Shown: one piece after another, positions 1 through 64,000 of the stretch
Position numbering within the stretch: position 1 is the stretch's first letter
How the letters are laid out: each line of letters begins with the position of its first letter
NCBI GenBank assembly: GCA_030390025.1
Contig: CM059443.1
Location: forward strand, 48,732,001-48,796,000
Direction of reading: 5' to 3'
DNA from: Squalus acanthias
Taxonomy: Eukaryota
DNA: 64,000 nucleotides
Program-made: the position numbers and the translations under genes
Notes under the pieces: model-generated
What the model was told of the DNA's origin: nothing
Database searches by the model: none
The model's input: only the letters and a program-made list of their open reading frames with translations

Positions 1-252
1 AACAACCCTCTGTGTGAAGAATTTTTTCCTAACCTGTCTCCTCACTCTCAGTGGCACTTTTGAACTGACGCCCCATGATTAAACCATGTTAAAATGGCCC
101 AGCAAGGACTGTGATGCAAGCTCATTAAACGTCCACACGAAAACAGCACTGATATCTTTCAATCCTTATATTTCTCCATTGGGATATAGATAGAAACTGA
201 TATTTCCAGATAAGAAATATGTTGCAGGTTAACGTAAAATATTAATCCTTAC

Positions 253-307
253 CTGTAGCATGTTGGAACAGAAGGAAAAGACCCACAAACAAAGCACCGA
301 GCGCCAT
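253..307 (-). CDS. Signal-peptide (leader) exon of the next receptor copy, whose body lies left of the window
   Basis: ATG at 307 reads MALGALFVGLFLLFQHAT-G, then phase-1 donor GTAAGG. Acceptor ttttctctcacag puts the exon start at 363. Identical to the leader at 40715-40769. Confidence 0.85.
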
Positions 308-429
308 TTCACATTCCTAGCTGGTTCGGAAGCTGGGTGGCTGTTTCACCATCACACTCTGATCTGTGAGAGAAAATGAGAAGTGCAACCTTTAGAGGTG
401 GTGAAAGAGAAAATCATCTTCCTGTTTGA

Positions 430-925
430 TCAGCTCAACTACAACAACAACGACAACTTGCATTTATATAGCCCCTTTAATGTAGTAAAACATCCCAAGG
501 TGCTTCACAGGAGTGTTACAAAACAAAATTTGACACCGGACCACATTAGGGCAGATGACCAAAAGCTTGGTCAAAGAGTTTTGAGGAGCGTCTTGAAGCA
601 GAAAAGAGAGTTAGAGAGGTGAAGAGGTTTAGGCAGGGAATTCCAGAGCTTAGGGCCTCGGCAGCTGAAGGCACGGCCACCGATGGTTGAGCGATTGAAA
701 TCGGGGATGCTCAAGAGGGCAGAATTAGAGGAGCGCAGTTATCTCGGAGGGTTGTGGGGCTGTGGGTGATTACAGAGATAGGGAGGGGTGATGCTATGGA
801 CGGACTTGATAACAAGAATGAGAATTTTAAAATCCAGGCGTTAATTAACCGGGAGCCAATGTAGGTCAGGTTGATTTGTGAACGGGACTTGGTGCGAGTT
901 AGGACATGGGCAGCAGAGTTATGAT
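430..925 (-). mobile_element. Degenerate L2-like LINE 3' fragment (duplicated at ~40900-41390)
   Basis: Tail motif caacttgcatttatatagc...gcttcacag shared with the local SINE tails; boundaries approximate. Confidence 0.45.
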
Positions 926-1664
926 GACTCAGATGATATGTGTGCACTGACATTGTATTAATGGGCCTGAGGACAGCGATTGGGCTGTTCGTTCAACCCT
1001 CCAACCACAGAAAGGACTGGAGAGGTGAGACGCTCTGAAATACAAAGTGTATACTATGAGCGTGCCACTGTGTACCACAGTGATAGTGAGTAACACACTC
1101 GGCAGCCGTGTCATTTTCTACTGCCCACATAGAACAACACCCAGTGCAGGAAAGATTGTGAAACGCTTACTGAGACATAGAAGGAAGTTTTACATTAACC
1201 CACCCACCGGGAAAGTGACAGGATCGGGTGCAACACTGGTTTTACATCTCGCCCAATTGTACCCTCCATTGAGGTCTGTGTAGAGTAATATTGGGCAGGG
1301 TGTAAATGTGGCATTATACTGTGGGGCTCCCCCCGCACCCCCCTGCCCCGTTAACTTAAAATGACCCTCAGCTGCTCACCATACATGAAGCATTTGTTCC
1401 GTAAGATAAGTGAATCTGGGTGTAAGCTCTAGTTCCTGAAACTATGGAAACAGAATTTAATTGGACAGGATCAAAGTGGGTTCACTGGTCACTTTGGGGG
1501 TCAGCGAGCAATAGCAGACAGAAAGTTTCCCTGTACTGTAGTCCTGGCCGCAGGAGATTAGATACATTTGCTAAGATAGAGCAACTTGTACACAGTCTGA
1601 GAAGGGGGATGAAGAAAGAAAAGAAGAAAGAAAGCTAGAAAGAAAGATAGAAAGACAGGCAGAC

Positions 1665-1995
1665 AGCCTTGCATTTATAACACGGCATTCATGACCTCAG
1701 GGCGTCTCAAAACGCTTTACAGCCAATTATTTACTTTTTGAAGTGCAGTCACTGTTGTAATGTGGGAAACACGGCAGCCAATATGCACACAGCAAGCTCC
1801 CACAAACAGCAATGTGATAATGACCAGACCAACTGTTTTTAGTGATGCTGATTGAAATAACTGCTGGCCAGGACACCGGGGAGAACTCCCTTGCTCTTCT
1901 TTGAAATAGCGCAGTGGGATCTTTCGCACCCACCTGAGCGGGCAGACGGGGCCTCGGTTTCACGTCTCATCCGAAAGATGGCACCTCAAACAGTG
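1665..1995 (-). mobile_element. Deu-domain SINE fragment (SacSINE1-like); duplicated at ~42135-42460
   Basis: Reverse complement of the full copy at 35521-35993 (gcagacggggcctcggtttcacgtctcatccgaaag). Confidence 0.7.
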
Positions 1996-2579
1996 AAGGA
2001 GGCCATTCAGCCCATCGTGCCTGTGGGTAGAAAGAGCTATCCAATTAGACCTAGTCCCCTGCTCTTTCCCCGTAGCCCTGCAAATTTGAAATAAGGTTCC
2101 CACCTATTTCTAGTGGGAGTGCTGGAGGCCATTTTGCTGCCCATCGAGAATTGAGTTGGGCAGACTTCAGGAATCCATTGGGTGGGAGATGGTTTTTCAT
2201 CTTCATCTGATTTGCAGTGGGAACAGAGTGGTATGTGGATGGAAATCACCTCCTGGTGTCTAAAGTGAAGGTTATGTTCCGGAACAACGGTCATAAGGAG
2301 AGCGAGGCCGGCCTGCGAGTGACGCGACAGCGGGGCCACAGATCCACCTACTCCTGCTCCTATTTCTTATGTTCTTATGTCAGTAATCGGTTAGTGATGG
2401 CCGAATGCACTTCCTGTCTGAGCGCAAAGGTAACGGAATGTGCTTCCTGTCCTGGATCAAAGGTCAGCAAAGGGTCGGGTCGGGAATAAAATAGCAACTC
2501 ATGATTTGTATAACAAATCTCATGATTTTTAAGAGTTTGTCTCCTGATTTATGAGACGGTGGGGTTGGCATTGCTGCTC

Positions 2580-2940
2580 ACACCCACTTCTACACCAACA
2601 AGCTGTAAATAGCTGAGCCTTTTAGACTTGCTTTACTGCCACTCATCAGTTAGAATTTCTAATCATCACACACTTCCTGCCACTTTCGTACTGAGTTCAT
2701 TTGGAATCACTTCACACCAGTCCTTGTGTGTGGTGTTCATATTGTAAATAACACCCATTGTTCCAGAGTTAGGTGCTGAAGCCTAGGGCTGGACAATGAG
2801 CCAAATGCCAGGGTTATGAGGGTAAATTCACTGACTCTATCCCCTCCCCGCACCCCGCCAGCAGTGAGCTCTGCTTGAAGGAGACACAATCTATCAGAGG
2901 GCCACAGTGCTAACCCCTGACCCCTGTTTGAGCATGGCTG
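2580..2940 (-). promoter_or_regulatory. Putative promoter/enhancer block upstream of the leader exon
   Basis: Non-repeat block retained in three copies (also ~19050-19430 and ~43035-43400), with ETS-like CACTTCCTG and RUNX-like TGTGGT motifs. Function is inferred only. Confidence 0.3.
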
Positions 2941-3307
2941 CCCACAAGGAGTGTGGGATTGGTGAATCTAGCGTGAAAGTCCTTTTATCTTACTGAGCCA
3001 TGCATTGTTTAACATTTCCAACATTAAAATATAAACTTCTAATTTCAATGTAGTTACACTGTTTTATGCTTTTCAAAATACTATTCAGAGATCGGCTGGG
3101 GGCAGACAATTTGTACCAAACTTTCCCTTACACAATCGTGAATTTCCACCTCAGCGTCCTCATAAATTGGGTTCCGCGTCCCCCTCCCACTTCCCCCTGA
3201 GTCTGATTGCAGTGTCTTCACTGAGATCAGTTCATTCATTCAATTAGTTTGGATTCCTGCTGGACAGATAACACAACTCGTTGTTTAGTTATAATTTTTA
3301 AACAGTG

Positions 3308-3313
3308 TTTATT
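3308..3313 (-). terminator. Poly(A) signal AATAAA of receptor copy A (equivalents at 22420-22425 and 43766-43771)
   Basis: AATAAA on the minus strand at the end of a conserved non-coding block (~3300-3780) found downstream of all three tails. Confidence 0.6.
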
Positions 3314-3827
3314 GAATGACTTTCAATCGCACAAGTTCCATTTTGTGTCTCACACACCAGCGATGTGTTGTTCTGTCTAAATAGAGTCCAAGGGGGTGAA
3401 ATTGCTCTTCACCAGTGGCGTGAAACTCAATCACGAATCGAGCGACTGTTTCATTTCATTTCCATCAAAGTCGAAACTGGCGAGGACCAATTTTGGACCC
3501 GAACGTGTAGCTGTTACATTCTTCAACTGTGGATTCCCATCGCCCACATCCCTTGTCGGTGAGAGTGGAAATCTCACGTTGAGTCTGTCTCCGTGTTTTG
3601 TGTCAGTCGTCACAAAACATCAGAACAATCTGTGAAAGCCAAGGAGCTGCCGCCAGCGGTTTAATATCATTAGCGGAACACTGGGAGAAGATTTCTCCGC
3701 ACACAATCCTGCGCTTCAAGCAGCCTCAGTGTTACAATCTGTGAAAACACACTTGCATTCAAGGGGGTTGGTTGCACACCTGCATTCTGCGTGGTTTCCC
3801 TTCCCTGAAAATTAATGAATGGATTGA

Positions 3828-4205
3828 AAGAAGAAAGCCTTGCATTTCTATAGCGCCTTTCACGGCCTCAGGACGTCCCAAAGCACTTTAAAGCAACAAA
3901 GTACTTTTTGAAGTGTAGTCACTGTTGTAATGTAGGAAAAGTGGCAGCTAATTTGCACACAGCAAGATTCCACAACAGCAATATGATAATGACCAGATAA
4001 TCTGTTCTCAGTGATGTAGGTTGATCAATAAATATTGGCCAGGACACCAGGGATAGCCCCCCTGCTCTTCTTCAAAATAGTGCCATGGGATCTTTTACGC
4101 ACACCTGAGAGAGCAGACGGGTCTCAGTTTAATGTCTATCGAAAGACGTCACCTCTGACAGTGCAGCACTCCCTCAGCACTGCACTGGAGTGTCAGCCTA
4201 GATGA
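3828..4205 (-). mobile_element. Deu-domain SINE (SacSINE1-like); duplicated at ~44290-44690
   Basis: gacagtgcagcactccctcagcactgcactggagtgtcagcctaga core plus L2-like tail. Confidence 0.75.
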
Positions 4206-5598
4206 TGTGCCATTCAAATTTCTGGATACGCATTCTGAGCTTGTCTGAGATTTCACAGCGCAAGCGTGAATCCGTAACATCATCTCTACATGGTCCCACG
4301 TTTAGCATGGCTCCCTGTATTCTACTCCAACAACGCACCTTGATCCCAGCTTCTGAAGAGCTGCCCCAACGACACCAGTGTGATTTTCTGTTTCCCATAC
4401 CAGCCATCGCTATAGCTTCCCCATCCACCCCACCCTCGCCCGACTCACACTGGGAATTGAGTGCTGTGCTGTGAGACCATGTGTGAGAACTGGGCTGGGC
4501 TGGACTGGGCCAAACACATTTCGCGTCGCTATGCTGCAAGCAGTGGAGAGAGGAGACTGTCATCCAGGCATTCTGGACTGCATTCAAAGCCAGATGCCAG
4601 AGAGAAAAAGTGAAAGGGTATCGTGCTAAAACTGGCGCCAGCTTAGCACGGACTGGCACTCTGACCCAGAGAGGTCACGAGGTCAGGTGGTGTGGGAAAA
4701 GTTGGCTCTGCACCAAACCCGTGCTGTACCAGACCTGGGCCTGCTCGACACTGACACTGGGGCCTAGAAATTGGCTCCGGGTGCAGCATACACTGCACAC
4801 ACCCAATGGGGCCAGCGGCAGGAACACAGCACATTGGACCCCCGGCCTCATTAGTTTATCAGTAGCGAGCTGCAGGCTCCAGTCACGGCCCCAGAGGCAG
4901 CTCACAGGAGGAGGGAGCAAGATTGGCCGACTGGGACCTGAGCTGATTCCGGGATGGGGGGGGGGGACAGAGGGATGAGGCAAATGGGAGGGGGGCACGC
5001 GAGCGGTGTCTGGTAGTGGCTGACGGTTTTAATGTGGGGCCGGGAGGAGAACGCCTGCTTCCTCCTGATTCACATTCAGGTCAGGATTTGTTTTAAAACT
5101 TACTCTTTTGGTGGCGGCCTCCAGCGGTCTCTTTAAGGACCCCTGGTTAGGCCTGGTGAGGCCGCGTGGAGACCTGGTCACCCTGAATTCAGCAGGCCCA
5201 AGGCCGGCAGCGTTCAGGAAAAGTCAGTCTCCGGCTTGGGTCCTAGAACAAGCAGTAGGCCCCTCATTAGCATACTCAAGGTGCCTAACGCCTGTTTCAG
5301 GCGATCGCCAGGGACGCCTCTACAGTGCCCGAACCAATAAGGCATCAGACGTGTTTCCGATGCTATTCGTGCATGGAGGGTTGGCCCCCTAAATTGGACC
5401 TCTTTTGCACCCATTATCCACCCAGAAAAACGGTGCAACGATGTCCAATTAACCCCCACCCCGGGTGTCTGCAGTGGGAAAGTGTTCAATACCCAGTGCT
5501 GACCATGATGAGTGTAAAATATATGTATTTTTTAAATCTTGTACCACTATGGGTTTAAACAAGTCATCCGTTGCCTTTCTCCTGTTACTCGATTATGC

Positions 5599-5849
5599 TC
5601 AGGTTTCCTCCATTTTAGCATAAATAGGATTTTCTTCCATTTTTAACGGGCCAGGTCGTGGATCATCTTCCTCCAGCTGGGACTGTGTCACCGCGTCTAC
5701 CGGGCAGCCTATCAAAGAATAAATCTGCTCATTGGACAAAGCAATGGGATCCTCCTTACTGTCCTCTTTGGGCTGTGATTGGCCGCCTGGTTTGAGTTCA
5801 GTAGCTGAAGAGGTTTCAACCTGCCGTCCATGGTCCGTGTGGTCTCTGC
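5599..5849 (-). CDS. Receptor A last coding exon (cytoplasmic; QIYSLI and NPIYAKM motifs)
   Basis: Acceptor aatatctag, phase 1; reads RDHTDHGRQVETSS...NEQIYSLIGCPV...MEENPIYAKMEET*. Confidence 0.75.
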
Positions 5850-6009
5850 CTAGATATTAAGAGAGGAGATCACGTTTGATGGGTTCACTTCCAGTGGGGG
5901 ACAGATATTGAAAGTGGACTGTCTCGTTACTTGAGATAAAGGTCCAGGAGCTTTAGAACAGACACAGTGTTGACTGAGAGGATTACACTGAAAGATTGCA
6001 ACGACTTAC

Positions 6010-6044
6010 ATTTTACTCCCTGGTTCTCAGTTTTGCCTCCATCA
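6010..6044 (-). CDS. Receptor A 35-nt cytoplasmic exon
   Basis: ttttcctag / GTAAGT, phase 2 to 1, DGGKTENQGVK; exactly bridges the phases of its neighbouring exons. Confidence 0.75.
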
Positions 6045-6189
6045 CTAGGAAAACAGAAAATTAAACATGTGAATAATGAGTAACATAAGATTCAAACAAT
6101 ATTAAACCGTTGTAAGTGGAGACTAGGTGAGGTCACTTTCTCCCCAGAGCCTGGATTTCAGTCCAGCCCAGACTGAAATTCTCTCATTA

Positions 6190-6985
6190 ATTTTCTCTCT
6201 CTCTGTCTCTCTCCCTCTGAGTCTCTGATTGTCTCTCCGTCTCTCTTTCTCTCTGTCTCTTTCTCTGTCTCTCTCTCTCGCTGTCTCTCTCTGCCTGTCT
6301 CCCTGTCTCTCTGTCTGTCTATCTCACTGTCTCTCTCTGTCTCTCTGTCTGTCATTCCTTCCCTGTCTCTATGTCTGCCTCTCTCCCTGATCCTCTCTCC
6401 CTGTCTCTCTCTCTTTCTCTCTCTGTGTCACTCTCTGTCTGTCTGTCTGTCTCTCTCTGCCTGTCTCCCTGTCTCTCTCTGTCTGTCTCTCACATGTCTC
6501 CCTCGCTGTCTCTCTCCATTCACTCTGTCTCAGTCTCTTTGTGTCTGTCATTCCCTCCCTGTCTCTGTGTCTGTCTCACTATGTCTCTGTCCCTGACACT
6601 CTCTCCCTGTCTCTCTCTCTTTCTCTCTCTGTGTCACTCTCTGTCTGTCTGTCTCTCTCCCTGTCTCTCTATCTTTCTCTTTCTCTGTGTTGCTCTCTCT
6701 CTGTCTCTCTCTCCCTATCTCTATCACTCTTTGTCTCCCTCTCTCTCTCTCTTTGTCTCTCTCCCTGTCTCTCTATCTTTCTCTTTCTTTGTGTTGCTCT
6801 CTCTCTGTCTCTCTCTCCCTATCTCTATCACTCTTTGTCTCCCTCTCTCTCTCTCTTTGTCTCTCTCCCTGTCTCTCTATCTTTCTCTTTCTCTGTGTTG
6901 CTCTCTCTCTGTCTCTCTCTCCCTATCTCTATCACTCTTTGTCTCCCTCTCTCTCTCTCTTTGTCTCTCTCACTGTCTTTGCTGT
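6190..6985. repeat. CT/GA-rich imperfect microsatellite (copy at ~46660-47330 contains two N gaps)
   Basis: Direct reading; accounts for the Ser/Leu-rich pseudo-ORFs. Confidence 0.95.
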
Positions 6986-7479
6986 GTGAGCAGTCCTCTC
7001 TGCAATGAGTTTTCACAGTCCCAATCCAGTTCCTTGCCTAAAACTGCACATCATTCAGTAAAATATTTGGACTAAATTGAGCATTATGGTCAGATAAGCC
7101 AAAATATTTTCCTGAGAAATTTAAAAAAAAACTTCACACGGGCACAGTGAAAGGAGCTATACTGATGTTGGGATAAAGGAGCACTATCAGGTCAGAGGTC
7201 AGAGTGCTTTACACGGCCTCTAGCCATTCTATACCTGACTTGGAACTTTTCGGTTGTGAGATTGGCTGCAAAACCTGGAAATGTTTTATGCTGGGTGGTG
7301 GAATAGATTAGTACGGCCCTTTAATATTTTAGGATCTGCCAAGTCCAAATTACTAGGAATAAAAGTCCTCTTTCTATATCTCCCTGGTCTCTATCTCTGT
7401 CTGTCTCTGTCGCACTCTCTGTCTGTCTCTGTCTCTTTCTCTCTGAGGGTCCTTGATGAAATGAGGATTGGGAGCAGTT

Positions 7480-9428
7480 TAGGATTCAGCAAAGGAGGAC
7501 AAAGGGATTAATTAAGAGGGGGAAAATAGAGAATGAGAGTAAGCTTGCAGGGAACATAAAAACTGAATGTAAAAGCTTCTATAGATACGTGAAGAGAAAA
7601 AGATTGGTGAAGTCAAGTGTAGGTCCCTTGCAGTCAGAATCAGGGGAATTTATAATGGGGAACAAAGAAATGGCAGACCAATTAAATACATACTTTGGTT
7701 CTGTCTTCACAAAGGAGGACACAAATAACCTCCCAGAGATGTCAGGGAACATAGGGTCTAATGAGAGGGAGGAACTGAAAGAAATCAGTATTTGTACGGA
7801 ACTGGTGTTAGGGAAATTGATGGGATTGAAGGCCGATAAATCCCCAGGGCCTGATAATCTACATCCGAGGGTACTTAAGGAAGTGGTCCTAGAAATAGTA
7901 GATGCATTACTGGTCATCTTCCAAAATTCTATAGACTCTGGAACAGTTCCCATGGATTGGAGGGTATCTAACGTTACCCCACTATTCAAAAAAGGTGGTA
8001 GAGAGAAAACGGGGAATTATAGACTGGTAAGCCTGACATCGGTAGTGGGGAAAATGCTAGAGTCCTTTATAAAAGATGTAATAGCAGAGCACTTGGAAAA
8101 CAGTGACAGGATCGGTCAAAGTCAACATGGATTTACAAAAGGTAAATTATGCTTGACTAATCTACTGGAATTTTTTGAGGATGTAACTGGTAAAATAGAT
8201 AAGGGAGAACCAGTGGCTGTGGTGTATTTGGACTTTCAGAAGGCTTTCAATAAGGTCCCGCATAAGAGATTAGCGTGTAAAGTTAAGGCACATGGGATTG
8301 GGGGCAGGGTACTGACTTGGATAGAGAACTGGTTGGCAGACAGGAAGCAAAGAGTTGGAATAAACGGGTCTTTTTCCGAGTGGCAGGCAGTGACTAGTGG
8401 GGTACCACAGGGATCAGTCCTAGGACCCCAGCTATTCACAATATATATTAATGATCTAGACGAGGGAACTAGATGTAATATCTCCAAGTTTGCAGATGAC
8501 ACAAAGCTGGGTGGGCGTGTGTGCTGTGAGGAGGATGCCGAGAAACTCCAGTATGATTTGGATAGGTTGGGTGATTGTACTGCATTTGCCATGCATCTGC
8601 CCAATGTGGATAAATGCGAGGTTATCCACTTTGGTGGCAAAAACAGGAAGGCAGATTATTATCTGAACGGCAATAGATTGGGAGAAGGGGAAGTGCAACG
8701 AGACCTGGGTGTCCTTGTGCACCAGTCGCTGATGGTAAGCATGCAGGTGCAGCAGGCGATTAAGAAGGCAAATGGTATGTTGTCCTTCGCAGCGAGAGGG
8801 TTCGAGTACAGGAACAAGGATGTCTTGCTGCAGTTGTACAGAGCCTTGGTGAGACCACATCTTGAGTATTGTGTGCAGTTTTGGTCGTCTTATCTGAGGA
8901 AGGATGTTCTTGCCATGGAGGGAGTGTAGCGAAGATTCACCAGACTGATACCTGGGATGGCAGGAATGACGTATGAGGAGAGATTGGGTCGATTGGGCTT
9001 ATACTCGCTGGAGTTTAGAAGAATGAGAGGGGATCTCATTGAAACTTATAAAATTCTAACAGGACTAGACAGACTAGATGCAGGAAGGATGTTCCCGATG
9101 GCCGGGGAGTCCAGAACCAGGGGTCACAGTCTAAGGATAAGGGGTAAGCCATTTAGGACAGAGATGAGGAGGAATTTCTTCACCCAGAGAGTGGTGAACC
9201 TGTGGAATTCTCTACCACAGAAGGCAGTTGAGGTCAACTCATTAAATATATTCAAGAAGGAGTTAGATATATTTCTTAAGGCTAAAGGGATTAAGGGATA
9301 TGGGGAGAAGGCAGGGACAGAGTTGTGAATTTGGATGATTTGCCATGATCTCATTGAATGGCGGAGCAGGCTCGAGGGGCCGAATGGCCTACTCCTGCTC
9401 CTATCTTCTATGATTCTATGATTCTATG
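7480..9428 (+). mobile_element. 5'-truncated CR1 LINE (RT region and 3' tail); duplicated at ~47820-49775
   Basis: [18 protein letters not shown] and FADD motifs; (ctatgatt)n tail; internal stops. Confidence 0.95.
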
Positions 9429-9780
9429 AATTTGGTCATCTCGTTCCAGTTTGTAGCTCGTGTGAGCCACAGTACAAAACTACCGCTAAATTGTCACTTT
9501 CACTCAAACAGGCCATGAGGTGTGAGAAGTGAAATGTCCGAGCTCCCTCCTGAGTTTGGAGTTGAGGAGCATTGTTGGGAAAGTCCAGAGGGAACTTTAC
9601 GCTGCACCTAATCTGGAGTGCTCCAAATGATACTGTGTGGCCACAGTGGAAAAGTAACCCATTTGCAGAGTGGGCTCCCCTTACCTTCATTACATTAACA
9701 ATCTCCGAACCCTCCATCCCAAAACAAACCCGTGGTCAGTGTTGAACGTTGCCGGGGCCGACAGCTGTCACTCTGCTTAC

Positions 9781-9967
9781 CCTTTGACCATTGACTCTTC
9801 GATCAAACAGTACACATGCTCTGTAGAGTCAGACTTTGGGCCAGTGCTCTCCATTCCTTCACCAGGCCTTGGCTGGCTCGATGGCGTTGGAACTCTCGTC
9901 ACCGAGTACGCAACATGGTCGTTGTCATCGCTCTGATCCCTTCTGGGAACCACAGAGTACGGGAAAC
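9781..9967 (-). CDS. Receptor A cytoplasmic exon with three Tyr motifs
   Basis: tctgtctag / GTAAGC, 187 nt, phase 1 to 2; FPYSVV...VAYSVT...HVYCLI. Confidence 0.8.
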
Positions 9968-10061
9968 CTAGACAGAAGGACGAGTAGACGATGTGTGCTT
10001 TTAGTTTCAACTCTCAAAGGGACAGGCTCGGAAGAGCTGGGCAGTAATTCTAGTCACTTAC

Positions 10062-10096
10062 ATTCAGCCACCTGTGTCAGCTGCACATCACCAGCC
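10062..10096 (-). CDS. Receptor A 35-nt cytoplasmic exon
   Basis: actgtag / GTAAGT, phase 2 to 1, AGDVQLTQVAE. Confidence 0.7.
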
Positions 10097-10193
10097 CTAC
10101 AGTTAGTAAAGAAAAGCAACCTGTAAATGTTCCATTAAATGTGGAAAGCTATACAGAAAGTCTGCCCGAAAACTGAACGAATCCCATCCCTAC

Positions 10194-10215
10194 CTGGGTC
10201 CTGGTGCTGAGGATC
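10194..10215 (-). CDS. Receptor A 22-nt cytoplasmic microexon
   Basis: gtgaag / GTAGGG, phase 1 to 2, GSSAPGPR; needed to keep frame and conserved in copies B and C. Confidence 0.6.
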
Positions 10216-10325
10216 CTTCACAACACATGCCATAAGATTGGAAAGATAAATTTAAAAGTCTTTGTAAGGAGTCTGCAATTACAATTTTCTAGATTTAGAG
10301 CAAACATTTTAAAGCTCTTGCTTAC

Positions 10326-10433
10326 CTTTGGCAGCTTGTCGTTTCCTTCGGATTATGCAAAGTACCCCAACAATGCAAATGATCACAACCGCACACGCTA
10401 TGGTTACTTTCACAGATGTGGCAGTGTCTGGAC
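10326..10433 (-). CDS. Receptor A transmembrane exon (uncharged core)
   Basis: ctctgcag / GTAAGC, 108 nt, phase 1-1; GPDTATSVK-VTIACAVVIICIVGVLCII-RRKRQAAK (hydrophobic run plus basic stop-transfer). Confidence 0.85.
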
Positions 10434-10507
10434 CTGCAGAGGAGAAGCAACATTAAGTTCAGTCTGTGCAATCCCGTGTTATATGTACAGCTGATCACAC
10501 TGGTTAC

Positions 10508-10540
10508 CTGGGCTGAGGAACAGACATTTCCGGTTAGAAT
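10508..10540 (-). CDS. Receptor A 33-nt linker exon
   Basis: gttccag / GTAACC, phase 1-1, NSNRKCLFLSP. Confidence 0.7.
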
Positions 10541-10629
10541 CTGGAACAGTGCAATGGCGAAGAAAGGAAATCGAACCAACTTTTAATGGGTACAAACTGG
10601 ACAACTGATCTGGAATCTATCAACTTTAA

Positions 10630-13352
10630 TTTTTTTTATTCATTCATGGGATGTGGGCGTCATTGACGAGGCCAACATTTATTGCCCATGCCTAATTGCC
10701 CTTGAGAAGGTGGTGGTGAGCCGCCTTCTTGAACCGCTGCAGTCCGTGTGGTGAAGGTACTCCCGCAGTGCTGTTAGGGAAGGAGTCCCAGGATTTTGAG
10801 CTAGCGACGATGAAGGATCGGCAATATACTTCTAAGTCAGGATGGTGTGTGACTTGGGGGGCAACTTGGAGATGATGGTGTTCCCATGAGCCTGCTGCCC
10901 TGTCCTTCTAGGTGGTAGAGGTCACGGGTTTGGGAGGTGCTGCCGAAGAAGCTTTGGCGAGTTGCTGCAGTGCATCTTGTAGCTGGTACACACTGCAGCC
11001 ACGGTACGCCAGTGGTGGAGGGAGTGAATGTTTAAGATGTGGATGGGCTGCCAATCAAGCGGGCTGCTTTGTCCTGGATGGTGTCGAGTGTCTTCAGTGT
11101 TGCTGTAGCTGCACTCATCGAGGCAAGTGGAGAGTATTCCATCACACTCCTTACTTGTGCCTTGTAGATGGTGGAAAGGCTTTGGTGACTAAGGAGGTGA
11201 GACACTCGCTGCAGAATACCCAGCCTCTGACCTACTCTTGTTGCCACAGTATTTATGTGGCTGTTCCAGTTACGTTTCTGGTCAATAGTGACCCCCAGGA
11301 TGTTGATGGTGGGGGATTCGGCAATGGTAATGCCATTGAATGTTAAGGGGAGGTGGTTAGACTCTCTTATTGGAGATGGTCATTGCCTGGCACTTATGTG
11401 GCGCGAATGTTACTTGCCACTTATCAGCCCAAGCCTGAATGTTGTTCAGGTCTTGCTGCATGCAGACACGGACTGCTTCATTATCTGAGGAGTTGCGAAT
11501 GGAACTGAACACTGTGCAGTCATCAGCAAACATCCCCACTTCTGTCCTTATGATGGAGGGAAGGTCATTGATGAAGCAGCTGAAGATAGTTGGGCCTAGG
11601 AAACTGCCCTGAGGAACTTTTGCAGCAATGTCCTGGGGCTGAGATGATTGGCCTCCAACAACCAGAACCACCTTCCTTTGTGATAGGTATGACTCCAGCC
11701 ACTGGAGAGTTTACCCCCTGATTCCATTGACTTCAATTTTACTGAGGTTCCTTGATGCCACACTCAGTCAAATGCTGCCTTGATGTCAAGGGCAGTCACT
11801 CTAACCTCCCCTCTGGAATTCAGCTTTTGTCCATGTTTGGACCAAGGTTGTAATGAGGTTTGGAGCTAAGTGGTCCTCGCAGAACCCAAACTGAGCATCA
11901 GTGAGCAGGTTATTGGTGAGTAAGTGCCACTTAATAGTACTGTCGACAATACCTTCCATCACTTTGCTGATGATTGAGAGTAGACTGATGGGGCGGGATT
12001 TGACCGTTTCGGATTTATACTACTTTTTGAAGACTGGACATACCTGGGCAATTTTTCACTTTGTCGGGTAGATGCCAGTGTTGTAGATGTACTGGAACAG
12101 CTTGGCTAGAGGCACGGCTAGTTCTGGAGCACAAGCCTTCAGCACGACAGCCGGGATGTTGTCGGGGCTCATAGCCTTTGCTGTATCCAGTGCGCTCAAC
12201 CGTTTCTTGATATCACGTGGAGTGAATCAAATTGGCTGAAGACTGGCTTCTGTGATGGTGGGGACTGCAGGAGGAGGCCGAGATGAATCATCCACTCACC
12301 ACTTCTGGCTGAAGATGGTTGCAAACACTTCAGCCTTGTCTTTTGCACTCACGTGCTGGGCTCTGACATCATTGAGGATGGGGATGTGCATGGAGCCTCC
12401 TCCCGTTAGTTGTTTAATGGTCCACCACCATTCACGATGTGGCAGGACTGCAGAGCTTTGATCTGATCCCTTGATTGTGGGATCGCTTCACTCTGTCTAT
12501 AGCATGCTGCTTCTGCTGTTTAGCATGCATGTATTGTAGCTTCACCAGGTTGGCACCTCATTTTTTGGTATGTCTGCTGCTGTTCCTGGCATGCTCTTCT
12601 ACACTGCTCATTGAACCGGGGTTGGTCCCCTGGCTTGATGTTAATGGTAGAGTGAGGGATATGTCGGCCCATGAAGTTACAGATTGTGATGGAGTACAAT
12701 TCTGCTGCTGCTGATGGTCCACAGTACCTCATGGATGTCCAGTTTTGAGCTGCTAGATCTGTTCTGAATCTATCCCATTTAGCACGGTGGTAGTGCCACA
12801 CAACACGATGGAGGGTGTCCTCAGGATGAAGACAGGTCCTTGTCTCCACAAGGACTGTGCGGTGGTCACTCTTACCAATACTGTCATGGAGAGATACATC
12901 TGCGACAGGTAGATTGGTGAGGACGAGGTCAAGTATGTTTCTCCCTCGTGTTGGTTCTTTCACCACCCGCCGCTGGCAGCTATGTCCTTCAGGACTTGGC
13001 CAGCTTCGTCAGTAGCGGTGCTACCGAGCCACTCGGTGATGGATATTGAAGTCGCCCACCCAGAGTACATTCTGTGCCCTTGCTACCCTCAGTGCTTCTT
13101 CCAAGTGGTGTTCAATGTGGAGGAGTACTGATTCATCAGCTGAGGGAGGGTGGTCGGTGGTAATCAGCAGGAGGTTTCCTTGCCCATGTTTGACCTGATG
13201 CCATGAGACCTCTTGGGGTCAGGGAGTCAATGTTGAGGACTCCAAGGGCCACTCCCTCCAACTGTATACCACTGTGCTGCCACCTCTGGTGGGTCTGTCT
13301 TGCCTGAGGGACAGGACATACTTAGGGATGGTGATGGAGGAGCCTGGGACAT
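10630..13352 (-). mobile_element. Degenerate LINE of a second CR1/L2-related family; duplicated at ~50995-54010
   Basis: Broken endonuclease/RT ORFs (EPTRGRNILDLVLTN, PQGSxLGP, MFADD, IYKAQVRSVMEYS). Confidence 0.9.
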
Positions 13353-13434
13353 TTCGTGAAAGAATTATTTATATTATTTATATTGAATTATTTATATTAA
13401 ATGAGTCGCATTGTTTCTAGATTGTATCACTTAC

Positions 13435-13625
13435 TTTGAGTATTTGTACGAGTTAAGTTGCTGGTCACTGAGGAGATTCCAGATGTTGAGGTGGGGGTGT
13501 CTGAAGTCTCTGCACTCGCCTCTGTCACAGTAAGGGAGATGTTTGCTGCAATCTTCCAGACAGGTTTCCCTGAATCCTGACTGTGGACAGCACAGAGATA
13601 CCTCCCAGTGTCCACCACATCCGCT
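13435..13625 (-). pseudogene. 3' remnant of receptor A V-set (D2) exon; leader, D1 and the 5' part of D2 are missing
   Basis: ADVVDTGRYLCAVHSQDSGKPVWKIAANISLTVTEASAETSD...TQ with intact donor, fused to LINE sequence at ~13625. Confidence 0.85.
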
Positions 13626-15201
13626 AATGAATCAGTACTTTGCCTTGTTGAACACCACTTGGAAGAAGCACTGAGAGTAGCAAGGGCACAGAATGTACTC
13701 TCGGTGGGGGACTTCAATGTCCATCACCAAGAGTGACTCGGTAGCACCACTACTGACCGAGCTGGTCGAGTCCTGAAGGACATAACTGCCAGTCTGGGCC
13801 TGCAACAGGTGGTGAGAGAACCAACACGAGGGAAAAACTTACTTGACCTCGTCCTCACCAATCTACCTGTCGCAGATGCATCTGTCCATGACAGTATTGG
13901 TAGCAGTGACCACCACACAGTCATTGTGGAGATAAAGTCCCATCTTCACACTGAGGACACCCTCCATCGTGTTGCGTGGTACTACCACCGTGCTAAATGG
14001 GATAGATTCAGAACAGATCTAGCAGCTCAAAACTGGGCATCCATGAGGCGCTGTGGGGCAGCAGCAGAATTGTATTCGACCACAATCTGTAACCTCATGG
14101 CCCGGCATATCCCTCACTGTACCATTACCACCAAGCCAGGGGACCAACCCTGGTTCAAAAAGGAATGTAGAAGAGCATGCCAGGAGCAGCATCAGGCATA
14201 CCTAAAAATGAGGTGCCAACCTGGGGAAGCAGCAACACAGGACTACATACATGTTAAAAAACGGAAGCAGCATGTTATACACAGGGCTAAGCGATCCCAC
14301 AATCAACGGATCAGATCAAAGCTCTGCAGTCCTGCCACATCCAGTCGTGAATGGTGGTGGACAATTAAACTACTAACTGGAGGAGGAGGCTCCATGAATA
14401 TCCCCATCCTCAATGATGGTGGAGCCCAGCACGTGAGTGCAAAAGACAAGGCTGAAACATTTGCAGCCATCGTCAGCCAGAAGTGCCGAGTGGATGATCC
14501 ACATCGGCCTCCTGCTGAGGTCCCCACCATCACAGAAGCCAGTCTTCAGCCAATTCGATTCACTCCACGTGATATCAAGAAATGGCTGAGCGCAGTGGAT
14601 TCAGCAAAGGCTATGGGTCCTGAGAACATCCCGGCTATCGTGCTGAAGACTTGTCTTCCAGAACTAGCCACGCCTCTAGCCAAGCTGGTCCAGTACAGGT
14701 ACAACACTGGCATCTATCCGACAATGTGGTAAACTGCCCAGGTATGTCCTGTCCACAAAAAGCAGGAGAAATCCAATCTGGCCAATTACCGCCCCATCAG
14801 TCTACTCTCAATCATCAGCAAAGTGATGGAAGATGTCATCGACAGTGCTATCAAGCGGCACTTACTCACCTATAACCTGCTCACTGATGCCCAGTTTGGG
14901 TTCCGCCAAGACCACTCTGCTCCCGACCTCATTACAGCCTTGGTCCAAACATGAACAAAAGAGCTGAATTCCAGAGGTGAGGTGAGAGTGACTGCCCTTG
15001 ACATCAAGGCAGCATTTGACCGAGTGTGGCATGAAGGAGCCCTAGTAAAACTGAAGTCAATGGGAATCAGGGTGAAAACTCTCCACTGGCTGGAGTCATA
15101 CCTAGCACAAATGAAGATGGTTGTGGTGATTGAGGGTCAATCATCACAGTCCCAGGACATCGCTGCAGGAGTTCCTCAGGGCAGTGTCCTAGGCCCAACC
15201 A
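13626..15201 (+). mobile_element. Second-family LINE, 5' part (continues at 18011-18969)
   Basis: ORF ends ...[10 protein letters not shown] and resumes FSCFINDL at ~18012. Confidence 0.9.
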
Positions 15202-15805
15202 TAAGAACATAAGAAATAGGAGCAGTAGTAGGCCATTCAGCCCTTCGAGCCTGCTCCGCCATTCAATGAGATCATGGCTGATCTTCTGCCTCAACTCCAT
15301 TCACTGGCCCTATCGCCATATCCCTTGATGCCCTTACTAGTCAGAAATCTATCGACTTCTGTTTTGAATATACCCAATGACTGAGCCTCCACAGCCCTCT
15401 GGGGTAGAGAATTCCAAAGATTCACCACCCTCTGCGTGAAGAAATTTCTTCTCATCTCAGTCCTGAATGGCCTACCCTTTATCTTGTGGCTGTGGCCCCT
15501 GGTTCTAGACTCCCCAGCCAAGGGAAACATTCTCCCAGCATCCATCCTATCAAGCCCTGTAATAATTTTGTATGCTTCAATGAGATCCCCTCTCATTCTT
15601 CTGAATTCAAGAGAAACAGGCCTAGTTTACTCAATCTCTTCTCATACGACAGTCTCGCCATCCCAGGAATCAATCTCGTGAACCTTCGTTGCACTCCCTC
15701 TATGGCAAGTATATCCTTCCTTAGGTAAAGAGACCAAAATTGTACACAGTACTCCAGGTGTGGTCTCACCAAGACCCTATATAATTGGAGTAAGACTTCT
15801 TTACT
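15202..15805 (-). mobile_element. CR1 3' fragment
   Basis: RGDLIEAYK...FFTQRVVNLWNSLP with terminal hairpin and tail. Confidence 0.9.
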
Positions 15806-15835
15806 GGAGTGGAGCTGTGGTCATTGTTTGGTGTG

Positions 15836-16074
15836 ATTGCCGTGATTATCTCTCTGCCGAGGTGTGATAAAGGGCAGTTAGAAAGATTAACTGTAATCAT
15901 CTGGCAGTGTTCTCTGACTATATATGCTGTGCCGAAATACATCTCTTCACTTCACCTGACGAAGGGGCAGCAGCTCCGAAAGCTTGTGATTTCAAATAAA
16001 ACTGTTGGACTATAACCTGGTGTTGTGCGACTTCTCACATTTGTCCACCCCAGTCCAACACCGGCATCTCCACA
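15836..16074 (+). mobile_element. ~240-bp non-coding Penelope-related element with hammerhead ribozyme
   Basis: Flanked by a 15-bp direct repeat tcattgtttggtgtg (15821-15835 and 16075-16089); contains a hammerhead core. Confidence 0.75.
15952..15989 (+). ncRNA. Minimal type I hammerhead ribozyme
   Basis: TCAC-CTGACGA-a-GGGGC(agca)GCTCC-GAAAGCTT-GTGA: both core boxes, stem I TCAC/GTGA, palindromic AAGCTT stem III. Confidence 0.75.
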
Positions 16075-16569
16075 TCATTGTTTGGTGTGGAATTGAGGGA
16101 AGCAGAACGTCATGAGAAGATGTTAAACATTGCTCAACAGTAATTTCTATGCTGGTGGTACCTTTCTGCGGGACAACTGCAACTAATTAACCTCGAGTTA
16201 GATTTCTATTTATCACATTCAGAATTTCCTCTTTTTCAATTGTTTCTCTGACTCACGCTTCCTAAAAAAAGAGGAACGGGTACAAAAACTGAACTGTTCC
16301 CAACATCTTATCAGTAATCTAAACATCAATTTGTCTAAAATGCAGAATTATCTGAACCTGCTTTTCAAACTTGCGTGTGTATATATCCCTCCCCCATGAC
16401 AGTCAGTGTAATGTTGAGGGACCACTCCGAGCTGCTACAAGCTGAATGAGGGATTGGGGGTGTTGCCTGTGACGGGCTTAAGGAAATACCACAGCAACTT
16501 AATATAGTGCCTTTAACGTTGTAAAACATCCCAAGCTGCTTCACAGAGGCATAAGCAAAATGGAATCCA

Positions 16570-18010
16570 AGCTAAGGAAGGATATATTGGCCTTGGAGGG
16601 AGTGCAGCGTAGATTTACTAGAACGATACCTGAACTCCAGGGGTTAAATTACGAGGAGAGATTACACCAACTAGGGTTGTAGTCCCTGGAATTTAGAAGG
16701 TTAAGGGGTGATTTGATTGAAGTTTTCAAGATATTAAAGGGAACTGATAGAGTAGATAAAGAGAAGCTATTGCCGCTGGTTGGGGAGTCTAGGACTAGGG
16801 GGCATAGTCTAAAAAATTAGAGCCAGACCTTTCAAGAGTGAAGTTAGGAAACACTTCTACACACAAAGGGTGGTAGAAGTTTGGAACACTCTACCAAAGT
16901 GGGTAACTTCACATTTATCCACATTATAATACATCTGCCATGTTCTCGCCCACTCACTGAGCCTGTCGAGATCCCCTTGAAGCCTCTTCACATCCTCTTC
17001 GCAACTGACACTGCCACCTAGCTTTGTGTCATCAGCAAATTTGGAAATGTTTCATTTAGTCCCCTCATCCAAATCATTGATATAGATTGTGAATAGCTGG
17101 GGCCCAAGCACCGATCCTTGCGGTACCCCACTAGTCACAGCCTGCCATCCTGAAAAAGACCCGTTTATCCCTACTCTTTGTTTTCTGTCCATTAACCAAT
17201 TCTCAATCCATGCTAGTATATTACCCCCAATTCCATGTGCCCTAATTTTGTTCACCAACCTCTTGTGTGGGACCTTATCGAAGGCCTTCTGAAAATCCAG
17301 ATACACCACATCTACCGGTTCCCCTTTGTCTACTCCACTAGTTACATCCTCAAAGAACTCCAATAGGTTTATCAAACAGGATTTCCCTTTCATAAATCCA
17401 TGTTGACTCTGCCCAATCTTACTATTAGTTTCTAAATGTCCAGTTATTGCATCCTTTATAATAGATTCCAACATTTTCCCAACTACTGATGTGAGGCTAA
17501 CAAGTCTGAAGTTCCCCGTTTTCTCTCTCCCTCCTTTCTTAAATAGCGGGGTTACATTTGCTATCCTCCAATCTGCAGGAACCATTCGAGAATCTATAGA
17601 ATTTTGGAAGATGACAACCAATACATCCACTATTCCAATGGCCACCTCTTTCAAAACCCTAGGATGTCGGTCATCCGCTCCTTGGGATTTATCGACTTTT
17701 AGTCCCATTAATTTTGCTAGTACTGTTTTTTTACTAATAATAATCTGTTTAAGTTCCACATTCTTGTCACACCCTTGGTTTTCTCGTATTTCTGGGAGGT
17801 TTTTTGTGTCTTCCTCCGTGAAGACAGAAACAAAGTATTTATTTAATTTCTCTGCCATTTCCTCATTTCCCATTATAAATTCTCTCGTCTCTGACTGTAA
17901 AGGACCTACATTTACCTTCGCCAGTCTTTTCCTTTTCACATACCTATAGAAGCTTTTACAATCCATTTTTATATTTTTTGCTAGTTTCTGCTCATATTCC
18001 ATTTTCCCTT
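16570..18010. mobile_element. CR1 fragments (+ ~16570-16895; - ~16897-18010)
   Basis: RT motifs in ORF 17052-18098(-); CR1 C-terminal sequence on the plus strand. Confidence 0.85.
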
Positions 18011-18969
18011 TCTTCAGCTGCTTCATTAATGACCTTCCCTCCAACATAAGGTCAGAAATAGGGATGTTCGCTGATGACTGCACAGTGTTCAGTGCCATTC
18101 ACAACTCCTCAGATAATGAAGCAGTCCATGCCCGCATGCAACAAGACCTGGACTACGTTCAGGCTTGGGCTGATAAGTGGCAGGTAACATTCGCGCCACA
18201 GAATTGCCAGGCAATGACTATCTCCAACAAGCGAGAGTCTAACCACCACCCCTTGACATTCAATCGCATTACCATCGCTGAATCCCCCACCATCAACAAC
18301 CTGGGGGTCACCATTGACCAGAAACTTAACTGGACCAGCCACATAAATACTGTGGCAACAAGAGCAGGTCAGAGGCTAGGTATTCTGCGGCGAGTGTCTC
18401 ACCTCCTGACTCCCCAAAGCTTTTCTACCATCTACAAGGCACAAGTAAGGAGTGTAATGGAATACTCTCCACTTGCCTGGATGAGTGCAGCTCCAACAAC
18501 ACTCAAGAAGCTCGACACCATCCAGGACAAAGCAGCCTGCTTGATTGGCAACCCATCTACCACCTTAAACATTCACTCCCTGCACCACTGGCGTACCGTG
18601 GCTGCAGTGTGTACCATCTACAAGATGCACTGCAGCAACTCGCCAAGGTTTCTTCGGCAGCACCTCCCAAACCCGCGACCTCTTCCACCTAGAAGGACAA
18701 GGGCAGCAGGCGCATGGGAATACCACCACCTCCAAGTTCCCCTCCAAGTCACACACCATCCTGACTTAGAAGTATATCGCCAATCCTTCATCGTCGCTGG
18801 GTCAAAATCCTGGAACTCCCTACCTAACAGCACTGTGGGAGTACCTTCACCACACAGACTGCAGCGGTTCAAGAAGGCGGTTCACCACCACCTTCTCAAG
18901 GGCATTAGGGATGGGCAATAAATGCTGGCCTTACCAGCGACGCCCACATTGCATGAACGAAAAAAAAAA
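18011..18969 (+). mobile_element. Second-family LINE, 3' part ending in an A-run
   Basis: ORF 18064-18921 (MFADD...KAQVRSVMEYSP...WNSLP). Confidence 0.9.
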
Positions 18970-19431
18970 TCGCACGGTAAAAATGCATCAAATTATTAAC
19001 CAGCAGGAAAACCCAAAGACTGAATCCATTTGTATATCCAGCTGAATCTCTCACCCACTTCTACACCAATAAGCTGTAAATAGCCAAGCCTTTTACACTT
19101 GCATCATTGCCCATCATCAGTTCGAATTTCACAATCATCGCACACTTCCTGCCACTTTGTATTGAGGAGGCTTTCGTACTGAGTTCATTTGGATTCACTT
19201 CACAGCAGTCCTTGTTGTGTGTGGTGTTCATATTGTAAATAACACCCATTGTTCCAGAGTTAGGTGCTGAAGCCAAGGGCTGGACAATGAGTCAAATGCC
19301 AGGGTTATGAGGGTAAATTCACTGACTCGATCCCCTCCTCGCACCCCGCCAGCAGTGAGCTCTGCTTGAAGGAGACACAATTTATTAGAGAGCCACAGTG
19401 CTAACCCCTGACCCCTGTTTGAGCATGGCTA

Positions 19432-21200
19432 CCGGCATGTAAACAGTAAGCGGGTAGTAAGAGGCGGGGTGGGGCCTATTAGAGACAAAGAAGGTGATAT
19501 ATGCTTAGAGGTGCAGGGCAAGGTTAGAATATTCAATGAGTACTTTGTATCGGTGTTTACTAAGGAGGTGGATGCTGACAAAATATCAGTAGAAGTGGAA
19601 AAGGTAGAAGCAATGGAAGGGGTGAAAATTGATTGACAGGATGTACTAGAAAGGTTGGGTATGCTTAGAGTGGACAAGTCGCCTGGTCCAGATGGCTTGC
19701 ATCCCAGGTTGCTAAGGAAATTGGGGAAGGAGATAGCAGAAGGGCTTGCCATAATTTTCCAATCTTCCCTAGATGCGGGGGAGGTGCCTGAGGATTGGAA
19801 AGTGGCAAATGTGACACCATTGTTCAAGAATGTGTGTAACGACAATTCTAGTAACTACAGGCCGGTTTAACATCAGTGGTGGATAAAGTTTTAGAAACAA
19901 TAATCAAGGAAAAAATTAACAGGCATTTGGAGAGGTTTAAGCTAATTAAGGAGAGCCAACACGGATTTGTAAAAGGCAGATCGTGTTTGACTAATCTAAT
20001 TGAATTTTTTGATGAAGTAAGAGAGGATCGATTAAGGGAATGCAATAGATGTTTTCTACATGGATTTTCGGATGGCGTTTGACAAAGTACCACATAGAAG
20101 GCTGGTTAACAAAATTGAGGCTCATGGAATAGGTGGGTCAGTGGCAGCTTGGATAAGGAATTGGCTTAAGGACAGAAAACAGCAAGTTGTGGTAAATGGC
20201 TGTTTTTCAGACTGGAGGATGGTAGACAGTGGTGTTCCCCTAGGGTCAGTGCTGGGGCCACTGCTTTTTTTGATATATATAAATGACCTGGATATTGGAA
20301 TACAGAGTAGAATTTCTAAATTGCAGATGACACCAAACTTGGGGGTGTGGCAAACAGTGATGATGATATCAATCGACTGCAACAGGACATAGAAAGGCTA
20401 GCAGAATGGGCAGACAATTGGCAGATGCAATTTAATACAGAGAAATGTGAGGTGATGCATTTTAGCAGAAGGAACAGGGAGAGGCAATATACACTGAATG
20501 GCACAGTTTTAAAGAGTGTGCAGGGACAGAGGGACCTGGGAGTTAATGTGCATAGGTCCCTGAAGGTGGCAGGACATATTGAGAGAGTGGTTAACAAAGC
20601 ATATGGGATCTTGGGCTTCATAAATAGAGGTAGAGTACAAAATTAGAGAAGTTATGCTGAATCTTTATAAGGCGCTTGTTAGGCCACAACTGGAGTATTG
20701 CGTCAGGATGTGAAGGCCCTTGAGAGGGTACAGAGGAGATTTACCAAAATGGTTCCGGGGATGGGGGATCTTAGCTACAAGGACAGGTTGGAGAAGCTGG
20801 ATTTGTTTTCATTACAGCAAAGGAGGTTGAGGGGTGATTTGATAGAGGTGTACAAGATTATGACGGGTTTGGATAGGCTAGACGGGGAAAGGCTGTTCCC
20901 ACTAGTTGATGGTACAAGGACTAGTGGACACAGATTAAGGTTTTGGGCAAGAGATACAGGGGGGATGTGAGGAAAAACTTTTTTACGCAGCGAGTGGTGA
21001 TGACCTGGAATTCGCTGCCGATGGAAGTGGTGGAAGCGGAGACACTCGATGTTTTCAAGGGGAGACTGGATAGGTACTTGGGGGAAATAAACTTGCAGGG
21101 CTACGGGGATAGAGCGGGGGGAATGGGACTGACTGGATTGCTCTACAGAGGGCCGGCACGGACTCGATGGGCCGAATGGCCTCCTTCTGTGCCTCTATGA
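19432..21200 (+). mobile_element. Degenerate CR1 inserted into the conserved intergenic block
   Basis: Frameshifted RT; flanks rejoin to give the uninterrupted sequence seen at ~2930-2960. Confidence 0.9.
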
Positions 21201-21867
21201 CAAGGAGTGTGGGACTGGTGAATCGTGAAAGTCCTTTTATCTTACTGAGCCATGCATTGTTTAACATTTCCAACATTAAAATATAAACTTCTAATTTCAA
21301 TGTAGTTACACTGTTTTATGCTTTTCAAAATACTGTTCAGAGATCGGCTGGGGGCAGGCAATTTGTACCAAACTTTCCCTTACACAATCGTGAATTTCAG
21401 CGTCCTCACCCCTCCCCCATAATCCCCACTCCCCCCCTCTCTCCTCCCACTTTGCCCTCTACCCCTGCGCCCTCCCCCCACCACAGTATCTAAACAGAGG
21501 AAATGCATGATGCCCCATCAGGGAAAGCTCCGTACCAAATGACCACATTTAACCAGCAGCTCACCACAGCAACAGGAAGCACTCGGACCGTGAGGGTTTA
21601 TGGGAGAATCAGTACAATTCACTTCCCCTTTTGAAAGCATCTATATTTGGTTTGATTTCATTCGGTTTTTCTTCAGATTATCGCCGCTCTCTCACTCTCT
21701 CTCTTATCTTGAAGGCTCTAACTCTCACTGGGGATCAAGCACTGGGAACTCCAGCCAAATGACAACTCTTCATGTGCGAGTGTAGGCTGTGACTGTTTGC
21801 CTGCTGTCTGATCTTGAGACCATCACAAGTAGAGGTCCTGATCCTGTTCTCCCATAGCCACACATGT

Positions 21868-22245
21868 GGAACAGGAGCCCTAGGAACAGGAGGAGGCCAT
21901 TCAGCCCTTCGAGCCTGCTCCATCATTCAATGAGATCATGGCTGATTTGTACCTCAACTCCATCTACCTGCCTTTGCACCATATCCCTTGATACACTCGC
22001 CTAACAAAATCTATCGATCTCAGTCTTGAAAGCTCCAATTGTCCCCCAGCATCCACAAGCTTTTGGGAGAGAGAGTTCCAGATTTCTACTACCCTTTGTA
22101 TGAAAAAGTAGTTCCGATTTCACTCCTAAATGGCTGAATCTAAGCTTTCAAGATTATGTCCCCTTGTTCTTCATAGTTTCTCTGCATCTACCCTTTGAAT
22201 CATTTTAACATTATAATCTTCTACACTCAAGGGAATACAAGACAA
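21868..22245 (-). mobile_element. Old CR1 3' fragment
   Basis: aggaggccattcagcccttcgagcctgctcc terminal hairpin motif. Confidence 0.75.
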
Positions 22246-22837
22246 GTCCTTGGGCACCAATCAGTGTTGGGAGCCCTGCTGATCTTTCTCCTCTCTAACC
22301 CAGGGGCACTGAGTCTGATTGTAGTGTCCTCACTGAGATCAGTTCATTCATTCAATTAATTTTGCAAAAAAAATCCTGCTGGACAGATGCCACAGTTTAG
22401 TTATAGTTTTTAAACAGTGTTTATTGAATGACTTTCAATCACACAAGTTCCATTTTGTGTCTCACACAGCAGCGATGCGTTGTTCTATCTAAACAGAGTC
22501 CAAGGGGGTGAAATTCATTTCCATCAAAGTCGAAACTGGCGAGGACCAATTTCGGCCCCGAGCATGTAGCCGTTACATTCTTCAACTGTGGGTTCCCATC
22601 GCCCACATCCCGTGTCGGTGAGAGTGGAAATCTCACGTTGAATCTGTCTCCGTGTTTTGTGTCGGTCGTCACAAAACTTCAGAACAATCTGTGAAAGCCA
22701 AGGAGCTGCCGCCAGCGGTTTAATATCATTAGCGGAACATTGGGAGAAGATTTCTCCGCACACAATCCTGCGCTTCAAGCAGCCTCAGTGTTACAATCTG
22801 TGAAAACACACTTGCATTCGAGGGGGGCCGGTTGCGC

Positions 22838-23502
22838 ACCTGCCGTCCATGGTCCGTGCGGTCTCTGCCTAGATATCAAGAGAGGAGATCACGTTTGATG
22901 GGTTCACTTCCAGTGGGGGACAGATAATGAAAGCGGACTGTCTCGTTACATCAGATAAAGCTCCAGGAGCTTTAGAACAGACACAGTGTTGGCTGAGAGG
23001 ATTGTACTGAAAGATTGCAATTACTTACATTTTACTCACTGAATTTCACTTTTGCCTCCATCACTAAGAATACAGAAAATTAAACATGTGAAGCATCAGT
23101 AACATAAGATTCAAACAATAATAAACATCTGTAAATGGATTTGCTATTTTTAACCCCTGGATTTGAATCCGTCTCTCTACTCTTCAATTTTCGCTCTCAC
23201 CATCTCCCATCACTCTCCCTTTCCCTCACTCGCCCTCTATCTTTCCCTCCCTCCTTTCTCTCTCTCTATATGTCTGTCTCTCTCACTCTACCCCTCTCTC
23301 TATCCCTCCTCCTCTCTCTGGACTGTAAGGGTCATTTAAGAAATGATTTACATTCAACTTCCTGTGTCAGCCACACATTAGCCCCCTGCAGTTATTAAAG
23401 AAATGCAACTGGTAAATGTTTCATTGAATGAGAAAAACTAAACAGAAAGTCTGAATGAAAACTGAGTGAATCACATCCCTGCCACTACCGATGCTGAGGA
23501 TC
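22838..23502 (-). CDS. Receptor B cytoplasmic exons, tyrosine-free (microexon from 23502; 23352-23385; 23029-23063; remnant from 22868)
   Basis: Homologous to the A exons. Read-through gives GSSASVVAGM* (stop 23471-23473); spliced gives GSSAS(VV)-GANVWLTQEVE-LMEAKVKFSE*. The splice path actually used is uncertain. Confidence 0.5.
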
Positions 23503-23519
23503 CTTCATAAAAATAAATA

Positions 23520-23917
23520 ACGGGGGGAACTTACTAGATTTAATATAAGTTTTAAAAACGGTAATGGAGAAAATAATGGGACTTAAGTTTGACAAATCTC
23601 CAGGATCTGATGGCTTCCACCCCAGGGAATTAAAAGAAGCAGGTGAGGAAATTGCAAATACTCTAGTCATGATCTTCCAAAACTCTCTTGATTCAGGAAT
23701 TGTCCCCTTGGATTGGAATACTGCCAAATGTTACTCCATTATTTCAGCAGGGTGGGAGAGAAACCAGGAAATTATAGACCTATTCGTCCAACGTCTGTTG
23801 TGGGGAAGTTACTAGAATCTGTTACTGGGGACAGAGCAACTGAGCACTTGGACAAATATGAGTTGACCAGAGAGAGCCAGCATGGATTGGTAAAGGGTAT
23901 GTCAGGTCTAACTAACC
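23520..23917 (+). mobile_element. Old CR1, left part (resumes 29291-30460)
   Basis: DKSPGSDG...SQHGLVKGMSGLTNL; the RT continues (TNVVDKG) right after 29290. Confidence 0.85.
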
Positions 23918-24198
23918 TCCTCCCGTCTCCTCATTCAGAGAGGCGCGGTAGGCGGGAAGCATCACGAGTCTCACATTCCCACAAAGCGTGGAGCACAACG
24001 GAGGAAGGCGAGTTGGAAGCTGTTGGAGGAGCGGTGGCAAGCGGGAAGGGTAGCAGGAGGAGAAGCGCTCTTTCAGCGGCCGGGGATCGTTTCAGTCCCG
24101 GGGGATCACCGTCTGCAGGAGCAGCGGCAACAGGGGATATCGAAGCTTGTCTCATCGAGGCTGCCAAGGCGACACCTCGGAGGAGTAGCATCATTAAG
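23918..24198 (+). pseudogene. PLCL1: Retro-fragment of PLCL1 (PRIP-1) 5'UTR and coding exon 1
   Basis: Translates ...GDIEACLIEAAKATPRRSSIIK, matching my recollection of human PLCL1 SEAGLLEAARATPRRSSIIK. Start apparently mutated to ACG (23998). No GT donor follows. Confidence 0.75.
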
Positions 24199-24538
24199 CT
24201 TTTATTTCCCGAAATATTTTGTTAAATAACCCTATCGACTGACTACACTGCGTTTGAAGAGGACTTTTGATACACATCGGGAGACATTCAGGGAAACTTT
24301 GTCAAGACCTCACCAACACTATCAACATTTATTCTGGAAAATCTCTGAGGTTGGATTCCAGGATACCTGCAGCAGTAGAAAAACAACTGCAACAGCCATT
24401 ATCGTGACCTTCATTTCTCGATACAGGACCAGACTTTCCCGGCTGACAGGAGAGGATCCATTAAAGGAGAAAGAGGAGAGACTTGCATTTGGATAGCGCT
24501 TTTCACGAATACTGGACGTCCCAAAAGCGCTTTACAGA

Positions 24539-24943
24539 CGGGGCTTCTTTTAAACTGAGCCGGTTCCCGCTATTTTACTCTGCGGGGCTCCTTTTAAACT
24601 GAGCCGGTTCCCACTCTTTTACTCTGCGGGGCTTTTTTTTTAAACTGAGCCGGTTCCCGCTCTTTTACTCTGCGGGGCTTTTTTTTTAAACTGAGCCGGT
24701 TCCCGCTCTTTTACTCTGCGGGGCTTTTTTTTTAAACTGAGCCGGTTCCCGCTCTTTTACTCTGCGGGGCTTTTTTTTTAAACTGAGCCGGTTCCCGCTC
24801 TTTTACTCTGCGGGGCTTTTTTTTTAAACTGAGCCAGTTCCCGCTATTTTACTCTGCGGGGCTCCTTTTAAACTGAGCCGGTTCCCGCTCTTTTACTCTG
24901 CGGGGCTCCTTTTAAACTGCGCCGGTTCCCGCTCTTTTACTCT
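24539..24943. repeat. Tandem repeat, ~9 copies of ~45 bp (gcggggct(t)naaactgagccggttcccgctcttttactct)
   Basis: Direct reading; lies just upstream of CR1 ORF1. Confidence 0.95.
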
Positions 24944-25106
24944 GATAAATCTTATTTGTCCCACTCACAGACATAGTGCCTGTCACACCCACTGTACCAG
25001 ACACACCCACACACTTCGGTGACAACAACTGATCCGCCCCGGAATAGACAAAACAGTGGATTGGTTTAAATCTGTTCTAGTTTAATCCGCAAGTTAGCTA
25101 GAGGGG

Positions 25107-26033
25107 ATGGCAGGGGAGGCAGTGAAATGTTCCTCCTGCCGAATGTTTGAGGTGAGGGACGCCGTAGGTGTCCCTGCTGATTACACCTGTGGGAAGTGCA
25201 CCCATCTCCAGCTCCTCGAAAACCGTGTTAGGGAACTGGAGCTGGAGCTGGATGAACTTCGGATCATTCGGGAGGCAGAGGAGGTCATAGATAGAAGCTT
25301 CAGGGATGTAATTACTCCAAAGAATGAAGATAGATGGGTGACGGTGAGAGGGGCTAGGAGGAGGCGGTCGGTGCGGGGATCCTCTGTGGTCGTTCCCCTC
25401 AGTAACAGGTATAACGCTTTGGATACTGTCGAGGGGGACGACCTACCGGAGGTAAGCCGCGGTGACCGGATCTCCGGCGCTGGGTCCGTCCCTGTGGCTC
25501 AGAAGGGAAGGGGCGAGAGCAGGAGAGCAATAGTTATTGGGGACTCAATAGTCAGAGGGACAGATAGGAGGTTCTGTGGCAGCAAAAGAGACTCACGGAT
25601 GGTATGTTGCCTCCCGGGTGCCAGGGTCCGAGACGTCTCGGACCGTGTTTTCAGAATCCTCAAGGGGGAGGGGGAACAATCACAAGTCGTGGTACACGTC
25701 GGTACCAACGACATAGGTAGGAGAAGGGACGGGGATTTAAAACAGGAATTTAGGGAGCTAGGTTGGAAGCTGAGAGCCAGTATAAGCCATGTTGTAATTT
25801 CTGGTTTGTTGCCGGTGCCACGTGCCAGCGAGTTGAGGAACAGGGAGAGAGTGCAGATAAACACGTGGCTGCAGGGATGGTGTCGGGGGGAGGGTTTCAG
25901 TTATGTGGATAATTGGAGCGCATTCTGGGGAAGGTGGGACCTGTACAAACAGGACGGTTTGCACCTGAACCAGAGGGGCACCAATATCCTGGGAGGGAAA
26001 TTTGCTACGGCTCTTCGCGGGGGTTTAAACTAA
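25107..26033 (+). CDS. CR1 ORF1p (zinc finger/coiled coil plus SGNH esterase)
   Basis: CSSC...CGKC, LLENRVRELELELDEL, VIGDSIVR, VHVGTND, DGLHLN. Confidence 0.9.
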   Translation: MAGEAVKCSSCRMFEVRDAVGVPADYTCGKCTHLQLLENRVRELELELDELRIIREAEEVIDRSFRDVITPKNEDRWVTVRGARRRRSVRGSSVVVPLSNRYNALDTVEGDDLPEVSRGDRISGAGSVPVAQKGRGESRRAIVIGDSIVRGTDRRFCGSKRDSRMVCCLPGARVRDVSDRVFRILKGEGEQSQVVVHVGTNDIGRRRDGDLKQEFRELGWKLRASISHVVISGLLPVPRASELRNRERVQINTWLQGWCRGEGFSYVDNWSAFWGRWDLYKQDGLHLNQRGTNILGGKFATALRGGLN

Positions 26034-27958
26034 TTTGTCAGGGGGATGGGAAAAAGGGCTGTAGTCCAGGAGCCAGTGGTGAGTGTAGGGAGGTACTGAG
26101 GAGGGTATCAAGGTCGCAGGAATGTACCAGCAGACAGGAAGGTGGCTTGAAGTGTGTCTACTTTAATGCAAGGAGCATCCGGAATAAGGTAGGAGAACTT
26201 GGAGCGTGGATTGGTACTTGGGACTACGATGTGGTGGCCATTACGGAGACATGGTTAGAACAGGGACAGGAATGGTTGTTGGAAGTTCCGGGGTATAGAT
26301 GTTTCAGTAAGAGTAGGGAAGGTGGTAAGAAAGGTGGAGGAGTAGCATTGTTAATCAAGGATAGTTTAACAGCGGCAGAAAGGCAGTTCGAGGGGGATCT
26401 GCCGTCTGAGGTAATATGGGCTGAAGTTAGAAATAGGAAAGGAGCGGTCACGTTGTTAGGAGTTTTCTACAGGCCCCCAAATAGTAATAGAGATGTGGAG
26501 GAAGAAATTGCAAAGCAGATTATGAATAGGTGTGGAGGTCACAGAGTAGTTGTCATGGGTGACTTCAACTTTCCAAATATTGATTGGAACCTTTATAGGT
26601 CAAACAGTTCGGATGGGATAGTTTTTGCACAGTGTGTGCAGGAGGGTTTCCTGACACAATATGTGGATAGGCCGACAAGAGGTGGGGCCACATTGGATTT
26701 GGTACTGGGTAATGAACTGGGCCAAGTGTTTGATTTGTATGTGGGAGAGCACTTTGGAGATAGCGACCACAATTCGGTGACTTTCACTATTGTAATGGAG
26801 AGGGATAGGGCCATACGGCAGGGCAGGGTTTATAATTGGGTGAGGGGTAATTATGATGCGATTAGGCAAGAATTAGGGAGCATAAGATGGGAACAGAAAC
26901 TATCAGGGAAAGGCACAAACGAAAAGTGGAGCTTTTTCATGGAGCAATTACTGCGTGTCCTTGATAGGTATGTCCCTGTCAGGCAGGGAGGAAATGGCCG
27001 AGTGAGAGAACCATGGTTCACAAAAGAGGTTGAATGTCTAGTCAAGAGGAAAAAGGAAGCGTATGTAAGGATGAGAAAACAAGGTTCATTTGGGTCGATT
27101 GAGGGGTACAAGGTAGCAAGGAATGAGCTAAAAAAAGAGTTTAGGAGAGCTAGGAGGGGGCATGAGAAGTCCTTGGCGGGTCGGATCAAGAAAAACCCCA
27201 AGGCTTTTTACTCTTACGTGAGAAATAAAAGAATGACCAGGGTGAGGGTAGGGCCGGTCAAGGACAGTAGTGGGAACTTGTGCATGGAGTCAGAAGAGAT
27301 AGGAGAGGTGATGAATGAATACTTTTCGTCAGTGTTCACCGAGGAGAGGGGCCATGTTTTTGAGGATGAGAGTGTGATAAAGGTGGATAGGCTGGAGGAG
27401 GTAGATGTTCTGAGGGAAGATGTTTTAGCAATTTTGAAGAACCTGAGGGTCGATAAGTCCCCTGGGCCAGATGGGATATATCCTAGGATTCTTTGGGAGG
27501 CAAGGGAGGAGATTGCAGAGCCTTTGGCTTTGATCTTTGGGTCCTCACTGTCCACGGGGATGGTGCCAGAGGACTGGAGAGTGGCGAATGTTGTTCTTCT
27601 CTTCAAGAAAGGAAATAGGAATGACCCTGGTAATTATAGGCCGGTTAGTCTCACTTCGGTGGTTGGTAAGATAATGGAAAAGGTCCTGAGGGATAGGATT
27701 TATGACCATTTGGAAAGAGGCAACTTAATCAGGGATAGTCAACACGGATTCGTGAAGGGTAGGTCTTGCCTAACAAATTTGATTGAATTCTTTGAGGAGG
27801 TAACTAAGTGTGTAGATGAAGGTAGAGCAGTTGATGTCGTATACATGGATTTTAGTAAGGCGTTTGATAAGGTTCCCCATGGTCAGCTCATGAAGAAAGT
27901 AAGGAGTTGTGGGATAGAGGGAAATTTGGCCGATTGGATAAGTAACTGGCTATCTCAT

Positions 27959-28224
27959 CAGTTGTATCTTGCTATGTCTTTGATGTGGTACCTTCCTGGC
28001 TGACTTAATTAACTTTATCACACCTCGGCAGATAGTCAGGATGATTTAATTTATTGGTCTGCAATTGTAAAGTACACATGCTTTGTTTTCCATCTATATA
28101 TGCTTTGGAGATTCTGTATCTAATTTACTTCACCTGAGGAAGGAGCAAATCGATAGCTCCGAAAGCTTGTGATTTCAAATAAAACTGTTGGACTATAACC
28201 TGGTGTTGTGCGACCTCTCAATTT
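27959..28224 (+). mobile_element. ~265-bp hammerhead-bearing element inserted into CR1 ORF2
   Basis: 8-bp target duplication tatctcat (27951-27958 and 28225-28232); 3' part nearly identical to 15952-16035. Confidence 0.8.
28130..28172 (+). ncRNA. Minimal type I hammerhead ribozyme
   Basis: TCAC-CTGAGGA-a-GGAGC(aaatcgata)GCTCC-GAAAGCTT-GTGA; perfect 5-bp stem II. Confidence 0.8.
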
Positions 28225-29290
28225 TATCTCATAGAAGGCAGAGGGTGGTGGTGGATGGAAAATTTTCGGACTGGAGACCAGTTACCAGCGGTGTGCCACA
28301 GGGGTCGGTGCTGGGTCCTCTGCTGTTTGTGATTTTTAATCAATGACTTGGAGGAGGGGACTGAAGGGTGGATCAGTAAATTTGCTGATGACACCAAGAT
28401 TGGTGGAGTAGTGGATGAGGTGGAGGGCTGTTGTAAGCTGCAAAGAGACATTGATAGGATGCAGAGCTGGGCCGAAAAATGGCAGATGGAATTTAACCCT
28501 GATAAGTGCGAGGTGATTCATTTTGGTAGGGCAAATTTGAATAAGGATTACAGGGTCAACGGCAGGGTTCTGAGGAACGTGGAGGAACTGAGGGATCTGG
28601 GGGTTCATATCCACAGATCTCTGAAAGTTGCCACTCAAGTGGATAGAGCAGTAAAGAAGGCCTATAGTGTGTTAGCGTTTATTAACAAGGGGTTTGAGTT
28701 TAAGAACCGTGAGGTTATGCTACAACTGTACAGGACCTTGGTGAGACCATATTTGGAATATTGTGTGCAGTTCTGGTCACCTCACTATAGGAAGGACGTG
28801 GAAGCATTGGAAAGAGTGCAAAGGAGATTTACCAGGATGCTGCCTGGTTTGGGGGGGGAGGTCTTATGAGGAAAGATTGAGGGAGTTAGGGCTTTTCTCT
28901 TTAGAGCGGAGGAGGATGAGAGGCGACTTAATAGAGGTTTATAAGATGATGAGGGGGATAGATAGAGTGGATGTTCAGAGACTATTTCCTCGGGTGGAGG
29001 TAGCTGTTACAAGGGGGCATAACTATAAGGTGCATGGGGGGAGATATAGAAGGGATGTCCGAGGTAGATTCTTTACTCAGAGAGTGGTTGGGGTGTGGAA
29101 TGGACTGCCTGCTGTGATAGTGGAGTCGGACACTTTAGGAACTTTCAAGCGGTTATTGAATAAGCACATGGAGCACACCAGAATGATAGGGAGTGGGATA
29201 GCTTGATCTTGGTCTCGGACAATGCTCGGCACAACATCGAGGGCTGAAGGGCCTGTACTGTGCTGTACTGTTCTATGTTCTATGTTCTAT

Positions 29291-30460
29291 CACTAATGTG
29301 GTAGATAAGGGAGTGTACATGGATTTTAGATGGACTTCCAGAAGGCATTCAATAATGTTCCACACAAGACACTGTTAGCAAAAATGAAAGCACATGGCTA
29401 TTGACAAGACTAGGGAATTGGTTAGGAGGTTGGAAGCTGAGAGTAGGGATAATGGGTAATATACTCCAATTGGCAGGATGTGACTACTAGTGTCTCCCAG
29501 AGATCTGAACTGGGGCCTCAGATTTTCACTATATTTATAAAAAAAGACTTAGATAAAGGAATAGAGCGCCAAATATCCAAGGTTGCTGACAACACGGAGT
29601 TAGGTGCCACAGTAAGTAGTGTTGTCAAGGGACGTTGACAGATTAAGTGAGTTGGCAAAACTGGCAGATGGGGTTCAGTGTAGGGAAGTGTGAGAGGATC
29701 CACTTTGGACCGAAGAAAGATAGGTCAGAATATTTTCTAAATGGTGAGAAGATAGGAACTGTGGAGGAGCCGAGAGATTTCGGGGTCCAAGTACAGAAAT
29801 CACTAAAAAGCTAAAAACAGGGACAAAAAATAATTAAAAAGGCGAATAGAAAGTTAGCTTTATCTCAAGTTGGCTGGAATACAAAAGAGTAGATGTTATG
29901 CGACAGTTGTATAAAGCTTAGGTGAGACCACATCTGGAGTGCTGTTTTGAGTTCTGGGCACTGCACCTCAGGAAGGACATACTGGCCTTAGAAGGGGTGA
30001 TACTGGGGCTAAAAGGGTTAAATTACGAGGACAGGTTGCAGAGACTAGGCTTGTATTCCCTCGAGTATAGAAGATTAAGGGGTGATCTAATTGAGGTGTT
30101 TAAGATGATATAAGGATTTGATAGGGTGGATAGAGAGAAAGTATTTCCTCTGGTGGAGGAGTCTAAAACAAGGCGGCATAACCTTAAAATTAGAGCCAGG
30201 CACTTTAGGGGTGATGTCAGGAAGCACTTCTTCACACAAAGGGTGGTGGAAATCTGGAACTTGCTCCCCCCAAAAAGCTGTTGAGGCTGAGAGTCAATTG
30301 AAAATTTCAGAACTGAGATTGGTAGATGTTTATCAGTTAAGGGTATGAAGGCATATGCAACCAAGGCGGGTAAATGGAGTTAGGTCACAGATCAGCAATG
30401 ATCAAATTGAATGGCGGAACAGGCTCGAGGGGCTGAATGGCCTCCTTCTGTTCCTATGTC
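29291..30460 (+). mobile_element. Old CR1, right part
   Basis: Degenerate RT C-terminus (RPHLEC, RGDLIEVFK) and 3' hairpin. Confidence 0.85.
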
Positions 30461-30579
30461 GCTGTGGTCACAGTAAATGTGATAAGATCAGAACTATGAA
30501 TTTAAAAATCATTGTAATAAGTCTGTACTTAAATATAATTTTCCGGATTTAGATCAAACATTTTAAAGCTCTTGCTTAC

Positions 30580-30696
30580 CCTTGGCAGCTTGCCGTTTCC
30601 TTCGGATTATGCAAAGTGCCCCATCAATGCAAACTAGCACAACCAAGTACAGAACCAAAACACACATACGTATGTCACTGCAGCTGGTGTAAGGAC
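30580..30696 (-). CDS. Receptor B transmembrane exon (charged: Arg and Asp)
   Basis: ctctgcag / GTAAGC, 117 nt, phase 1-1; GPYTSCSDI-R-MCVLVLYLVVLVCI-D-GALCII-RRKRQAAK. Confidence 0.85.
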
Positions 30697-30770
30697 CTGC
30701 AGAGGAGAAGCAACATTAAGTTCAGTCTGTGCAATCCCGTGTTATATGTACAGCTGATCACACTGGTTAC

Positions 30771-30803
30771 CTGGGCTGAGGAACAGACATTTCTGGTTAG
30801 AAT
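30771..30803 (-). CDS. Receptor B 33-nt linker exon
   Basis: tattccag / GTAACC; NSNQKCLFLSP. Confidence 0.7.
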
Positions 30804-30940
30804 CTGGAATAGTCCAATGGCGAAGGAAGTAAATCAAAGCAACTTATAACGGCTACAAACTGTACAACTGATCTGGAATCTCTCAGTTTGAATTATTGAT
30901 ATTAAAAGATTCACATCATATTCTAGATTGTATCACTTAC

Positions 30941-31402
30941 TTTGAGTATTTGTACAAGTTATGCTGCTGGTCACTGAGGAGATTCCAGATGTTGAGGTGG
31001 GGGTGTCTGAAGTCTCTGCACTCGCCTCTGTCACAGTAAGGGAGATGTTTGCTGCAATCTTCCAGACAGGTTTCCCTGAATCCTGACCGTGGACAGCACA
31101 GAGATACCTCCCAGTGTCCACCACATCCGCTGAGTGAATAGTAAGGTTGTGAGACTGGGGTCTAGCAGTAGGATTGTCTGAGCTTTGGGCAGAGATTCTT
31201 TGTGACGACCTTCTATCCACACAGCAGCGTGTGTTAATTTTTGCCTCCTTTTCCTCAATGTGAACAGAGTGCAGACACTTGGAAACGTTTCCAGATCTGA
31301 TCCAAAACAGAGTGAAGGGGAGCTTTTTTGTATTCTCAAACTGGCAGGGTAAAGTCACATTCACTCCCTCTGAGGAGATTTCTTCAGTAGAAAATATTTC
31401 AT
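30941..31402 (-). CDS. Receptor B D2 exon: V-set Ig domain plus Ser/Thr stalk
   Basis: 462 nt, phase 1-1; VTLPC, LFWIR, LTIHS, DTGRYLC V-frame motifs; extra cysteines KC and RCC. Confidence 0.92.
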
Positions 31403-31689
31403 CTGAATGTATAAACAACATTGACAAGAACATTTATTAATATAATAATCTTCAGTGCGGTACTTTGTCAAACGATTTCCTAAAGTCCATGTACAGTATA
31501 TTCCCTGCATTCCTCCATTTACCATGTCTGTTACCTTCTCGACGGTTTTTCAACCTCAATCATCCTCTTTGAAATCCGTGCCAGCTACTTATCACTATTT
31601 TCTCTTTATCTATATACATGGTTATTTCATCTTAATAAAGACCCTAAAGTTTTCCCAATGACAGCTATCTGCCCTAAAACCTCCTCTAA

Positions 31690-31860
31690 TATCTCCCCAA
31701 CACCTCCCAATATCTCCTCTAACATCTCACCTTATATCTCCCCTAAAGTCCCGGCAATAACTCCCCCGATACCTCCCCTGATACTTCCCCGATACCACCC
31801 CATACTTCCCCTGATATCTCCTCCGATACTTCCCCGATCCCTCCCCCGATATTGCCCCAG
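31690..31860. repeat. Imperfect C-rich short-unit repeat (ccccgatact-like) just inside the D1-D2 intron
   Basis: Direct reading; a shorter version lies at ~56560-56615. Confidence 0.7.
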
Positions 31861-31869
31861 TACACGTAC

Positions 31870-32268
31870 CACTCTGGATTATCACAAAGAACAAGTCGTG
31901 GTTTTCACATCCCTCTCCTGACAGTGTGAGCCAGGACGGACACTTCGATGATCCTCCGTCTGTGGAATCCTGAGCCGAGCAGGTAAATACCATCGAGTTA
32001 AACGTCTCCACATCGAATGTCAGAGACTGAGACTCCATTTGTTCTTCGTTTAATTTGCATTTACTAGACTTTAGTTTGCTGGGCCTTTTTCTCAACTTAG
32101 GACTGATGTTTTCACCAAATTTCCTTTCCTTCTTACATTTTATTTTGTCCATTTCTGCTCCGAGATCAGTGGAGCTGCACAAGGTTACTTCATCCCCAGC
32201 ACCAGTGGGCATGTTGCACTGCAGAGTGGTGACATCTCCTGGTCCTCGGGAGAAGAGATAAGTGGATC
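31870..32268 (-). CDS. Receptor B D1 exon: divergent Cys-rich Ig-like domain
   Basis: ttccctgcag / GTACGT, 399 nt, phase 1-1, open; PGDVTTLQC...SLTFDV...VFTCSA...LFFVII. Lacks the canonical C-strand Trp. Confidence 0.85.
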
Positions 32269-32439
32269 CTGCAGGGAAAGGGCAGAATCGGATAGAGATA
32301 AATAACATCCAACACAGGAAAGATCATTAAACACTCAATGTGACACAAGCCTCTCACAGTGAACGAAGGAATCATACTCTTGGTAATAGGCCAGTTTATT
32401 GTTCCTTTCATAGACTTCTTTGCTACAGTCTATAAATTA

Positions 32440-33412
32440 GCATCCCTCTCCATTCTCAGCCTTCTACACTGTTCCAACAAAGCTCAACGTAAGCTCGAGG
32501 AACAGCACCTCATAGAAGCATAGAAGATAGGAGCAGGAGTAGGCCATTCGGCTCCTAGAGCCTGCTCCGCCATTTAATGAGATCATGGCTGATCATCCAA
32601 ATTCAGTACCCTGTCCCTGCTTTCTCCCCATATCCCTTGATCCCTTTAGCCTTAAGAAATATATCTATCTCCTTCTTGAATATATTTAATGAATTGGCCT
32701 CAACTGCCTTCTGTGGTAGAGAATTCCACAGGTTTACCACTCTCTGGGTGAAGAAATTCCTCCTCATCTCAGTCCTAAATGGCTTACCCCTTATCCTTAG
32801 ACTGTGACCCCTGTTTCTGGACTCACCCGCCATCGGAAACATCCTTCCTGCATCTAGTCTGTCTAGTCCTGTTAGAATTTTATAAGTTTCAATGAGATCC
32901 CTTCTCATTCTTCTAAACTCTAGCGAATATAAGCCTAATCGACCCAATCTCTCTTCATACGTCATTCCTGCCATCCCAGGTATCAGTCTGGTAAATCTTC
33001 GCTGCACTCCCTCCATGGCAAGAACATCCTTCCTCAGATAAGGCAACAAAAACTGCACACAATACACAATACTCATCTTTCAATTAGGCACTTTACAGCC
33101 TTCTGGACTCAACATCGAGTTCAACAATTTCAGACCATAACCTCTGCCCCTATTTTTTCAGACAGCAGCTGTTGATGATTCTGCCATCCCCATTTGCAAC
33201 ATTTAACCACTCCTGCCTTCCACCCTATCACAGACCGTCCCTTTTCTTCTTTCCTCCCCGCCCCTCTTTCCCTGCCCCTGCACCTGGTTAAAATCTGTTA
33301 CATCTCTAACTTTTTCCAGTTGTGACGAAGGATCACAGACCTGAAACGCTGACTGTTTCTCTCTCCACGGATGCTGCCTGACCTGCTGAGTGTTTCCAGC
33401 ATTTTCTGTTTC
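32440..33412 (+). mobile_element. Penelope-like element 3' end, interrupted by a CR1 fragment (32512-33070, minus)
   Basis: Rejoined frame LLHCSNKAQRKLEEQHL|IFQLGTLQPSGLNIEF (GIY-YIG C-terminus-like); degenerate hammerhead at 33317-33355. Confidence 0.75.
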
Positions 33413-34315
33413 TGTGCTGTAAATTAGCATATCCACTTGATGTTACCAATTATTTTTTGTCTAATTACTTCTTCCAAATTGTTTCATTAACGCTTGTTGA
33501 CAATGTCTATGTTTTCGGCCTTGTCGAAATGACCAACAATATCCTGTGTGATTACAATCACAGTGCGTTATCCTTCCTCAACGTCCTCAGCATCTCCAAG
33601 GCCCTTGACACAGTCAACCTCCGCAAATGCCTCTCCAATGGCCCACCTTTGTGGCACTGCCCGCAAATACATCCAGTCCTATCTGTCGCAGTGTAGCCAG
33701 CACATCCTCAGGAATCGCTCTTCTCCCGTGTCCAATGGTCGCCCCTCGTCCACCCAAGGCTCCATCCTTGCCCTATCCTATATTCCACACATACGTGATG
33801 TCTCTCAGGAACGTTGTCAAGGAGTCAGCTTCTAAACGTAGCCAAGTCGATACCTCACTTCACCTCTCCATCAATGCCCTCAGTGCTGGACTGTCCGATT
33901 TCTTATCTGGCATCGGGTTCGGGAAAAACCAGGACTCTCCTCAGCTCAAAGTTGGGAAAGGCTAAGCCATCCCGTTCAGCTCCAGTACACACTGACCCTA
34001 TTTGACCCTGAGCTGAACCTCAAACCCATATCCAGCCCACCACCAGATGTCGTGACTTCCCCTCCCAAAGATTGCCTACCTCCATTCCTACCTCACCCTC
34101 AGTGCTGCTGGAACTCTCCTCCACAGCTTCATCTCCTCGACCACTGACATCTCCAATCCTTTCCTCATCGACCTCCTGAGCTTCACCGATAACAGACTCC
34201 AACTCAGCCGGAACCCATCACCCACATCCTGTCCCACACAGCATCCTAATCACCAATCACTCCTGTCCTCACTGACCTCCCCCAGGCATTGAATTCAAAA
34301 CTCCCCATTACACTC

Positions 34316-35335
34316 CTAGGGCAATGTCCTAGGCCCACCTATCTTCAGCTGCTTCATCAATGCCCTTCCCTCTATCATAAGGACAGAAGTGGGGATGTTC
34401 CCTGATGATTGCAGAGTGTTCAGCTCTATTCACAATTCCTCAGATAATGAAGCAGTCCGTGCCTGCATGCAGCAACACCTGGACAAACATAGAAACATAG
34501 AAAAATCGGAGCAGGAGTAGGCCATTTGGCCCTTCGAGCCTGCTCCGCCATTCAATATGATCATGGCTGATCCTCTATCTCAATACCATATGCCCGCTCT
34601 CTCTCCATATCCCTTGATGCCTTTTGTGTCTAGAAATCTATCTATCTCCTTCTTAAATATATTCAGTGACTTGGCCTCCACAGCTGTCTGTGGTAGAGAA
34701 TTCCACAGGTTCACCACCCTCTGAGTGAAGACATTTTTCCTCATCTCAGTCCTAAATGTCCTACCCTGTTTCCTGAGACTGTGACCCCTCATTCTACTTC
34801 TAGAGCCCACCAATCCAGGGAAACAGCCTCCCTGCATCCAGTCTGTCTAGCCCTGTCAGAATGTTATACTTTTCCACGAGATTCCCTCTCATTCTTCTAA
34901 ACTCTAGTGAATACAGGCCTAGTCGACCCAATCTCTCCTCATACGACAGTCCTGCCATCCCAGGAATCAGTCTGGTGAACCTTCGCTGCACTCCCTCTAT
35001 GGCAAGTATATCCTTTCTTAGATAAGGAGACCAAAACTGCACACAGTACTCCAGGTGTGGTCTCACCAAGGCCCTGTATAACTGTAGTAAGACATCCTTG
35101 CTCCTGTACTCAAATCCTCTTGCAATGAAGGCCAACATGCCATATGAAGGACAACATCCAGGCTTGGCCTGATAAGTGGCAAGTAACATTTGCACCACAC
35201 AAGTCCCAGGCAATGGCCATAGCCAACAAGAGAGAGTCTAACCATCTCCTCTTGACATGCAATGGCATTACCATCGTCAAAACGTCCACCATAAACATCC
35301 TGGGGGAGCCATCATTGATCAGAAACAAAACTGGC
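34316..35335 (+). mobile_element. Second-family LINE fragment with nested CR1 3' end (34486-35142, minus)
   Basis: ...MQQHLD | DNIQAWPDKWQVTF rejoin across the CR1. Confidence 0.85.
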
Positions 35336-35520
35336 ACATCTTTGGCATCTGCAAAAGCTTCCTTAAAATCTACCTCTCCAACTGAGCATTTGGCCACTTC
35401 CACTCACTCCCCTCCTACCTCAAGTTCCCGTCCTTCCCTGCACTTCTACATTTGCAAAACACCACAAGACCTTTCCCACTTTAAGCGCTCTCCATAAATT
35501 CAGTTCCTTTTTCTCATGAT

Positions 35521-35993
35521 GCCAACTGTGGTTCAATGGGTAGCGCTCTCGCCTCTGAGTCAGAATGTTGTGAGTTCAAGTCCCACTCCAGAGATTTGAG
35601 CACAACAATCTAGGCTGATACTCCCAGTACAGTGCTGAGGGAGTGCTGCACTGTCGGAGGTGCCGCCTTTTGGATGACATATTAAACCGAGGCCCCATCT
35701 GCTCTCCCAGGTCGATATAAAAGGTTACACGGCCACTATTTCAAAGAAGAGCAGTGAAGTTCTCCCGATGTTCTGGTCAATATTTATCACCAACATCAAC
35801 CAACATCACTAAAACACATTAACTGGTCATTATCACATTGCTGTTTGTGGGAGCTTCCTGTGTGCAAATTGACTGCTGCGTTTCCTACATTACAACAGTG
35901 ATTACACTTCAAAAGTACTTCATTGGCTGTAAGTTGCTTTGGGACGTCCTGAGGTTGTGGAAGGTGCTATAGAAATGCAAGTCTTTCTTTTCT
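35521..35993 (+). mobile_element. Full-length tRNA-derived Deu-domain SINE (SacSINE1-like)
   Basis: Pol III A/B-box-like head (tggttcaatggg...gagttcaagtcc), Deu core gtgctgcactgtcggaggtgcc...aaaccgaggcccc, tail aaatgcaagtctttcttt. Confidence 0.8.
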
Positions 35994-36181
35994 TGTAATG
36001 AGCAGGTTTCTGATCAGCACATCTGGATTATCAGAAAGATATTTTCTGCAGTGTGTTCGGAGGCTCATTTCCAGCTGGTTATGATGCTAAGCTGTGATGG
36101 AGAAGTTAGCACAGCTCTGATTGGTTGGGTTAAATTCCGGAACATAGGGTATCATGGAGCGGCTGATAGGGATCTGTGTTT

Positions 36182-37845
36182 ACATAAGAACATAAGATAT
36201 AGGAGCAGGTGTAGCTCATTCGGCCCCTCGAGCCTGCTCCTCCATGCAATAAGATCATGGCTGATCTGATCTTGGCCTCAACTCCACTTTCCTGCCCGCT
36301 CCCCATAACCCTTGATTCCCCAGTTTTTCAAAAATCTGTCTATCCCCGCCTTGTATATATAAACAATGACTCAGCCTCCACAGCTCTCTGGGGTAGAGAA
36401 TTCCAAAGATTCACGACCCTCTGAGAGCAGAAATTCCTCCTCATCTCCGTTTTAAATGGGCAACCCCTTATTCTGAAACTATGCCCCCTAGTTCTAGATT
36501 CCCCCACGAGGAGAAACATCCTCCCTGCATCTACCCTGTCAAGCCCCCTCAAAATCTTATATGTTTCAAGAAGATCACCTCTCATTCTTCTAAACTCCAA
36601 TGAGTATAGGCCCAACCTGCTCAATCTTTCCTCATAAGACAGCCCCTTCATCTCAGGAATCAACCTAGTGAACCTTCTCTGAACTGCCTCCAATGCAAGT
36701 ATATCCCTCCTTAAATAAGGAGACCAAATCTGTACGCAGTACTCCAGGTGTGGTCTCACCAACGCCCTGTACAGTTGTAGCAAGACTTCCCTACTTTTAT
36801 ACTCCATCCCCCTTGCTATAAAGGCCAATATTCCATTTGCCTTCCTAATTAATTGCTGTACCTGCATGCAAACTTTTTGTGTTTCATCTACGAGGACACC
36901 CAGATCCCTATGTTCTGCAGCATTCTGTAGTCTCTCTCCATTTCAATAATATTTTGCTTTTTTATTCTTCCTACCAAAGTTAATAACCTCACATTTTCCC
37001 ACATTATACTCCATCTGCCAAATTTTTCCCCACTCACTTAACCTATCTATATCCCTTTGCAGACTCTTTGTGTACTCCTCACAACTTGCTTTCCCAACTA
37101 TCTTTGTATCATCAGCAAATTTGGCAACAGTACACTCGGTCCCTTCATCCAAGTCATTAATATAGATTGTAAATTGTTGAGGCCCCAGCACTGATCCCTG
37201 TGGCACCCCACGAGTTACAGTTTGCCAACCTGAAAGTGACCCATTTATACAACTCTCTGTTTTCTGTTAGTTAGCCAATCCTCTAGCCAACCTAATATAT
37301 TACCCCAACACCATGAGCTATCATCTTGTGCAGTAACCTTTTATGCGGCACTTTATCGAATGCCTTCTGGAAATCCAAATACACGACATCTACTGGTTCC
37401 CCTTTATCCACCCTGCTCGTTACATCCTCAAAGAACTCTAGTAAATTTGTCAAACACGATTTCTCTTTCATGAAACCATGTTGACTCTGCTTGATTGTAT
37501 TATGATTTTCTAAATGTCCTGCTATTCCTTCCTTAATAATGGATTCCAGCATTTTCCCAATGACAGATGTTTGGTTAACTGGCCTATAGTTTCCTGCTTT
37601 CTGTCTCCCTCCTTTCTTGAATGGGGAAGTTACATTTGGGGTTTTCCAATCCGCTGGGACATCTCCAGAATCCAGGGAATTTTGGTAAATTTTCACCAAT
37701 GCATCCACTATCTCTGCAGCCACTTCTTCTAAGACTCTGGGATGCAGGCCATCAGGTCCAGGGGTCTTGTCAGCCTTTAGTCCCATTAGTTTGCCTAGTA
37801 CTTTTTCTCGAGTGATAGTAATTGTTTTAAGCTCCTCCCTCCCAA
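36182..37845 (-). mobile_element. 5'-truncated CR1
   Basis: Three RT ORF fragments and 3' tail. Confidence 0.92.
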
Positions 37846-38169
37846 AAGTCTGTTCATTATCAATTATTATTGGGCAACTTGAGCATCTGACCGGCACAAT
37901 TCCCCCTGTAATGGCCCTGACAGACTTCACCCAGAAACTCTCCACTCACTGACACAGATGTGTCAGTACTGCAGATCACTATTCCACTAGAGCTCGAATA
38001 AACACAGAACCACATCTCCCAGTCAGACTCGATTGTAACTCAGACATCAGCCGTGTTGGACTGAGGATAGGAGCAGACGTCACTTATCATTTCAGGAACT
38101 CAGTCTGCAGACAGCACCCACCACACACAGTCTGTTTAGAATTACCAGCAGCCAAATTACACAGAGACT

Positions 38170-39602
38170 GGTTACAAACCCCCCATTACAGTCTGGATAG
38201 AGACCCCCCCATTACAGTCTGGATAGAGACCCCCCCCCATCACAGTCTGGATAGAGACCCCCCCCATTACAGTCTGGATAGAGACCCCCCCATTACAGAC
38301 TGGATAGAGACCCCCCCCCATTACAGACTGGATAGAGACCCCCCCCATTACAGTCTGGATAGAGACCCCCCCCATTACAGACTGGATAGAGACCCCCCCA
38401 TTACACAGTCTGGATAGAGACCCCCCCCCCCCATTACACAGTCTGGATAGAGACCCCCCCCATTACAGACTGGATAGAGACCCCCCCATTACAGTCTGGA
38501 TAGAGACCCCCCCCATTACAGACTGGATAGAGACCCCCCCATTACAGTCTGGATAGAGACCCCCCCATTACACAGTCTGGATAGAGACCCCCCATTACAG
38601 TCTGGATAGAGACCCCCCCCCATTACACAGTCTGGATAGAGACCCCCCCCCATTACAAACTGGATAGAGACCCCCCCCCATTACACAGTCTGGATAGAGA
38701 CCCCCCCATTACAGTCTGGATAGAGACCCCCCCCCATTACACAGTCTGGATAGAGACCCCCCCCATTACAGTCTGGATAGAGACCCCCCCCATTACAGTC
38801 TGGATGGAGACCCCCCCCCATTACAGACTGGATAGAGACCCCCCCCATTACAGACTGGATAGAGACCCCCCCCCATTACACAGTCTGGATGGAGAACCCC
38901 CCCATTACAGTCTGGATAGAGACCCCCCCATTACACAGTCTGGATAGAGACCCCCCCCATTACAGACTGGATAGAGACCCCCCCCCCATTACACAGTCTG
39001 GATGGAGACCCCCCCATTACAGTCTGGATAGAGACCCCCCATTACAGTCTGGATAGAGACCCCCCCCCCCCATTACAGTCTGGATAGAGACCCCCCATTA
39101 CACAGTCTGGATAGAGACCCCCCCATTACAGTCTGGATAGAGACCCCCCCCATTACAGTCTGGATAGAGACCCCCCCCATTACACAGTCTGGATGGAGAC
39201 CCCCCCCATTACAGTCTGGATAGAGACCCCCCCCCCATTACACAGTCTGGATAGAGACCCCCCCCCCCCCATTACACAGTCTGGATAGAGACCCCCCCCC
39301 ATTACAGACTGGATAGAGACCCCCCCCATTACACAGTCTGGATAGAGACCCCCCCCATTACACAGTCTGGATGGAGACCCCCCCCATTACACAGTCTGGA
39401 TAGAGACCCCCCCCATTACAGTCTGGATAGAGACCCCCCCCATTACAGACTGGATAGAGACCCCCCCCATTACACAGTCTGGATGGAGACCCCCCCCATT
39501 ACAGTCTGGATAGAGACCCCCCCCCCATTACACAGTCTGGATAGAGACCCCCCCCCATTACAGTCTGGATAGAGACCCCCCATTACACAGTCTGGATGGA
39601 GA
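38170..39602. repeat. Minisatellite, roughly 45-50 copies of ~28-34 bp (C)nATTACA(CA)G(T/A)CTGGATAGAGA
   Basis: Direct reading; variable C-run length; lies in the leader-D1 intron of receptor B. Confidence 0.97.
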
Positions 39603-40714
39603 ACCCTACCGCCCCCTCCACTCACAGTGTCAGTTCCCATTTCTTTGCAGAATAATCGTGGAATGGGTGGGTCTGTAATGTACAGAAGGACCTGAGCTGC
39701 TCCATTTTGCCAGAGTTGCTGAATTCCAGCCCTGGTCCATGTGGTGTTGTGGATCCCGCCCAGTGTGGTTTCCACCCTTTACACTTCTCCGCAGTATTTA
39801 TTGGTGTGAGGCTCAGCTGAGTCATCAACCATAATTGTTACTTTAGAGTTCACAGTGATCGAGTCTGAGCACGAAATCTTACACAGAATTACATAGAATG
39901 TACGGCACAGAAACAGGCCATTCGGCCCAACTGCTCCGTGCCGGTGTTAATGCTGCACAGGAGCCTCTTCCCACCCCTCTTCATCAAACCCTGTCAGCAA
40001 ATCCTTCTCACGCTTCTGAATCTTCCACCATTTAATTCTTAAAGTGAGATATGATTCTGCAGTAAGCGAACTTGGGATAGGATCAGCGCTGTTCTCGTAC
40101 TTCATCTCTGCGCTGTTTTAAAACAGGTGTTGAACCAAAGATGTTTGCAGCACTGAAGGAAACCGTTCGGCCCATCGTGCCAGTGCTGGCTCTTTGCCAG
40201 AGCAAACCCATTGCCCCCCACTCTCCCCACAGCCCTGTATCTTCCTCTGCTTCAAATGTTTTTCCAGTTTTACTTCAAAAGATGTAAAGGTCTCTGCCTC
40301 AACCACCCGGTGTGATAAATTTTTGGGAGCCAAGGGAATTAAGGGATATGGGGATAGTGCAGGAAGGTGGAGTTGAGGTAGAAGATGAGCCAAGATTTTG
40401 TTGAATGGCAGAGCAGGCTTGAAGTGCCAAATGGCCTGCTCCAGCTCCTATTTCTTATGTAAAACAACCCTCTGTGTGAAGAATTTTTTCCTAACCTGTC
40501 TCCTCACTCTCAGTGGCACTTTTGAACTGACGCCCCATGATTAAACCATGTTAAAATGGCCCAGCGAGGACTGTGATGCAAGCTCATTAAACGTCCACAC
40601 GAAAACAGCACTGATATCTTTCAATTCTTATATTTCTCCATTGGGATATAGATAGAAACTGATATTTCCAGATAAGAAATATGCTGCAGGTTAACGTAAA
40701 ATATTAATCCTTAC

Positions 40715-40769
40715 CTGTAGCATGTTGGAACAGAAGGAAAAGACCCACAAACAAAGCACCGAGCGCCAT
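40715..40769 (-). CDS. Receptor B signal-peptide exon
   Basis: MALGALFVGLFLLFQHAT-G with a phase-1 GTAAGG donor compatible with D1 at 32268. Confidence 0.85.
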
Positions 40770-43700
40770 TTCACATTCCTAGCTGGTTCGGAAGCTGGGT
40801 GGCTGTTTCACCATCACACTCTGATCTGTGAGAGAAAATGAGAAGTGCGACCTTTAGAGGTGGTGAAAGAGAAAATCATCTTCCTGTTTGATCAGCTCAA
40901 CTACAACAACAACAACTTGAATTTATATAGCCCCTTTAATGTAGTAAAACATCTCAAGGTGCTTCACAGGAGTGTTACAAAACAAAATTTGACACCGGAC
41001 CACATTAGGGCAGATGACCAAAAGCTTGGTCAAAGAGTTTTGAGGAGCGTCTTGAAGCAGAAAAGAGAGTTAGAGAGGTGAAGAGGTTTAGGCAGGGAAT
41101 TCCAGAGCTTAGGGCCTCGGCAGCTGAAGGCACGGCCACCGATGGTTGAGCGATTGAAATCGGGGATGCTCAACAGGGCAGAATTAGAGGAGCGCAGATA
41201 TCTCGGAGGGTTGTGGGGCTGTGGGTGATTACAGAGATAGGGAGGGGTGATGCCATGGACGGACTTGATAACAAGAATGAGAATTTTAAAATCCAGGCGT
41301 TAATTAACCGGGAGCCAACGTAGGTCAGGTTGATTTGTGAACGGGACTTGGTGCGAGTTAGGACATGGGCAGCAGAGTTATGATGACTCAGATGATATGT
41401 GTGCACTGACATTGTATTAATGGGCCTGGGGACAGCGATTGGGCTGTTCGTTCAACCCTCCAACCACAGAAGGGACTGGAGAGGTGAGACGCTCTGAAAT
41501 ACAAAGTGTATACTATGAGCGTGCCACTGTGTACCACAGTGATAGTGAGTAACACACTCGGCAGCCGTGTCATTTTCTACTGCCCACATAGAACAACACC
41601 TAGTGCAGGAAAGATTGTGAAACACTTACTGAGACATAGAAGGAGGTTTTACATTAACCCACCCACCGGCAAAGTGACAGGATCGGGTGCAACACTGGTT
41701 TTACATCTCGCCCAATTGTACCCTCCATTGAGGTCTGTGTAGAGTAATATTGGGCAGGGTGTAAATGTGGCATTATACTGTGGGGCTCCCCCCGCACCCC
41801 CCTGCCCCCCCCTGCCCCGTTAACTTAAAATGACCCTCAGCTGCTCACCATACATGAAGCATTTGTTCCGTAAGATAAGTGAATCTGGGTGTAAGCTCTA
41901 GTTCCTGAAACTATGGAAACAGAATTTAATTGGACAGGATCAAAGTGGGTTCACTGGTCACTTTGGGGGTCAGCAAGCAATAGCAGACAGAAAGTTTCCC
42001 TGTACTGTAGTCCTGGCCGCAGGAGATTAGATACATTTGCTAAGATAGAGCAACTTGTACACAGTCTGCGAAGGGGGATGAAGAAAGAAAAGAAGAAAGA
42101 AAGCTAGAAAGAAAGACAGAAAGACAGGCAGACAGCCTTGCATTTATAACACGGCATTCATGACCTCAGGGCGTCTCAAAACGCTTTACAGCCAATTATT
42201 TACTTTTTGAAGTGCAGTCACTGTTGTAATGTGGGAAACACGGCAGCCAATATGCACACAGCAAGCTTCCACAAACAGCAATGTGATAATGACCAGACCA
42301 ACTGTTTTTAGTGATGCTGATTGAAATAACTGCTGGCCAGGACACCGGGGAGAACTCCCTTGCTCTTCTTTGAAATAGCGCAGTGGGATCTTTCTCATCC
42401 ACCTGAGCGGGCAGACGGGGCCTCGGTTTCACGTCTCATCCGAAAGACGGCACCTCAAACAGTGAAGGAGGCCATTCAGCCCATTGTGCCTGTGGGTAGA
42501 AAGAGCTATCCAATTAGACCTAGTCCCCTGCTCTTTCCCCGTAGCCCTGCAAATTTGAAATAAGGTTCCCACCTATTTCTAGTGGGCGTGCTGGAGGCCA
42601 TTTTGCTGCCCATCGAGAATTGAGTTGGGCAGACTTCAGGAATCCATTGGGTGGGAGATGGTTTTTCATCTTCATCTGATTTGCAGTGGGATGGAAATCA
42701 CCTCCTGGTGTCTAAAGTGAAGGTTATGTTCCGGAAAGAGTAACGGTCATAAGGAGAGCGAGGCCGGCCTGCGAATGACGCGACAGCGGGGCCACAGATC
42801 CACCTATCCCTGCTCCTATTTCTTATGTTCTTATGTCAGTAATCGGTTAGTGACGGCCGAATGCGCTTCCTGTCTGGGCGCAAAGGTCACGGAATGTGCT
42901 TCCTGTCCTGGATCAAAGGTCAGCAAAGGGTTGGGTCGGGGATAAAATAGCAACTCATGATTTGTATAACAAATCTCATGATTTTTAAGAGTTTGTCTCT
43001 GATTTATGAGACGGTGGGGTTGGCATTACTGCTCACACCCACTTCTACACCAACAAGCTGTAAATAGCTGAGCCTTTTAGACTTGCTTTACTGCCACTCA
43101 TCAGTTAGAATTTCCAATCATCACACACTTCCTGCCACTTTCGTACTGAGTTCATTTGGATTCACTTCACACCAGTCCTTGTTGTGTGTGGTGTTCATAT
43201 TGTAAATAACACCCATTGTTACAGAGTTAGGTGCTGAAGCCTAGGGCTGGACAATGAGCCAAATGCCAGGGTTATGAGGGTAAATTCACTGACTCTATCC
43301 CCTCCCCGCACCCCGCCAGCAGTGAGCTCTGCTTGAAGGAGACACAATCTATCAGAGGGCCACAGTGCTAACCCCTGACCCCTGTTTGAGCATGGCTGCC
43401 CACAAGGAGTGTGGGATTGGTGAATCTAGCGTGAAAGTCCTTTTATCTTACTGAGCCATGCATTGTTTAACATTTCCAACATTAAAATATAAACTTCTAA
43501 TTTCAATGTAGTTACACTGCTTTATGCTTTTCAAAATACTATTCAGAGATCGGCTGGGGGCAGACAATTTGTACCAAACTTTCCCTTACACAATCGTGAA
43601 TTTCCACCTCAGCATCCTCATAAATTGGGTTCCGCGTCCCCCTCCCACTTCCCCCTGAGTCTGATTGCAGTGTCTTCACTGAGATCAGTTCATTCATTCA

Positions 43701-46021
43701 ATTAGTTTGGATTCCTGCTGGACAGATAACACAACTCGTTGTTTAGTTATAATTTTTAAACAGTGTTTATTGAATGACTTTCAATCGCACAAGTTCCATT
43801 TTGTGTCTCACACACCAGCGATGTGTTGTTCTGTCTAAACAGAGTCCAAGGGGGTGAAATTGCTCTTCACCAGTGGCGCGAAACTCAATCACGAATCGAG
43901 CGACCGTTTCATTTCATTTCCATCAAAGTCGAAACTGGCGAGGACCAATTTTAGACCCGAACGTGTAGCTGTTACATTCTTCAACTGTGGGTTCCCATCG
44001 CCCACATCCCGTGTCGGTGAGAGTGGAAATCTCACGTTGAGTCTGTCTCCGTGTTTTGTGTCGGTCGTCACAAAACATTAGAACAATCTGTGAAAGCCAA
44101 GGAGCTGCCGCCAGCGGTTTAATATCATTAGCGGAACACTGGGAGAAGATTTCTCCGCACACAATCCTGCGCTTCAAGCAGCCTCAGTGTTACAATCTGT
44201 GAAAACACACTTGCATTCAAGGGGGTTGGTTGCACACCTGCATTCTGCGTGGTTTCCCTTCCCTGAAAATTAATGAATGGATTGAAAGAAGAAAGCCTTG
44301 CATTTCTATAGCGCCTTTCACGGCCTCAGGACGTCCCAAAGCGCTTTAAAGCAACAAAGTACTTTTTGAAGTGTAGTCACTGTTGTAATGTAGGAAAAGT
44401 GGCAGCTAATTTGCACACAACAAGATTCCACAACAGCAATATGATAATGACCAGATAATCTGTTCTCAGTGATGTAGGTTGATCAATAAATATTGGCCAG
44501 GACACCAGGGATAGCCCCCCTGCTCTTCTTCAAAATAGTGCCATGGGATCTTTTACGCACACCTGAGAGAGCAGACAGGTCTCAGTTTAACGTCTATCGA
44601 AAGACGTCACCTCTGACAGTGCAGCACTCCCTCAGCACTGCACTGGAGTGTCAGCCTAGATGATGTGCTCAGGTCTCTGGAGTGCCATTCAAATTTCTGG
44701 ATATGCATTCTGAGCTTGTCTGAGATTTCACAGCGCAAGCGTGAATCCGTAACATCATCTCTACATGGTCCCACGTTTAGCATGGCTCCCTGTATTCTAC
44801 TCCAACAACGCACCTTGATCCCAGCTTCTGAAGAGCTGCCCCAACGACACCAGTGTGATTTTCTGTTTCCCATACCAGCCGTCGCTACAGCTTCCCCATC
44901 CACCCCACCCCCGCCCGACTCACACTGGGAATTGAGTGCTGTGCTGTGAGACCATGTGTGAGAACTGGGCTGGGCTGGACTGGGCCAAACACATTTCGCG
45001 TCGCTATGCTGCAAGCAGTGGAGAGAGGAGACTGTCATCCAGGCATTCTGGACTGCATTCAAAGCCAGATGCCAGAGAGAAAAAGTGAAAGGGTATCGTG
45101 CTAAAACTGGCGCCAGCTTAGCACGGACTGGCACTCTGACCCAGAGAGGTCACAAGGTCAGGTGGTGCGGGAAAAGTTGGCTCTGCACCAAACCCGTGCT
45201 GTACCAGACCTGGGCCTGCTCGACACTGACACTGGGGCCTAGAAATTGGCTCCGGATGCAGCACACACCGCACACACCCAATGGGGCCGGCGGCAGGAAC
45301 ACGGCACAATGGACCCCCGGCCTCATTAGTTTATCAGTAGCGAGCTGCAGGCTCCAGTCACGGCCCCAGAGGCAGCTCACAGGAGGAGGGAGCATGATTG
45401 GCCGACTGGGACCTGAGCTGATTCCGGGATGGGGGGGGGGGACAGAGCGATGAGGCAAATGGGAGGGGGGCACGCGAGCAGTGTCTGGTAGTGGCTGACG
45501 GTTTTAATGTGGGGCCGGGAGGAGCACGCCTGCTTCCTCCTGATTCACATTCAGGTAAGGATTTGTTTTAATACTTACTCTTTTGGTGGCAGCCTCCAGC
45601 GGTCTCTTTAAGGACCCCTGGTTAGGCCTGGTGAGGCCGCGTGGAGACCTGGTCACCCTGAATTCAGCAGGCCCAAGGCCGGCAGCGTTCAGGAAAAGTC
45701 AGTCTCCGGCTTGGGTCCCAGAACAAGCAGTAGGCCCCTCATTAGCATATTCAAGGTGCCTAACGCCTGTTTCAGGCGATCGCCAGGGACGCCTCTACAG
45801 TGCCCGAACCAATAAGGCATCAGACGTGTTTCCGATGCTATTCGTGCATGGAGGGTTGGCCCCCTAAATTGGACCTCTTTTGCACCCATTATCCACCCAG
45901 AAAAACGGTGCAACGATGTCCAATTAACCCCCACCCCGGGTGTCTGCAGTGGGAAAGTGTTCAATACCCAGTGCTGACCATGATGAGTGTAAAATATATG
46001 TATTTTTTAAATCTTGTACCA

Positions 46022-46323
46022 CTATGGGTTTAAACAAGTTATCCGTTGCCTTTCTCCTGTTACTCGATTATGCTCAGGTTCTTCCATTTTAGCATAAATA
46101 GGATTTTCTTCCATTTTTAACGGGCCAGGTCGTGGATCATCTTCCTCCAGCTGGGACTGTGTCACCGCGTCTACCGGGCAGCCTATCAAAGAATAAATCT
46201 GCTCATTGGACAAAGCAACGGGATCCTCCTTACTGTCCTCTTTGGGCTGTGATTGGCCGTCTGGTTTGAGTTCAGTAGCTGAAGAGGTTTCAACCTGCCG
46301 TCCATGGTCCGTGTGGTCTCTGC
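46022..46323 (-). CDS. Receptor C last coding exon (QIYSLI, NPIYAKM; C-terminus extended relative to A)
   Basis: Homolog of 5599-5849; a 1-nt indel gives ...MEEPEHNRVTGERQRITCLNP*. Confidence 0.75.
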
Positions 46324-46483
46324 CTAGATATTAAGAGAGGAGATCACGTTTGATGGGTTCACTTCCAGTGGGGGACAGATATTGAAAGTGGACTGTCTCG
46401 TTACTTGAGATAAAGGTCCAGGAGCTTTAGAACAGACACAGTGTTGACTGGGAGGATTATACTGAAAGATTGCAACGACTTAC

Positions 46484-46518
46484 ATTTTACTCCCTGGATT
46501 TCAGTTTTGCCTCCATCA
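46484..46518 (-). CDS. Receptor C 35-nt cytoplasmic exon
   Basis: Homolog of 6010-6044, splice sites intact. Confidence 0.75.
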
Positions 46519-49500
46519 CTAGGAAAACAGAAATTAAAACATGTGAATAATGAGTAACATAAGATTCAAACAATATTAAATCGTTGTAAGTGGAGACTAG
46601 GTGAGGTCATTTTCTCCCCAGAGCCTGGATTTGAGTCCAGCCCAGACTGAAATTCTCTCATTCATTTTCTCTCTCTCTGTCTATCTCCCTCTGACTCTCT
46701 GATTGTCTCTCCGACTCTCTTTCTCTCTGTCTCTCTCTCTCGCTGTCTCTCTCTGCCTGTCTCCCTGTCTCTCTGTCTGTCTATCTTGCTGTCTCTCTCC
46801 ATTCTCTCTGTCTCTATGTCTGCCTCTCTCCNNNNNNNNNNNNNNNNNNNNNNNNNNNNNNNNNNNNNNNNNNNNNNNNNNNNNNNNNNNNNNNNNNNNN
46901 NNNNNNNNNNNNNNNNNNNNNNNNNNNNNNNNNNNNNNNNNNNNNNNNNNNNNNNNNNNNNNNNNNNNNNNNNNTGTCTGTCTCTCACTGTCTCCCTCGC
47001 TGTCTCTCTCCATTCACTCTGTCTCAGTCTCTTTGTGTCTGTCATTCCCTCCCTGTCTCTATGTCTGTCTCACTATGTCNNNNNNNNNNNNNNNNNNNNN
47101 NNNNNNNNNNNNNNNNNNNNNNNNNNNNNNNNNNNNNNNNNNNNNNNNNNNNNNNNNNNNNNNNNNNNNNNNNNNNNNNNNNNNNNNNNNNNNNNNNNNN
47201 NNNNNNNNNNNNNNNNNNNNCTCTCTTTCTCTGTGTTGCTCTGTCTCTCTCTCTGTCTCTCTCTCCCTATCTCTATCGCTCTTTGTCTCTCTCTCTCTCT
47301 CACTTTGTCTCTCTCACTGTCTTTGCTGTGTGAGCAGTCCTCTCTGCAATGAGTTTTCACAGTCCCAATCCAGTTCCTTGCCTAAAACTGCGCATCATTC
47401 AGTAAAATATTTGGACTAAATTGATCATTATGGTCAGATAAGCCAAAATATTTTCCTGAGAAATTTATAAAAAAACTTCACACGGGCACAGTGAAAGGAG
47501 CTATTCTGATGTTGGGATAAAGGAGCACTAGCAGGTCAGAGGGCAGAGTGATTTACACGGCCTCCAGCCATTCTATACCTGACTTCGAACTGTTCGGTTG
47601 TGAGATTGGCTGCAAAACCTGGAAATGTTTTATGCTGGGTGGTGGAATAGATTAGTACGGCCCTTTAATATTTTAGGATCTGCCAAGTCCAAATTACTAG
47701 GAATAAAAGTCCTCTTTCTATATCTCTCTGGTCTCTATCTCTGTCTGTCTCTGTCGCACTCTCTGTCTGTCTCTGTCTCTTTCTCTCTAAGGGTCCTTGA
47801 TGAAATGAGGATTGAGAGCAGTTTAGGATTCAGCAAAGGAGGACAAAGGGATTAATTAAGAGGGGGGAAATAGAGTATGAGAGTAAGCTTGCAGGGAACA
47901 TAAAAACTGACTGTAAAAGCTTCTATAGATATGTGAAGAGAAAAAGATTGGTGAAGTCAAGTGTAGGTCCCTTGCAGTCAGAATCAGGGGAATTTATAAT
48001 GGGGAACAAAGAAATGGCAGACCAATTAAATACATACTTTGGTTCTGTCTTCACAAAGGAGGACACAAATAACCTCCCAGAGATGTCAGGGAACATAGGG
48101 TCTAATGAGAGGGAGGAACTGAAAGAAATCAGTATTTGTACGGAACTGGTGTTAGGGAAATTGATGGGATTGAAGGCCGATAAATCCCCAGGGCCTGATA
48201 ATCTACATCCTAGGGTACTTAAGGAAGTGGTCCTAGAAATAGTAGATGAATTACTGGTCATCTTCCAAAATTCTATAGACTCTGGAACAGTTCCCATGGA
48301 TTGAAGGGTAGCTAACGTTACCCCACTATTCAAAAAAGGTGGTAGAGAGAAAACGGGGAATTATAGACCGGTAAGCCTGACATCGGTAGTGGGGAAAATG
48401 CTAGAGTCCATTATAAAAGATGTAATAGCAGAGCACTTGGAAAACAGTGACAGGATCGGTCAAAGTCAACATGGATTTACAAAAGGTAAATCATGCTTGA
48501 CTAATCTACTGGAATTTTTTGAGGATGTAACTGGTAAAATAGATAAGGGAGAACCAGTGGATGTGGTGTATTTGGACTTTCAGAAGGCTTTCAATAAGGT
48601 CCCGCATAAGAGATTAGCGTGTAAAGTTAAGGCACATGGGATTGGGGGCAGGGTACTGACTTGGATAGAGAACTGGTTGGCAGACAGGAAGCAAAGAGTT
48701 GGAATGAACGGGTCTTTTTCCGAGTGGCAGGCAGTGACTAGTGGGGTACCACAGGGATCGGTCCTAGGACCCCAGCTATTCACAATATATATATTAATGA
48801 TCTAGACGAGGGAACTAGATGTAATATCTCCAAGTTTGCAGACGACACAAAGCTGGGTGGGCGTGTGTGCTGTGAGGAGGATGCCGAGAAACTCCAGTAT
48901 GATTTGGATAGGTTGGGTGATTTGGCAGATGCATGGCAAATGCAGTACAATGTGGATAAATGCGAGGTTATCCACTTTGGTGGCAAAAACAGGAAGGCAG
49001 ATTATTATCTGAACGGCAATAGATTGGGAGAAGGGGAAGTGCAACGAGACCTGGGTGTCCTTGTGCACCAGTCGCTGAAGGTAAGCATGCAGGTGCAGCA
49101 GGCGATTAAGAAGGTAAATGGTATGTTGTCCTTCGCAGCGAGAGGGTTCGAGTACAGGAACAAGGATGTCTTGCTGCAGTTGTACAGAGCCTTGGTGAGA
49201 CCACATCTTGAGTATTGTGTGCAGTTTTGATCGTCTTATCTGAGGAAGGATGTTCTTGCCATGGAGGGAGTGCAGCGAAGATTCACCAGACTGATACCTG
49301 GGATGGCAGGAATGACGTATGAGGAGAGATTGGGTCGATTGGGCTTGTACTCGCTGGAGTTTAGAAGAATGAGAGGGGATCTCATTGAAACTTATTAAAT
49401 TCTAACAGGACTAGACAGACTAGGTGCAGGAAGGATGTTCCCGATGGCCGGGGAGTCCAGAACCAGGGGTCATAGTCTAAGGATAAGGGGTAAGCCATTT

Positions 49501-50127
49501 AGGACAGAGATGAGGAGGAATTTCTTCATGCAGAGAGTGGTGAACCTGTGGAATTCTCTACCACAGAAGGCAGTTGAGGCCAACTCATTAAATATATTCA
49601 CGAAGGAGTTAGATATATTTCTTAAGGCTAAAGGGATTAAGGGATATGGGGAGAAGGCAGGGACAGGGTACTGAATTTGGATGATCAGCCATGATCTCAA
49701 TGAATGGCGGAGCAGGCTCGAGGGGCCGAATGGCCTACTCCTGCTCCTATCTTCTATGATTCTATGATTCTATGAATTTGGTCATCTCGTTCCAGTTTGT
49801 AGCTCGTGTGAGCCACAGTACAAAACTACCCCTAAATTGTCACTTTCACTCAAACAGGCCATGAGGTGTGAGAAGTGAAATGTCCGAGCTCCCTCCTGAG
49901 TTTGGAGTTGAGGAGCATTGTTGGGACAGTCCAGAGGGAGCTTTATGCTGCACCTAATCTGGAGTGCTCCAAATGATACTGTGTGGCCACAGTGGAAAAG
50001 TAACCCACTTGCAGAGTGGGCTCCCCTCACCTTCATTACATTAACAATCTCCGAACCCTCCATCCCAAAACAAACCCATGGCCAGTGTTGAACGTTGCCA
50101 GGGGCCGACAGCTGTCACTCTGCTTAC

Positions 50128-50562
50128 CCTTTGACCATTGACTCTTCGATCAAACAGTACACATGCTCTGTAGAGTCAGACTTTGGGCCAGTGCTCTCCA
50201 TTCCTTCACCAGGCCTTGGCTGGCTCGATGGCGTTGGAACTCTCGTCACCGAGTACGCAACATGCTCGTTGTCATCACTCTGATCCCTTCTGGGAACCAC
50301 AGAGTACGGGAAACCTAGACAGAAGGACGGGTAGACGAGGTGTGCTTTTAGTTTCAACTCTCAAAGGGACAGGCTCGGAAGAGCTGGGCAGTAATTCTAG
50401 TCACTTACATTCAGCCACCTGTGTCAGCTGCACATCACCAGCCCTACAGTTAGTAAAGAAAAGCAACCTGTAAATGTTCCATTAAATGAGGAAAACTATA
50501 CAGAAAGTCTGCCCGAAAACTGAACGAATCCCATCCCTACCTGGATCCTGGTGCTGAGGATC
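50128..50562 (-). CDS. Receptor C cytoplasmic exons (50541-50562, 50409-50443, 50128-50314)
   Basis: Same lengths (22, 35, 187 nt), phases and splice sites as in A; FPYSVV, VAYSVT and HVYCLI retained. Confidence 0.78.
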
Positions 50563-50672
50563 CTTCACAACACATGCCATAAGATTGGAAAGATAAATTT
50601 AAAAGTCTTTGTAAGGAGTCTGCACTTACAATTTTCTAGATTTAGATCAAACATTTTAAAGCTCTTGCTTAC

Positions 50673-50798
50673 CTTTGGCAGATAGTCGTTTCCTTCGGAT
50701 TATGCAAAGTGCCCCAACAATGCAAAGTGCCCCAACAATGCAAATGATCACAACCGCACACGCTATGGATACTTTCACAGGTGTGGCAGTGTAAGGAC
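50673..50798 (-). CDS. Receptor C transmembrane exon (uncharged core, 18-nt internal duplication)
   Basis: GPYTATPVK-VSIACAVVIICIVGALCIVGALCII-RRKRLSAK, 126 nt, phase 1-1. Confidence 0.85.
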
Positions 50799-50872
50799 CT
50801 GCAGAGGAGAAGCAACATTAAGTTCAGTCTGTGCAATCCCGTGTTATATGTACAGCTGATCACACTGGTTAC

Positions 50873-50904
50873 CTGGCTGAGGAACAGACATTTCCGAGTA
50901 GAAT
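50873..50904 (-). pseudogene. Frameshifted (32-nt) copy of the linker exon
   Basis: CTCAGCCAG versus CTCAGCCCAG in the three 33-nt copies. Confidence 0.7.
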
Positions 50905-53114
50905 CTGGAAAAGTGCAATGGCGAAGAAAGGAAATCGAACCAACTTTTAATGGGTACAAACTGGACAACTGATCTGGAATCTATCAACTTTAATTTTTTT
51001 TATTCATTCATGGGATGTGGGCGTCATTGACAAGGCCAACATTTATTGCCCATGCCTAATTGCCATTGAGAAGGTGGTGGTGAGCCGCCTTCTTGAACCG
51101 CTGCAGTACGTGTGGTGAAGGTACACCCACAGTGCTGTTCGGGAAGGAGTCCCAGGATTTTGATCCAGCGACGATGAAGGTTCGGCGATGTATTTCCAAG
51201 CCAGGATGGTGTGTGACTTGGAGGGTAACTTGGAGATGATGGTGTTCCCATGCGCCTAATGCGCTGTCCTTCTAGGTGGTAGAGGTCGCGGGTTTGGGAG
51301 GTGCTGCCGAAGAAGCCTTGGCGAGTTGCTGCAGTGCATCTTGTAGCTGGTACACACTGCAGCCACGGTACGCCAGTGGTGGTAGGAGTGAATGTTTAAG
51401 ATGTGGATGGGGTGCCAATCAAGCGGGCTGCTTTGTCCTGGATGGTGTCGAGCGTCTTCAGTGTTGTTGGAGCTGCACTCATCGAGGCAAGTGGAGAGTA
51501 TTCCATCACACTCCTTACTTGTGCCTTGTAGATGGTGGAAAGGCTTTGGTGAGTAAGGAGGTGAGACACTCGCTGCAGAATACCCAGCCTCTGACCTACT
51601 CTTGTTGCCACAGTATTTATATGGCTGTTCCAGTTACGTTTCTGGTCAATAGTGACCCCCAGGATGTTGATGGTGGGGGATTCGGCAATGGTAATGCCGT
51701 TTATTGTTAAGGGAAGGTGGTTAGATTCTTTCTTGTTGGAGATGGTCATTGCCTGGCACTTATGTGGCGCGAATGTTTCCTGCCACTTATCAGCCCAAGC
51801 CTGAATGTTGTCCAGGTCTTGCTGCATGCGGGCACGGACTGCTTCATTATCTGAGGGGTTGCGAATGGAACTGACCACTGTGCAGTCATCAGCAAACATC
51901 CCCACTTCTGACCTTATGTTGGAGGGAAGGTCATTGATGAAGCAGCTGAAGATGTTTGGGCCTAGGACACTGCCCTGTGGAACTCCTGCAGTGATGTCCT
52001 GGGGCTGAGATGATTGGCCTCCAACAACCAGAACCACCTTCCTTTCTGATAGGTATGACTCCAACCAGTGGAGAGTTTACCCCCTGATTCCATTGACTTC
52101 AATTTTACTCAGGTTCCTTGATGCCACACTCGGTCAAATGCTGCCTTAATGTCAAGGGCAGTCACTCTCACCTCCCCTCTGGAATTCAGCTTTTGTCCAT
52201 GTTTGGACCAAGGTTGTAATGAGGTCTGGAGCCGAGTGGTCCTTGCGGAACCCAAACTGGGCATCAGTGAGCAGTGCTGCTTAATAGTACTATCGACAAC
52301 ACATTCCATCATTTTGCTGATGATTGAGAGTAGACTGATGGGGCAGGAATTGACCGTTTTGGATTTGTACTGCTTTTTGAAGACAGGACATACCTGGGCA
52401 ATTTTCCACTTTGTCGGGTAGATGCCAGTGTTGTAGCTGTACTGGAACAGCTTGGCTAGAGGTGCGGCTAGTTCTGGAGGACAAGTCTTTAACACGACAG
52501 CCGGGATGTTGTCGGGGCCCATAGCCTTTGCTGTATCCAGTGCGCTCAGACATTTCTTGATATCACATGGAGTGAATCAAATTGGCTGAAGACTGGCTTC
52601 TGTGATGATGGGGACTGCAGGAGGAGGCCGAGATGAATCATCCACTCACCACTTCTGGCTGAAGATGGTTGCAAACACTTCAGCCTTGTCTTTTGCACTC
52701 ACGTGCTGGGCTCTGACATCATTGAGGATGGGGATGTGCATGGAGTCTCCTCCCGTTAGTTGTTTAATGGTCCACCACCATTCACGATGTGGCAGGACTG
52801 CAGAGCTTTGATCTGATCCATTGGTTGTGGGATCACTTTACTCTGTCTATAGCATGCTGCTTCTGCTGTTTAGCATGCATGTATTGTAGCTTCACCAGGT
52901 TGGCACCTCATTTTTTGGTACGTCTGGTGCTGTTCCTGGCATGCTCTTCTACACTGCTCATTGAACCAGGGTTGGTCCCCTGGCTTGATGTTATTGGTAG
53001 GGTGAGGGATATGTCGGCCCATGAAGTTACAGATTGTGGTGGAGTACAATTCTGCTGCTGCTGATGGTCCACAGTACCTCATGGATGTCCAGTTTTGAGC
53101 TGCTAGATCTGTTC

Positions 53115-53432
53115 ACAGAATCACAGAATCACAGAATCCCCACAGTGCAGATAGAGGCCATTTCGGCCCATCGAGCCTGCACCGACACATATCCCACCCT
53201 ATCCCCGTAACCCCACGTATTTAATCCCCCTAACACTAAGGGTCAATTTTTATCATAGCCAAATCAACCTAACCCGCACATCTTTGGACTGTGGGAGGAA
53301 ACCGGAGCACCCGGAGGAAACCCACGCAGACACGGGGAGAATGTGCAAACTCCACACAGACAGTCACCCGTGGCCGGATTCGAACCCGGGTCCCTGGCCC
53401 TGTGAGGCAACAGTGCTAACCACTATGCCACC
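53115..53432 (-). mobile_element. HE1-like V-SINE, absent from the paralogous site at ~12765
   Basis: tRNA head tggcatagtggttagc...gggttcgaatcc, V-domain gtctgcgtgggtttcctccggg, (ttctgtga)n tail. Confidence 0.85.
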
Positions 53433-54091
53433 ATTTAGCACGGTGGTAGTGCCACACAACACGATGGAGGGTGTCCTCAGGATGAAGACGGGTCCTTGTC
53501 TCCACAAGGACTGTGCGGTGGTCACTCTTACCAATACTGTCATGGAGAGATGCATCTGCGACAGGTAGATTGGTGAGGACGAGGTCAAGTATGTTTCTCC
53601 CTCGTGTTGGTTCTTTCACCACCCGCCGCTGGCAGCTATGTCCTTCAGGACTCGACCAGCTCGGTCAGTAGCGGTGCTACCGAGCCACTCGGTGATGGAT
53701 ATTGAAGTCGCCCACCCAGAGTACATTCTGTGCCCTTGCTACCCTCAGTGCTTCTTCCAAGTGGTGTTCAACGTGGAGGAGTACTGATTCATCAGCTGAG
53801 GGAGGGTGGAAGGTGGTAATCAGCAGGAGGTTTCCTTGCCCATGTTTGGTCTGATGCCATGAGACCTCTTGGGGTCAGGGAGTCAATGTTGAGGACTCCA
53901 AGGGCCACTCCCTTCCGAATGTATACCACTGTGCTGCCACCTCTGGTGGGTCTGTCTTGCCTGAGGGACAGGACATACTTAGGGATGGTGATGGAGGAGC
54001 CTGGGACATTTCGTGAAAGAATTATTTATATTATTTATATTGAATTATTTATATTAAATGAGTTGCATTGTTTCTAGATTGTATCACTTAC

Positions 54092-54163
54092 TTTGAGTAT
54101 TTGTACGAGTTAAGCTGCTGGTCACTGAGGAGATTCCAGATGTTGAAGTGGGGGTGTCTGAAG
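54092..54163 (-). pseudogene. Short 3' remnant of the C-copy D2/stalk exon
   Basis: SDTPTSTSGISSVTSSLTRTNTQ plus donor; truncated next to the LTR. Confidence 0.8.
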
Positions 54164-54184
54164 ATTTACCACTGCTCATTACAG

Positions 54185-55510
54185 TGTAGGCTTCGCAAAA
54201 TCCCCCAGAAACTCGAACAGAAACCTAAAAGGAGTGATTTTTGGATCTTTCATATAAACTTGGGATGATGGGACCCAAGTGAAGTGATTTGAGGTAAAAA
54301 CCTCAGTTTTGGACATTTTAAAGATCAGGGAAGAAAAGCCCTGAGGAAAATGACTTTTGAATCTTACTGTTGGGAAAGACACCTTTCACAGACACAAGAC
54401 AGGCTGCGGAGGGGCGTGGCCAGGCAGTGGAAAGCTTTGGGTATTGGGGCCTAATCAAGCTGTCTGGGAATTGTTTACACTGCAATCCTACCAAGGAGGA
54501 AGAGACAAACCCAAAGCCTCACAGACACATCGAAATATGAATAATCCAAGACCTCCCTTTGAAATTCCCAGGCCCAAACAGGATAGCAGAAGCCTGAAAT
54601 CAATAAAACATTTAGTACCCCGATTACTTCATCAAAAACCAATCAACCAGGTATCCACAGGGACAGATTTACAAGCCCGCCAAAAACCTAGGACAATAGG
54701 GACAAGATTTGGCGCGCAGATAAAGGCCCCGCCTAAATGGGAAATATCGGAAGCCATCCGGACATGTTGAACACCAAGTTAAAGCCATCGAAACTGACAA
54801 GCCCGCCAAAACTAAGACAATGGAATAAACAGGGCTCAATTGAAATCTAAAGGAAACCGATTTAGTAAGGAGTTTTGGGCGCGAAAAGGACAAAGGGCCT
54901 GAACAGTATAATTGGGGGCCTAATCACCCAAGACTGGCTCTCTGAACTCTCTGACAACGCTCTCAACGCTCGCACAGCTCTCTCTCAGCTCTGTTCCAGC
55001 AAGACACCACAAGCCACGAGCAGGAGGAGGAAAGAAGGCCAACAACTTCACAAGCAGACCAACATGTAATAAGAAACCAGAGCGACTGCCTCAGTGACCA
55101 TCGGACACCTCGCAGCAACTAGGGCCTTATGAAACCTTTTACTCAAAAGACTCTAAACCCTAACTCTCAACTGTCAAGGATTCGTTTGGTGAACATTATC
55201 CCTGATCTCCTGAAACCAAAACCTAGCTAGATAGTGGGATTTTTGGGAGGGATAAGGTTTTTTTGTATATTGTCCTTCTCCCTCGCCTGTACCGTGTGTT
55301 CCCCAACCTGTGTTTAAGTGTTAAGTGTGTTTTAAGTTTGTTACCTTTTCTTTTAATAAAGTCAAAATTCTTTCATCAGAACCTGTTGTCTACTGCATCT
55401 TTGTTCACAACCCCTAAATAAGTCCAAAGTCTAGAACCAGGGGCGTGGGAGCGATTCGAACCGCTCACTGAGTCAGAGGTGAAGGCTGACCCCACACACC
55501 ACCCCCTACA
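54185..55510 (+). mobile_element. Solo LTR (~1.33 kb)
   Basis: TGTAGG...CCTACA inverted termini, AATAAA at 55355-55360, no recognisable coding domain; flanks acag/acac are not a clean TSD. Confidence 0.75.
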
Positions 55511-55521
55511 ACACTGGTTAC

Positions 55522-55554
55522 CTGGGCTGAGGAACATACTTTTCTGGTTAGAAT
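55522..55554 (-). CDS. Receptor D 33-nt linker exon
   Basis: NSNQKSMFLSP, splice sites intact. Confidence 0.7.
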
Positions 55555-55691
55555 CTGGAATAGTGCAATGGCGAAGGAAGTAAATCAAAGCAACTTATAA
55601 TGGCTACAAACTGTACAACTGATCTGGAATCTCTCAGTTTGAATTATTGATATTAAAAGATTCACATCATATTCTAGATTGTATCACTTAC

Positions 55692-56174
55692 TTTGAGTAT
55701 TTGTACGAGTTAAGCTGCTGGTCACTGAGGAGATTCCAGATGTTGAGGTGGGGGTGTCTGAAATCTCTGCACTCGCCTCTGTCACAGTAAGGGAGATGTT
55801 TGCTGCAATCTTCCAGGCAGGTTTCCCTGAATCCTGACCGTGGACAGCACAGAGATACCTCCCAGTGTCCACCACATCTGCTGAGTGAATAGTAAGGTTG
55901 TGAGACTGGCGTCTAGCAGTAGGATTGTCTGAGCTTTGGGCAGAGATTCTTTGTGACGACTTTCTGTCCACACAGCAGCGTGTGTTAGAATGTGCCTTAT
56001 AATCCTCAATGTGAACAGAGTGCAGACACTTGTTGACGTTTCCAGATCTGATCCAAAACAGAGTGAAGACGAGGTTTTTTGTATTCTCAAACTGGCAGGG
56101 TAAAGTCACATTTTCTCCCTTTGACACTGTCAGCGACCAGGAGTTTTCTTCAGTAGAAAATATTTCATCCGAAT
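55692..56174 (-). CDS. Receptor D D2 exon: V-set Ig domain plus stalk
   Basis: 483 nt, open, phase 1-1; GENVTLPC, LFWIR, DTGRYLC. Confidence 0.9.
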
Positions 56175-56625
56175 CTATAAACAACATTAAAAAGAACATT
56201 TGTTACTAATTATTTAGAAGTGCCGTTCCCACATGTTATCCAGCTGTTTGATGTAAGTGTGAGTCTGTCTGTAACTAGCTGTATTATCAGCAGTGGAGAC
56301 AGCAGGCGTGGGCCAGGGCCAAATCCTTGTTTGGAATATTTGTCTGATTTTCCCACCGTTAGATTAAACATTCCCCAGCTAGAGGCAGATTGTGTAAGAT
56401 CAGGAAACACTCAGGGACTGAGAGCAAGGAGCGAGAAGACAGGACAAATAATGAAAGATCGAACACACAAAGGCAAAAGACAGGGGCAGACACTAAAGGA
56501 CAGAGACAAGGGGGGTAGACTTCAAACTCGCTTCTCTGTATCTCGATACCTGGGAATTTTATCCCGCCCCCCCGCCCCCAGATACTTCCCCGATCCCTCC
56601 CCCGATATTGCCCCAGTACACGTAC

Positions 56626-57030
56626 CACTCTGGATTATCACAAAGAACAAGTCGTGGTTTTCACATCCCTCTCCTGACAATGTGAGCCAGGACGGACACT
56701 TCGATGATCCTCTTTCTGTGGAATCCTGAGCCGAGCAGGTAAATACCGTCAAGTTAATCGTCTTCACATCGAATGTCAGAGACTGAGACTCCGTTTGTTC
56801 TTCATTTAATTTGCATTTTCTACACTCTGGCTTACTCTGCCTGTTTGTCCAATTAGGACTGATATTTTCACAAAATTGCATTTCCTTCTCTTTATTCTCA
56901 CATGTATTGTCAATTTCTGCTCCGAGATCAGTGAAGCTGCACAAGGTGACTTCATCCCCAGCACCAGTGGTCACGTTGCACTGCAGAGTGGTGACATCTC
57001 CTGGTCCTCGGGAGAAGAGATAAGTGGATC
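56626..57030 (-). CDS. Receptor D D1 exon: Cys-rich Ig-like domain (leader expected right of the window)
   Basis: 405 nt, open, phase 1-1, same splice sites as 31870-32268. Confidence 0.85.
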
Positions 57031-57349
57031 CTGCAGGGAAAGGGCAGAATCGAATAGAGATAAATAATATTCCACACAGGAAAGATCATTAAACACTCAA
57101 TGTGACACAAGCCTCTCACAGTAAATGAGCCTAGATAGACCCCCACCACCCCTTTACACATTGTGATAGACTGCCCTCCCATTACACAGTCTGAATCCAG
57201 TCCACACCACCCTCTCTCCCTGCCTGGACAGAGATCCCACCCCCACCATAACACATTCTGATCGAGACCTCAGCCCCATCCCCATCATAGCCTGAATAGA
57301 GACCCCCTACCCTTTCACTGAGCCTGACTACAGTCATACATAGTACATA

Positions 57350-58350
57350 GGTTGAGGTTATTGGAAGTCAATCATCTCAGCTCCAGGACATCACTGCAGG
57401 AGTTCTAGGCCTAACCATCTTCAGCTGCTTCATCAATGACCTTCCCTCTATCATGAGGTGACACGTGGGACTGTTCACTGATGATTGCACAGTGTTCAGC
57501 TCCATTTCCAATTCCTCAGATAATGAAGCAGTCCGTGCCTGCATGCAGCAAGACCTGGACAACATCCAGGCTTGGGCTGATAAGTGATAAGTAACAGTCA
57601 CACCACATAATGACCATCTCCAACAAGAGAGAGCCTAACCACCTGCCCTTGACATTTGATGGCATTACCATCATCGACTCTCCCACCATTAACATCCCGG
57701 GGTCATCATTGACCAGAGACTTAGCTGCAGCAACCACATAATTACTGTGGATACTAGGGCAGGTCAGAGGCTGGGTAGTCTGCGGCAAGTGGCTCACCTG
57801 ACTCCCCAAAGCCTTTCCACCACCTATAAGGCACATGTCAGGAGAGTGATGAAATACTCTCCACTTACGTGGATGAGTGCAGCTCCAAAAACACTCAGGA
57901 AACTCAACACCATCCAGGACAAAGCAGTCCACTTGATCGGCTCCCTATCCGTCCCCTTAAACATTCACTCCCTCTACCACTGGCGCACCATGGCTGCAGT
58001 GTGTACCATCTACATGATAGTACCTCACCAAGGCTTTTACGGCAGTATCTCCCAAACCCCCGACCTTCACCACCTATAAGAACAAGGGCAGCAGGTGCTT
58101 GGGAACACCATCGCCTCCAAGTTTCCTTAAAAGTCGCACAACATTCTGACTTGGAAATATATTGCTGTTCCTTCATTGTTGCTGGGTCAAAATCCTAGAA
58201 TTGCCTCCCTAACAGCATTGTGGAGCACCTTCACCATTTGGAGTGCAGAAGAAAGGCCAAACCCAACTGACCTTCTCAATGGCAACTAGGGATTGGGCAA
58301 TAAATGCCGGAATTGCCAGTGACACCCACATCCCGAAGAAAGATAAAATA
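57350..58350 (+). mobile_element. Degenerate second-family LINE 3' portion
   Basis: Frameshifted RT C-terminus. Confidence 0.85.
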
Positions 58351-58889
58351 AATATGAAGTAATCATCCACTTAATGAGGGAACTTAATTTAAGACGTGGC
58401 ATTGAATACTGGTTCCTAACTTTCAGGGAGATTATAATAACTGATAATTGGTGTGAGGACATTAGTTAGTCCTGTAAAAGGAAAACTTCTGGGTAAATAT
58501 TATCTTTTTAGTTGGGGTTTCTGTAGAAGGAGGGAATTAGCTGAAGTTGAATGGTGCAGACCAGAGAGATATTTAGAATTAAAAGTATCACTTGATGGAG
58601 AGCAATTATATGTAACAAGAGCCGAATTATTTATAAGGTAATGAAGTAGAGTTATACCAATCTCGTTAGCCGAATGGAAAAAGAGCTCGTTAGTTAGGAA
58701 ATCAGCTGTTAGCTAAAGTTATCGATAAGGACTCAGTTCAATTAGACTCTCCTTATATGGAGTTGTTTTTCAATGCAGAAATGTGCAAATTGTCACATAG
58801 TCGGAGTGAGGGGTAAGTACAAAAAGTGGCAGAGTGTAATCAGTATTTGGATTCGAAGGGGTTTGATTGGCCTAAAACACTGAACATTA

Positions 58890-61800
58890 ATAGAAACATA
58901 GAAACATAGAAAATAGGTGCAGGAGTAGACCATTCGGTCCTTCGAGCCTGCACCGCCATTCAATGCGTTCATGGCTGAACATGCTACCTCAGTACCCCAT
59001 TCCTGCTTTCTCGCCATACCCCTTGATCCCCCTAGTTGTGAGTATTATATCTAACTCCCTTTTGAATATATTTAGCGGACTGGCCTCAACAACCTTCTGT
59101 GGTAGAGAATTCCACAGATTCACCACTCTCTGGGTGAAGAAGTTCCTCCTCATCTCAGTCTTAAATGGCTTCCCCTTTATCCTTAGACTGTGACCCCTGG
59201 TTTTAGTTTTCCCTAACATTGGAAACATTCTGCCCGCATCTAATTTGTCTAAACCAGTCAGGATTTTAAACATCTCTATAAGATCCCCCCTCATTCTTCT
59301 GAACTCCAGAGGATACAAGTTCAGTTGATCCAGTCTTTCTTGATATGTCAGTCTGGCCATCCCAGGAATCAATCTAGTGAACCTTCGTTGCACTCCCTCA
59401 ATAGCAAGAATGTCCTTCCTCAAGTTAGGAGACCAAAACTGCACACAATACTCCAGGTGTGGCCTCACCAAGGCCCTGTACAACTGTAGCATCACCTCCC
59501 TACTCCTGTACTCAAATCCCCTTGCTATGAAGGCCATCATGCCATTTGCTTTCTTGACTGCCTGCTGCACTTGCCTTCCCACCTTCAGTGACTGATGTAC
59601 CATGACGCCCAGGTCTCGTTGCACCTCCCCTTTCCCTAATCTGCCACCATTCAGGTAATAGTCTGCCTCCCTATTTTTACCACCAAAGTAGATAACCTCA
59701 CATTTATCCACATTGTACTTCATCTGCCATACATTTGCCCATTCACCCAACCTGTCCAAGTCACTCTGTAGCCTCCTAGCATCCTCCTCATTGTTCACAC
59801 TGCCTCCCAATTTAGTGTCATCCGCAAATTTGGAGATATTACAATTAATCCCTTCGTCCAAATCATTAATATATAATGTAAACAGCTGGGGCCCCAGCAC
59901 CGAACCCTGCGGTACCCCGCTGGTCACTGCCTGCCATTCTGAAAAGTACCCATTTACTCCTACTCTTTGTTTCCTGTGTGCCAACCAGTTCTCAATCCAC
60001 GTCAACACATTACCCCCAATCCCATGTGCTTTAACTTTGCACACCAATCTCTTGTGTGGGACCTTGTCGAAGGCCTTCTGAAAGTCCAAATACACCACAT
60101 CTACTGGTTCCCCCCCGTCCACCCTATTGGAAACATCCTCAAAAAATTCCAGAAGATTTGTCAAGCATGATTTCCCTATCACAAATCCATGCTGACTTGG
60201 ACCTATCATGTCGCCACTTTCCAAATGGTCTGTTATGACATCTTTAATAATTGATTCCATCATTTTACCCACCACCGATGTCAGGCTGACCGGTCTACAA
60301 TTCCCTGCTTTCTCCCTCCCTCCTTTTTTTAAAAGAGGGGTTACATTAGCCACCCTCCACTCCTTCGGAACTGATCCAGAGTCTAAGGAATGTTGGAAAA
60401 TGATCGTCAATGTATCCACTATTTCCAAGGCCACCTCCTTAAGTACTCTGGGATGCAGACCATCAGGCCCTGGGGATTTATCAGCCTTCAGTCCCATCAA
60501 TTTCCCCAACACCTTTTCCTGACTGATAAGGATTTCCCTCAGCTCCTCCCTCTTACCAGATCCTTTGATCTCTTTTATTTCCGGAAGGTTGTTTGTGTCC
60601 TCCACAGTAAACACCGAACCAAAGTACTTGTTCAATTGATCTGCCATTTCTTTGTTCCCCATTATGACTTCCCCTGTTTCTGACTGCAGGGGACCTACGT
60701 TTGTTTTTACTAACCTCTTTCTTTTTACATATTTATAGAAGCTTTTGCAGTCCGTTTTAATGTTCTCCGCAAGCTTCCTTTCATATTTTATTTTCCCTGC
60801 CCTAATCAAACCCTTCGTCCTCCTCTGCTGAGTTTTAAAGTTCTCCCAGTCCCCGGGTTTGCTGCTACTTCTGGCCAATTTGTATGCCGCTTCCTTGCTT
60901 TTAATACTATCCCTGATTTCCCTTGTTAGCCATGGTTGAGCCACCTTCCCTTTTTTATTTTTATGCCAGACAGGGATGTACAATTGCTGTAGTTCATCCA
61001 TGCGATCTCTAAATGTCTGCCATTGCCCTTCCACTGATAACCCCTTAAATATCGCTTGCCAATCTAACCTCGCCAATTCACGCCTCATACCCTCAAAGTT
61101 GCCCTTATTTAAGTTCTGGACCATGGTCTCTGAATTAACTGTTTCCTTCTCCATCCTAACGTAGAACTCCACCATACTATGGTCACTCTTCCCCAAGGGG
61201 CCTCGCACCATAAGATTGCTGATTAGTCCTTCCTCATTACACAACACCCAGTCCAGGATGGCCTCCCCTCTAGTTGGTTCCTCAACATATTGGTTTAGGA
61301 AACCATCCCTTAAATACTCCAGGAAATCCTCCTCCACCGTATTGCTTCCAGTTTGAGTAGCCCAATCTATATGCATATTAAAGTCACCCATGATAACTGC
61401 TGCGCCTTTTTTGCATGCACCTCTGATTTCCTGTTTCATACCCTCCCCCACCTCACTACTACTTTTTGGAGGTCTGTACACAACCCCCACTAACGTTTTC
61501 TGCCCTTTGGTGTTCTGCAGCTCAACCCATATTGATTCCACGTCCTCCAAGCTAATGTCCTTCCTAGCTATTGCATTAATCTCCTTTTTAACCAGCAATG
61601 CTACCCCACCCCCTTTTCCTTTTATTCTATCCTTCCTGAATGTTGAATACCCCTGGATATTCAGTTCCCAGCCTTGATTCTTCTGGAGCCACGTCTCTGT
61701 AATCCCAATCACATCATATCCGTTAACATCAATTTGCACAGTCAATTCATCCACCTTATTACGGATACTCCTTGCATTAAGACACAGAGCCTTTAGGCTT

Positions 61801-62357
61801 GTTTTATTAACACCCTTTGTCCTTTTAGACTTATGATTTAGTATGGCCCTTTGTGTTTCTTGCCTTTGTTTACTCGGATTTCCCTTATTGTTTCTCACCC
61901 TTCTAACATTTGTTTCTGACTGCATATTACTTCCCCCTGTTTCGCTACATAGGTTCCCATTCCCCTGCCATATTAGTTTAAATCCTCCCGAACTGCCTTA
62001 GCAAATATTACCCCGAGGACATCGGTTCCAGTCCTGCCCAAGTGCAGACCGTCCCTTTTGTACAGGTCCCACTTCCCCCAGAACTGGTTCCAATGCCTCA
62101 GGTATTTGAATCCCTCCCTCCTGCACCACTGCTCAAGCCACGTAATTAATCTCGCTATCCTGTTCATGCTACTCTGATTAGCACGTGGCACTGGTAGCAA
62201 CCCAGAGATTACTACCTTTGAGGTCCTACTTTTCAATTTAGCTCCTAGCTCCCTAAATTCTGCTTGTAGGACCTCTTCCCGCTTTTTACCTATATCGTTG
62301 GTACCTACATGCACCACGACAGCTGGCTCTTCACCCTCCCTTTCCAGAATGTTCTGC
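58890..62357 (-). mobile_element. Young CR1 LINE, truncated within ORF1
   Basis: ORF1 esterase half (61973-62359: VHVGTND, DGLHL), intact ORF2, (ctatgttt)n tail. Confidence 0.95.
58989..61925 (-). CDS. CR1 ORF2p (AP-like endonuclease plus reverse transcriptase), uninterrupted 978 aa
   Basis: [41 protein letters not shown]. Confidence 0.95.
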   Translation of the reverse strand: MQSETNVRRVRNNKGNPSKQRQETQRAILNHKSKRTKGVNKTSLKALCLNARSIRNKVDELTVQIDVNGYDVIGITETWLQKNQGWELNIQGYSTFRKDRIKGKGGGVALLVKKEINAIARKDISLEDVESIWVELQNTKGQKTLVGVVYRPPKSSSEVGEGMKQEIRGACKKGAAVIMGDFNMHIDWATQTGSNTVEEDFLEYLRDGFLNQYVEEPTRGEAILDWVLCNEEGLISNLMVRGPLGKSDHSMVEFYVRMEKETVNSETMVQNLNKGNFEGMRRELARLDWQAIFKGLSVEGQWQTFRDRMDELQQLYIPVWHKNKKGKVAQPWLTREIRDSIKSKEAAYKLARSSSKPGDWENFKTQQRRTKGLIRAGKIKYERKLAENIKTDCKSFYKYVKRKRLVKTNVGPLQSETGEVIMGNKEMADQLNKYFGSVFTVEDTNNLPEIKEIKGSGKREELREILISQEKVLGKLMGLKADKSPGPDGLHPRVLKEVALEIVDTLTIIFQHSLDSGSVPKEWRVANVTPLLKKGGREKAGNCRPVSLTSVVGKMMESIIKDVITDHLESGDMIGPSQHGFVIGKSCLTNLLEFFEDVSNRVDGGEPVDVVYLDFQKAFDKVPHKRLVCKVKAHGIGGNVLTWIENWLAHRKQRVGVNGYFSEWQAVTSGVPQGSVLGPQLFTLYINDLDEGINCNISKFADDTKLGGSVNNEEDARRLQSDLDRLGEWANVWQMKYNVDKCEVIYFGGKNREADYYLNGGRLGKGEVQRDLGVMVHQSLKVGRQVQQAVKKANGMMAFIARGFEYRSREVMLQLYRALVRPHLEYCVQFWSPNLRKDILAIEGVQRRFTRLIPGMARLTYQERLDQLNLYPLEFRRMRGDLIEMFKILTGLDKLDAGRMFPMLGKTKTRGHSLRIKGKPFKTEMRRNFFTQRVVNLWNSLPQKVVEASPLNIFKRELDIILTTRGIKGYGEKAGMGY

Positions 62358-62489
62358 ATTTGAGTTGCCAGCCATCAGCTCTTGAAAGTTCTTGTGGCTC
62401 TTTGCCAGAATCAACTCACGGCCTCGCTCTCCCCACAGTCCTCCTGTATCTTTCACAACTTCAAATGTTTATCCAATTCTCACTTAAAA

Positions 62490-64000
62490 GATAGAATCAT
62501 AGAATCATAGAAAGTTACAGCACGGAAGGAGGCCATTTCAGGCCCATCGTGTCTGCGCCGGCCAACAAAGAGCTATCCAGCCTAATCCCACTTGGTCCGT
62601 AGCCCTGCAGGTTAGAGCATCCCAAGTGCACATCCAAGTACTTTTTAAATGTGGTTAGGGTTTCTGCCTCTACCACCCTTTCAGGCAGTGAGTTCCAGAC
62701 CCCCACAACCCTCTGGGTGAAGAAATCTCCCCTCAAATTCTCTCTAAACCTTCCACCAATTACTTTAAATCTGTGCCCCCTAGTATTTGACCCCTCTGCT
62801 AAGGGAAATAGCATTCGTAACAAAATAGACGAGTTAATGGCACAAATAACTACATATGGTTATGATATTGTGGCCATTACAGAAACATGGCTGCAGGGTG
62901 ACAATGCCTGGGAATTAAACATACCAGGTTATTTAACGATCAGGAAGGACAGGCAGGAAGGAAGGGGAGGTGGGGTGGCTATGTTAATAAAGGAAGGAAT
63001 CACTGTAATACAGAGTAATGATATTGGGTCAAAAAATCATGATAATGAAACAGTTTGGGTGGAGATAAGGAATAATAAGGGGAAAAAAACATTAGTGGGC
63101 GTAGTCTATAGGCCTCCGAACAGTTGCAACTCTATTGGACGGAGTATCAATCAGGAAATAGTTGAGGCATGTAATAAGGGAACATCTATAATTATGGGGG
63201 ATTTTAACTATCATATTAATTGGACAAATCAAATGGGGCAGGGCTGCCTTGAGGATGAGTTCATTGAGTGTATTAGGGATGGGTTTCTTGAGCAGTATGT
63301 AACTGAACCGACCAGGGGGCAAGCAACCTTAGATCTGGTCCTGTGTAACGAGACAGGATTAATTAAAAATGTCCTAGTAAAGGATCCCCTTGGAATGAGT
63401 GACCATAACATGGTTGAATTCCATATTCAATTAGAGGGTGAGAAGGTTGGATCTCAAACAAGCGTGCTAAGCTTGAATAAAGGAGACTATGAAGGTATGC
63501 GAGCGGAATTGAGTAGAGTGGATTGGGAAAATAGATTAAAGGGTAAGACGACACATGATCAGTGGTGTACATTCAAGGAGTTATTTTACAACTTCCAAAA
63601 AAAATATATTCCACTGAAAAGAAAAGGGTGTAAAAGAAAGGACAGTCATCCGTGGCTAAGTAAAGAAATTAAGGATAGTATTCGACTAAAAACAAGGGCA
63701 TATAAGGTAGCGAAATCTAGTGGGAGGACAGAGGATTGGGAAAACTTTAAAAGGCAGCAAAAAATAACAAAAAGATTGATTAAGAAAGGGAAGATAGATT
63801 ATGAAAGTAAATTAGCAAAAAATATAAAAACAGATAGTAAGAGTTTTTATAGTTATATAAAAAGAAAAAGGGTGGCTAAAGTAAATGTTGGTCCCTTAGA
63901 GGATGAGACCGGGAAATTAATGGTGGGAAATATGGAGATGGCAAAAACACTGAATGAATATTTTGTATCAGTCTTTACAGTAGAGGACACTAAGAATATC
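62490..64000. mobile_element. CR1 3' end (minus, ~62490-62812) abutting a CR1 ORF2 endonuclease region (plus, 62813 to window end)
   Basis: FFTQRVVGVWNSLP on minus; SIRNKIDEL, AITETW, MGDFN on plus. Confidence 0.85.

What the first reader, a model, noticed from the sequence alone, without database searches (positions are those of the whole stretch)
253..57030. Tandem cluster of an unrecognised two-Ig-domain receptor family with paired-receptor architecture
Seen: a ten-coding-exon minus-strand gene model (leader, D1, V-set D2 plus stalk, linker, TM, five tail exons) whose GT/AG sites and phases close exactly, repeated as copies A, B and C/D plus the leader of a further copy. A and C have an uncharged TM core and five tail tyrosines; B has a charged TM and no tail tyrosine. 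Established: this split defines paired receptor families such as LILR/KIR, CD300, SIRP, teleost NITR and skate MDIR. Inference: this is a shark paired immune receptor family. I do not recognise the ectodomain as any of those families, and most exons are invisible to the ORF track.
Basis: partly seen in the sequence, partly recalled or inferred. Interest (0 to 1): 0.92.

Follow-up and report, generated by a model that had tools for sequence, protein, structure and literature searches.

The report
Shark paired Ig receptor gene cluster
This is part of a cluster of shark genes for cell-surface receptors that come in matched long-tailed and short-tailed (probably "off" and "on") versions, from an unnamed family found from sharks to platypus but not seen in other mammals.

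Summary
On the minus strand I re-derived every exon with AG/GT sites and closing phases. No copy has all ten exons in the window: C/D has nine (no leader), B has five plus two decayed remnants, and A has seven and lacks its 5' end. The N gaps lie in a (TC)n intron of copy C and touch no exon.

A and C have uncharged TMs and five tail tyrosines. B has an R...D TM and a tyrosine-free tail.

B is not a recent wreck. The same R/D TM and short tail recur in 5 other shark species and form one tree group with 99/98 support. Ectodomains are 92-95% alike within species but 46-68% between species.

RNA-like contigs splice D1>D2>charged TM.

All looked-up homologues, from sharks to monotremes, are "uncharacterized" or carry only generic names, bar one stray label and one unnamed cluster.

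Caveats:
- The window's tails have no canonical ITIM.
- Tissue and adaptor are unknown.
- Kinship to fish DICP or skate MDIR could not be tested.

The scan had noted the same cluster on adjacent DNA (s1-890137).

The parts
253..307 (-). Leader exon (ATG to donor, 55 nt, phase 0>1) of a further copy whose D1 lies left of the window
   Evidence: tblastn to P0002/P0004 leader
5599..5849 (-). Copy A tail exon 5 to the stop codon; holds YSLI and NPIY
6010..6044 (-). Copy A tail exon 4 (35 nt, phase 2>1); also open in the phase-1 frame down to a stop
9781..9967 (-). Copy A tail exon 3 (187 nt); holds three tyrosines (PYSVV, VAYSVT, VYCLI)
10062..10096 (-). Copy A tail exon 2 (35 nt, phase 2>1)
10194..10215 (-). 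Copy A tail exon 1 (22 nt, phase 1>2)
10326..10433 (-). Copy A TM exon (108 nt, phase 1>1), uncharged core followed by RRKRQ
13435..13623 (-). Copy A 3' half of a D2 exon fused to linker-type downstream sequence. Likeness to D2 ends at about 13637 against a LINE. No D1 or leader for A lies upstream.
23032..23063 (-). Copy B terminal coding exon (homologue of tail exon 4). Entered in phase 1, its full codons read MEAKVKFSE and then stop.
   Evidence: same tail in P0118, P0122, P0003
23348..23507 (-). Copy B decayed remnants of tail exons 1 and 2 (2-nt and 1-nt deletions; donor of remnant 1 changed GT>GC)
30580..30696 (-). Copy B TM exon (117 nt, phase 1>1) with Arg near the outer end and Asp in the inner half
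   Evidence: laid with 0 differences in contigs of 4 of 4 runs; tree
30941..31402 (-). Copy B D2 (V-set) plus stalk exon (462 nt). The acceptor lies 6 nt downstream of the one in copy D.
   Evidence: joints
31870..32268 (-). Copy B D1 exon (399 nt, phase 1>1)
   Evidence: joints
40715..40769 (-). Leader exon of copy B (8446-nt first intron holding LINE pieces and a 27-bp satellite)
46022..46323 (-). Copy C tail exon 5. A 1-nt deletion near the end extends the frame by 17 codons to a stop ending at 46022.
46484..46518 (-). Copy C tail exon 4
46832..47220 (.). Two assembly gaps (46832-46974, 47080-47220) inside the intron between C tail exons 4 and 3, flanked by TC/CT arrays
50128..50314 (-). 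Copy C tail exon 3
50409..50443 (-). Copy C tail exon 2
50541..50562 (-). Copy C tail exon 1
50673..50798 (-). Copy C TM exon (126 nt; an 18-nt internal duplication lengthens the uncharged core)
54092..54190 (-). Copy C/D linker (second stalk repeat) exon, 99 nt, phase 1>1; weak acceptor
   Evidence: matching linker in P0108, P0008
55692..56174 (-). Copy D D2 (V-set) plus stalk exon, 483 nt
56626..57030 (-). Copy D D1 exon, 405 nt; its leader is not in the window

Best explanation
The window holds about one and a half repeat units of a tandem cluster that continues to the left. The cluster encodes type I membrane receptors of an unnamed Ig-superfamily lineage.

Each receptor has:
- a signal peptide;
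- a fast-evolving, cysteine- and lysine-rich Ig-like D1;
- a V-set D2 with three extra cysteines;
- a Ser/Thr-rich stalk, with an optional second stalk exon;
- one TM helix.

Two signalling versions exist. Long forms (C/D, and the 5'-truncated A) have an uncharged TM and a tail of roughly 170-190 residues with five tyrosines: three YxxI/V motifs, one VAYSVT and one NPIY. Short forms (B) have an Arg...Asp TM. Their TM exon is spliced in phase 1 straight onto the homologue of tail exon 4, which then reads a different frame and stops after ten codons.

Most likely mechanism (inferred):
1. Both versions see the same or similar ligands through D1/D2.
2. Long forms, once tyrosine-phosphorylated, recruit SH2 phosphatases or SHIP at the YxxI/V sites, and a PTB adaptor such as Dok at NPIY, and so dampen the cell.
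3. Short forms pair through their TM charges with an ITAM adaptor (FcR-gamma- or DAP12-like) and activate it.

Shown here: gene structure, splicing of D1>D2>charged TM, the age of the two TM lineages, and within-species homogenisation of ectodomains.
Inferred: topology, signalling partners, leukocyte expression and ligand.
For: - Exon table: AG/GT at every exon and closing phases.
- Homology-guided mapping with Heptranchias XP_067829442.1 (P0002) and others places every exon.
- D2 passes Pfam V-set: 37.4 bits against a cut-off of 26.
- Short form with a conserved R (6 of 6) and D (5 of 6; N in Mustelus) in the window plus 5 other sharks. In 3 of those 5 (Pristiophorus, S. torazame, Mustelus) the tail is also the same kind of alternative-frame tail.
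- The 6 short-type TM regions sit on one side of a branch with 99/98 support. 0 of 500 label shuffles did as well.
- Short-versus-long ectodomain identity within a species is 0.95, 0.93 and 0.92 in 3 of 3 species that have both forms. Between species it is 0.46-0.68.
- In the window, B versus D ectodomain dS is 0.04-0.08, whereas B versus A TM exon dS is 0.47.
- NPIY is present in 12 of 12 shark long tails and in A and C.
- Contigs of 4 runs from 2 studies skip the introns with CT..AC ends. D2>TM is joined at 30696/30941 with 115 and 56 letters on the shorter side. The B TM exon is laid with 0 differences in 4 of 4 runs. Intron bins 31673-31806 and 32276-32400 have depth 0.
Against: - There is no canonical ITIM, ITSM or ITAM in A or C. 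The first tyrosine has F at -2. Only 5 of 12 shark homologue tails have a canonical ITIM there.
- The runs are only guessed to be RNA, and their tissue and species are coded.
- The B-specific D1>D2 joint (31402/31870) has only 28 letters on its shorter side. That is under the tool's own 31-letter rule.
- The long contig that joins D2 to the charged TM differs from B in D1/D2 (28 and 18 letters, plus a 15-nt insertion), so it comes from another copy or haplotype.
- The TM>exon 4' joint in B is inferred from homologues, not seen.
- An acidic residue in a receptor TM is the less common way to pair with adaptors.
- A has no 5' exons, and C/D has no leader in the window.
- D1's fold is not shown: Pfam finds nothing, hhalign against D2 gives 0.8% probability, and only a weak profile match to TCR V-beta exists (E 0.0027).
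Confidence: 0.72

Rival explanations
1. It is the cartilaginous-fish (and tetrapod) branch of an already described fish family, most plausibly the DICPs, or else the skate MDIRs. On this reading it is a paired family, but not an unrecognised one.
For: DICPs are described as D1-D2 (sometimes D1-D2-D1-D2) receptors. They have two family-specific cysteines besides C23/C104 in each domain. They come in inhibitory, activating (Arg in the TM), secreted and ambiguous forms (preprint 10.1101/2021.06.11.448072, passages and section 13). The family here has the same layout, and one Heptranchias model is D1-D2-D1-D2 (P0001). There are several near-identical copies on one contig in a characiform, and members in gar, lungfish and teleosts.
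Against: None of the 30 clusters I looked up carries a DICP, MDIR, CD300 or NITR name. The Atlas neighbours of a teleost member's D2 list no DICP cluster. DICPs are reported only from bony fish and coelacanth, whereas this family reaches birds and monotremes. D2 lacks the CD300/MDIR-type WCR and FTV motifs described in PMC3031540. No CD300, TREM or NKp44 chain is among the 60 best PDB matches. No DICP or MDIR sequence could be fetched, so this remains open.
Confidence: 0.2
2. The short form is not an activating receptor. It is a tail-less decoy or ligand-sink version, or a partner chain of another complex, and the TM charges serve something other than ITAM-adaptor pairing.
For: The window gives no evidence for any adaptor. 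Asp in the inner half of a receptor TM is unusual for the class. Tail-less isoforms with an uncharged TM also exist (P0123). Long-form genes keep the alternative frame of exon 4 open down to a stop (the copy A rows run with the wrong phase).
Against: R is kept in 6 of 6 short forms and D in 5 of 6, across shark orders, on a well-supported branch. That argues for selection on the charges themselves. Charged TM plus short tail is the standard signature of adaptor-coupled receptors (established knowledge; also stated for DICP and NITR).
Confidence: 0.12
3. The family is not an immune receptor family. It would be a conserved adhesion or other signalling molecule that happens to be amplified in sharks.
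For: In turtles, crocodilians, birds and monotremes it looks low-copy, with a conserved tail motif (ECsPYAV) from shark to bird. Tissue of expression is unknown. There is no canonical ITIM here.
Against: Tandem amplification, paired TM and tail types, a fast-evolving membrane-distal domain (D1 63-66% against 92% for tail exon 3 versus Pristiophorus), and ectodomain dN/dS of 1.1-1.7 against 0.3-0.4 in tails are all typical of immune receptors. The dN/dS counts are tiny and only suggestive.
Confidence: 0.12
4. Copies A and C are not two loci. They would be one locus assembled twice (haplotypes laid in tandem), so the apparent copy number and the headless copy A are assembly artefacts.
For: 13.5 kb are 96-97.7% identical at a spacing of 40,462 bp, and copy C contains two assembly gaps.
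Against: The two differ by indels in coding exons: an 18-nt duplication in C's TM exon and a 1-nt deletion in C's last exon. Their upstream contexts differ completely: a LINE at 13637 against the linker, D2 and D1 at 54190-57030. Each is followed by its own leader exon.
Confidence: 0.08

Closest known systems
CD200R1 / CD200R-like paired receptors (mammals)
   Same: Two Ig domains. The inhibitory member signals without a canonical ITIM through an NPxY tyrosine that recruits a PTB adaptor (Dok2). The activating relatives have a charged TM and a short tail. These points are recalled knowledge. NPIY is present in A, C and 12 of 12 shark long tails. A 'CD200 receptor 1-like' cluster is among the Atlas feature neighbours at 0.91-0.92, which is a lead only.
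   Different: CD200R is V then C2. Here the clear V-set domain is membrane-proximal and D1 is an odd V-like domain. No CD200R chain is among the listed PDB matches. The tail here has four further tyrosines.
DICP (diverse immunoglobulin domain-containing proteins) of bony fish
   Same: D1-D2 ectodomain of two distinct Ig types. Occasional D1-D2-D1-D2 forms. Extra conserved cysteines. Inhibitory, activating (Arg in the TM) and secreted or ambiguous forms. Clustered multigene families.
   Different: DICPs are reported only from ray-finned fish and coelacanth and are linked to the MHC. This family runs from sharks to monotremes. No record looked up bears the name. Sequence kinship is untested.
MDIR of the clearnose skate and the CD300/pIgR/TREM type of V domain
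   Same: MDIR is the only paired IgSF family that my paper searches turned up for cartilaginous fish. It has activating and inhibitory members (PMC3031540, passages).
   Different: MDIR domains are described as CD300/TREM/pIgR-like. D2 here lacks the WCR and FTV motifs. Its best PDB matches are TCR V-alpha (E 7.6e-5) and PD-1; pIgR scores only E 0.0036, and no CD300, TREM or NKp44 chain is in the best 60.
Carp SITR
   Same: The same rare order of domains: an N-proximal non-classical Ig domain and a C-proximal V domain (PMC3031540, section 5).
   Different: SITR is soluble and 241 aa long. Its V domain is clearly CD300-like (BLAST E<=1e-9). It has no TM or tail.
KIR, LILR/PIR, SIRP, Siglec-11/16 and CEACAM paired systems
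   Same: Tandem clusters. Ectodomains are kept alike between activating and inhibitory genes, while the signalling modules are separate old lineages (here).
   Different: The domain types differ (C2/I-set or V-C1-C1). Those families have canonical ITIMs, and the activating TM usually carries Lys or Arg only.

Membership tests
Paired activating/inhibitory IgSF receptors (functional class) | Tandemly clustered genes with closely related ectodomains | tested here: met
   B versus D: D1 80% and D2 89% amino-acid identity, dS 0.04-0.08. Repeat unit of 40,462 bp.
Paired activating/inhibitory IgSF receptors (functional class) | Members with a charged residue in the TM and a short tail without tyrosines | tested here: met
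   B TM exon has R and D, and exon 4' has 0 Tyr. The same form occurs in 5 other shark species.
Paired activating/inhibitory IgSF receptors (functional class) | Members with a long tail carrying a canonical ITIM (S/I/V/L)xYxx(I/V/L) | tested here: not met
   0 canonical ITIM, ITSM or ITAM in A and C; only YSVV, YCLI, YSLI and NPIY. A canonical ITIM is present at the first Tyr in 5 of 12 shark homologue tails.
Paired activating/inhibitory IgSF receptors (functional class) | Ectodomains co-evolve within a species while signalling modules are old, separate lineages | tested here: met
   Within-species identity 0.92-0.95 in 3 of 3 species, against 0.46-0.68 between species. Short-type TM forms one group, 99/98 support.
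Paired activating/inhibitory IgSF receptors (functional class) | Short form associates with an ITAM adaptor; long form recruits phosphatases | not testable with these tools
   Needs biochemistry.
Paired activating/inhibitory IgSF receptors (functional class) | Expression on leukocytes | not tested
   Transcript-like contigs exist, but sample and organism are coded and the library type is a guess.
Ig V-set domain (Pfam PF07686) | Passes the curated Pfam score | tested here: met
   D2 of copy D scores 37.4 bits and D2 of copy B 26.0 bits, against a cut-off of 26. D2 is also matched in 6 of 6 full-length homologues (5 above the cut-off; Xenopus P0172 only 16.3 bits). D1 gets no Pfam family at a meaningful E-value in any of them.
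Ig-like fold for D1 | Cys(B)-Trp(C)-Cys(F) pattern and similarity to solved Ig domains | tested here: inconclusive
   C17 and C98 are invariant, and the consensus has Trp in the strand-C position outside sharks. D1 profile against PDB: best hit TCR V-beta at E 0.0027, and 59 of the 60 listed hits are Ig-superfamily chains. The single sequence finds nothing (E 0.4). hhalign against D2 gives 0.8% probability. Atlas neighbours are V-set clusters at 0.92, a lead only.
CD300 / pIgR / TREM / skate MDIR type | V domain with WCR (strand C) and FTV (strand E) motifs and strong similarity to CD300/pIgR (as given in PMC3031540) | tested here: not met
   D2 reads ...TLFWIRSG... and ...HNLTIHS.... pIgR scores E 0.0036. 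No CD300, TREM or NKp44 chain is among the 60 best of 252 PDB matches.
CD300 / pIgR / TREM / skate MDIR type | Direct homology to skate MDIR2-4 | not testable with these tools
   The sequences are named in PMC3031540, but no tool here could fetch them.
DICP | D1-D2 ectodomain; inhibitory, activating (Arg in the TM) and secreted forms | tested here: met
   This is an architectural resemblance only.
DICP | Sequence homology of D1 and D2 to zebrafish and gar DICP domains; MHC linkage | not testable with these tools
   Haire et al. 2012 (PMC3351558) is not held.
NITR | Membrane-distal V domain with a J-like motif (recalled definition) | tested here: not met
   The V-set domain is membrane-proximal, and its last strand reads ...GKPAWKIAANISLTVTE with no FGxG-type motif.
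CD200R | V-C2 ectodomain; NPxY in the inhibitory tail | tested here: inconclusive
   NPIY is present. The domain order differs. There is no CD200R chain in the PDB lists. The Atlas neighbour at 0.91-0.92 is only a lead.

The most novel reading that the evidence does not exclude
This is a receptor lineage as old as jawed vertebrates. It is kept from sharks to monotremes, absent from therian mammals, and unnamed for that reason. In sharks it has been amplified into a KIR/LILR-like paired system and is a candidate for the missing NK- or myeloid-type receptors of cartilaginous fish.

Within repeat unit 1, the activating gene B and the headless inhibitory module A that lies downstream on the same strand may form one transcription unit. 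One ectodomain could then be switched between the R/D TM and the tyrosine-rich tail by choice of 3' exons. A 35-nt exon read in two frames would supply the short tail.
Probability: 0.12. Interest if true: 0.8.

Novelty: new member of a known kind. Interest (0 to 1): 0.58.

Why it matters
Which germline receptors regulate innate lymphoid and myeloid cells in cartilaginous fish is largely unknown. A 2019 review of fish immunity that I searched has no hit for 'NK cell' or 'ITIM'. MDIR in skate was the only paired IgSF family that my searches turned up for the group.

This cluster offers a concrete, testable candidate:
- intact genes;
- spliced transcripts;
- an activating-type and an inhibitory-type module that predate the split of the shark orders sampled;
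- ectodomains kept alike within each species, which is the mark of systems driven by pathogens or by self ligands.

The family also has single- or low-copy relatives in bony fish, amphibians, reptiles, birds and monotremes, with a conserved tail motif. Its biology could therefore be studied in Xenopus or chicken-like models, and its loss in therians dated.

Tried and rejected
Tried without result:
- Pfam on D1 and on the A partial exon found nothing.
- Pfam on six full-length homologues found only Ig families over D2.
- A single-sequence PDB search with D1 gave E 0.4.
- hhalign of D1 against D2 gave 0.8% probability.
- Seven paper searches found no description of this family.
- PMC4701786 matched only through the author name 'Sharkey'.
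- A search of earlier findings by words returned nothing.

Considered and rejected:
- CD300/MDIR-type V domain: the motifs and PDB ranks do not fit.
- NITR: wrong domain order and no J-like motif.
- SIRP, KIR and LILR: different domain types.
- B as a fresh pseudogene: the trans-species short form argues against it.
- The N gaps breaking an exon: they are intronic.

The dN/dS values rest on 4-26 changes per exon and are only suggestive.

- Structure prediction, so no fold search was possible.
- The look-up of encoding contigs, so there is no synteny or copy spacing from other sharks.
- The Atlas reader for new sequences.

Supplements are closed. The supplementary alignments and tables of the DICP preprint might have allowed a DICP comparison. 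I did not see them.

I gave no spliced (joined) model to any tool. Exons were searched and translated one by one, and whole-protein statements rest on database homologues.

Full report
WHAT IS THERE

The window is repeat-rich vertebrate DNA. It carries many LINE reverse-transcriptase ORFs. It also carries a large direct duplication:
- 1-6350 matches 40463-46813 at 97.4%.
- 6884-12764 matches 47222-53114 at 96.0%.
- 12775-13506 matches 53431-54163 at 97.7%.

A second pair of blocks, 30760-31439 / 55511-56205 and 31825-32360 / 56581-57122, is 92-93% alike.

The long minus-strand ORFs in those blocks are the two ectodomain exons. The D2 ORFs pass or reach Pfam V-set: 37.4 and 26.0 bits against a cut-off of 26. 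The D1 ORFs match nothing.

GENE MODEL

I searched the D2 exon of copy D alone against 1.84 billion representative proteins. That gave 99 hits at E<=1e-3, four of them at E<=1e-30. The best hits are predicted shark proteins.

tblastn of these proteins on the window placed every exon. I then read the boundaries from the DNA and checked them by script, one exon at a time.

All exons have AG before and GT after, and the phases close:
- leader 0>1
- D1 1>1
- D2 1>1
- linker 1>1
- TM 1>1
- tail exons 1>2, 2>1, 1>2, 2>1, 1>stop

What each copy holds:
- Copy C/D has nine exons, from D1 at 57030 to a stop ending at 46022. A 1-nt deletion extends its last exon. Its leader is not in the window. The 34-nt leader pattern occurs only at 274-307 and 40736-40769.
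- Copy B has its leader at 40769-40715, D1 at 32268-31870, D2 at 31402-30941, TM at 30696-30580 and a terminal coding exon at 23063-23032.
- Copy A has seven exons (13623-5599) and no D1 or leader. Its first exon is the 3' half of a D2 exon that runs into linker-type flanking sequence. It is cut off at about 13637 by a LINE.
- The leader at 307-253 belongs to a further copy on the left.

N GAPS

Both gaps (46832-46974 and 47080-47220) lie in the 3.6-kb intron between C tail exons 4 and 3. They are bordered by TC/CT arrays. The flanks are collinear with the ungapped intron of copy A. No exon or frame depends on them. Their length stays unknown, and I did not try to fill them.

THE TWO SIGNALLING TYPES

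A and C have uncharged TM cores followed by RRKR. Each has five tail tyrosines: three in tail exon 3 and two in tail exon 5.

B's TM exon has an Arg near its outer end and an Asp in its inner half.

In B:
- Tail exon 3 is gone.
- Tail exon 5 is truncated.
- Tail exons 1 and 2 survive as remnants with 2-nt and 1-nt deletions.
- Remnant 1 has lost its GT donor.

The TM exon ends in phase 1. The homologue of tail exon 4 entered in phase 1 reads MEAKVKFSE and then stops. In the long form the same exon is entered in phase 2 and reads DGGKTEIQGVK.

This is not a private accident of B. Three other sharks have predicted proteins with an R-x3-LVLY...IC(I/L/S)(D/N)G TM followed by the same kind of alternative-frame tail:
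- Pristiophorus (P0118)
- Scyliorhinus torazame (P0122)
- Mustelus (P0003)

Heterodontus (P0117) and Heptranchias (P0001) have the same TM with other short tails.

A tree of 18 TM regions puts the 6 short-type rows on one side of a branch with 99/98 support. 0 of 500 label shuffles did as well.

By contrast, ectodomains group by species. Short-versus-long identity is 0.95 (Pristiophorus), 0.93 (Mustelus) and 0.92 (S. torazame), against 0.46-0.68 between species.

In the window the same contrast appears. B versus D ectodomain dS is 0.04-0.08, while the B and A TM exons differ at dS 0.47.

Old signalling modules combined with homogenised ectodomains are the signature of paired receptor systems.

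TAIL MOTIFS

A and C contain no canonical ITIM, ITSM or ITAM. They have YSVV (with F at -2), YCLI, YSLI and NPIY, plus VAYSVT.

Among 12 shark long tails:
- 5 have a canonical ITIM at the first tyrosine.
- 12 have NPIY.
- 12 have YC(L/V)(I/L).

Calling the long form 'inhibitory' is therefore an inference. It rests on ITIM-like and NPxY motifs, as in CD200R (recalled). It is not a motif match.

EXPRESSION

One search for runs and one lay were allowed. Eleven runs hold part of 30570-32280. All are labelled 'RNA?' by guess, and their organisms and samples are coded.

I laid contigs of X1-X4 (two studies) on 30400-32400 at 90% likeness. They show:
- A joint 30696/30941 (written 30694>30939, cut +2), skipping 244 nt, with CT..AC ends. 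It appears in X2 (a 1053-nt contig, 115 letters on the shorter side) and X4 (56 letters). This is D2 spliced to the charged TM exon.
- The TM exon 30580-30696 laid with 0 differences in all 4 runs, ending exactly at the exon borders.
- A joint 31408>31870 in all 4 runs (up to 255 letters a side). It comes from contigs that differ from B (18-28 letters and a 15-nt insertion that copy D also has). This is the D1>D2 splice of D-like paralogues.
- The B-specific joint 31402>31870 (CT..AC) in X1 and X3, with only 28 letters on the shorter side. That is under the tool's 31-letter rule.
- Zero depth in intron bins 31673-31806 and 32276-32400.

Intron-skipping contigs mean spliced RNA, so the family is transcribed and spliced as modelled. 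B's own full transcript and its TM>exon 4' joint were not seen.

WHAT FAMILY

P0002 found 23 proteins, all from sharks of 11 species. 21 are named 'uncharacterized'. The other two carry names prompted by the Ser/Thr-rich stalk. Rhincodon adds a twelfth species.

More distant members keep leader, D1, D2 and TM, and a tail with a conserved ECsPYAV motif. They come from:
- sturgeon, gar, lungfish and teleosts
- newt, axolotl and frogs
- lizards and a snake
- turtles and crocodilians
- duck and kiwi
- echidna and platypus

Of the 30 clusters whose names I looked up:
- 28 are only 'uncharacterized', 'hypothetical' or 'Ig-like domain-containing'.
- One has a single stray 'PD-L1' label beside 'uncharacterized' members.
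- One has no name.

The echidna protein found only itself and a platypus protein (2 hits among 2435 candidates). No therian mammal appeared in any list. That search needs shared 5-residue words, so this is absence of evidence only.

Among the 99 hits, 59 match a family D2 profile at E<=1e-20 and 29 match a D1 profile. The profiles were built from family members, so this is partly circular.

DOMAINS

D2 is a generic V-set domain:
- Its best solved relatives are TCR V-alpha (E 7.6e-5), PD-1 and pIgR (about 2-4e-3).
- No CD300, TREM or NKp44 chain is in the best 60 of 252.
- Atlas neighbours of a teleost member's D2 are assorted V-set clusters.

D1 alone matches nothing. A 19-sequence D1 profile matches TCR V-beta at E 0.0027. 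The two invariant cysteines align to the Ig B- and F-strand cysteines, and 59 of the 60 listed hits are Ig-superfamily chains. Atlas neighbours of the turtle D1 are V-set clusters at 0.92, which is a lead only.

D1 is the fastest-evolving part. Identity to Pristiophorus is 63-66% for D1, against 80-83% for D2 and 92% for tail exon 3. The B/D differences crowd into its middle, including the loss of two cysteines in B.

COMPARISON WITH KNOWN FAMILIES

The CD300/MDIR type is not supported, on motifs and ranks. The domain order is that of carp SITR, but SITR is soluble and clearly CD300-like.

The closest architectural match in print is the DICP family of bony fish. It has D1-D2, sometimes doubled, extra cysteines, an Arg in the activating TM, and inhibitory and secreted forms.

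I could not fetch any DICP or MDIR sequence. PMC3351558 is not held and supplements are closed. That kinship stays open, and I put it at about 0.2.

Functionally the long tail most resembles CD200R, which has NPxY and no strict ITIM (recalled).

VERDICT

The paired-architecture reading is well supported by comparative and transcript evidence. 'Immune' and the signalling roles are inferred. 'Unrecognised' holds for every database name and for the seven paper searches I ran, with DICP as the untested alternative.

It is a new family of a well-known kind of system. It is of solid interest to comparative immunology but is not a new principle.

Earlier notes of this scan describe the same cluster on the adjacent window (s1-890137). 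I did not check them.

Noticed in passing
window 6010-6044, 46484-46518, 23032-23063: One 35-nt exon is used in two reading frames. Entered in phase 2 it gives DGGKTE(I/N)QGVK in long forms. Entered in phase 1 it gives MEAK...E plus a stop, which is the whole short tail. The stop-bearing frame is kept open even in the long-form copy A (MEAKLRTRE*), and the matching short tails occur in three other shark species.
   Followed up: partly
window 31402-31410 versus 56174-56176: Copy B has lost the D2 acceptor used in copy D (AG>AC) and gained an AG 6 nt downstream. The frame is kept and two residues are dropped. Short contigs of runs X1 and X3 show the B-type joint, with 28 letters on the shorter side.
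   Followed up: partly
window 46022-46090: Copy C has a 1-nt deletion just before the stop that copy A uses. It adds 17 codons to the C-terminus.
   Followed up: yes
window 50673-50798: An 18-nt tandem duplication (CIVGAL twice) lengthens the TM core of copy C relative to copy A.
   Followed up: no
window 38179-39606: A 27-bp satellite with 51 copies at 88% matches, inside the first intron of copy B.
   Followed up: partly
window 58989-61925 (minus strand): An uninterrupted 978-codon LINE ORF (endonuclease plus reverse transcriptase), upstream of copy D's D1. It may be a young, possibly active element sitting in that gene's first intron.
   Followed up: no
window 30400-30466: A 60-nt stretch with very high summed contig depth (7.5e4 to 2.6e5) and many loose ends in all four runs. 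It is most likely part of an abundant transcribed repeat, not of the receptor gene.
   Followed up: no
window 31405-31538: Contig depth inside the D1-D2 intron of B coincides with a LINE RT fragment. It is probably TE transcripts rather than intron retention.
   Followed up: no
window 31990-32160 versus 56750-56920: The differences between B and D in D1 are concentrated in the middle of the domain. They include the loss of two cysteines in B, possibly one disulfide.
   Followed up: partly
proteins P0111, P0115, P0124 (Pristiophorus), P0001 (Heptranchias): The predicted isoforms include forms that skip D2, D2 plus linker, or the TM exon, which all-phase-1 exons allow. One D1-D2-D1-D2 model may be a read-through of two neighbouring genes.
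   Followed up: no
proteins P0150, P0152, P0156, P0157 (turtles, a duck): Mis-fused gene models join family members to LRRC40-, FAM81A- and CHRNA7-named pieces. These are possible hints to the tetrapod genomic neighbourhood.
   Followed up: no

Follow-up and report, generated by a model that had tools for sequence, protein, structure and literature searches.

Several families of paired immune receptors are known in which the exons encoding the ligand-binding part are homogenised within each species while the signalling exons stay distinct. Such merohomogenization has been described for NKG2/KLRC, KLRB, Ly49 and PIR (Fossum et al. 2011, PMC3210942), and the shark receptor family reported here shows the same arrangement. 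The cases treated there are mammalian, extend over tens of millions of years and have members shown to signal in opposite directions, whereas the shark case spans both shark superorders and its opposite signalling is predicted. A second parallel is offered by the activating KIR and Ly49 described by Abi-Rached and Parham (2005, PMC2213150), in which a short tail derives from a long one and the membrane segment carries a basic residue, as appears to hold for the short-tailed shark gene, copy B. In the same account rhesus KIR3DH lost its ITIMs through exon omission and a frame shift, much as B seems to have lost its tyrosines, and activating KIR and Ly49 are called short-lived, their ages being put at about 18 and 31 million years at most. 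KIR use a Lys with DAP12; the shark family differs in having an Arg in B, and an ectodomain composed of a divergent Cys-rich domain and a V domain.

An Arg at the outer end of the membrane segment, combined with a short tail, is found in LILRA2, PIR-A, NKp46, GPVI, OSCAR, FcalphaR and Xenopus XFL TM1 as it is in B, and is presented as the pattern of FcR-gamma-binding receptors (PMC2413239). These NxxR receptors differ from the shark proteins, whose motif lacks the Asn at -3: that position is Ser or Thr, while a Cys stands at -4 and a Tyr at +7, and an inner Asp is frequent. The classical FcR motif (M/L)Fxx(D/N)TxL, as given in the same source, bears a loose resemblance to the shark motif, but the short membrane segment does not match it. 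Among fishes, skate MDIR and teleost NITR and SITR are, like the present family, multigene Ig receptors with activating and inhibitory forms (PMC3031540, PMC6795676). As described there, SITR also place an atypical N-terminal Ig domain before the V domain, SITR being soluble; in NITR the V domain comes first and an I/C2-type domain follows, whereas in the shark family the V-set domain is second and domain 1 is not V-set by Pfam. For MDIR the comparison is one of published description and match names only: none of the names MDIR, NITR or SITR occurred among our protein search matches, which included no ray or bony-fish protein. Finally, the shark CD28/PD-1 family (PMC11599192, PMC12151841) shares with ours a weak V match (PD-1), a Ser/Thr stalk and a tyrosine-bearing tail, but its members have a single V domain, whereas members of the present family have two extracellular domains; the family also differs in being clustered in tandem, in having a short partner and in the absence of an ITSM. 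Judged by sequence, the shark family is without the defining features of NxxR receptors, classical FcRs, the CD28/PD-1 family and NITRs. It did not turn up in the literature searched, which lay mostly outside subscription journals. What we describe is a real, old and transcribed short-tailed partner in an undescribed shark family.

The window analysed here is a stretch of 64,000 nucleotides from Squalus acanthias, and it contains three related units on the minus strand, in the transcription order C, B, A. They form part of a cluster on contig C19 of this genome (G000), and a second cluster lies 1.6 Mb away. By mapping exons over 40 stretches around both clusters, we found 12 units that carry a leader, a domain 1 and a V exon, of which 8 are long-tailed and 4 are of the B type. 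Four further units are orphan long tails, and one is a fragment at an edge. When the genome was searched with the membrane exon, 16 matches came up, and 4 of these are identical to B. Damage affects 4 of the 8 complete long genes and one of the 4 B copies, the other three B copies having open frames. The clusters (48.64-48.83 Mb and 50.37-50.53 Mb) contain units that are 96-100% identical, in differing order: either a segment was duplicated recently or two haplotypes were both assembled, and the copy counts hinge on which. Flanking genes, sought through open frames, yielded nothing usable for synteny. On the whole of the evidence we consider it fairly likely that B is the short-tailed member of a receptor pair predating the split of the shark superorders, and that it activates through an ITAM adaptor of the FcR-gamma/CD3-zeta type.

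In a preliminary description of the window, copy A served as the intact long-tailed reference. A proves to be an orphan tail without leader or domain 1, and the complete long form in the window is copy C (46022..57030, minus strand), whose leader lies just outside. Copy C has a second Ser/Thr stalk exon at 54050-55510, broken up by a 1.3-kb LTR-like element; models from Pristiophorus, Mustelus and Heterodontus have a second stalk exon too, but B does not. We considered whether the complete long genes arose by deletion of a B cassette from a unit of B plus orphan tail, and rejected the idea: the extra V-like piece is this second stalk exon, which other sharks also have. The membrane exon of C (50673-50798) carries an in-frame 18-nt duplication, of which another copy has two, and a 1-nt deletion past the last tyrosine (46022-46080) lengthens the C-terminus.

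Copy B, on the same strand, opens with a 55-nt leader exon for the signal peptide (40715..40769), a match to the N-termini of other shark proteins; once it had been located, the leader candidate at 38000-38180 was discarded. The Cys-rich domain 1 exon (31870..32268) is spliced to the V exon in one RNA contig (X4 record 29) and probably encodes a divergent Ig domain, Pfam giving Ig_2 at only E=0.19 and the Atlas leads being Ig-like. The following exon (30941..31402) encodes the V-set domain and Ser/Thr stalk, with an acceptor moved by 6 nt in frame; the V-set call comes from the exon of copy C (E=2.6e-9, Pfam). In a structure model with a mean pLDDT of 47, domain 1 stayed unfolded. The matches from the fold search were all of the generic V-set kind and headed by PD-1, and the Atlas searches gave generic Ig clusters, while at the sequence level the V domain matches PD-1 weakly (E about 2e-3) and TCR alpha chains equally well. 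The likeness to PD-1, as far as such comparisons go, is at the generic V-set level, and the named relatives in protein searches are all uncharacterised shark proteins. Tandem repeats with units of about 28 and 46 nt occupy B introns at 38180-39600 and 24539-24944.

The long tail is best followed in copy A, where exon tracing on the minus strand gives the 3' part of a V exon cut by a LINE (13436..13637), with neither leader nor domain 1 upstream of it; a membrane exon of the long-form type (10326..10433); two microexons spanning 10062..10215, m1 (10194-10215) and m2 (10062-10096); a 187-nt exon with three tyrosines (9781..9967); a third microexon, m3 (6010..6044); and the coding part of the last exon, with two further tyrosines (5599..5849). 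Four of these tyrosines are present in all 12 long tails and the first in 11 of 12, and the long-tailed partner is predicted to signal through the five conserved tyrosines. None of the five motifs in A is a canonical ITIM; one ITIM occurs in 5 of the 12 long tails, and an ITSM in none. With so few canonical motifs, the long form is at most a putative inhibitory receptor. Other long copies have suffered tail-tyrosine losses that are independent of B: four (C19:48701534, 48645597, 50499153 and 50526811) bear the same retroelement-like insertion in the three-Tyr exon, and in two (C19:48806371 and 50456588) the last exon is cut. In one of these copies, skipping the broken exon together with m3 keeps a two-Tyr tail in frame.

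The three-Tyr exon of A has no counterpart in B, and alignment confirms this observation of the preliminary description. The junction of the deletion responsible (deletion 1) lies approximately at 23335..23348 on the minus strand and appears to start a few bases into the m2 donor; its far side is matched only weakly (E 0.078), at a point some 630 nt downstream within a long copy. A second deletion (deletion 2) had been placed at an exact 6-bp microhomology, 22838..22843, and this too is correct: A 3778 is joined to A 5824 in B, with the loss of 2041 nt and both last-exon tyrosines. The missing segment (A 3778..5824) has the 6-mer at both ends and comprises 220 nt of coding sequence and about 1.8 kb of 3' UTR. 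Microhomology of at least 6 bp arose in 0.14% of 200,000 trials in which deletions of 1.5-2 kb were placed at random in A, and the junction is common to all four B copies.

The loss of all five tyrosines was originally attributed to the two deletions jointly. That reading omitted m3, a 35-nt exon in A and in B (23029..23063, minus strand), which the long frame requires and within which the B stop lies (23032-23034, 3 nt before the last exon junction). Since the three-Tyr exon is 187 nt long, its omission shifts the frame, and m3 of A read in that shifted frame meets the same stop as m3 of B. Thus, deletion 1 alone strips all five tyrosines from the protein, and deletion 2 sits in the 3' UTR of B, within a last exon (22420..22868, minus strand, AATAAA at 22420-22425) that is non-coding in the observed mRNA. 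The tail is free of tyrosine on every B splice path that had been traced (12 of 12). For the proximal microexons the quoted lengths (22 to 14 or 20 nt for m1, 35 to 34 nt for m2) and peptides are arithmetically right, but the use of these exons is not borne out: the remnants (m1, 23483..23502; m2, 23352..23385; both minus strand) are skipped in RNA, and their in-frame reading as a preserved tail is therefore irrelevant. Both donors are degraded, that of m1 by a change from GT to GC at the homologous site, or with a weak new GT, and that of m2 by loss of the G at +5. The apparent start of deletion 1 within the m2 donor would account for the skipping of m2. Skipping of m1 and m2 together, 57 nt and in frame, is also seen in long-form models from other sharks (P0008, P0014, P0018), and the cassette appears to be alternatively spliced in the long form too.

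For RNA evidence we used assembled contigs from 4 of 10 listed runs (X1-X4); none is recorded as RNA, so that RNA status is presumed, and the joins are spliced. Such contigs drop rare isoforms, and the join counts cover only the loose ends listed. A first mapping of reads (15.8 kb) was swamped by LINEs, and the joins of the membrane exon were therefore taken from contig loose ends. Spliced contigs in X1, X2 and X4 cross the junction of deletion 2 with the last exon joined to m3, and a direct join from membrane exon to m3 is supported in all four runs. In X3 the loose end upstream of m3 is window 30581-30610, the end of the B membrane exon; in X2 the V exon occupies 340-824 of a 1053-nt contig in which the last exon starts at 975, leaving a gap of exactly 117 + 35 nt; and in X1 and X4 a two-contig consensus equals, letter for letter, the tie consensus of the B membrane exon and the three-Tyr exon. 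No contig among those listed in the four runs joins m2 to m3, the next exon, and m2 is covered by one unspliced contig, at depth 2, and nothing else. The B mRNA hence runs from V exon to membrane exon to m3 to last exon, with m1 and m2 skipped, and its tail in the shifted m3 frame reads MEAKVKFSE before the stop. Under the usual 50-nt rule, a stop this near the last junction escapes nonsense-mediated decay (NMD), and the B mRNA, whose stop falls 3 nt before that junction, should do so. As to the concern that B might be untranscribed or degraded by NMD, a B-type mRNA exists and should escape decay. Long-type contigs, for their part, read through the far end of the deletion 2 segment in all four runs.

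The RNA contigs show gaps against window B in domain 1 and the V exon, and they bear variants of other B copies or alleles, including a last-exon change seen in the copy at C19:50394694. These variants point to other copies, so that expression is not pinned on the window's own B; B-type mRNA is transcribed in the family, from one or more of four copies that the contigs do not single out.

All four B copies are followed by an orphan long tail without leader or domain 1, cut at the same point. One could suppose from this layout that B and A are a single gene, in which the B ectodomain is spliced either to its own membrane exon or, some 20 kb further on, to the A membrane exon and long tail. Three of the four orphans are open and their phases fit the B V exon, and such a gene would be compatible with B acting as an old activating partner. 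We nevertheless regard the proposal as doubtful. The orphans are 96-100% identical to other long tails, so their open frames say little; a polyadenylation signal of B's own precedes A; no RNA join from B to an orphan was seen, though the read mapping could hardly have shown one; and a single LINE-broken gene carried along in block duplication accounts for the arrangement. The simple reading is that the orphan tail is a LINE-broken neighbour duplicated together with B. Long-tail models in other sharks (P0018, P0052 and P0054 in Heterodontus, P0019 and P0020 in Scyliorhinus canicula) also start in the V exon near the start of orphan A; they may be similar orphans, or merely begin at the first Met of an incomplete model.

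Short forms occur in seven other sharks (Pristiophorus, Heptranchias, Heterodontus, Mustelus, Scyliorhinus torazame, Hemiscyllium and Stegostoma), making eight species with Squalus, and the proteins of these other sharks are automatic gene models. Neither m1 nor m2 is included in any of the 14 short-form models; 6 of them terminate within m3 read in the shifted frame, and 13 are free of tyrosine beyond the membrane segment. Deletion 2 is shared as well: past the shared start of the last exon, the Heptranchias peptide falls on the junction itself, at A 3782, a fit that 0 of 500 shuffles equalled, and a Heterodontus peptide matches the 96 nt that follow the junction in B, which 0 of 2000 shuffles did as well. 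When the latter peptide was run blind against 3.3 kb of A, the match was not significant (128 of 500 shuffles). The frame past the junction varies among species, as expected of non-coding sequence. Since these species come from both shark superorders, the two forms and deletion 2 are older than the superorder split, which occurred roughly 250-300 million years ago.

These data bear on the age and direction of the change. The window had been read as the record of a signalling receptor being converted into a short-tailed partner; the idea of a partner and its probable derivation from a signalling form hold, but the proposed mechanism and timing fail, an ongoing conversion in this genome being contradicted by a short form and junction common to both superorders. 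One might also take B for a pseudogene, or for a copy that decayed recently in this lineage, given the fast turnover of the cluster and the damage among its members (4 of the 8 complete long genes and one of the 4 B copies). This view can scarcely be credited, and is largely refuted by the trans-species data: the tail frame, membrane signature and junction are the same in other shark orders, the mRNA is spliced, and the membrane exon is identical in all four B copies.

As for direction, the comparison with outgroup sharks suggested by the preliminary description shows that other sharks share the short form, and none lacking one of the two forms was found. Protein searches returned sharks only (20, 26 and 28 matches), and since they are word-limited, absence from rays or chimaeras is not implied. 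With no ray or chimaera relative found, polarity rests on the decayed m1, m2 and start of the last exon kept in B. Were the short form ancestral, the long tail would have been gained by insertion, leaving the 6-mer as a target-site duplication. Both histories are consistent with a direct 6-bp repeat, and no outgroup outside the sharks was found that might speak for one of them. Yet decayed forms of m1 and m2 persist in B, as do the opening 31 nt of the last coding exon, and outside the long frame none of these has a use; at its start the A segment continues that open frame; and two separate gains would be required. We therefore hold an ancestral short form to be very unlikely. B is probably derived from the long form, a direction that rests on the remnants inside it.

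We compared the history of the ectodomain with that of the membrane segment in 25 sequences. The trees omit 6 of the 12 Squalus ectodomains (three with the V exon uncut, two frameshifted, one with the membrane exon uncut). In the ectodomain tree short and long forms pair by species, with 8 label changes, and a short-form clade is rejected (p-AU 2.7e-35); the Squalus ectodomains group with Pristiophorus, as expected if the source is a squalomorph shark. The membrane segments of the same 25 sequences form one short-form clade (support 100/99). The labels were assigned by eye from tail and membrane segment, which makes the membrane tree partly circular but not the ectodomain tree. A DNA tree of all 12 Squalus ectodomains mixes short and long forms likewise (p-AU 1.9e-6). 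Within the cluster, domain 1 of B is 97.7-99.0% identical to three long genes, its membrane exon only about 80%; against A, the 5' part of the membrane exon is 54% identical and the 3' part 88%. We conclude that homogenisation within species has affected the ectodomains, and that the membrane segments have retained their tail type. Near-identical ectodomains joined to differing membrane and tail regions in one cluster are a feature of paired receptors.

Another such feature is a short-tailed member with a charged residue at or in the membrane segment, and the short forms have an Arg there in all eight species. The B membrane exon (30580..30696, minus strand) encodes a Cys, an Arg four residues later, a Tyr seven residues after the Arg, and an inner Asp, and is identical in all four B copies. 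Across species the Cys, Arg and Tyr are invariant (8 of 8) and the inner Asp is present in 5 of 8; none of 24 long rows has Arg and Tyr at the signature columns, and many long forms have a Lys near the outer membrane border. The NxxR motif is absent, Asn at -3 being found in 0 of 8 species and Ser or Thr in all 8, with Asn or Asp at -2 in 6 of 8.

As for possible adaptors, an FcR-gamma-like membrane exon lies on a 39-kb contig of the same genome (L042:1504-1596, minus strand; best PDB match FcR-gamma, E 1e-11), and a CD3-zeta-like membrane exon at L041:1450-1653 (plus strand). Only the membrane exon of the FcR-gamma-like gene was found, and no single-exon ITAM was detected in the 20 kb beside it; ITAMs are split over exons, so a blank search of this kind says little. 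A 2014 survey (PMC4016189) reported neither an FcR-gamma chain nor LRC-like genes in sharks.

The same conservation and homogenisation would fit an ancient, selected partner that does not signal, either a decoy or a dimerising chain that uses Cys, Arg and Tyr to pair with the long form and so tunes it. Its conserved extracellular Cys could form a disulfide, the segment departs from NxxR, and adaptor coupling in B is predicted only. Yet a pure decoy needs no invariant Arg and Tyr in or at the membrane across eight species, and a short tail with a basic membrane residue is usually the sign of adaptor coupling, as described for other receptors (PMC2213150). We see such a non-signalling role as possible, if unlikely. 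By analogy, adaptor-coupled activation by B seems reasonably probable.

An activating B could have arisen as follows. In a duplicate of the long gene, the three-Tyr exon and some of the m2 donor would have been deleted, and this loss would have fixed an exon-skipping, NMD-immune reading already possible with the long gene's own exons. The 2-kb deletion would have trimmed sequence that is now 3' UTR, and either deletion may have come first. The resulting protein would dock an ITAM adaptor through its membrane segment, in opposition to its long-tailed partner. That sharks possess an old activating module, far older than any activating KIR or Ly49, has in our judgement a slightly better than even chance of being correct. 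It is improbable that three things hold jointly, namely an old module from a fixed exon-skipping isoform, an undescribed Cys-Arg-Tyr-Asp membrane code, and an activating/inhibitory splice switch between B and the orphan tail.

Few paired innate receptors have been described in cartilaginous fish, and the present family provides a concrete shark pair. Its genome also contains an exon of a candidate adaptor, and three of the residues in the short form are invariant. If B does activate, then sharks have retained a signalling module throughout their radiation, which would be a counter-example to the idea that activating partners last only briefly, and it would extend the partial homogenisation of receptor genes far back in time.

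What the first reader, a model, noticed from the sequence alone, without database searches (positions are those of the whole stretch)
30580..30696. Copy B transmembrane segment carries two adaptor-pairing-type charged residues
Seen: SDI-R-MCVLVLYLVVLVCI-D-GALCII versus K-VTIACAVVIICI-V-GVLCII in A. The Asp is a single GTT>GAT change, and the N-terminal half of the exon differs wholesale. Established: Arg at the outer TM edge (LILRA, GPVI, FcalphaRI) and Asp in the inner half (FcgammaRIII and FcepsilonRI alpha, VDTGL) both mediate FcRgamma/CD3zeta association. Inference: B is the activating, adaptor-coupled member. Caveat: A and C also have a Lys at the outer TM boundary.
Basis: partly seen in the sequence, partly recalled or inferred. 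Interest (0 to 1): 0.8.

Follow-up and report, generated by a model that had tools for sequence, protein, structure and literature searches.

The report
Shark paired receptor, likely activating member
This exon is the membrane anchor of the short-tailed, probably activating member of an unnamed pair of shark immunoglobulin-type receptors; it keeps the same polar residues in several shark species while its outer domains are copied from its long-tailed neighbour.

Summary
Observation confirmed: exon 30696-30580 (minus strand) encodes Arg (codon at 30670) and Asp (GAT at 30625; GTT in A and C). The Asp is not private. Of 25 named shark homologues with a transmembrane segment, 7 (seven species) are B-type. 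With B, 8 of 8 carry Arg-15, Tyr-8, stalk Cys-19 and a 16-39-residue tail; 0 of 20 Val-type rows have Arg-15 or Tyr-8. B has lost its tyrosine-motif exons. Ig domains group by species, transmembrane exons by type: the paired-receptor gene-conversion signature. Corrections: the acidic charge is not conserved (5 Asp, 1 Asn, 2 His); the FxxDT and strict NxxR motifs are not met; the Arg lies at the helix edge like A's Lys; A/C tails have no strict ITIM; A is 5'-truncated, so C is the fuller partner; a 2014 survey found no FcRγ in sharks, whereas CD3ζ is present. Best reading (0.6): B signals through a ζ/γ-type adaptor, mainly via Arg and Tyr, with Asp secondary. No binding was tested. A new variant of a known kind.

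The parts
30580..30696 (-). Gene B transmembrane exon (phase 1/1): stalk Cys-19, Arg-15, Tyr-8, Asp 0, basic cluster
   Evidence: conservation
30668..30670 (-). Arg-15 codon (CGT); Arg in 8 of 8 B-type rows, 0 of 20 Val-type rows
30647..30649 (-). Tyr-8 codon (TAC); Tyr in 8 of 8 B-type rows, Cys in all 20 Val-type rows
30623..30625 (-). Asp codon (GAT; GTT in A and C); 5 Asp, 1 Asn, 2 His among B-type rows
40715..40769 (-). Gene B signal-peptide exon (coding part)
31870..32268 (-). Gene B exon for the N-terminal Ig-like domain D1 (no Pfam hit; beta-sandwich in the model of a homologue)
30941..31402 (-). Gene B exon for the V-set domain and Ser/Thr stalk
23503..30468 (.). About 7 kb of LINE-derived sequence in the intron after the B TM exon, absent from A and C (endonuclease + reverse transcriptase ORF at 25913-28000)
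23352..23502 (-). Gene B remnants of two small cytoplasmic exons (23502-23489 and 23385-23352); use uncertain
23029..23063 (-). Gene B cytoplasmic exon; spliced straight to the TM exon it is read in another frame than in A/C and ends an 18-residue tail, as in database models P0008, P0009, P0012
22729..22868 (-). Gene B truncated last exon; about 2 kb holding the two distal Tyr motifs is deleted after about 22840
46022..57030 (-). Gene C, long-tailed partner: D1 57030-56626, V 56174-55692, possible stalk exon 54190-54092, TM 50798-50673, 50562-50541, 50443-50409, Tyr exon 50314-50128, 46518-46484, last exon from 46323; signal exon not found in the window
5599..13637 (-). Copy A, long-tailed but 5'-truncated: 3' half of V (13637-13435), TM 10433-10326, Tyr exon 9967-9781, last exon from 5849; no signal or D1 exon between B and A
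253..307 (-). Signal exon of the next gene in the array (99% identical to B's; the gene runs out of the window)

Best explanation
B is the short-tailed member of a shark-wide pair of two-Ig-domain receptors. It arose once from the tyrosine-tailed gene, lost the tyrosine exons and acquired a polar helix face (Arg-15, Tyr-8, Asp 0). Gene conversion keeps its ligand-binding domains nearly identical to the partner's but stops at the TM exon. All of this is shown at sequence level. Inferred, not shown: B binds the same ligand as its partner and signals through a ζ/γ-family ITAM dimer. The Arg, three residues after a helix-capping Ser/Thr as in NxxR, and the Tyr one to two turns below would engage the adaptor's Asp pair. 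The inner Asp/Asn/His would be a secondary hydrogen-bonding contact. CD3ζ or a ζ-like paralogue is at least as likely a partner as FcRγ.
For: 8 of 8 polar-type rows have Arg-15, Tyr-8 and tails of 16-39 aa (0 Tyr in 7 rows, 1 Tyr in 1). 0 of 20 Val-type rows have Arg-15 or Tyr-8, and 19 of 20 have tails of 123-201 aa with 4-8 Tyr. Arg is invariant in a stretch (-21..-12) with only 48% mean pairwise identity, while basic residues of Val-type rows wander from -13 to -20 or are missing. TM tree: B clade 100/100, and 99/100 with the three diagnostic columns removed. V and D1 trees reject a B clade (p-AU 1e-42 and 1e-50). Within 6 species pairs, V identity A-vs-B is 92-97% against 18-46% for the TM. 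Arg, Tyr and Asp fall within an 80-degree arc of an ideal helix. In the model of homologue P0008 the helix starts at residue 320, after Ser319, with Arg at 322. Known parallels: CD89 binds γγ through an Arg near the top of its TM; a TCRβ Tyr points into the Arg/ζζ polar network; CD64 has Asn where CD16A has Asp (PMC13107469, passages). Homogenisation limited to ligand-binding domains is described for paired receptors (PMC3210942, abstract). cd247 marks shark T cells (PMC11372145, PMC10529500, passages).
Against: The 8 B-type rows are one lineage, not 8 independent events. FxxD/NT is absent (0 of 8) and so is NxxR (0 of 8). The Arg is 19-22 residues from the cytoplasmic basic cluster, whereas KIR2DL4's Arg is at TM position 4 (PMC8102735, passage), so it may sit among the lipid headgroups. 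A boundary Arg also occurs in long-tailed relatives (P0019; unnamed P0051). The acid changed at least twice, and two polar-only changes have probability about 0.25 under random single-base substitution. In the two carpet-shark rows the His is only 4 residues from the tail. A strict ITIM is found in 0 of 2 window tails and 6 of 18 database Val-type rows. FcRγ was not found in sharks in a 2014 survey, and all 16 fcer1g rows of a marker table were bony fish (file cut when stored). All homologues are predicted gene models; expression of B is not shown.
Confidence: 0.6

Rival explanations
1. B is a non-signalling decoy or modulator. The stalk Cys and the polar TM face drive B-B dimers or B-C heterodimers, and B competes for ligand or dilutes the partner's tyrosine-tail signal, which may be docking or costimulatory rather than inhibitory.
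For: Stalk Cys-19 is invariant in 8 of 8 B-type rows. Polarity rather than charge is kept at position 0. Intramembrane Asp/Asn/His commonly drives helix self-association (recalled). Partner tails carry NPIY (16 of 18 database rows, both window copies) more consistently than strict ITIMs (6 of 18).
Against: A decoy needs no invariant Arg, and two Arg residues facing each other favour an acidic third partner (inference). The TM exon is shielded from conversion right up to the acceptor (97.5% then 59.5%). No dimer motif was found: Y(sm)xxxT in 0 of 8.
Confidence: 0.2
2. B is activating, but through DAP10/DAP12 or another partner; or the Asp pairs with a basic residue in an unknown companion chain, so that B is one subunit of a larger complex.
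For: The canonical ζ/γ motifs are not met. NKG2D uses an Arg with DAP10 (PMC13107469). CD300C signals through an acidic TM residue, and E191V abolishes signalling while association remains (PMC12447643, passage).
Against: DAP12 partners use a centrally placed Lys and B has none. A Ser/Thr at +3/+4 of the polar residue occurs in only 3 of 8 rows and not in B.
Confidence: 0.13
3. B is a decaying duplicate; the residues are neutral leftovers and the Arg is only a membrane-boundary residue like A's Lys.
For: B has a 7-kb LINE block in an intron and eroded tail exons. B's D1 has 7 Cys against 9 in C. D1+V codons differing between B and C are 45 nonsynonymous to 9 synonymous (p=0.10 against an assumed neutral fraction of 0.75). 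No B-type model was recovered for 6 of 13 species.
Against: B has an open 354-aa model with canonical splice sites. B-type TMs with the same invariant residues occur in seven other species from both main shark lineages (lineage names recalled). The same 18-residue tail recurs in 3 database models.
Confidence: 0.07

Closest known systems
NxxR-type FcRγ-coupled receptors (LILRA, PIR-A, NKp46, GPVI, OSCAR, FcαRI/CD89, Xenopus XFL TM1)
   Same: Arg near the N-terminus of the TM, three residues after a helix-capping polar residue; short tail without tyrosine motifs; paired with tyrosine-tailed neighbours (PMC2413239, PMC6557307, passages).
   Different: S/TxxR, not NxxR; 21 residues lie below the Arg in B; added inner Asp and Tyr; two V-like domains instead of C2; the TM derives from its own paralogue (shared C-x-x-G core), so any likeness is convergent.
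FcγRIIIA/CD16A, FcεRIα, FcγRI/CD64 (FxxD/NT)
   Same: Asp or Asn in the inner half of the TM; an Asp/Asn exchange occurs naturally in both.
   Different: No Phe at -3 and no Thr at +1 in any B-type row; CD16A has no basic TM residue; the ectodomain is not FcR-like in the searches run.
CD300A/CD300C pair
   Same: V-type ectodomain homogenised by gene conversion, Ser/Thr-rich stalk, short-tailed member with an acidic TM residue (PMC12447643, passages).
   Different: Two Ig domains; Arg in addition; no CD300 chain among the listed PDB sequence hits.
MDIR of skate and zebrafish; NITR and NILT of teleosts
   Same: Multigene activating/inhibitory IgSF families of fishes; MDIR is the cartilaginous-fish precedent I found (PMC3031540, passages).
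   Different: MDIRs resemble CD300/TREM/pIgR. This family shows only generic V-set similarity, and none of the 28 database proteins bears such a name. MDIR sequences were not compared directly.
CD200R / CD200RL
   Same: Two-Ig paired receptors whose long-tailed member uses NPxY rather than ITIMs (recalled); partner tails here carry NPIY.
   Different: Domain order and the TM Lys/DAP12 coupling of CD200RL (recalled) are not shared; CD200R chains rank 44-45 (Z 12.5-12.6) among many V domains with a top Z of 14.6.

Membership tests
Paired IgSF receptors | Linked genes with near-identical ectodomains | tested here: met
   B vs C: D1 exon 91%, V exon 94% DNA identity; 92-97% V identity in 6 species pairs
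Paired IgSF receptors | Homogenisation confined to ligand-binding domains | tested here: met
   V and D1 trees group by species (B clade rejected), TM tree groups by type
Paired IgSF receptors | One member with short tail and charged or polar TM residue | tested here: met
   8 of 8 B-type rows; 0 Tyr in 10 of 10 possible B tails
Paired IgSF receptors | Other member with canonical ITIM/ITSM | tested here: inconclusive
   Strict ITIM in 0 of 2 window tails and 6 of 18 database rows; YxxI/L/V in 17 of 18; NPIY in 16 of 18; no ITAM
Paired IgSF receptors | Opposite signalling and shared ligand | not testable with these tools
   Needs cell assays
NxxR-type FcRγ-coupled TM | NxxR motif at the TM N-terminus | tested here: not met
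   0 of 8; S/TxxR in 8 of 8
NxxR-type FcRγ-coupled TM | Conserved Arg near the top of the TM | tested here: met
   8 of 8 at -15; its depth in the bilayer is uncertain
FcγRIII/FcεRIα/FcγRI-type TM | (M/L)Fxx(D/N)TxL motif | tested here: not met
   Phe -3 in 0 of 8, Thr +1 in 0 of 8; motif
ζ/γ-coupled receptors (either type) | Physical association with ζζ or γγ | not testable with these tools
   No shark adaptor sequence was available from the session's searches
DAP12-coupled receptors | Central TM Lys | tested here: not met
   No Lys or Arg between -14 and the cytoplasmic cluster in B
MDIR / CD300 / TREM / pIgR family | V domain closest to CD300/TREM/pIgR | tested here: inconclusive
   PDB sequence hits are generic (TCRα, ROBO, titin, VISTA); fold hits generic, pIgR-containing complexes among them at 12-14% identity; MDIR not compared

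The most novel reading that the evidence does not exclude
An undescribed shark receptor pair in which the activating member independently built a composite adaptor-binding helix. It would combine an outer Arg contact (CD89/LILRA mode) and an inner Asp contact (CD16/FcεRI mode), two modes treated as separate TM classes in the papers I read, and use it on CD3ζ in a lineage reported to lack FcRγ. It would show both assembly modes working on one helix, and germline-encoded receptors coupling to ζ before FcRγ existed.
Probability: 0.2. Interest if true: 0.8.

Novelty: new variant of a known kind. Interest (0 to 1): 0.55.

Why it matters
Few germline-encoded activating/inhibitory receptor pairs are described in cartilaginous fish; MDIR is the one I found mentioned. 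These genes are labelled 'uncharacterized' or with generic names in the databases. The pair has been kept across sharks with continual ectodomain conversion, which suggests a fast-evolving or pathogen-mimicked ligand (inference). Its TM exon is a compact natural experiment: Arg, Tyr and Asp mutants plus the natural Asn and His variants can test which adaptor shark innate receptors use and whether two known assembly modes can share one helix. Paired receptors as such are common, so the surprise is moderate.

Tried and rejected
Sequencing error or private mutation: rejected. Frameshift origin of the divergent 5' half: rejected, as the A/B length difference is 9 nt (108 vs 117) and all TM exons are phase 1/1. 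FcγRIII/FcεRIα motif and strict NxxR: tested, not met. Family assignment failed: Pfam gave only V-set and general Ig families; PDB sequence searches were generic; a TM-only search gave one chance hit, E 0.51; Atlas look-alikes were mixed V-set clusters, CD226-, CD83-, PD-1- and CD200R-like among them; fold searches were generic. The first structure model was poor (pLDDT 48); the deeper alignment gave 80; D1 was not folded or searched alone. B-type TMs outside the named sharks: none among 24 TM-bearing proteins of the 32 best unnamed hits examined (of 81 unnamed hits), but 50% clustering can hide short-tailed paralogues and their taxa are unknown. Positive selection on the ectodomain: not significant. 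An elephant-shark supplement search for adaptor names gave 0 hits (uninformative). tRNA and Rfam scans: 0 hits. Literature searches for a prior description listed no paper on this family; the library lacks most subscription papers, the gene has no name to search, and the original MDIR paper was not read. The collections metagenome contigs and viral contigs stayed unchecked; genome contigs is prokaryotic and was not used.

Full report
OBSERVATION. The interval 30696-30580 on the minus strand is one 117-nt exon with canonical splice sites, phase 1 at both ends, and it translates as reported. Numbering from the Asp as 0, it has Cys-19 (codon at 30682), Arg-15 (30670), Tyr-8 (30649) and Asp 0 (GAT, 30625); A and C have GTT at position 0 and Lys at -13. 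Identity is 97.5% to C over the last 80 intron bases, 59.5% to C over the 5' half of the exon and 87.9% to A over its 3' part.

LOCUS. The window holds a head-to-tail array on the minus strand with a repeat unit of about 40.4 kb (1-13.5 kb matches 40.5-54.2 kb at 96-98%). Gene B is complete: signal exon 40769-40715, D1 32268-31870, V 31402-30941 and TM, giving an open 354-aa model. It lacks the 187-nt tyrosine exon of A and C and the distal part of the last exon; BLAST finds both only in A and C. All 10 tails I could build for B (8 exon combinations, 2 read-throughs) have no Tyr. C has D1, V, TM and a 201-aa tail with 5 Tyr; its signal exon was not found in the window. A has the long tail but no signal exon, no D1 and only the 3' half of V, so it is a truncated copy or an assembly error, and C is the better comparison. 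A further signal exon lies at 307-253.

HOMOLOGUES. Three searches returned 28 proteins, all from sharks (13 species) and labelled uncharacterized or with generic names. 25 have a TM anchor; P0005, P0014 and P0020 have none and were left out of the counts. With the 3 window copies there are 28 rows. Eight have a polar residue at 0 (5 Asp, 1 Asn, 2 His); all eight have Arg-15, Tyr-8 and tails of 16-39 aa, one of them with a single Tyr. Twenty have Val; none has Arg-15 or Tyr-8, and 19 have tails of 123-201 aa with 4-8 Tyr (P0017 ends after 10 aa). Several Val rows are isoforms or near-copies. The seven database B-types come from seven species, each of which also has a Val-type; six species gave no B-type. 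These are predicted models, not proof of expression. Invariant B columns are -19, -15, -11, -10, -8, -2 and +1.

TREES. V domains (20 rows; 3 partial ones left out) and D1 domains (18 rows) group by species, and a B clade is rejected (p-AU 1e-42 and 1e-50). TM segments (23 rows, 36 columns) split by type, 100/100, or 99/100 without the three diagnostic columns. In 6 species pairs the A-vs-B identity is 92-97% in V and 18-46% in the TM. This is the pattern described as merohomogenization of paired receptors (PMC3210942, abstract and outline only). It also means that the eight B rows are one origin. The window copies fall nearest Pristiophorus and Heptranchias. A wider profile search found 87 clusters, 60 at E up to 1e-10, unnamed. 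Of the 32 best unnamed ones, 24 have a TM; none has the Arg-plus-Asp arrangement, most have Tyr-bearing tails, one has an inner Asn and one a boundary Arg. The long-tailed neutral form therefore looks ancestral (inference; taxa unknown).

ECTODOMAIN. Pfam finds V-set in the second domain and nothing in D1. A model of homologue P0008 (pLDDT 80) shows two beta-rich domains, a disordered stalk and a helix from residue 320. Sequence, Atlas and fold searches give only generic V-type matches. No family and no ligand can be assigned.

MECHANISM. Shown: loss of tyrosine motifs, a conserved polar face (Arg -60, Tyr -80, Asp 0 degrees on an ideal helix), and shielding of the TM exon from conversion. Inferred: coupling to an ITAM adaptor. 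A review (PMC13107469; passages, outline and the second part of section 2.2) gives two ζ/γ modes: an Arg near the top of the TM (CD89, in QNLIR), and FxxDT or FxxNT in the lower half (CD16A, FcεRIα, CD64), where CD16A has no basic residue. PMC2413239 (passages) treats NxxR and (M/L)Fxx(D/N)TxL as separate TM classes. B matches neither exactly: NxxR 0 of 8, S/TxxR 8 of 8, Phe-3 0 of 8, Thr+1 0 of 8. Ser and Thr cap helices as Asn does (recalled), and the model starts the helix right after that Ser, so S/TxxR is a plausible equivalent. The Arg is the better-supported determinant because it is invariant in a variable stretch, while the basic residues of Val-type rows are not fixed. The Asp is less secure: its charge is lost in 3 of 8 rows, and two polar-only changes would arise by chance about a quarter of the time. 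CD300C is a precedent for an acidic residue needed for signalling (PMC12447643, passages).

WHICH ADAPTOR. A 2014 survey found no FcRγ in sharks (PMC4016189, passages); newer genomes may overturn this and I could not check them. cd247/Cd3z marks T cells in bamboo shark and nurse shark (PMC11372145, PMC10529500, passages). In the first paper's marker tables all 16 fcer1g rows belong to bony fish and one cd247 row to the shark; the file was cut when stored, and marker lists are not gene inventories. CD3 chains are reported in elephant shark and catshark (PMC6795676, passage). I found no statement on shark DAP12 (search listings; supplement search of PMC3964593). NxxR-type receptors often reach the surface without FcRγ (PMC6557307, passage), so rescue assays alone cannot refute coupling.

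THE PARTNER. A and C tails have five Tyr but no strict ITIM, ITSM or ITAM. Among 18 database Val rows, 6 have a strict ITIM, 17 a YxxI/L/V, 16 NPIY and none an ITAM. Inhibition is likely but inferred; PTB-type docking is an alternative (recalled from CD200R).

RIVALS. Decoy or dimer former (0.2), other adaptor or partner chain (0.13), decaying duplicate (0.07).

NOVELTY AND VERDICT. Searches listed no paper on this family. MDIR is the cartilaginous-fish precedent (PMC3031540, passages) and was not compared by sequence; the library is incomplete and unseen supplements may list these genes. PMC10768021 was seen in passages and not used. The feature is real and conserved. It works like a ζ/γ-coupled activating receptor but is not a member of the NxxR or FxxDT TM classes by their defining motifs. 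New variant of a known kind; interest 0.55.

Noticed in passing
window 22843-22838 versus 5824-5819 and about 3785-3780: The deletion that removed B's distal Tyr motifs is bounded by a 6-nt microhomology, and the lost 2 kb begins GT and ends AG, like a precisely lost cryptic intron. The Heterodontus B model P0007 ends in a similar junction-type tail.
   Followed up: partly
window 55691-55511: The intron after C's V exon is 97.6% identical to B's but breaks off about 60 nt before the TM acceptor, while C's own pre-TM intron is 86% identical: probably a recent conversion tract or internal duplication.
   Followed up: partly
window 50798-50673 and 46323-46022: C has an 18-nt duplication lengthening its TM by 6 residues and a 1-nt deletion near the stop that extends its tail by 17 residues relative to A.
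   Followed up: no
window 32268-31870: B's D1 has 7 Cys against 9 in C and a more basic loop; D1 and V differ from C mostly by nonsynonymous codons (45 to 9; p=0.10).
   Followed up: partly
window 31402-30941 versus 56174-55692: The V-exon acceptor is shifted by 6 nt between B and C, and B has a 15-nt in-frame deletion near the start of V.
   Followed up: no
window 23063-23029, 46518-46484, 6044-6010: One 35-nt exon is read in different frames in long-tailed and short-tailed genes; in B-type models it supplies the stop.
   Followed up: yes
window 13637-19048: LINE fragments fill the place of A's signal exon, D1 and first half of V; a real deletion and an assembly error cannot be told apart here.
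   Followed up: partly
window 58992-61997, 25913-28000, 7460-8926: Long LINE ORFs with reverse transcriptase, two with endonuclease; the first is 1002 codons stop to stop.
   Followed up: partly
window 38098-39616, 6180-6990, 46654-47330, 24539-24944: Tandem repeats: a large minisatellite in B's first intron, GA-rich tracts in the tail introns (the C copy holds the two N gaps), and a 92-bp repeat inside the LINE block.
   Followed up: no
P0003 (Heptranchias): The B-type model has a duplicated D1-V ectodomain (four Ig domains); could be real or a fused gene model.
   Followed up: no

Follow-up and report, generated by a model that had tools for sequence, protein, structure and literature searches.

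Genes B and D, two paralogs in a 64,000-nucleotide window of the Squalus acanthias genome (the window being the whole stretch of DNA analysed here), encode receptor-like proteins with two outer domains, D1 and D2. Their D1 exons are nearly alike at both ends and strongly different in the centre, which raises the question of why the centre alone should differ. The original prediction, whose two divergent peptides lie where it placed them and are encoded on the minus strand (Table 1), called this patch hypervariable and proposed diversifying selection or gene conversion at a ligand-binding surface; it also noted that differences in D2 are clustered. We surveyed the copies of the D1 exon in the genome and compared their exons, introns, predicted structures and homologs.

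The gene cluster and its outer domains

A DNA search of the genome with the D1 exon returned 12 places, and a protein search returned the same 12, in two blocks on contig C19. Copy b4 is a frameshifted mosaic and was omitted from every D1 rate test because of its frameshifts. The blocks are 1.6 Mb apart and each is terminated by an assembly gap (G000:C19:48643206 and 50528385); they may represent duplicates, one mis-ordered array or two haplotypes. Copy a1 has no last exon, and an orphan last exon was found at 50515754. Neighbours of the cluster include an exon of PSMA4 (L053:5103-5375) and an ICE2/NARG2-like exon (L035:7806-8300), which we take to correspond to human 15q genes, distant from the known paired-receptor clusters. 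Fragments of retroviral RNase H, integrase and env were found at L090:178-3015. Within the window, positions 1-13500 and 40460-54160 form a segmental duplicate (96-98% identity, period ~40 kb), and tandem repeat arrays are located at 38100-39610, inside intron 1 of B, and at 24540-24940 and 6180-6990.

Table 1. Coordinates of the gene B and gene D features in the window.
Feature	Position	Strand	Remark
Leader exon of gene B	40715..40769	-	
D1 exon of gene B (second coding exon)	31870..32268	-	Cys-rich, predicted beta-sandwich; spliced ends in contigs
K-type patch of gene B (D1 residues 40-69)	32063..32152	-	Basic loop; two Cys and, on the better reading, three codons lost
D2 (V-set) and Ser/Thr stalk exon of gene B	30941..31408	-	
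Predicted BC (CDR1-like) loop of D2, gene B	31317..31334	-	Varies among paralogs
Predicted C'C'' (CDR2-like) loop of D2, gene B	31230..31259	-	Most variable stretch across paralogs
Transmembrane exon of gene B with Arg and Asp, short-tail type	30580..30696	-	
Final coding exon of the short tail, gene B	23032..23063	-	
D1 exon of gene D	56626..57030	-	
E-type patch of gene D (D1 residues 40-71)	56819..56914	-	Near-neutral loop; 3 Cys; extra N-W-T glycan site
D2 and stalk exon of gene D	55692..56174 (3' end approximate)	-	
Uncharged transmembrane exon and long tyrosine-bearing tail exons of gene D	46050..50808 (span approximate)	-	

Eight of the 12 genes encode an uncharged membrane segment followed by a long tyrosine-bearing tail, and four (B, a2, b1 and b4) encode a membrane segment with Arg and Asp followed by a short tail; both tail types are present in other sharks too. 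Near-identical outer domains occur on long- and short-tail genes of this one cluster, B and the long-tailed b2 differing by four bases in D1 and one in D2, and the 3' part of B is common to the short-tailed a2. The layout is that of paired receptors, and the two tail types would be expected to signal in opposite directions. None of the five tyrosines in the gene D tail fits the strict ITIM consensus, and the first tyrosine fits it in the homologs P0012, P0016, P0020 and P0022. Each short-tail gene is followed by a 3' fragment comprising a D2 piece, a full long-type membrane exon and a tail, with neither leader nor D1 (after B: window 13400-13640, 10320-10430, 9780-10220 and 5610-5850, minus strand). 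These fragments may be remnants; alternatively, each may serve as a second 3' end through which the same outer domain could be spliced to either kind of tail.

The 22 distinct homologs in the databases all come from sharks, and none carries an informative name. A profile search of 1.84 billion representative proteins gave seven matches, five of them shark members of the family and two long repetitive proteins, and no credible non-shark member. On these results B and D belong to an unnamed, shark-only family of paired receptors. Architecture varies within it: Heptranchias P0001 carries two D1-D2 units ahead of a short-type membrane segment, and the sawshark models (P0002, P0004, P0008 and P0010) include D1-only forms. 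A literature search that included a query by six NCBI locus numbers, with most subscription journals and supplements outside its scope, found no paper on the family. The family is apparently undescribed; the underlying process, in which conversion levels paralogous exons while one patch remains different, is already known.

D2 is a V-set Ig domain. D1 had no Pfam match at threshold; its best hit in a sequence search of the PDB had an E-value of 0.43, its best Atlas score was 0.87, under the useful level of that resource, and a search among short proteins gave no match. With the D1 model as query, Foldseek returned nothing at E<=0.001 and a wide structural search returned generic beta-sandwiches only (best Z 7.1). 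D1 thus appears to be unlike any named domain.

Two forms of the D1 patch and substitution in D1 and D2

Alignment of all 12 copies showed, in the 11 intact ones, two forms of the patch, each nearly constant: K, in four copies (a4, B, a7 and b2), and E, in seven (a1, a2, a3, D, b1, b3 and b5). Within-form pN in the patch was 0.014 among the K copies and 0.018-0.020 among the E copies, so that over the 12-copy survey the patch is dimorphic instead of hypervariable. All 17 fixed differences between K and E fall inside the 99-base patch and none in the remaining 306 bases of the 405-base exon; 0 of 200000 random placements were equally tight. The charge shift and the two extra cysteines described originally were recovered, with a net charge of +9 and one patch Cys in B and of -1 and three in D, and the E form has an N-W-T glycan site that the K form lacks. 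B and D differ by a net 6 bases in the patch, as expected from the reported 2-codon indel, but judged against b4 and the outgroups this is better explained by the loss of three codons in K and of one codon in E.

The form of the patch is independent of the tail: of the K copies B is short-tailed and the other three are long-tailed, and E occurs with both kinds of tail. The four K copies are recent duplicates and therefore count as one evolutionary event. Three of the four K genes have an altered D2 acceptor together with a 15-base deletion, and K may be a weakened lineage. In these three (a4, B and b2) the usual acceptor reads AC and the deletion is at the start of the V domain. An in-frame AG follows 6 bases downstream (in gene B at 31402; window 31402-31410), and this second acceptor is used in one contig of unassigned form; in copy a3 the acceptor reads TG.

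Contigs from three studies, drawn from runs guessed, not recorded, to be RNA, join D1 to D2 at the predicted splice sites, and those of two of the studies (runs X2, X4 and X9) join D2 to the short-type membrane exon, again at predicted sites. The long D1 contigs in X1, X2 and X4 are E-type, and X2 also contains a 169-base K-type piece with two differences from B. The contig in X9, from a more distant species, differs from B at 37 of ~400 D1 bases, with exons 5-9% apart. Among the patch sites listed, it has the E letter at seven and lacks it at eight, the two kinds being interleaved. Because this contig is intermediate and interleaved, K and E would both derive from a basic, Cys-complete ancestor, and its pattern allows the patch to have changed faster than the background.

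D1 was modelled as a weak beta-sandwich (mean pLDDT 51.6) in which the patch is a low-confidence loop between strands at residues 27-33 and 69-74, pLDDT being low at residues 37-53 and 58-66. In the two-domain model D1 was unfolded, with pLDDT <50 for residues 13-163, so disulfides cannot be read from it. The K form has lost Cys54 and Cys70 together; the three patch cysteines are kept in 18 of 20 database proteins, and Hemiscyllium P0022 lacks the same two. In Heptranchias, Cys31 and Cys73 were lost together. These paired losses suggest two disulfides, Cys54-Cys70 and Cys31-Cys73, and loss in a pair suggests in turn that the K protein stayed under selection. From the weak model and the joint losses, we consider with moderate confidence that the patch is an exposed, disulfide-tied insert in a beta-sandwich. 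The D form of D1 has nine cysteines and D2 has five, odd counts that hint at an interdomain bond. The sawshark paralogs P0003 and P0005 have no F-strand Cys (D1 position 99) and so may do without the disulfide that is usual in Ig domains.

A comparison of B with D counted 16.5 replacement and 3.5 silent differences in the patch (sites ~66-68 and 14-20, respectively), giving a dN/dS of 0.96-1.55 (kappa 1-3) with binomial p of 0.48-0.76. Across K x E pairs, pS and pN were 0.20-0.28 and 0.23-0.25 in the patch, and 0.031-0.037 and 0.036-0.038 outside it. Silent divergence is thus raised about 6-fold in the patch, as is replacement divergence, which is the outcome that the original prediction had named as speaking against diversifying selection. 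Comparison of site models M2a and M1a, using our own code, was not significant for the whole of D1 (p=0.76, 11 copies) or for the patch (p=0.17). Per-site lists of selected codons were set aside, the neutral class having collapsed so that every variable site was flagged. The rates thus give no support for diversifying selection in the D1 patch; with 14-20 silent sites the patch gives low power in both directions, and mild positive selection may have escaped notice.

The D2 loops gave a different result. With loop borders taken from the P0011 model (BC, C'C'' and FG, 23 codons in total), the 12 copies have 21 replacement changes at 49 sites and one silent change at 17 within the loops, and 27 replacement changes at 227 sites and 10 silent at 83 outside them (silent total 11 at ~100), so that the reported clustering of D2 differences in loops is borne out by the copy counts. 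Among the eight non-K copies, replacement changes numbered 14 of 49 in the loops and 17 of 227 elsewhere; the loop excess over the silent rate has p=0.003, and p=0.025 once multi-base changes are counted once. M2a was preferred to M1a (p=2e-5 and 6e-4), values that are inflated by recombination, and replacement and silent counts over the whole of D2 were not clearly different (p 0.05-0.21). The CDR1- and CDR2-like loops of D2 are therefore likely to be under diversifying selection, and make a better case for it than the D1 patch.

Probable gene conversion and the spared centre of the exon

The introns provide a background with which the patch can be compared. Between K and E genes, no alignment is obtained for intron 2 or for most of intron 1. 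In the stretch of intron 1 beside the leader (~40400-40700), B and D differ at 34 of 172 bases (~20%), compared with 3 of 163 between a2 and D within E and 3 of 222 between B and a4 within K; the leader exons of B and D differ at 2 of 55 bases. Divergence in the patch is indistinguishable from that of the intron (p=0.42), whereas the remainder of the exon diverges far less (p=3e-7), the exon ends being 3-4% apart between K and E. The anomaly therefore lies in the exon ends, and the patch shows the age of the lineages. The near-identity of exon ends and adjacent intron described originally holds for the ends and for ~75 intron bases upstream and ~45-60 downstream of the D1 exon, but not for the introns farther out.

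Further signs of exchange are found among the copies. Both ends of the gene B D1 exon are levelled with the E-type copies in the alignment, two sites outside the patch, one on each side, are polymorphic in both K and E, and two copies are mosaics: b4, and a7, in which promoter and leader are E-type but the intron and D1 are K-type. There is a strong case that gene conversion levelled the exon ends and the 45-75 adjoining intron bases. Conversion had been proposed at the outset and is supported, though in the opposite sense, the ends having been converted while the patch was left. K and E are two old gene lineages, of which the patch appears to keep the full-age divergence of ~20%.

The spared centre may be accounted for as follows. 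An old duplication would have given rise to the K and E lineages, which diverged by ~20% at silent, replacement and alignable intron sites. Conversion between the lineages would have evened out the exon except for the patch, selection would have removed conversions that crossed the patch, since two loop forms would bind differently, and recombination would have reshuffled the D1 forms with the D2 variants and the tails, much as in mammalian paired receptors. Taken whole, from the levelled exon with its patch at full lineage age to differently binding loops and the likely selective removal of crossing conversions, this reading has in our view about an even chance of being right. That selection keeps the two loop forms apart is a claim of moderate to weak strength.

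The same history could also have left the patch unselected, if the loop is weakly constrained and early changes together with the two indels came to block conversion tracts; we regard this as possible, if on the improbable side. It agrees with a patch dN/dS of ~1, with the equality of patch and intron divergence, and with damage to some copies (the a3 acceptor and the b4 frameshift), and PMC3924837 describes conversion as being stopped by substitutions and indels. The patch is also the least conserved part of D1, its amino-acid distance between shark species being 0.73 against 0.42 for D1 elsewhere, with length changes in several lineages, and this poor conservation and the low pLDDT of the loop fit a relaxed loop. 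In eight paralog pairs from three other sharks, the patch did not hold a significant excess of the differences (p 0.19-0.77). However, tracts should cross the centre of a ~530-base homology island most often. Neutral simulation of such a 530-base island under 48 settings gave an interior peak of this size in at most 8 of 400 runs, ~5% or less of the runs with a matching total, and divergence peaks of this kind are treated as a sign of selection against conversion in PMC3924837. The simulation included neither an indel barrier nor purifying selection on the exon ends, each of which would make such a peak more probable under neutrality, and the patch had been picked post hoc; its support for selection is therefore modest. 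The paired loss of two cysteines, which suggests that the K protein stayed selected, and the high uniformity inside each form also argue against an unselected remnant.

Under the original prediction's own version, positive selection would have split the loops rapidly after the exon had long been kept uniform over its whole length, so that the patch is young and accelerated. The intermediate, interleaved X9 contig, with changes in both K and E and exons only 5-9% from B, is compatible with this, as are the many changes that alter charge (+9 versus -1) and the different loop net charges among sawshark paralogs (0, +3 and +6). We nevertheless consider it rather unlikely, since replacement changes are not in excess over silent ones, the site model was not significant, and divergence stands at the intron level. 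Import of the patch from a distant donor gene was rejected, the genome searches by DNA and protein having returned the same 12 D1 places only, with no more distant D1 donor among them. An imported patch or an assembly artefact is very improbable overall. The two blocks 1.6 Mb apart do end at gaps, so that some copies could be alleles or misplaced, but the K genes have old introns of their own on both sides of D1, and K patches were found at four places spread over the two blocks, and again in an independent run.

Known systems and meaning for the family

By analogy, the locus resembles a conversion-bounded divergence peak inside a paired-receptor cluster. The red/green opsin genes at exon 5 and the RHCE/RHD pair, as presented in PMC3924837, likewise have a short divergent stretch, silent sites included, between conversion-levelled flanks. 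In the opsins of that account it is known which sites matter for function, and levelling extends over whole introns, whereas in the shark 45-75 intron bases only are levelled and the role of the patch is putative. Mammalian paired receptors (Siglec-5/14, Siglec-11/16, CD300A/CD300C, the CEACAM1 paralogs and CEACAM32) share with the shark cluster a clustered arrangement, near-identical outer domains on opposite tails, pseudogenes and partial escape from conversion. The shark genes differ from them in having two forms of an outer loop, each on both tail types; beyond a generic V domain no sequence kinship was found, D1 being unlike named domains.

Two other groups invite comparison. Shark D2 has Trp-Ile at the C strand in all copies shown, whereas a Cys beside the C-strand Trp is typical of the V domain in the MDIR/CD300/TREM/pIgR group. 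No hit was named MDIR, CD300 or pIgR among 16 and 22 homolog hits, a separation made by hit names, and a pIgR match to the query reached an E-value of 0.003 over ~50 residues only. The skate MDIR/CD300/TREM/pIgR group (PMC3031540) likewise consists of multigene Ig receptors of cartilaginous fish, some of them activating and others inhibitory. Gene B has, like the NxxR-type FcR-gamma-coupled receptors (LILRA2, NKp46 and Xenopus XFL TM1) covered in PMC2413239, an Arg at the outer end of the membrane segment and a short tail, with an inner Asp in addition. However, B has a Ser three places before the Arg and matches neither the NxxR motif nor the classical FcR membrane motif exactly. Membership in the MDIR/CD300 or NxxR-type families is not supported by these comparisons.

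Speculatively, K could be a polyanion-binding form and E a neutral, glycan-bearing one. On the broadest proposal, which we hold as doubtful and offer tentatively, the paired-receptor family near PSMA4 would have a swappable, disulfide-tied D1 loop, polycationic or neutral and glycosylated, whose forms are selected apart against constant conversion. Combined with diversified V loops and with activating or inhibitory tails, this would make up a recognition code of two modules, encoded in the germline and driven by pathogens.

An apparently hypervariable patch between two paralogs can be old divergence rather than fast change. Cartilaginous-fish innate receptor families are poorly charted, and the results point to the likely working surfaces of this shark family, namely the D1 loop with its two forms and, in D2, the CDR-like loops. 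The cluster also supplies matched natural variants for comparing binding, with B and D differing in the loop and B and b2 in their tails.
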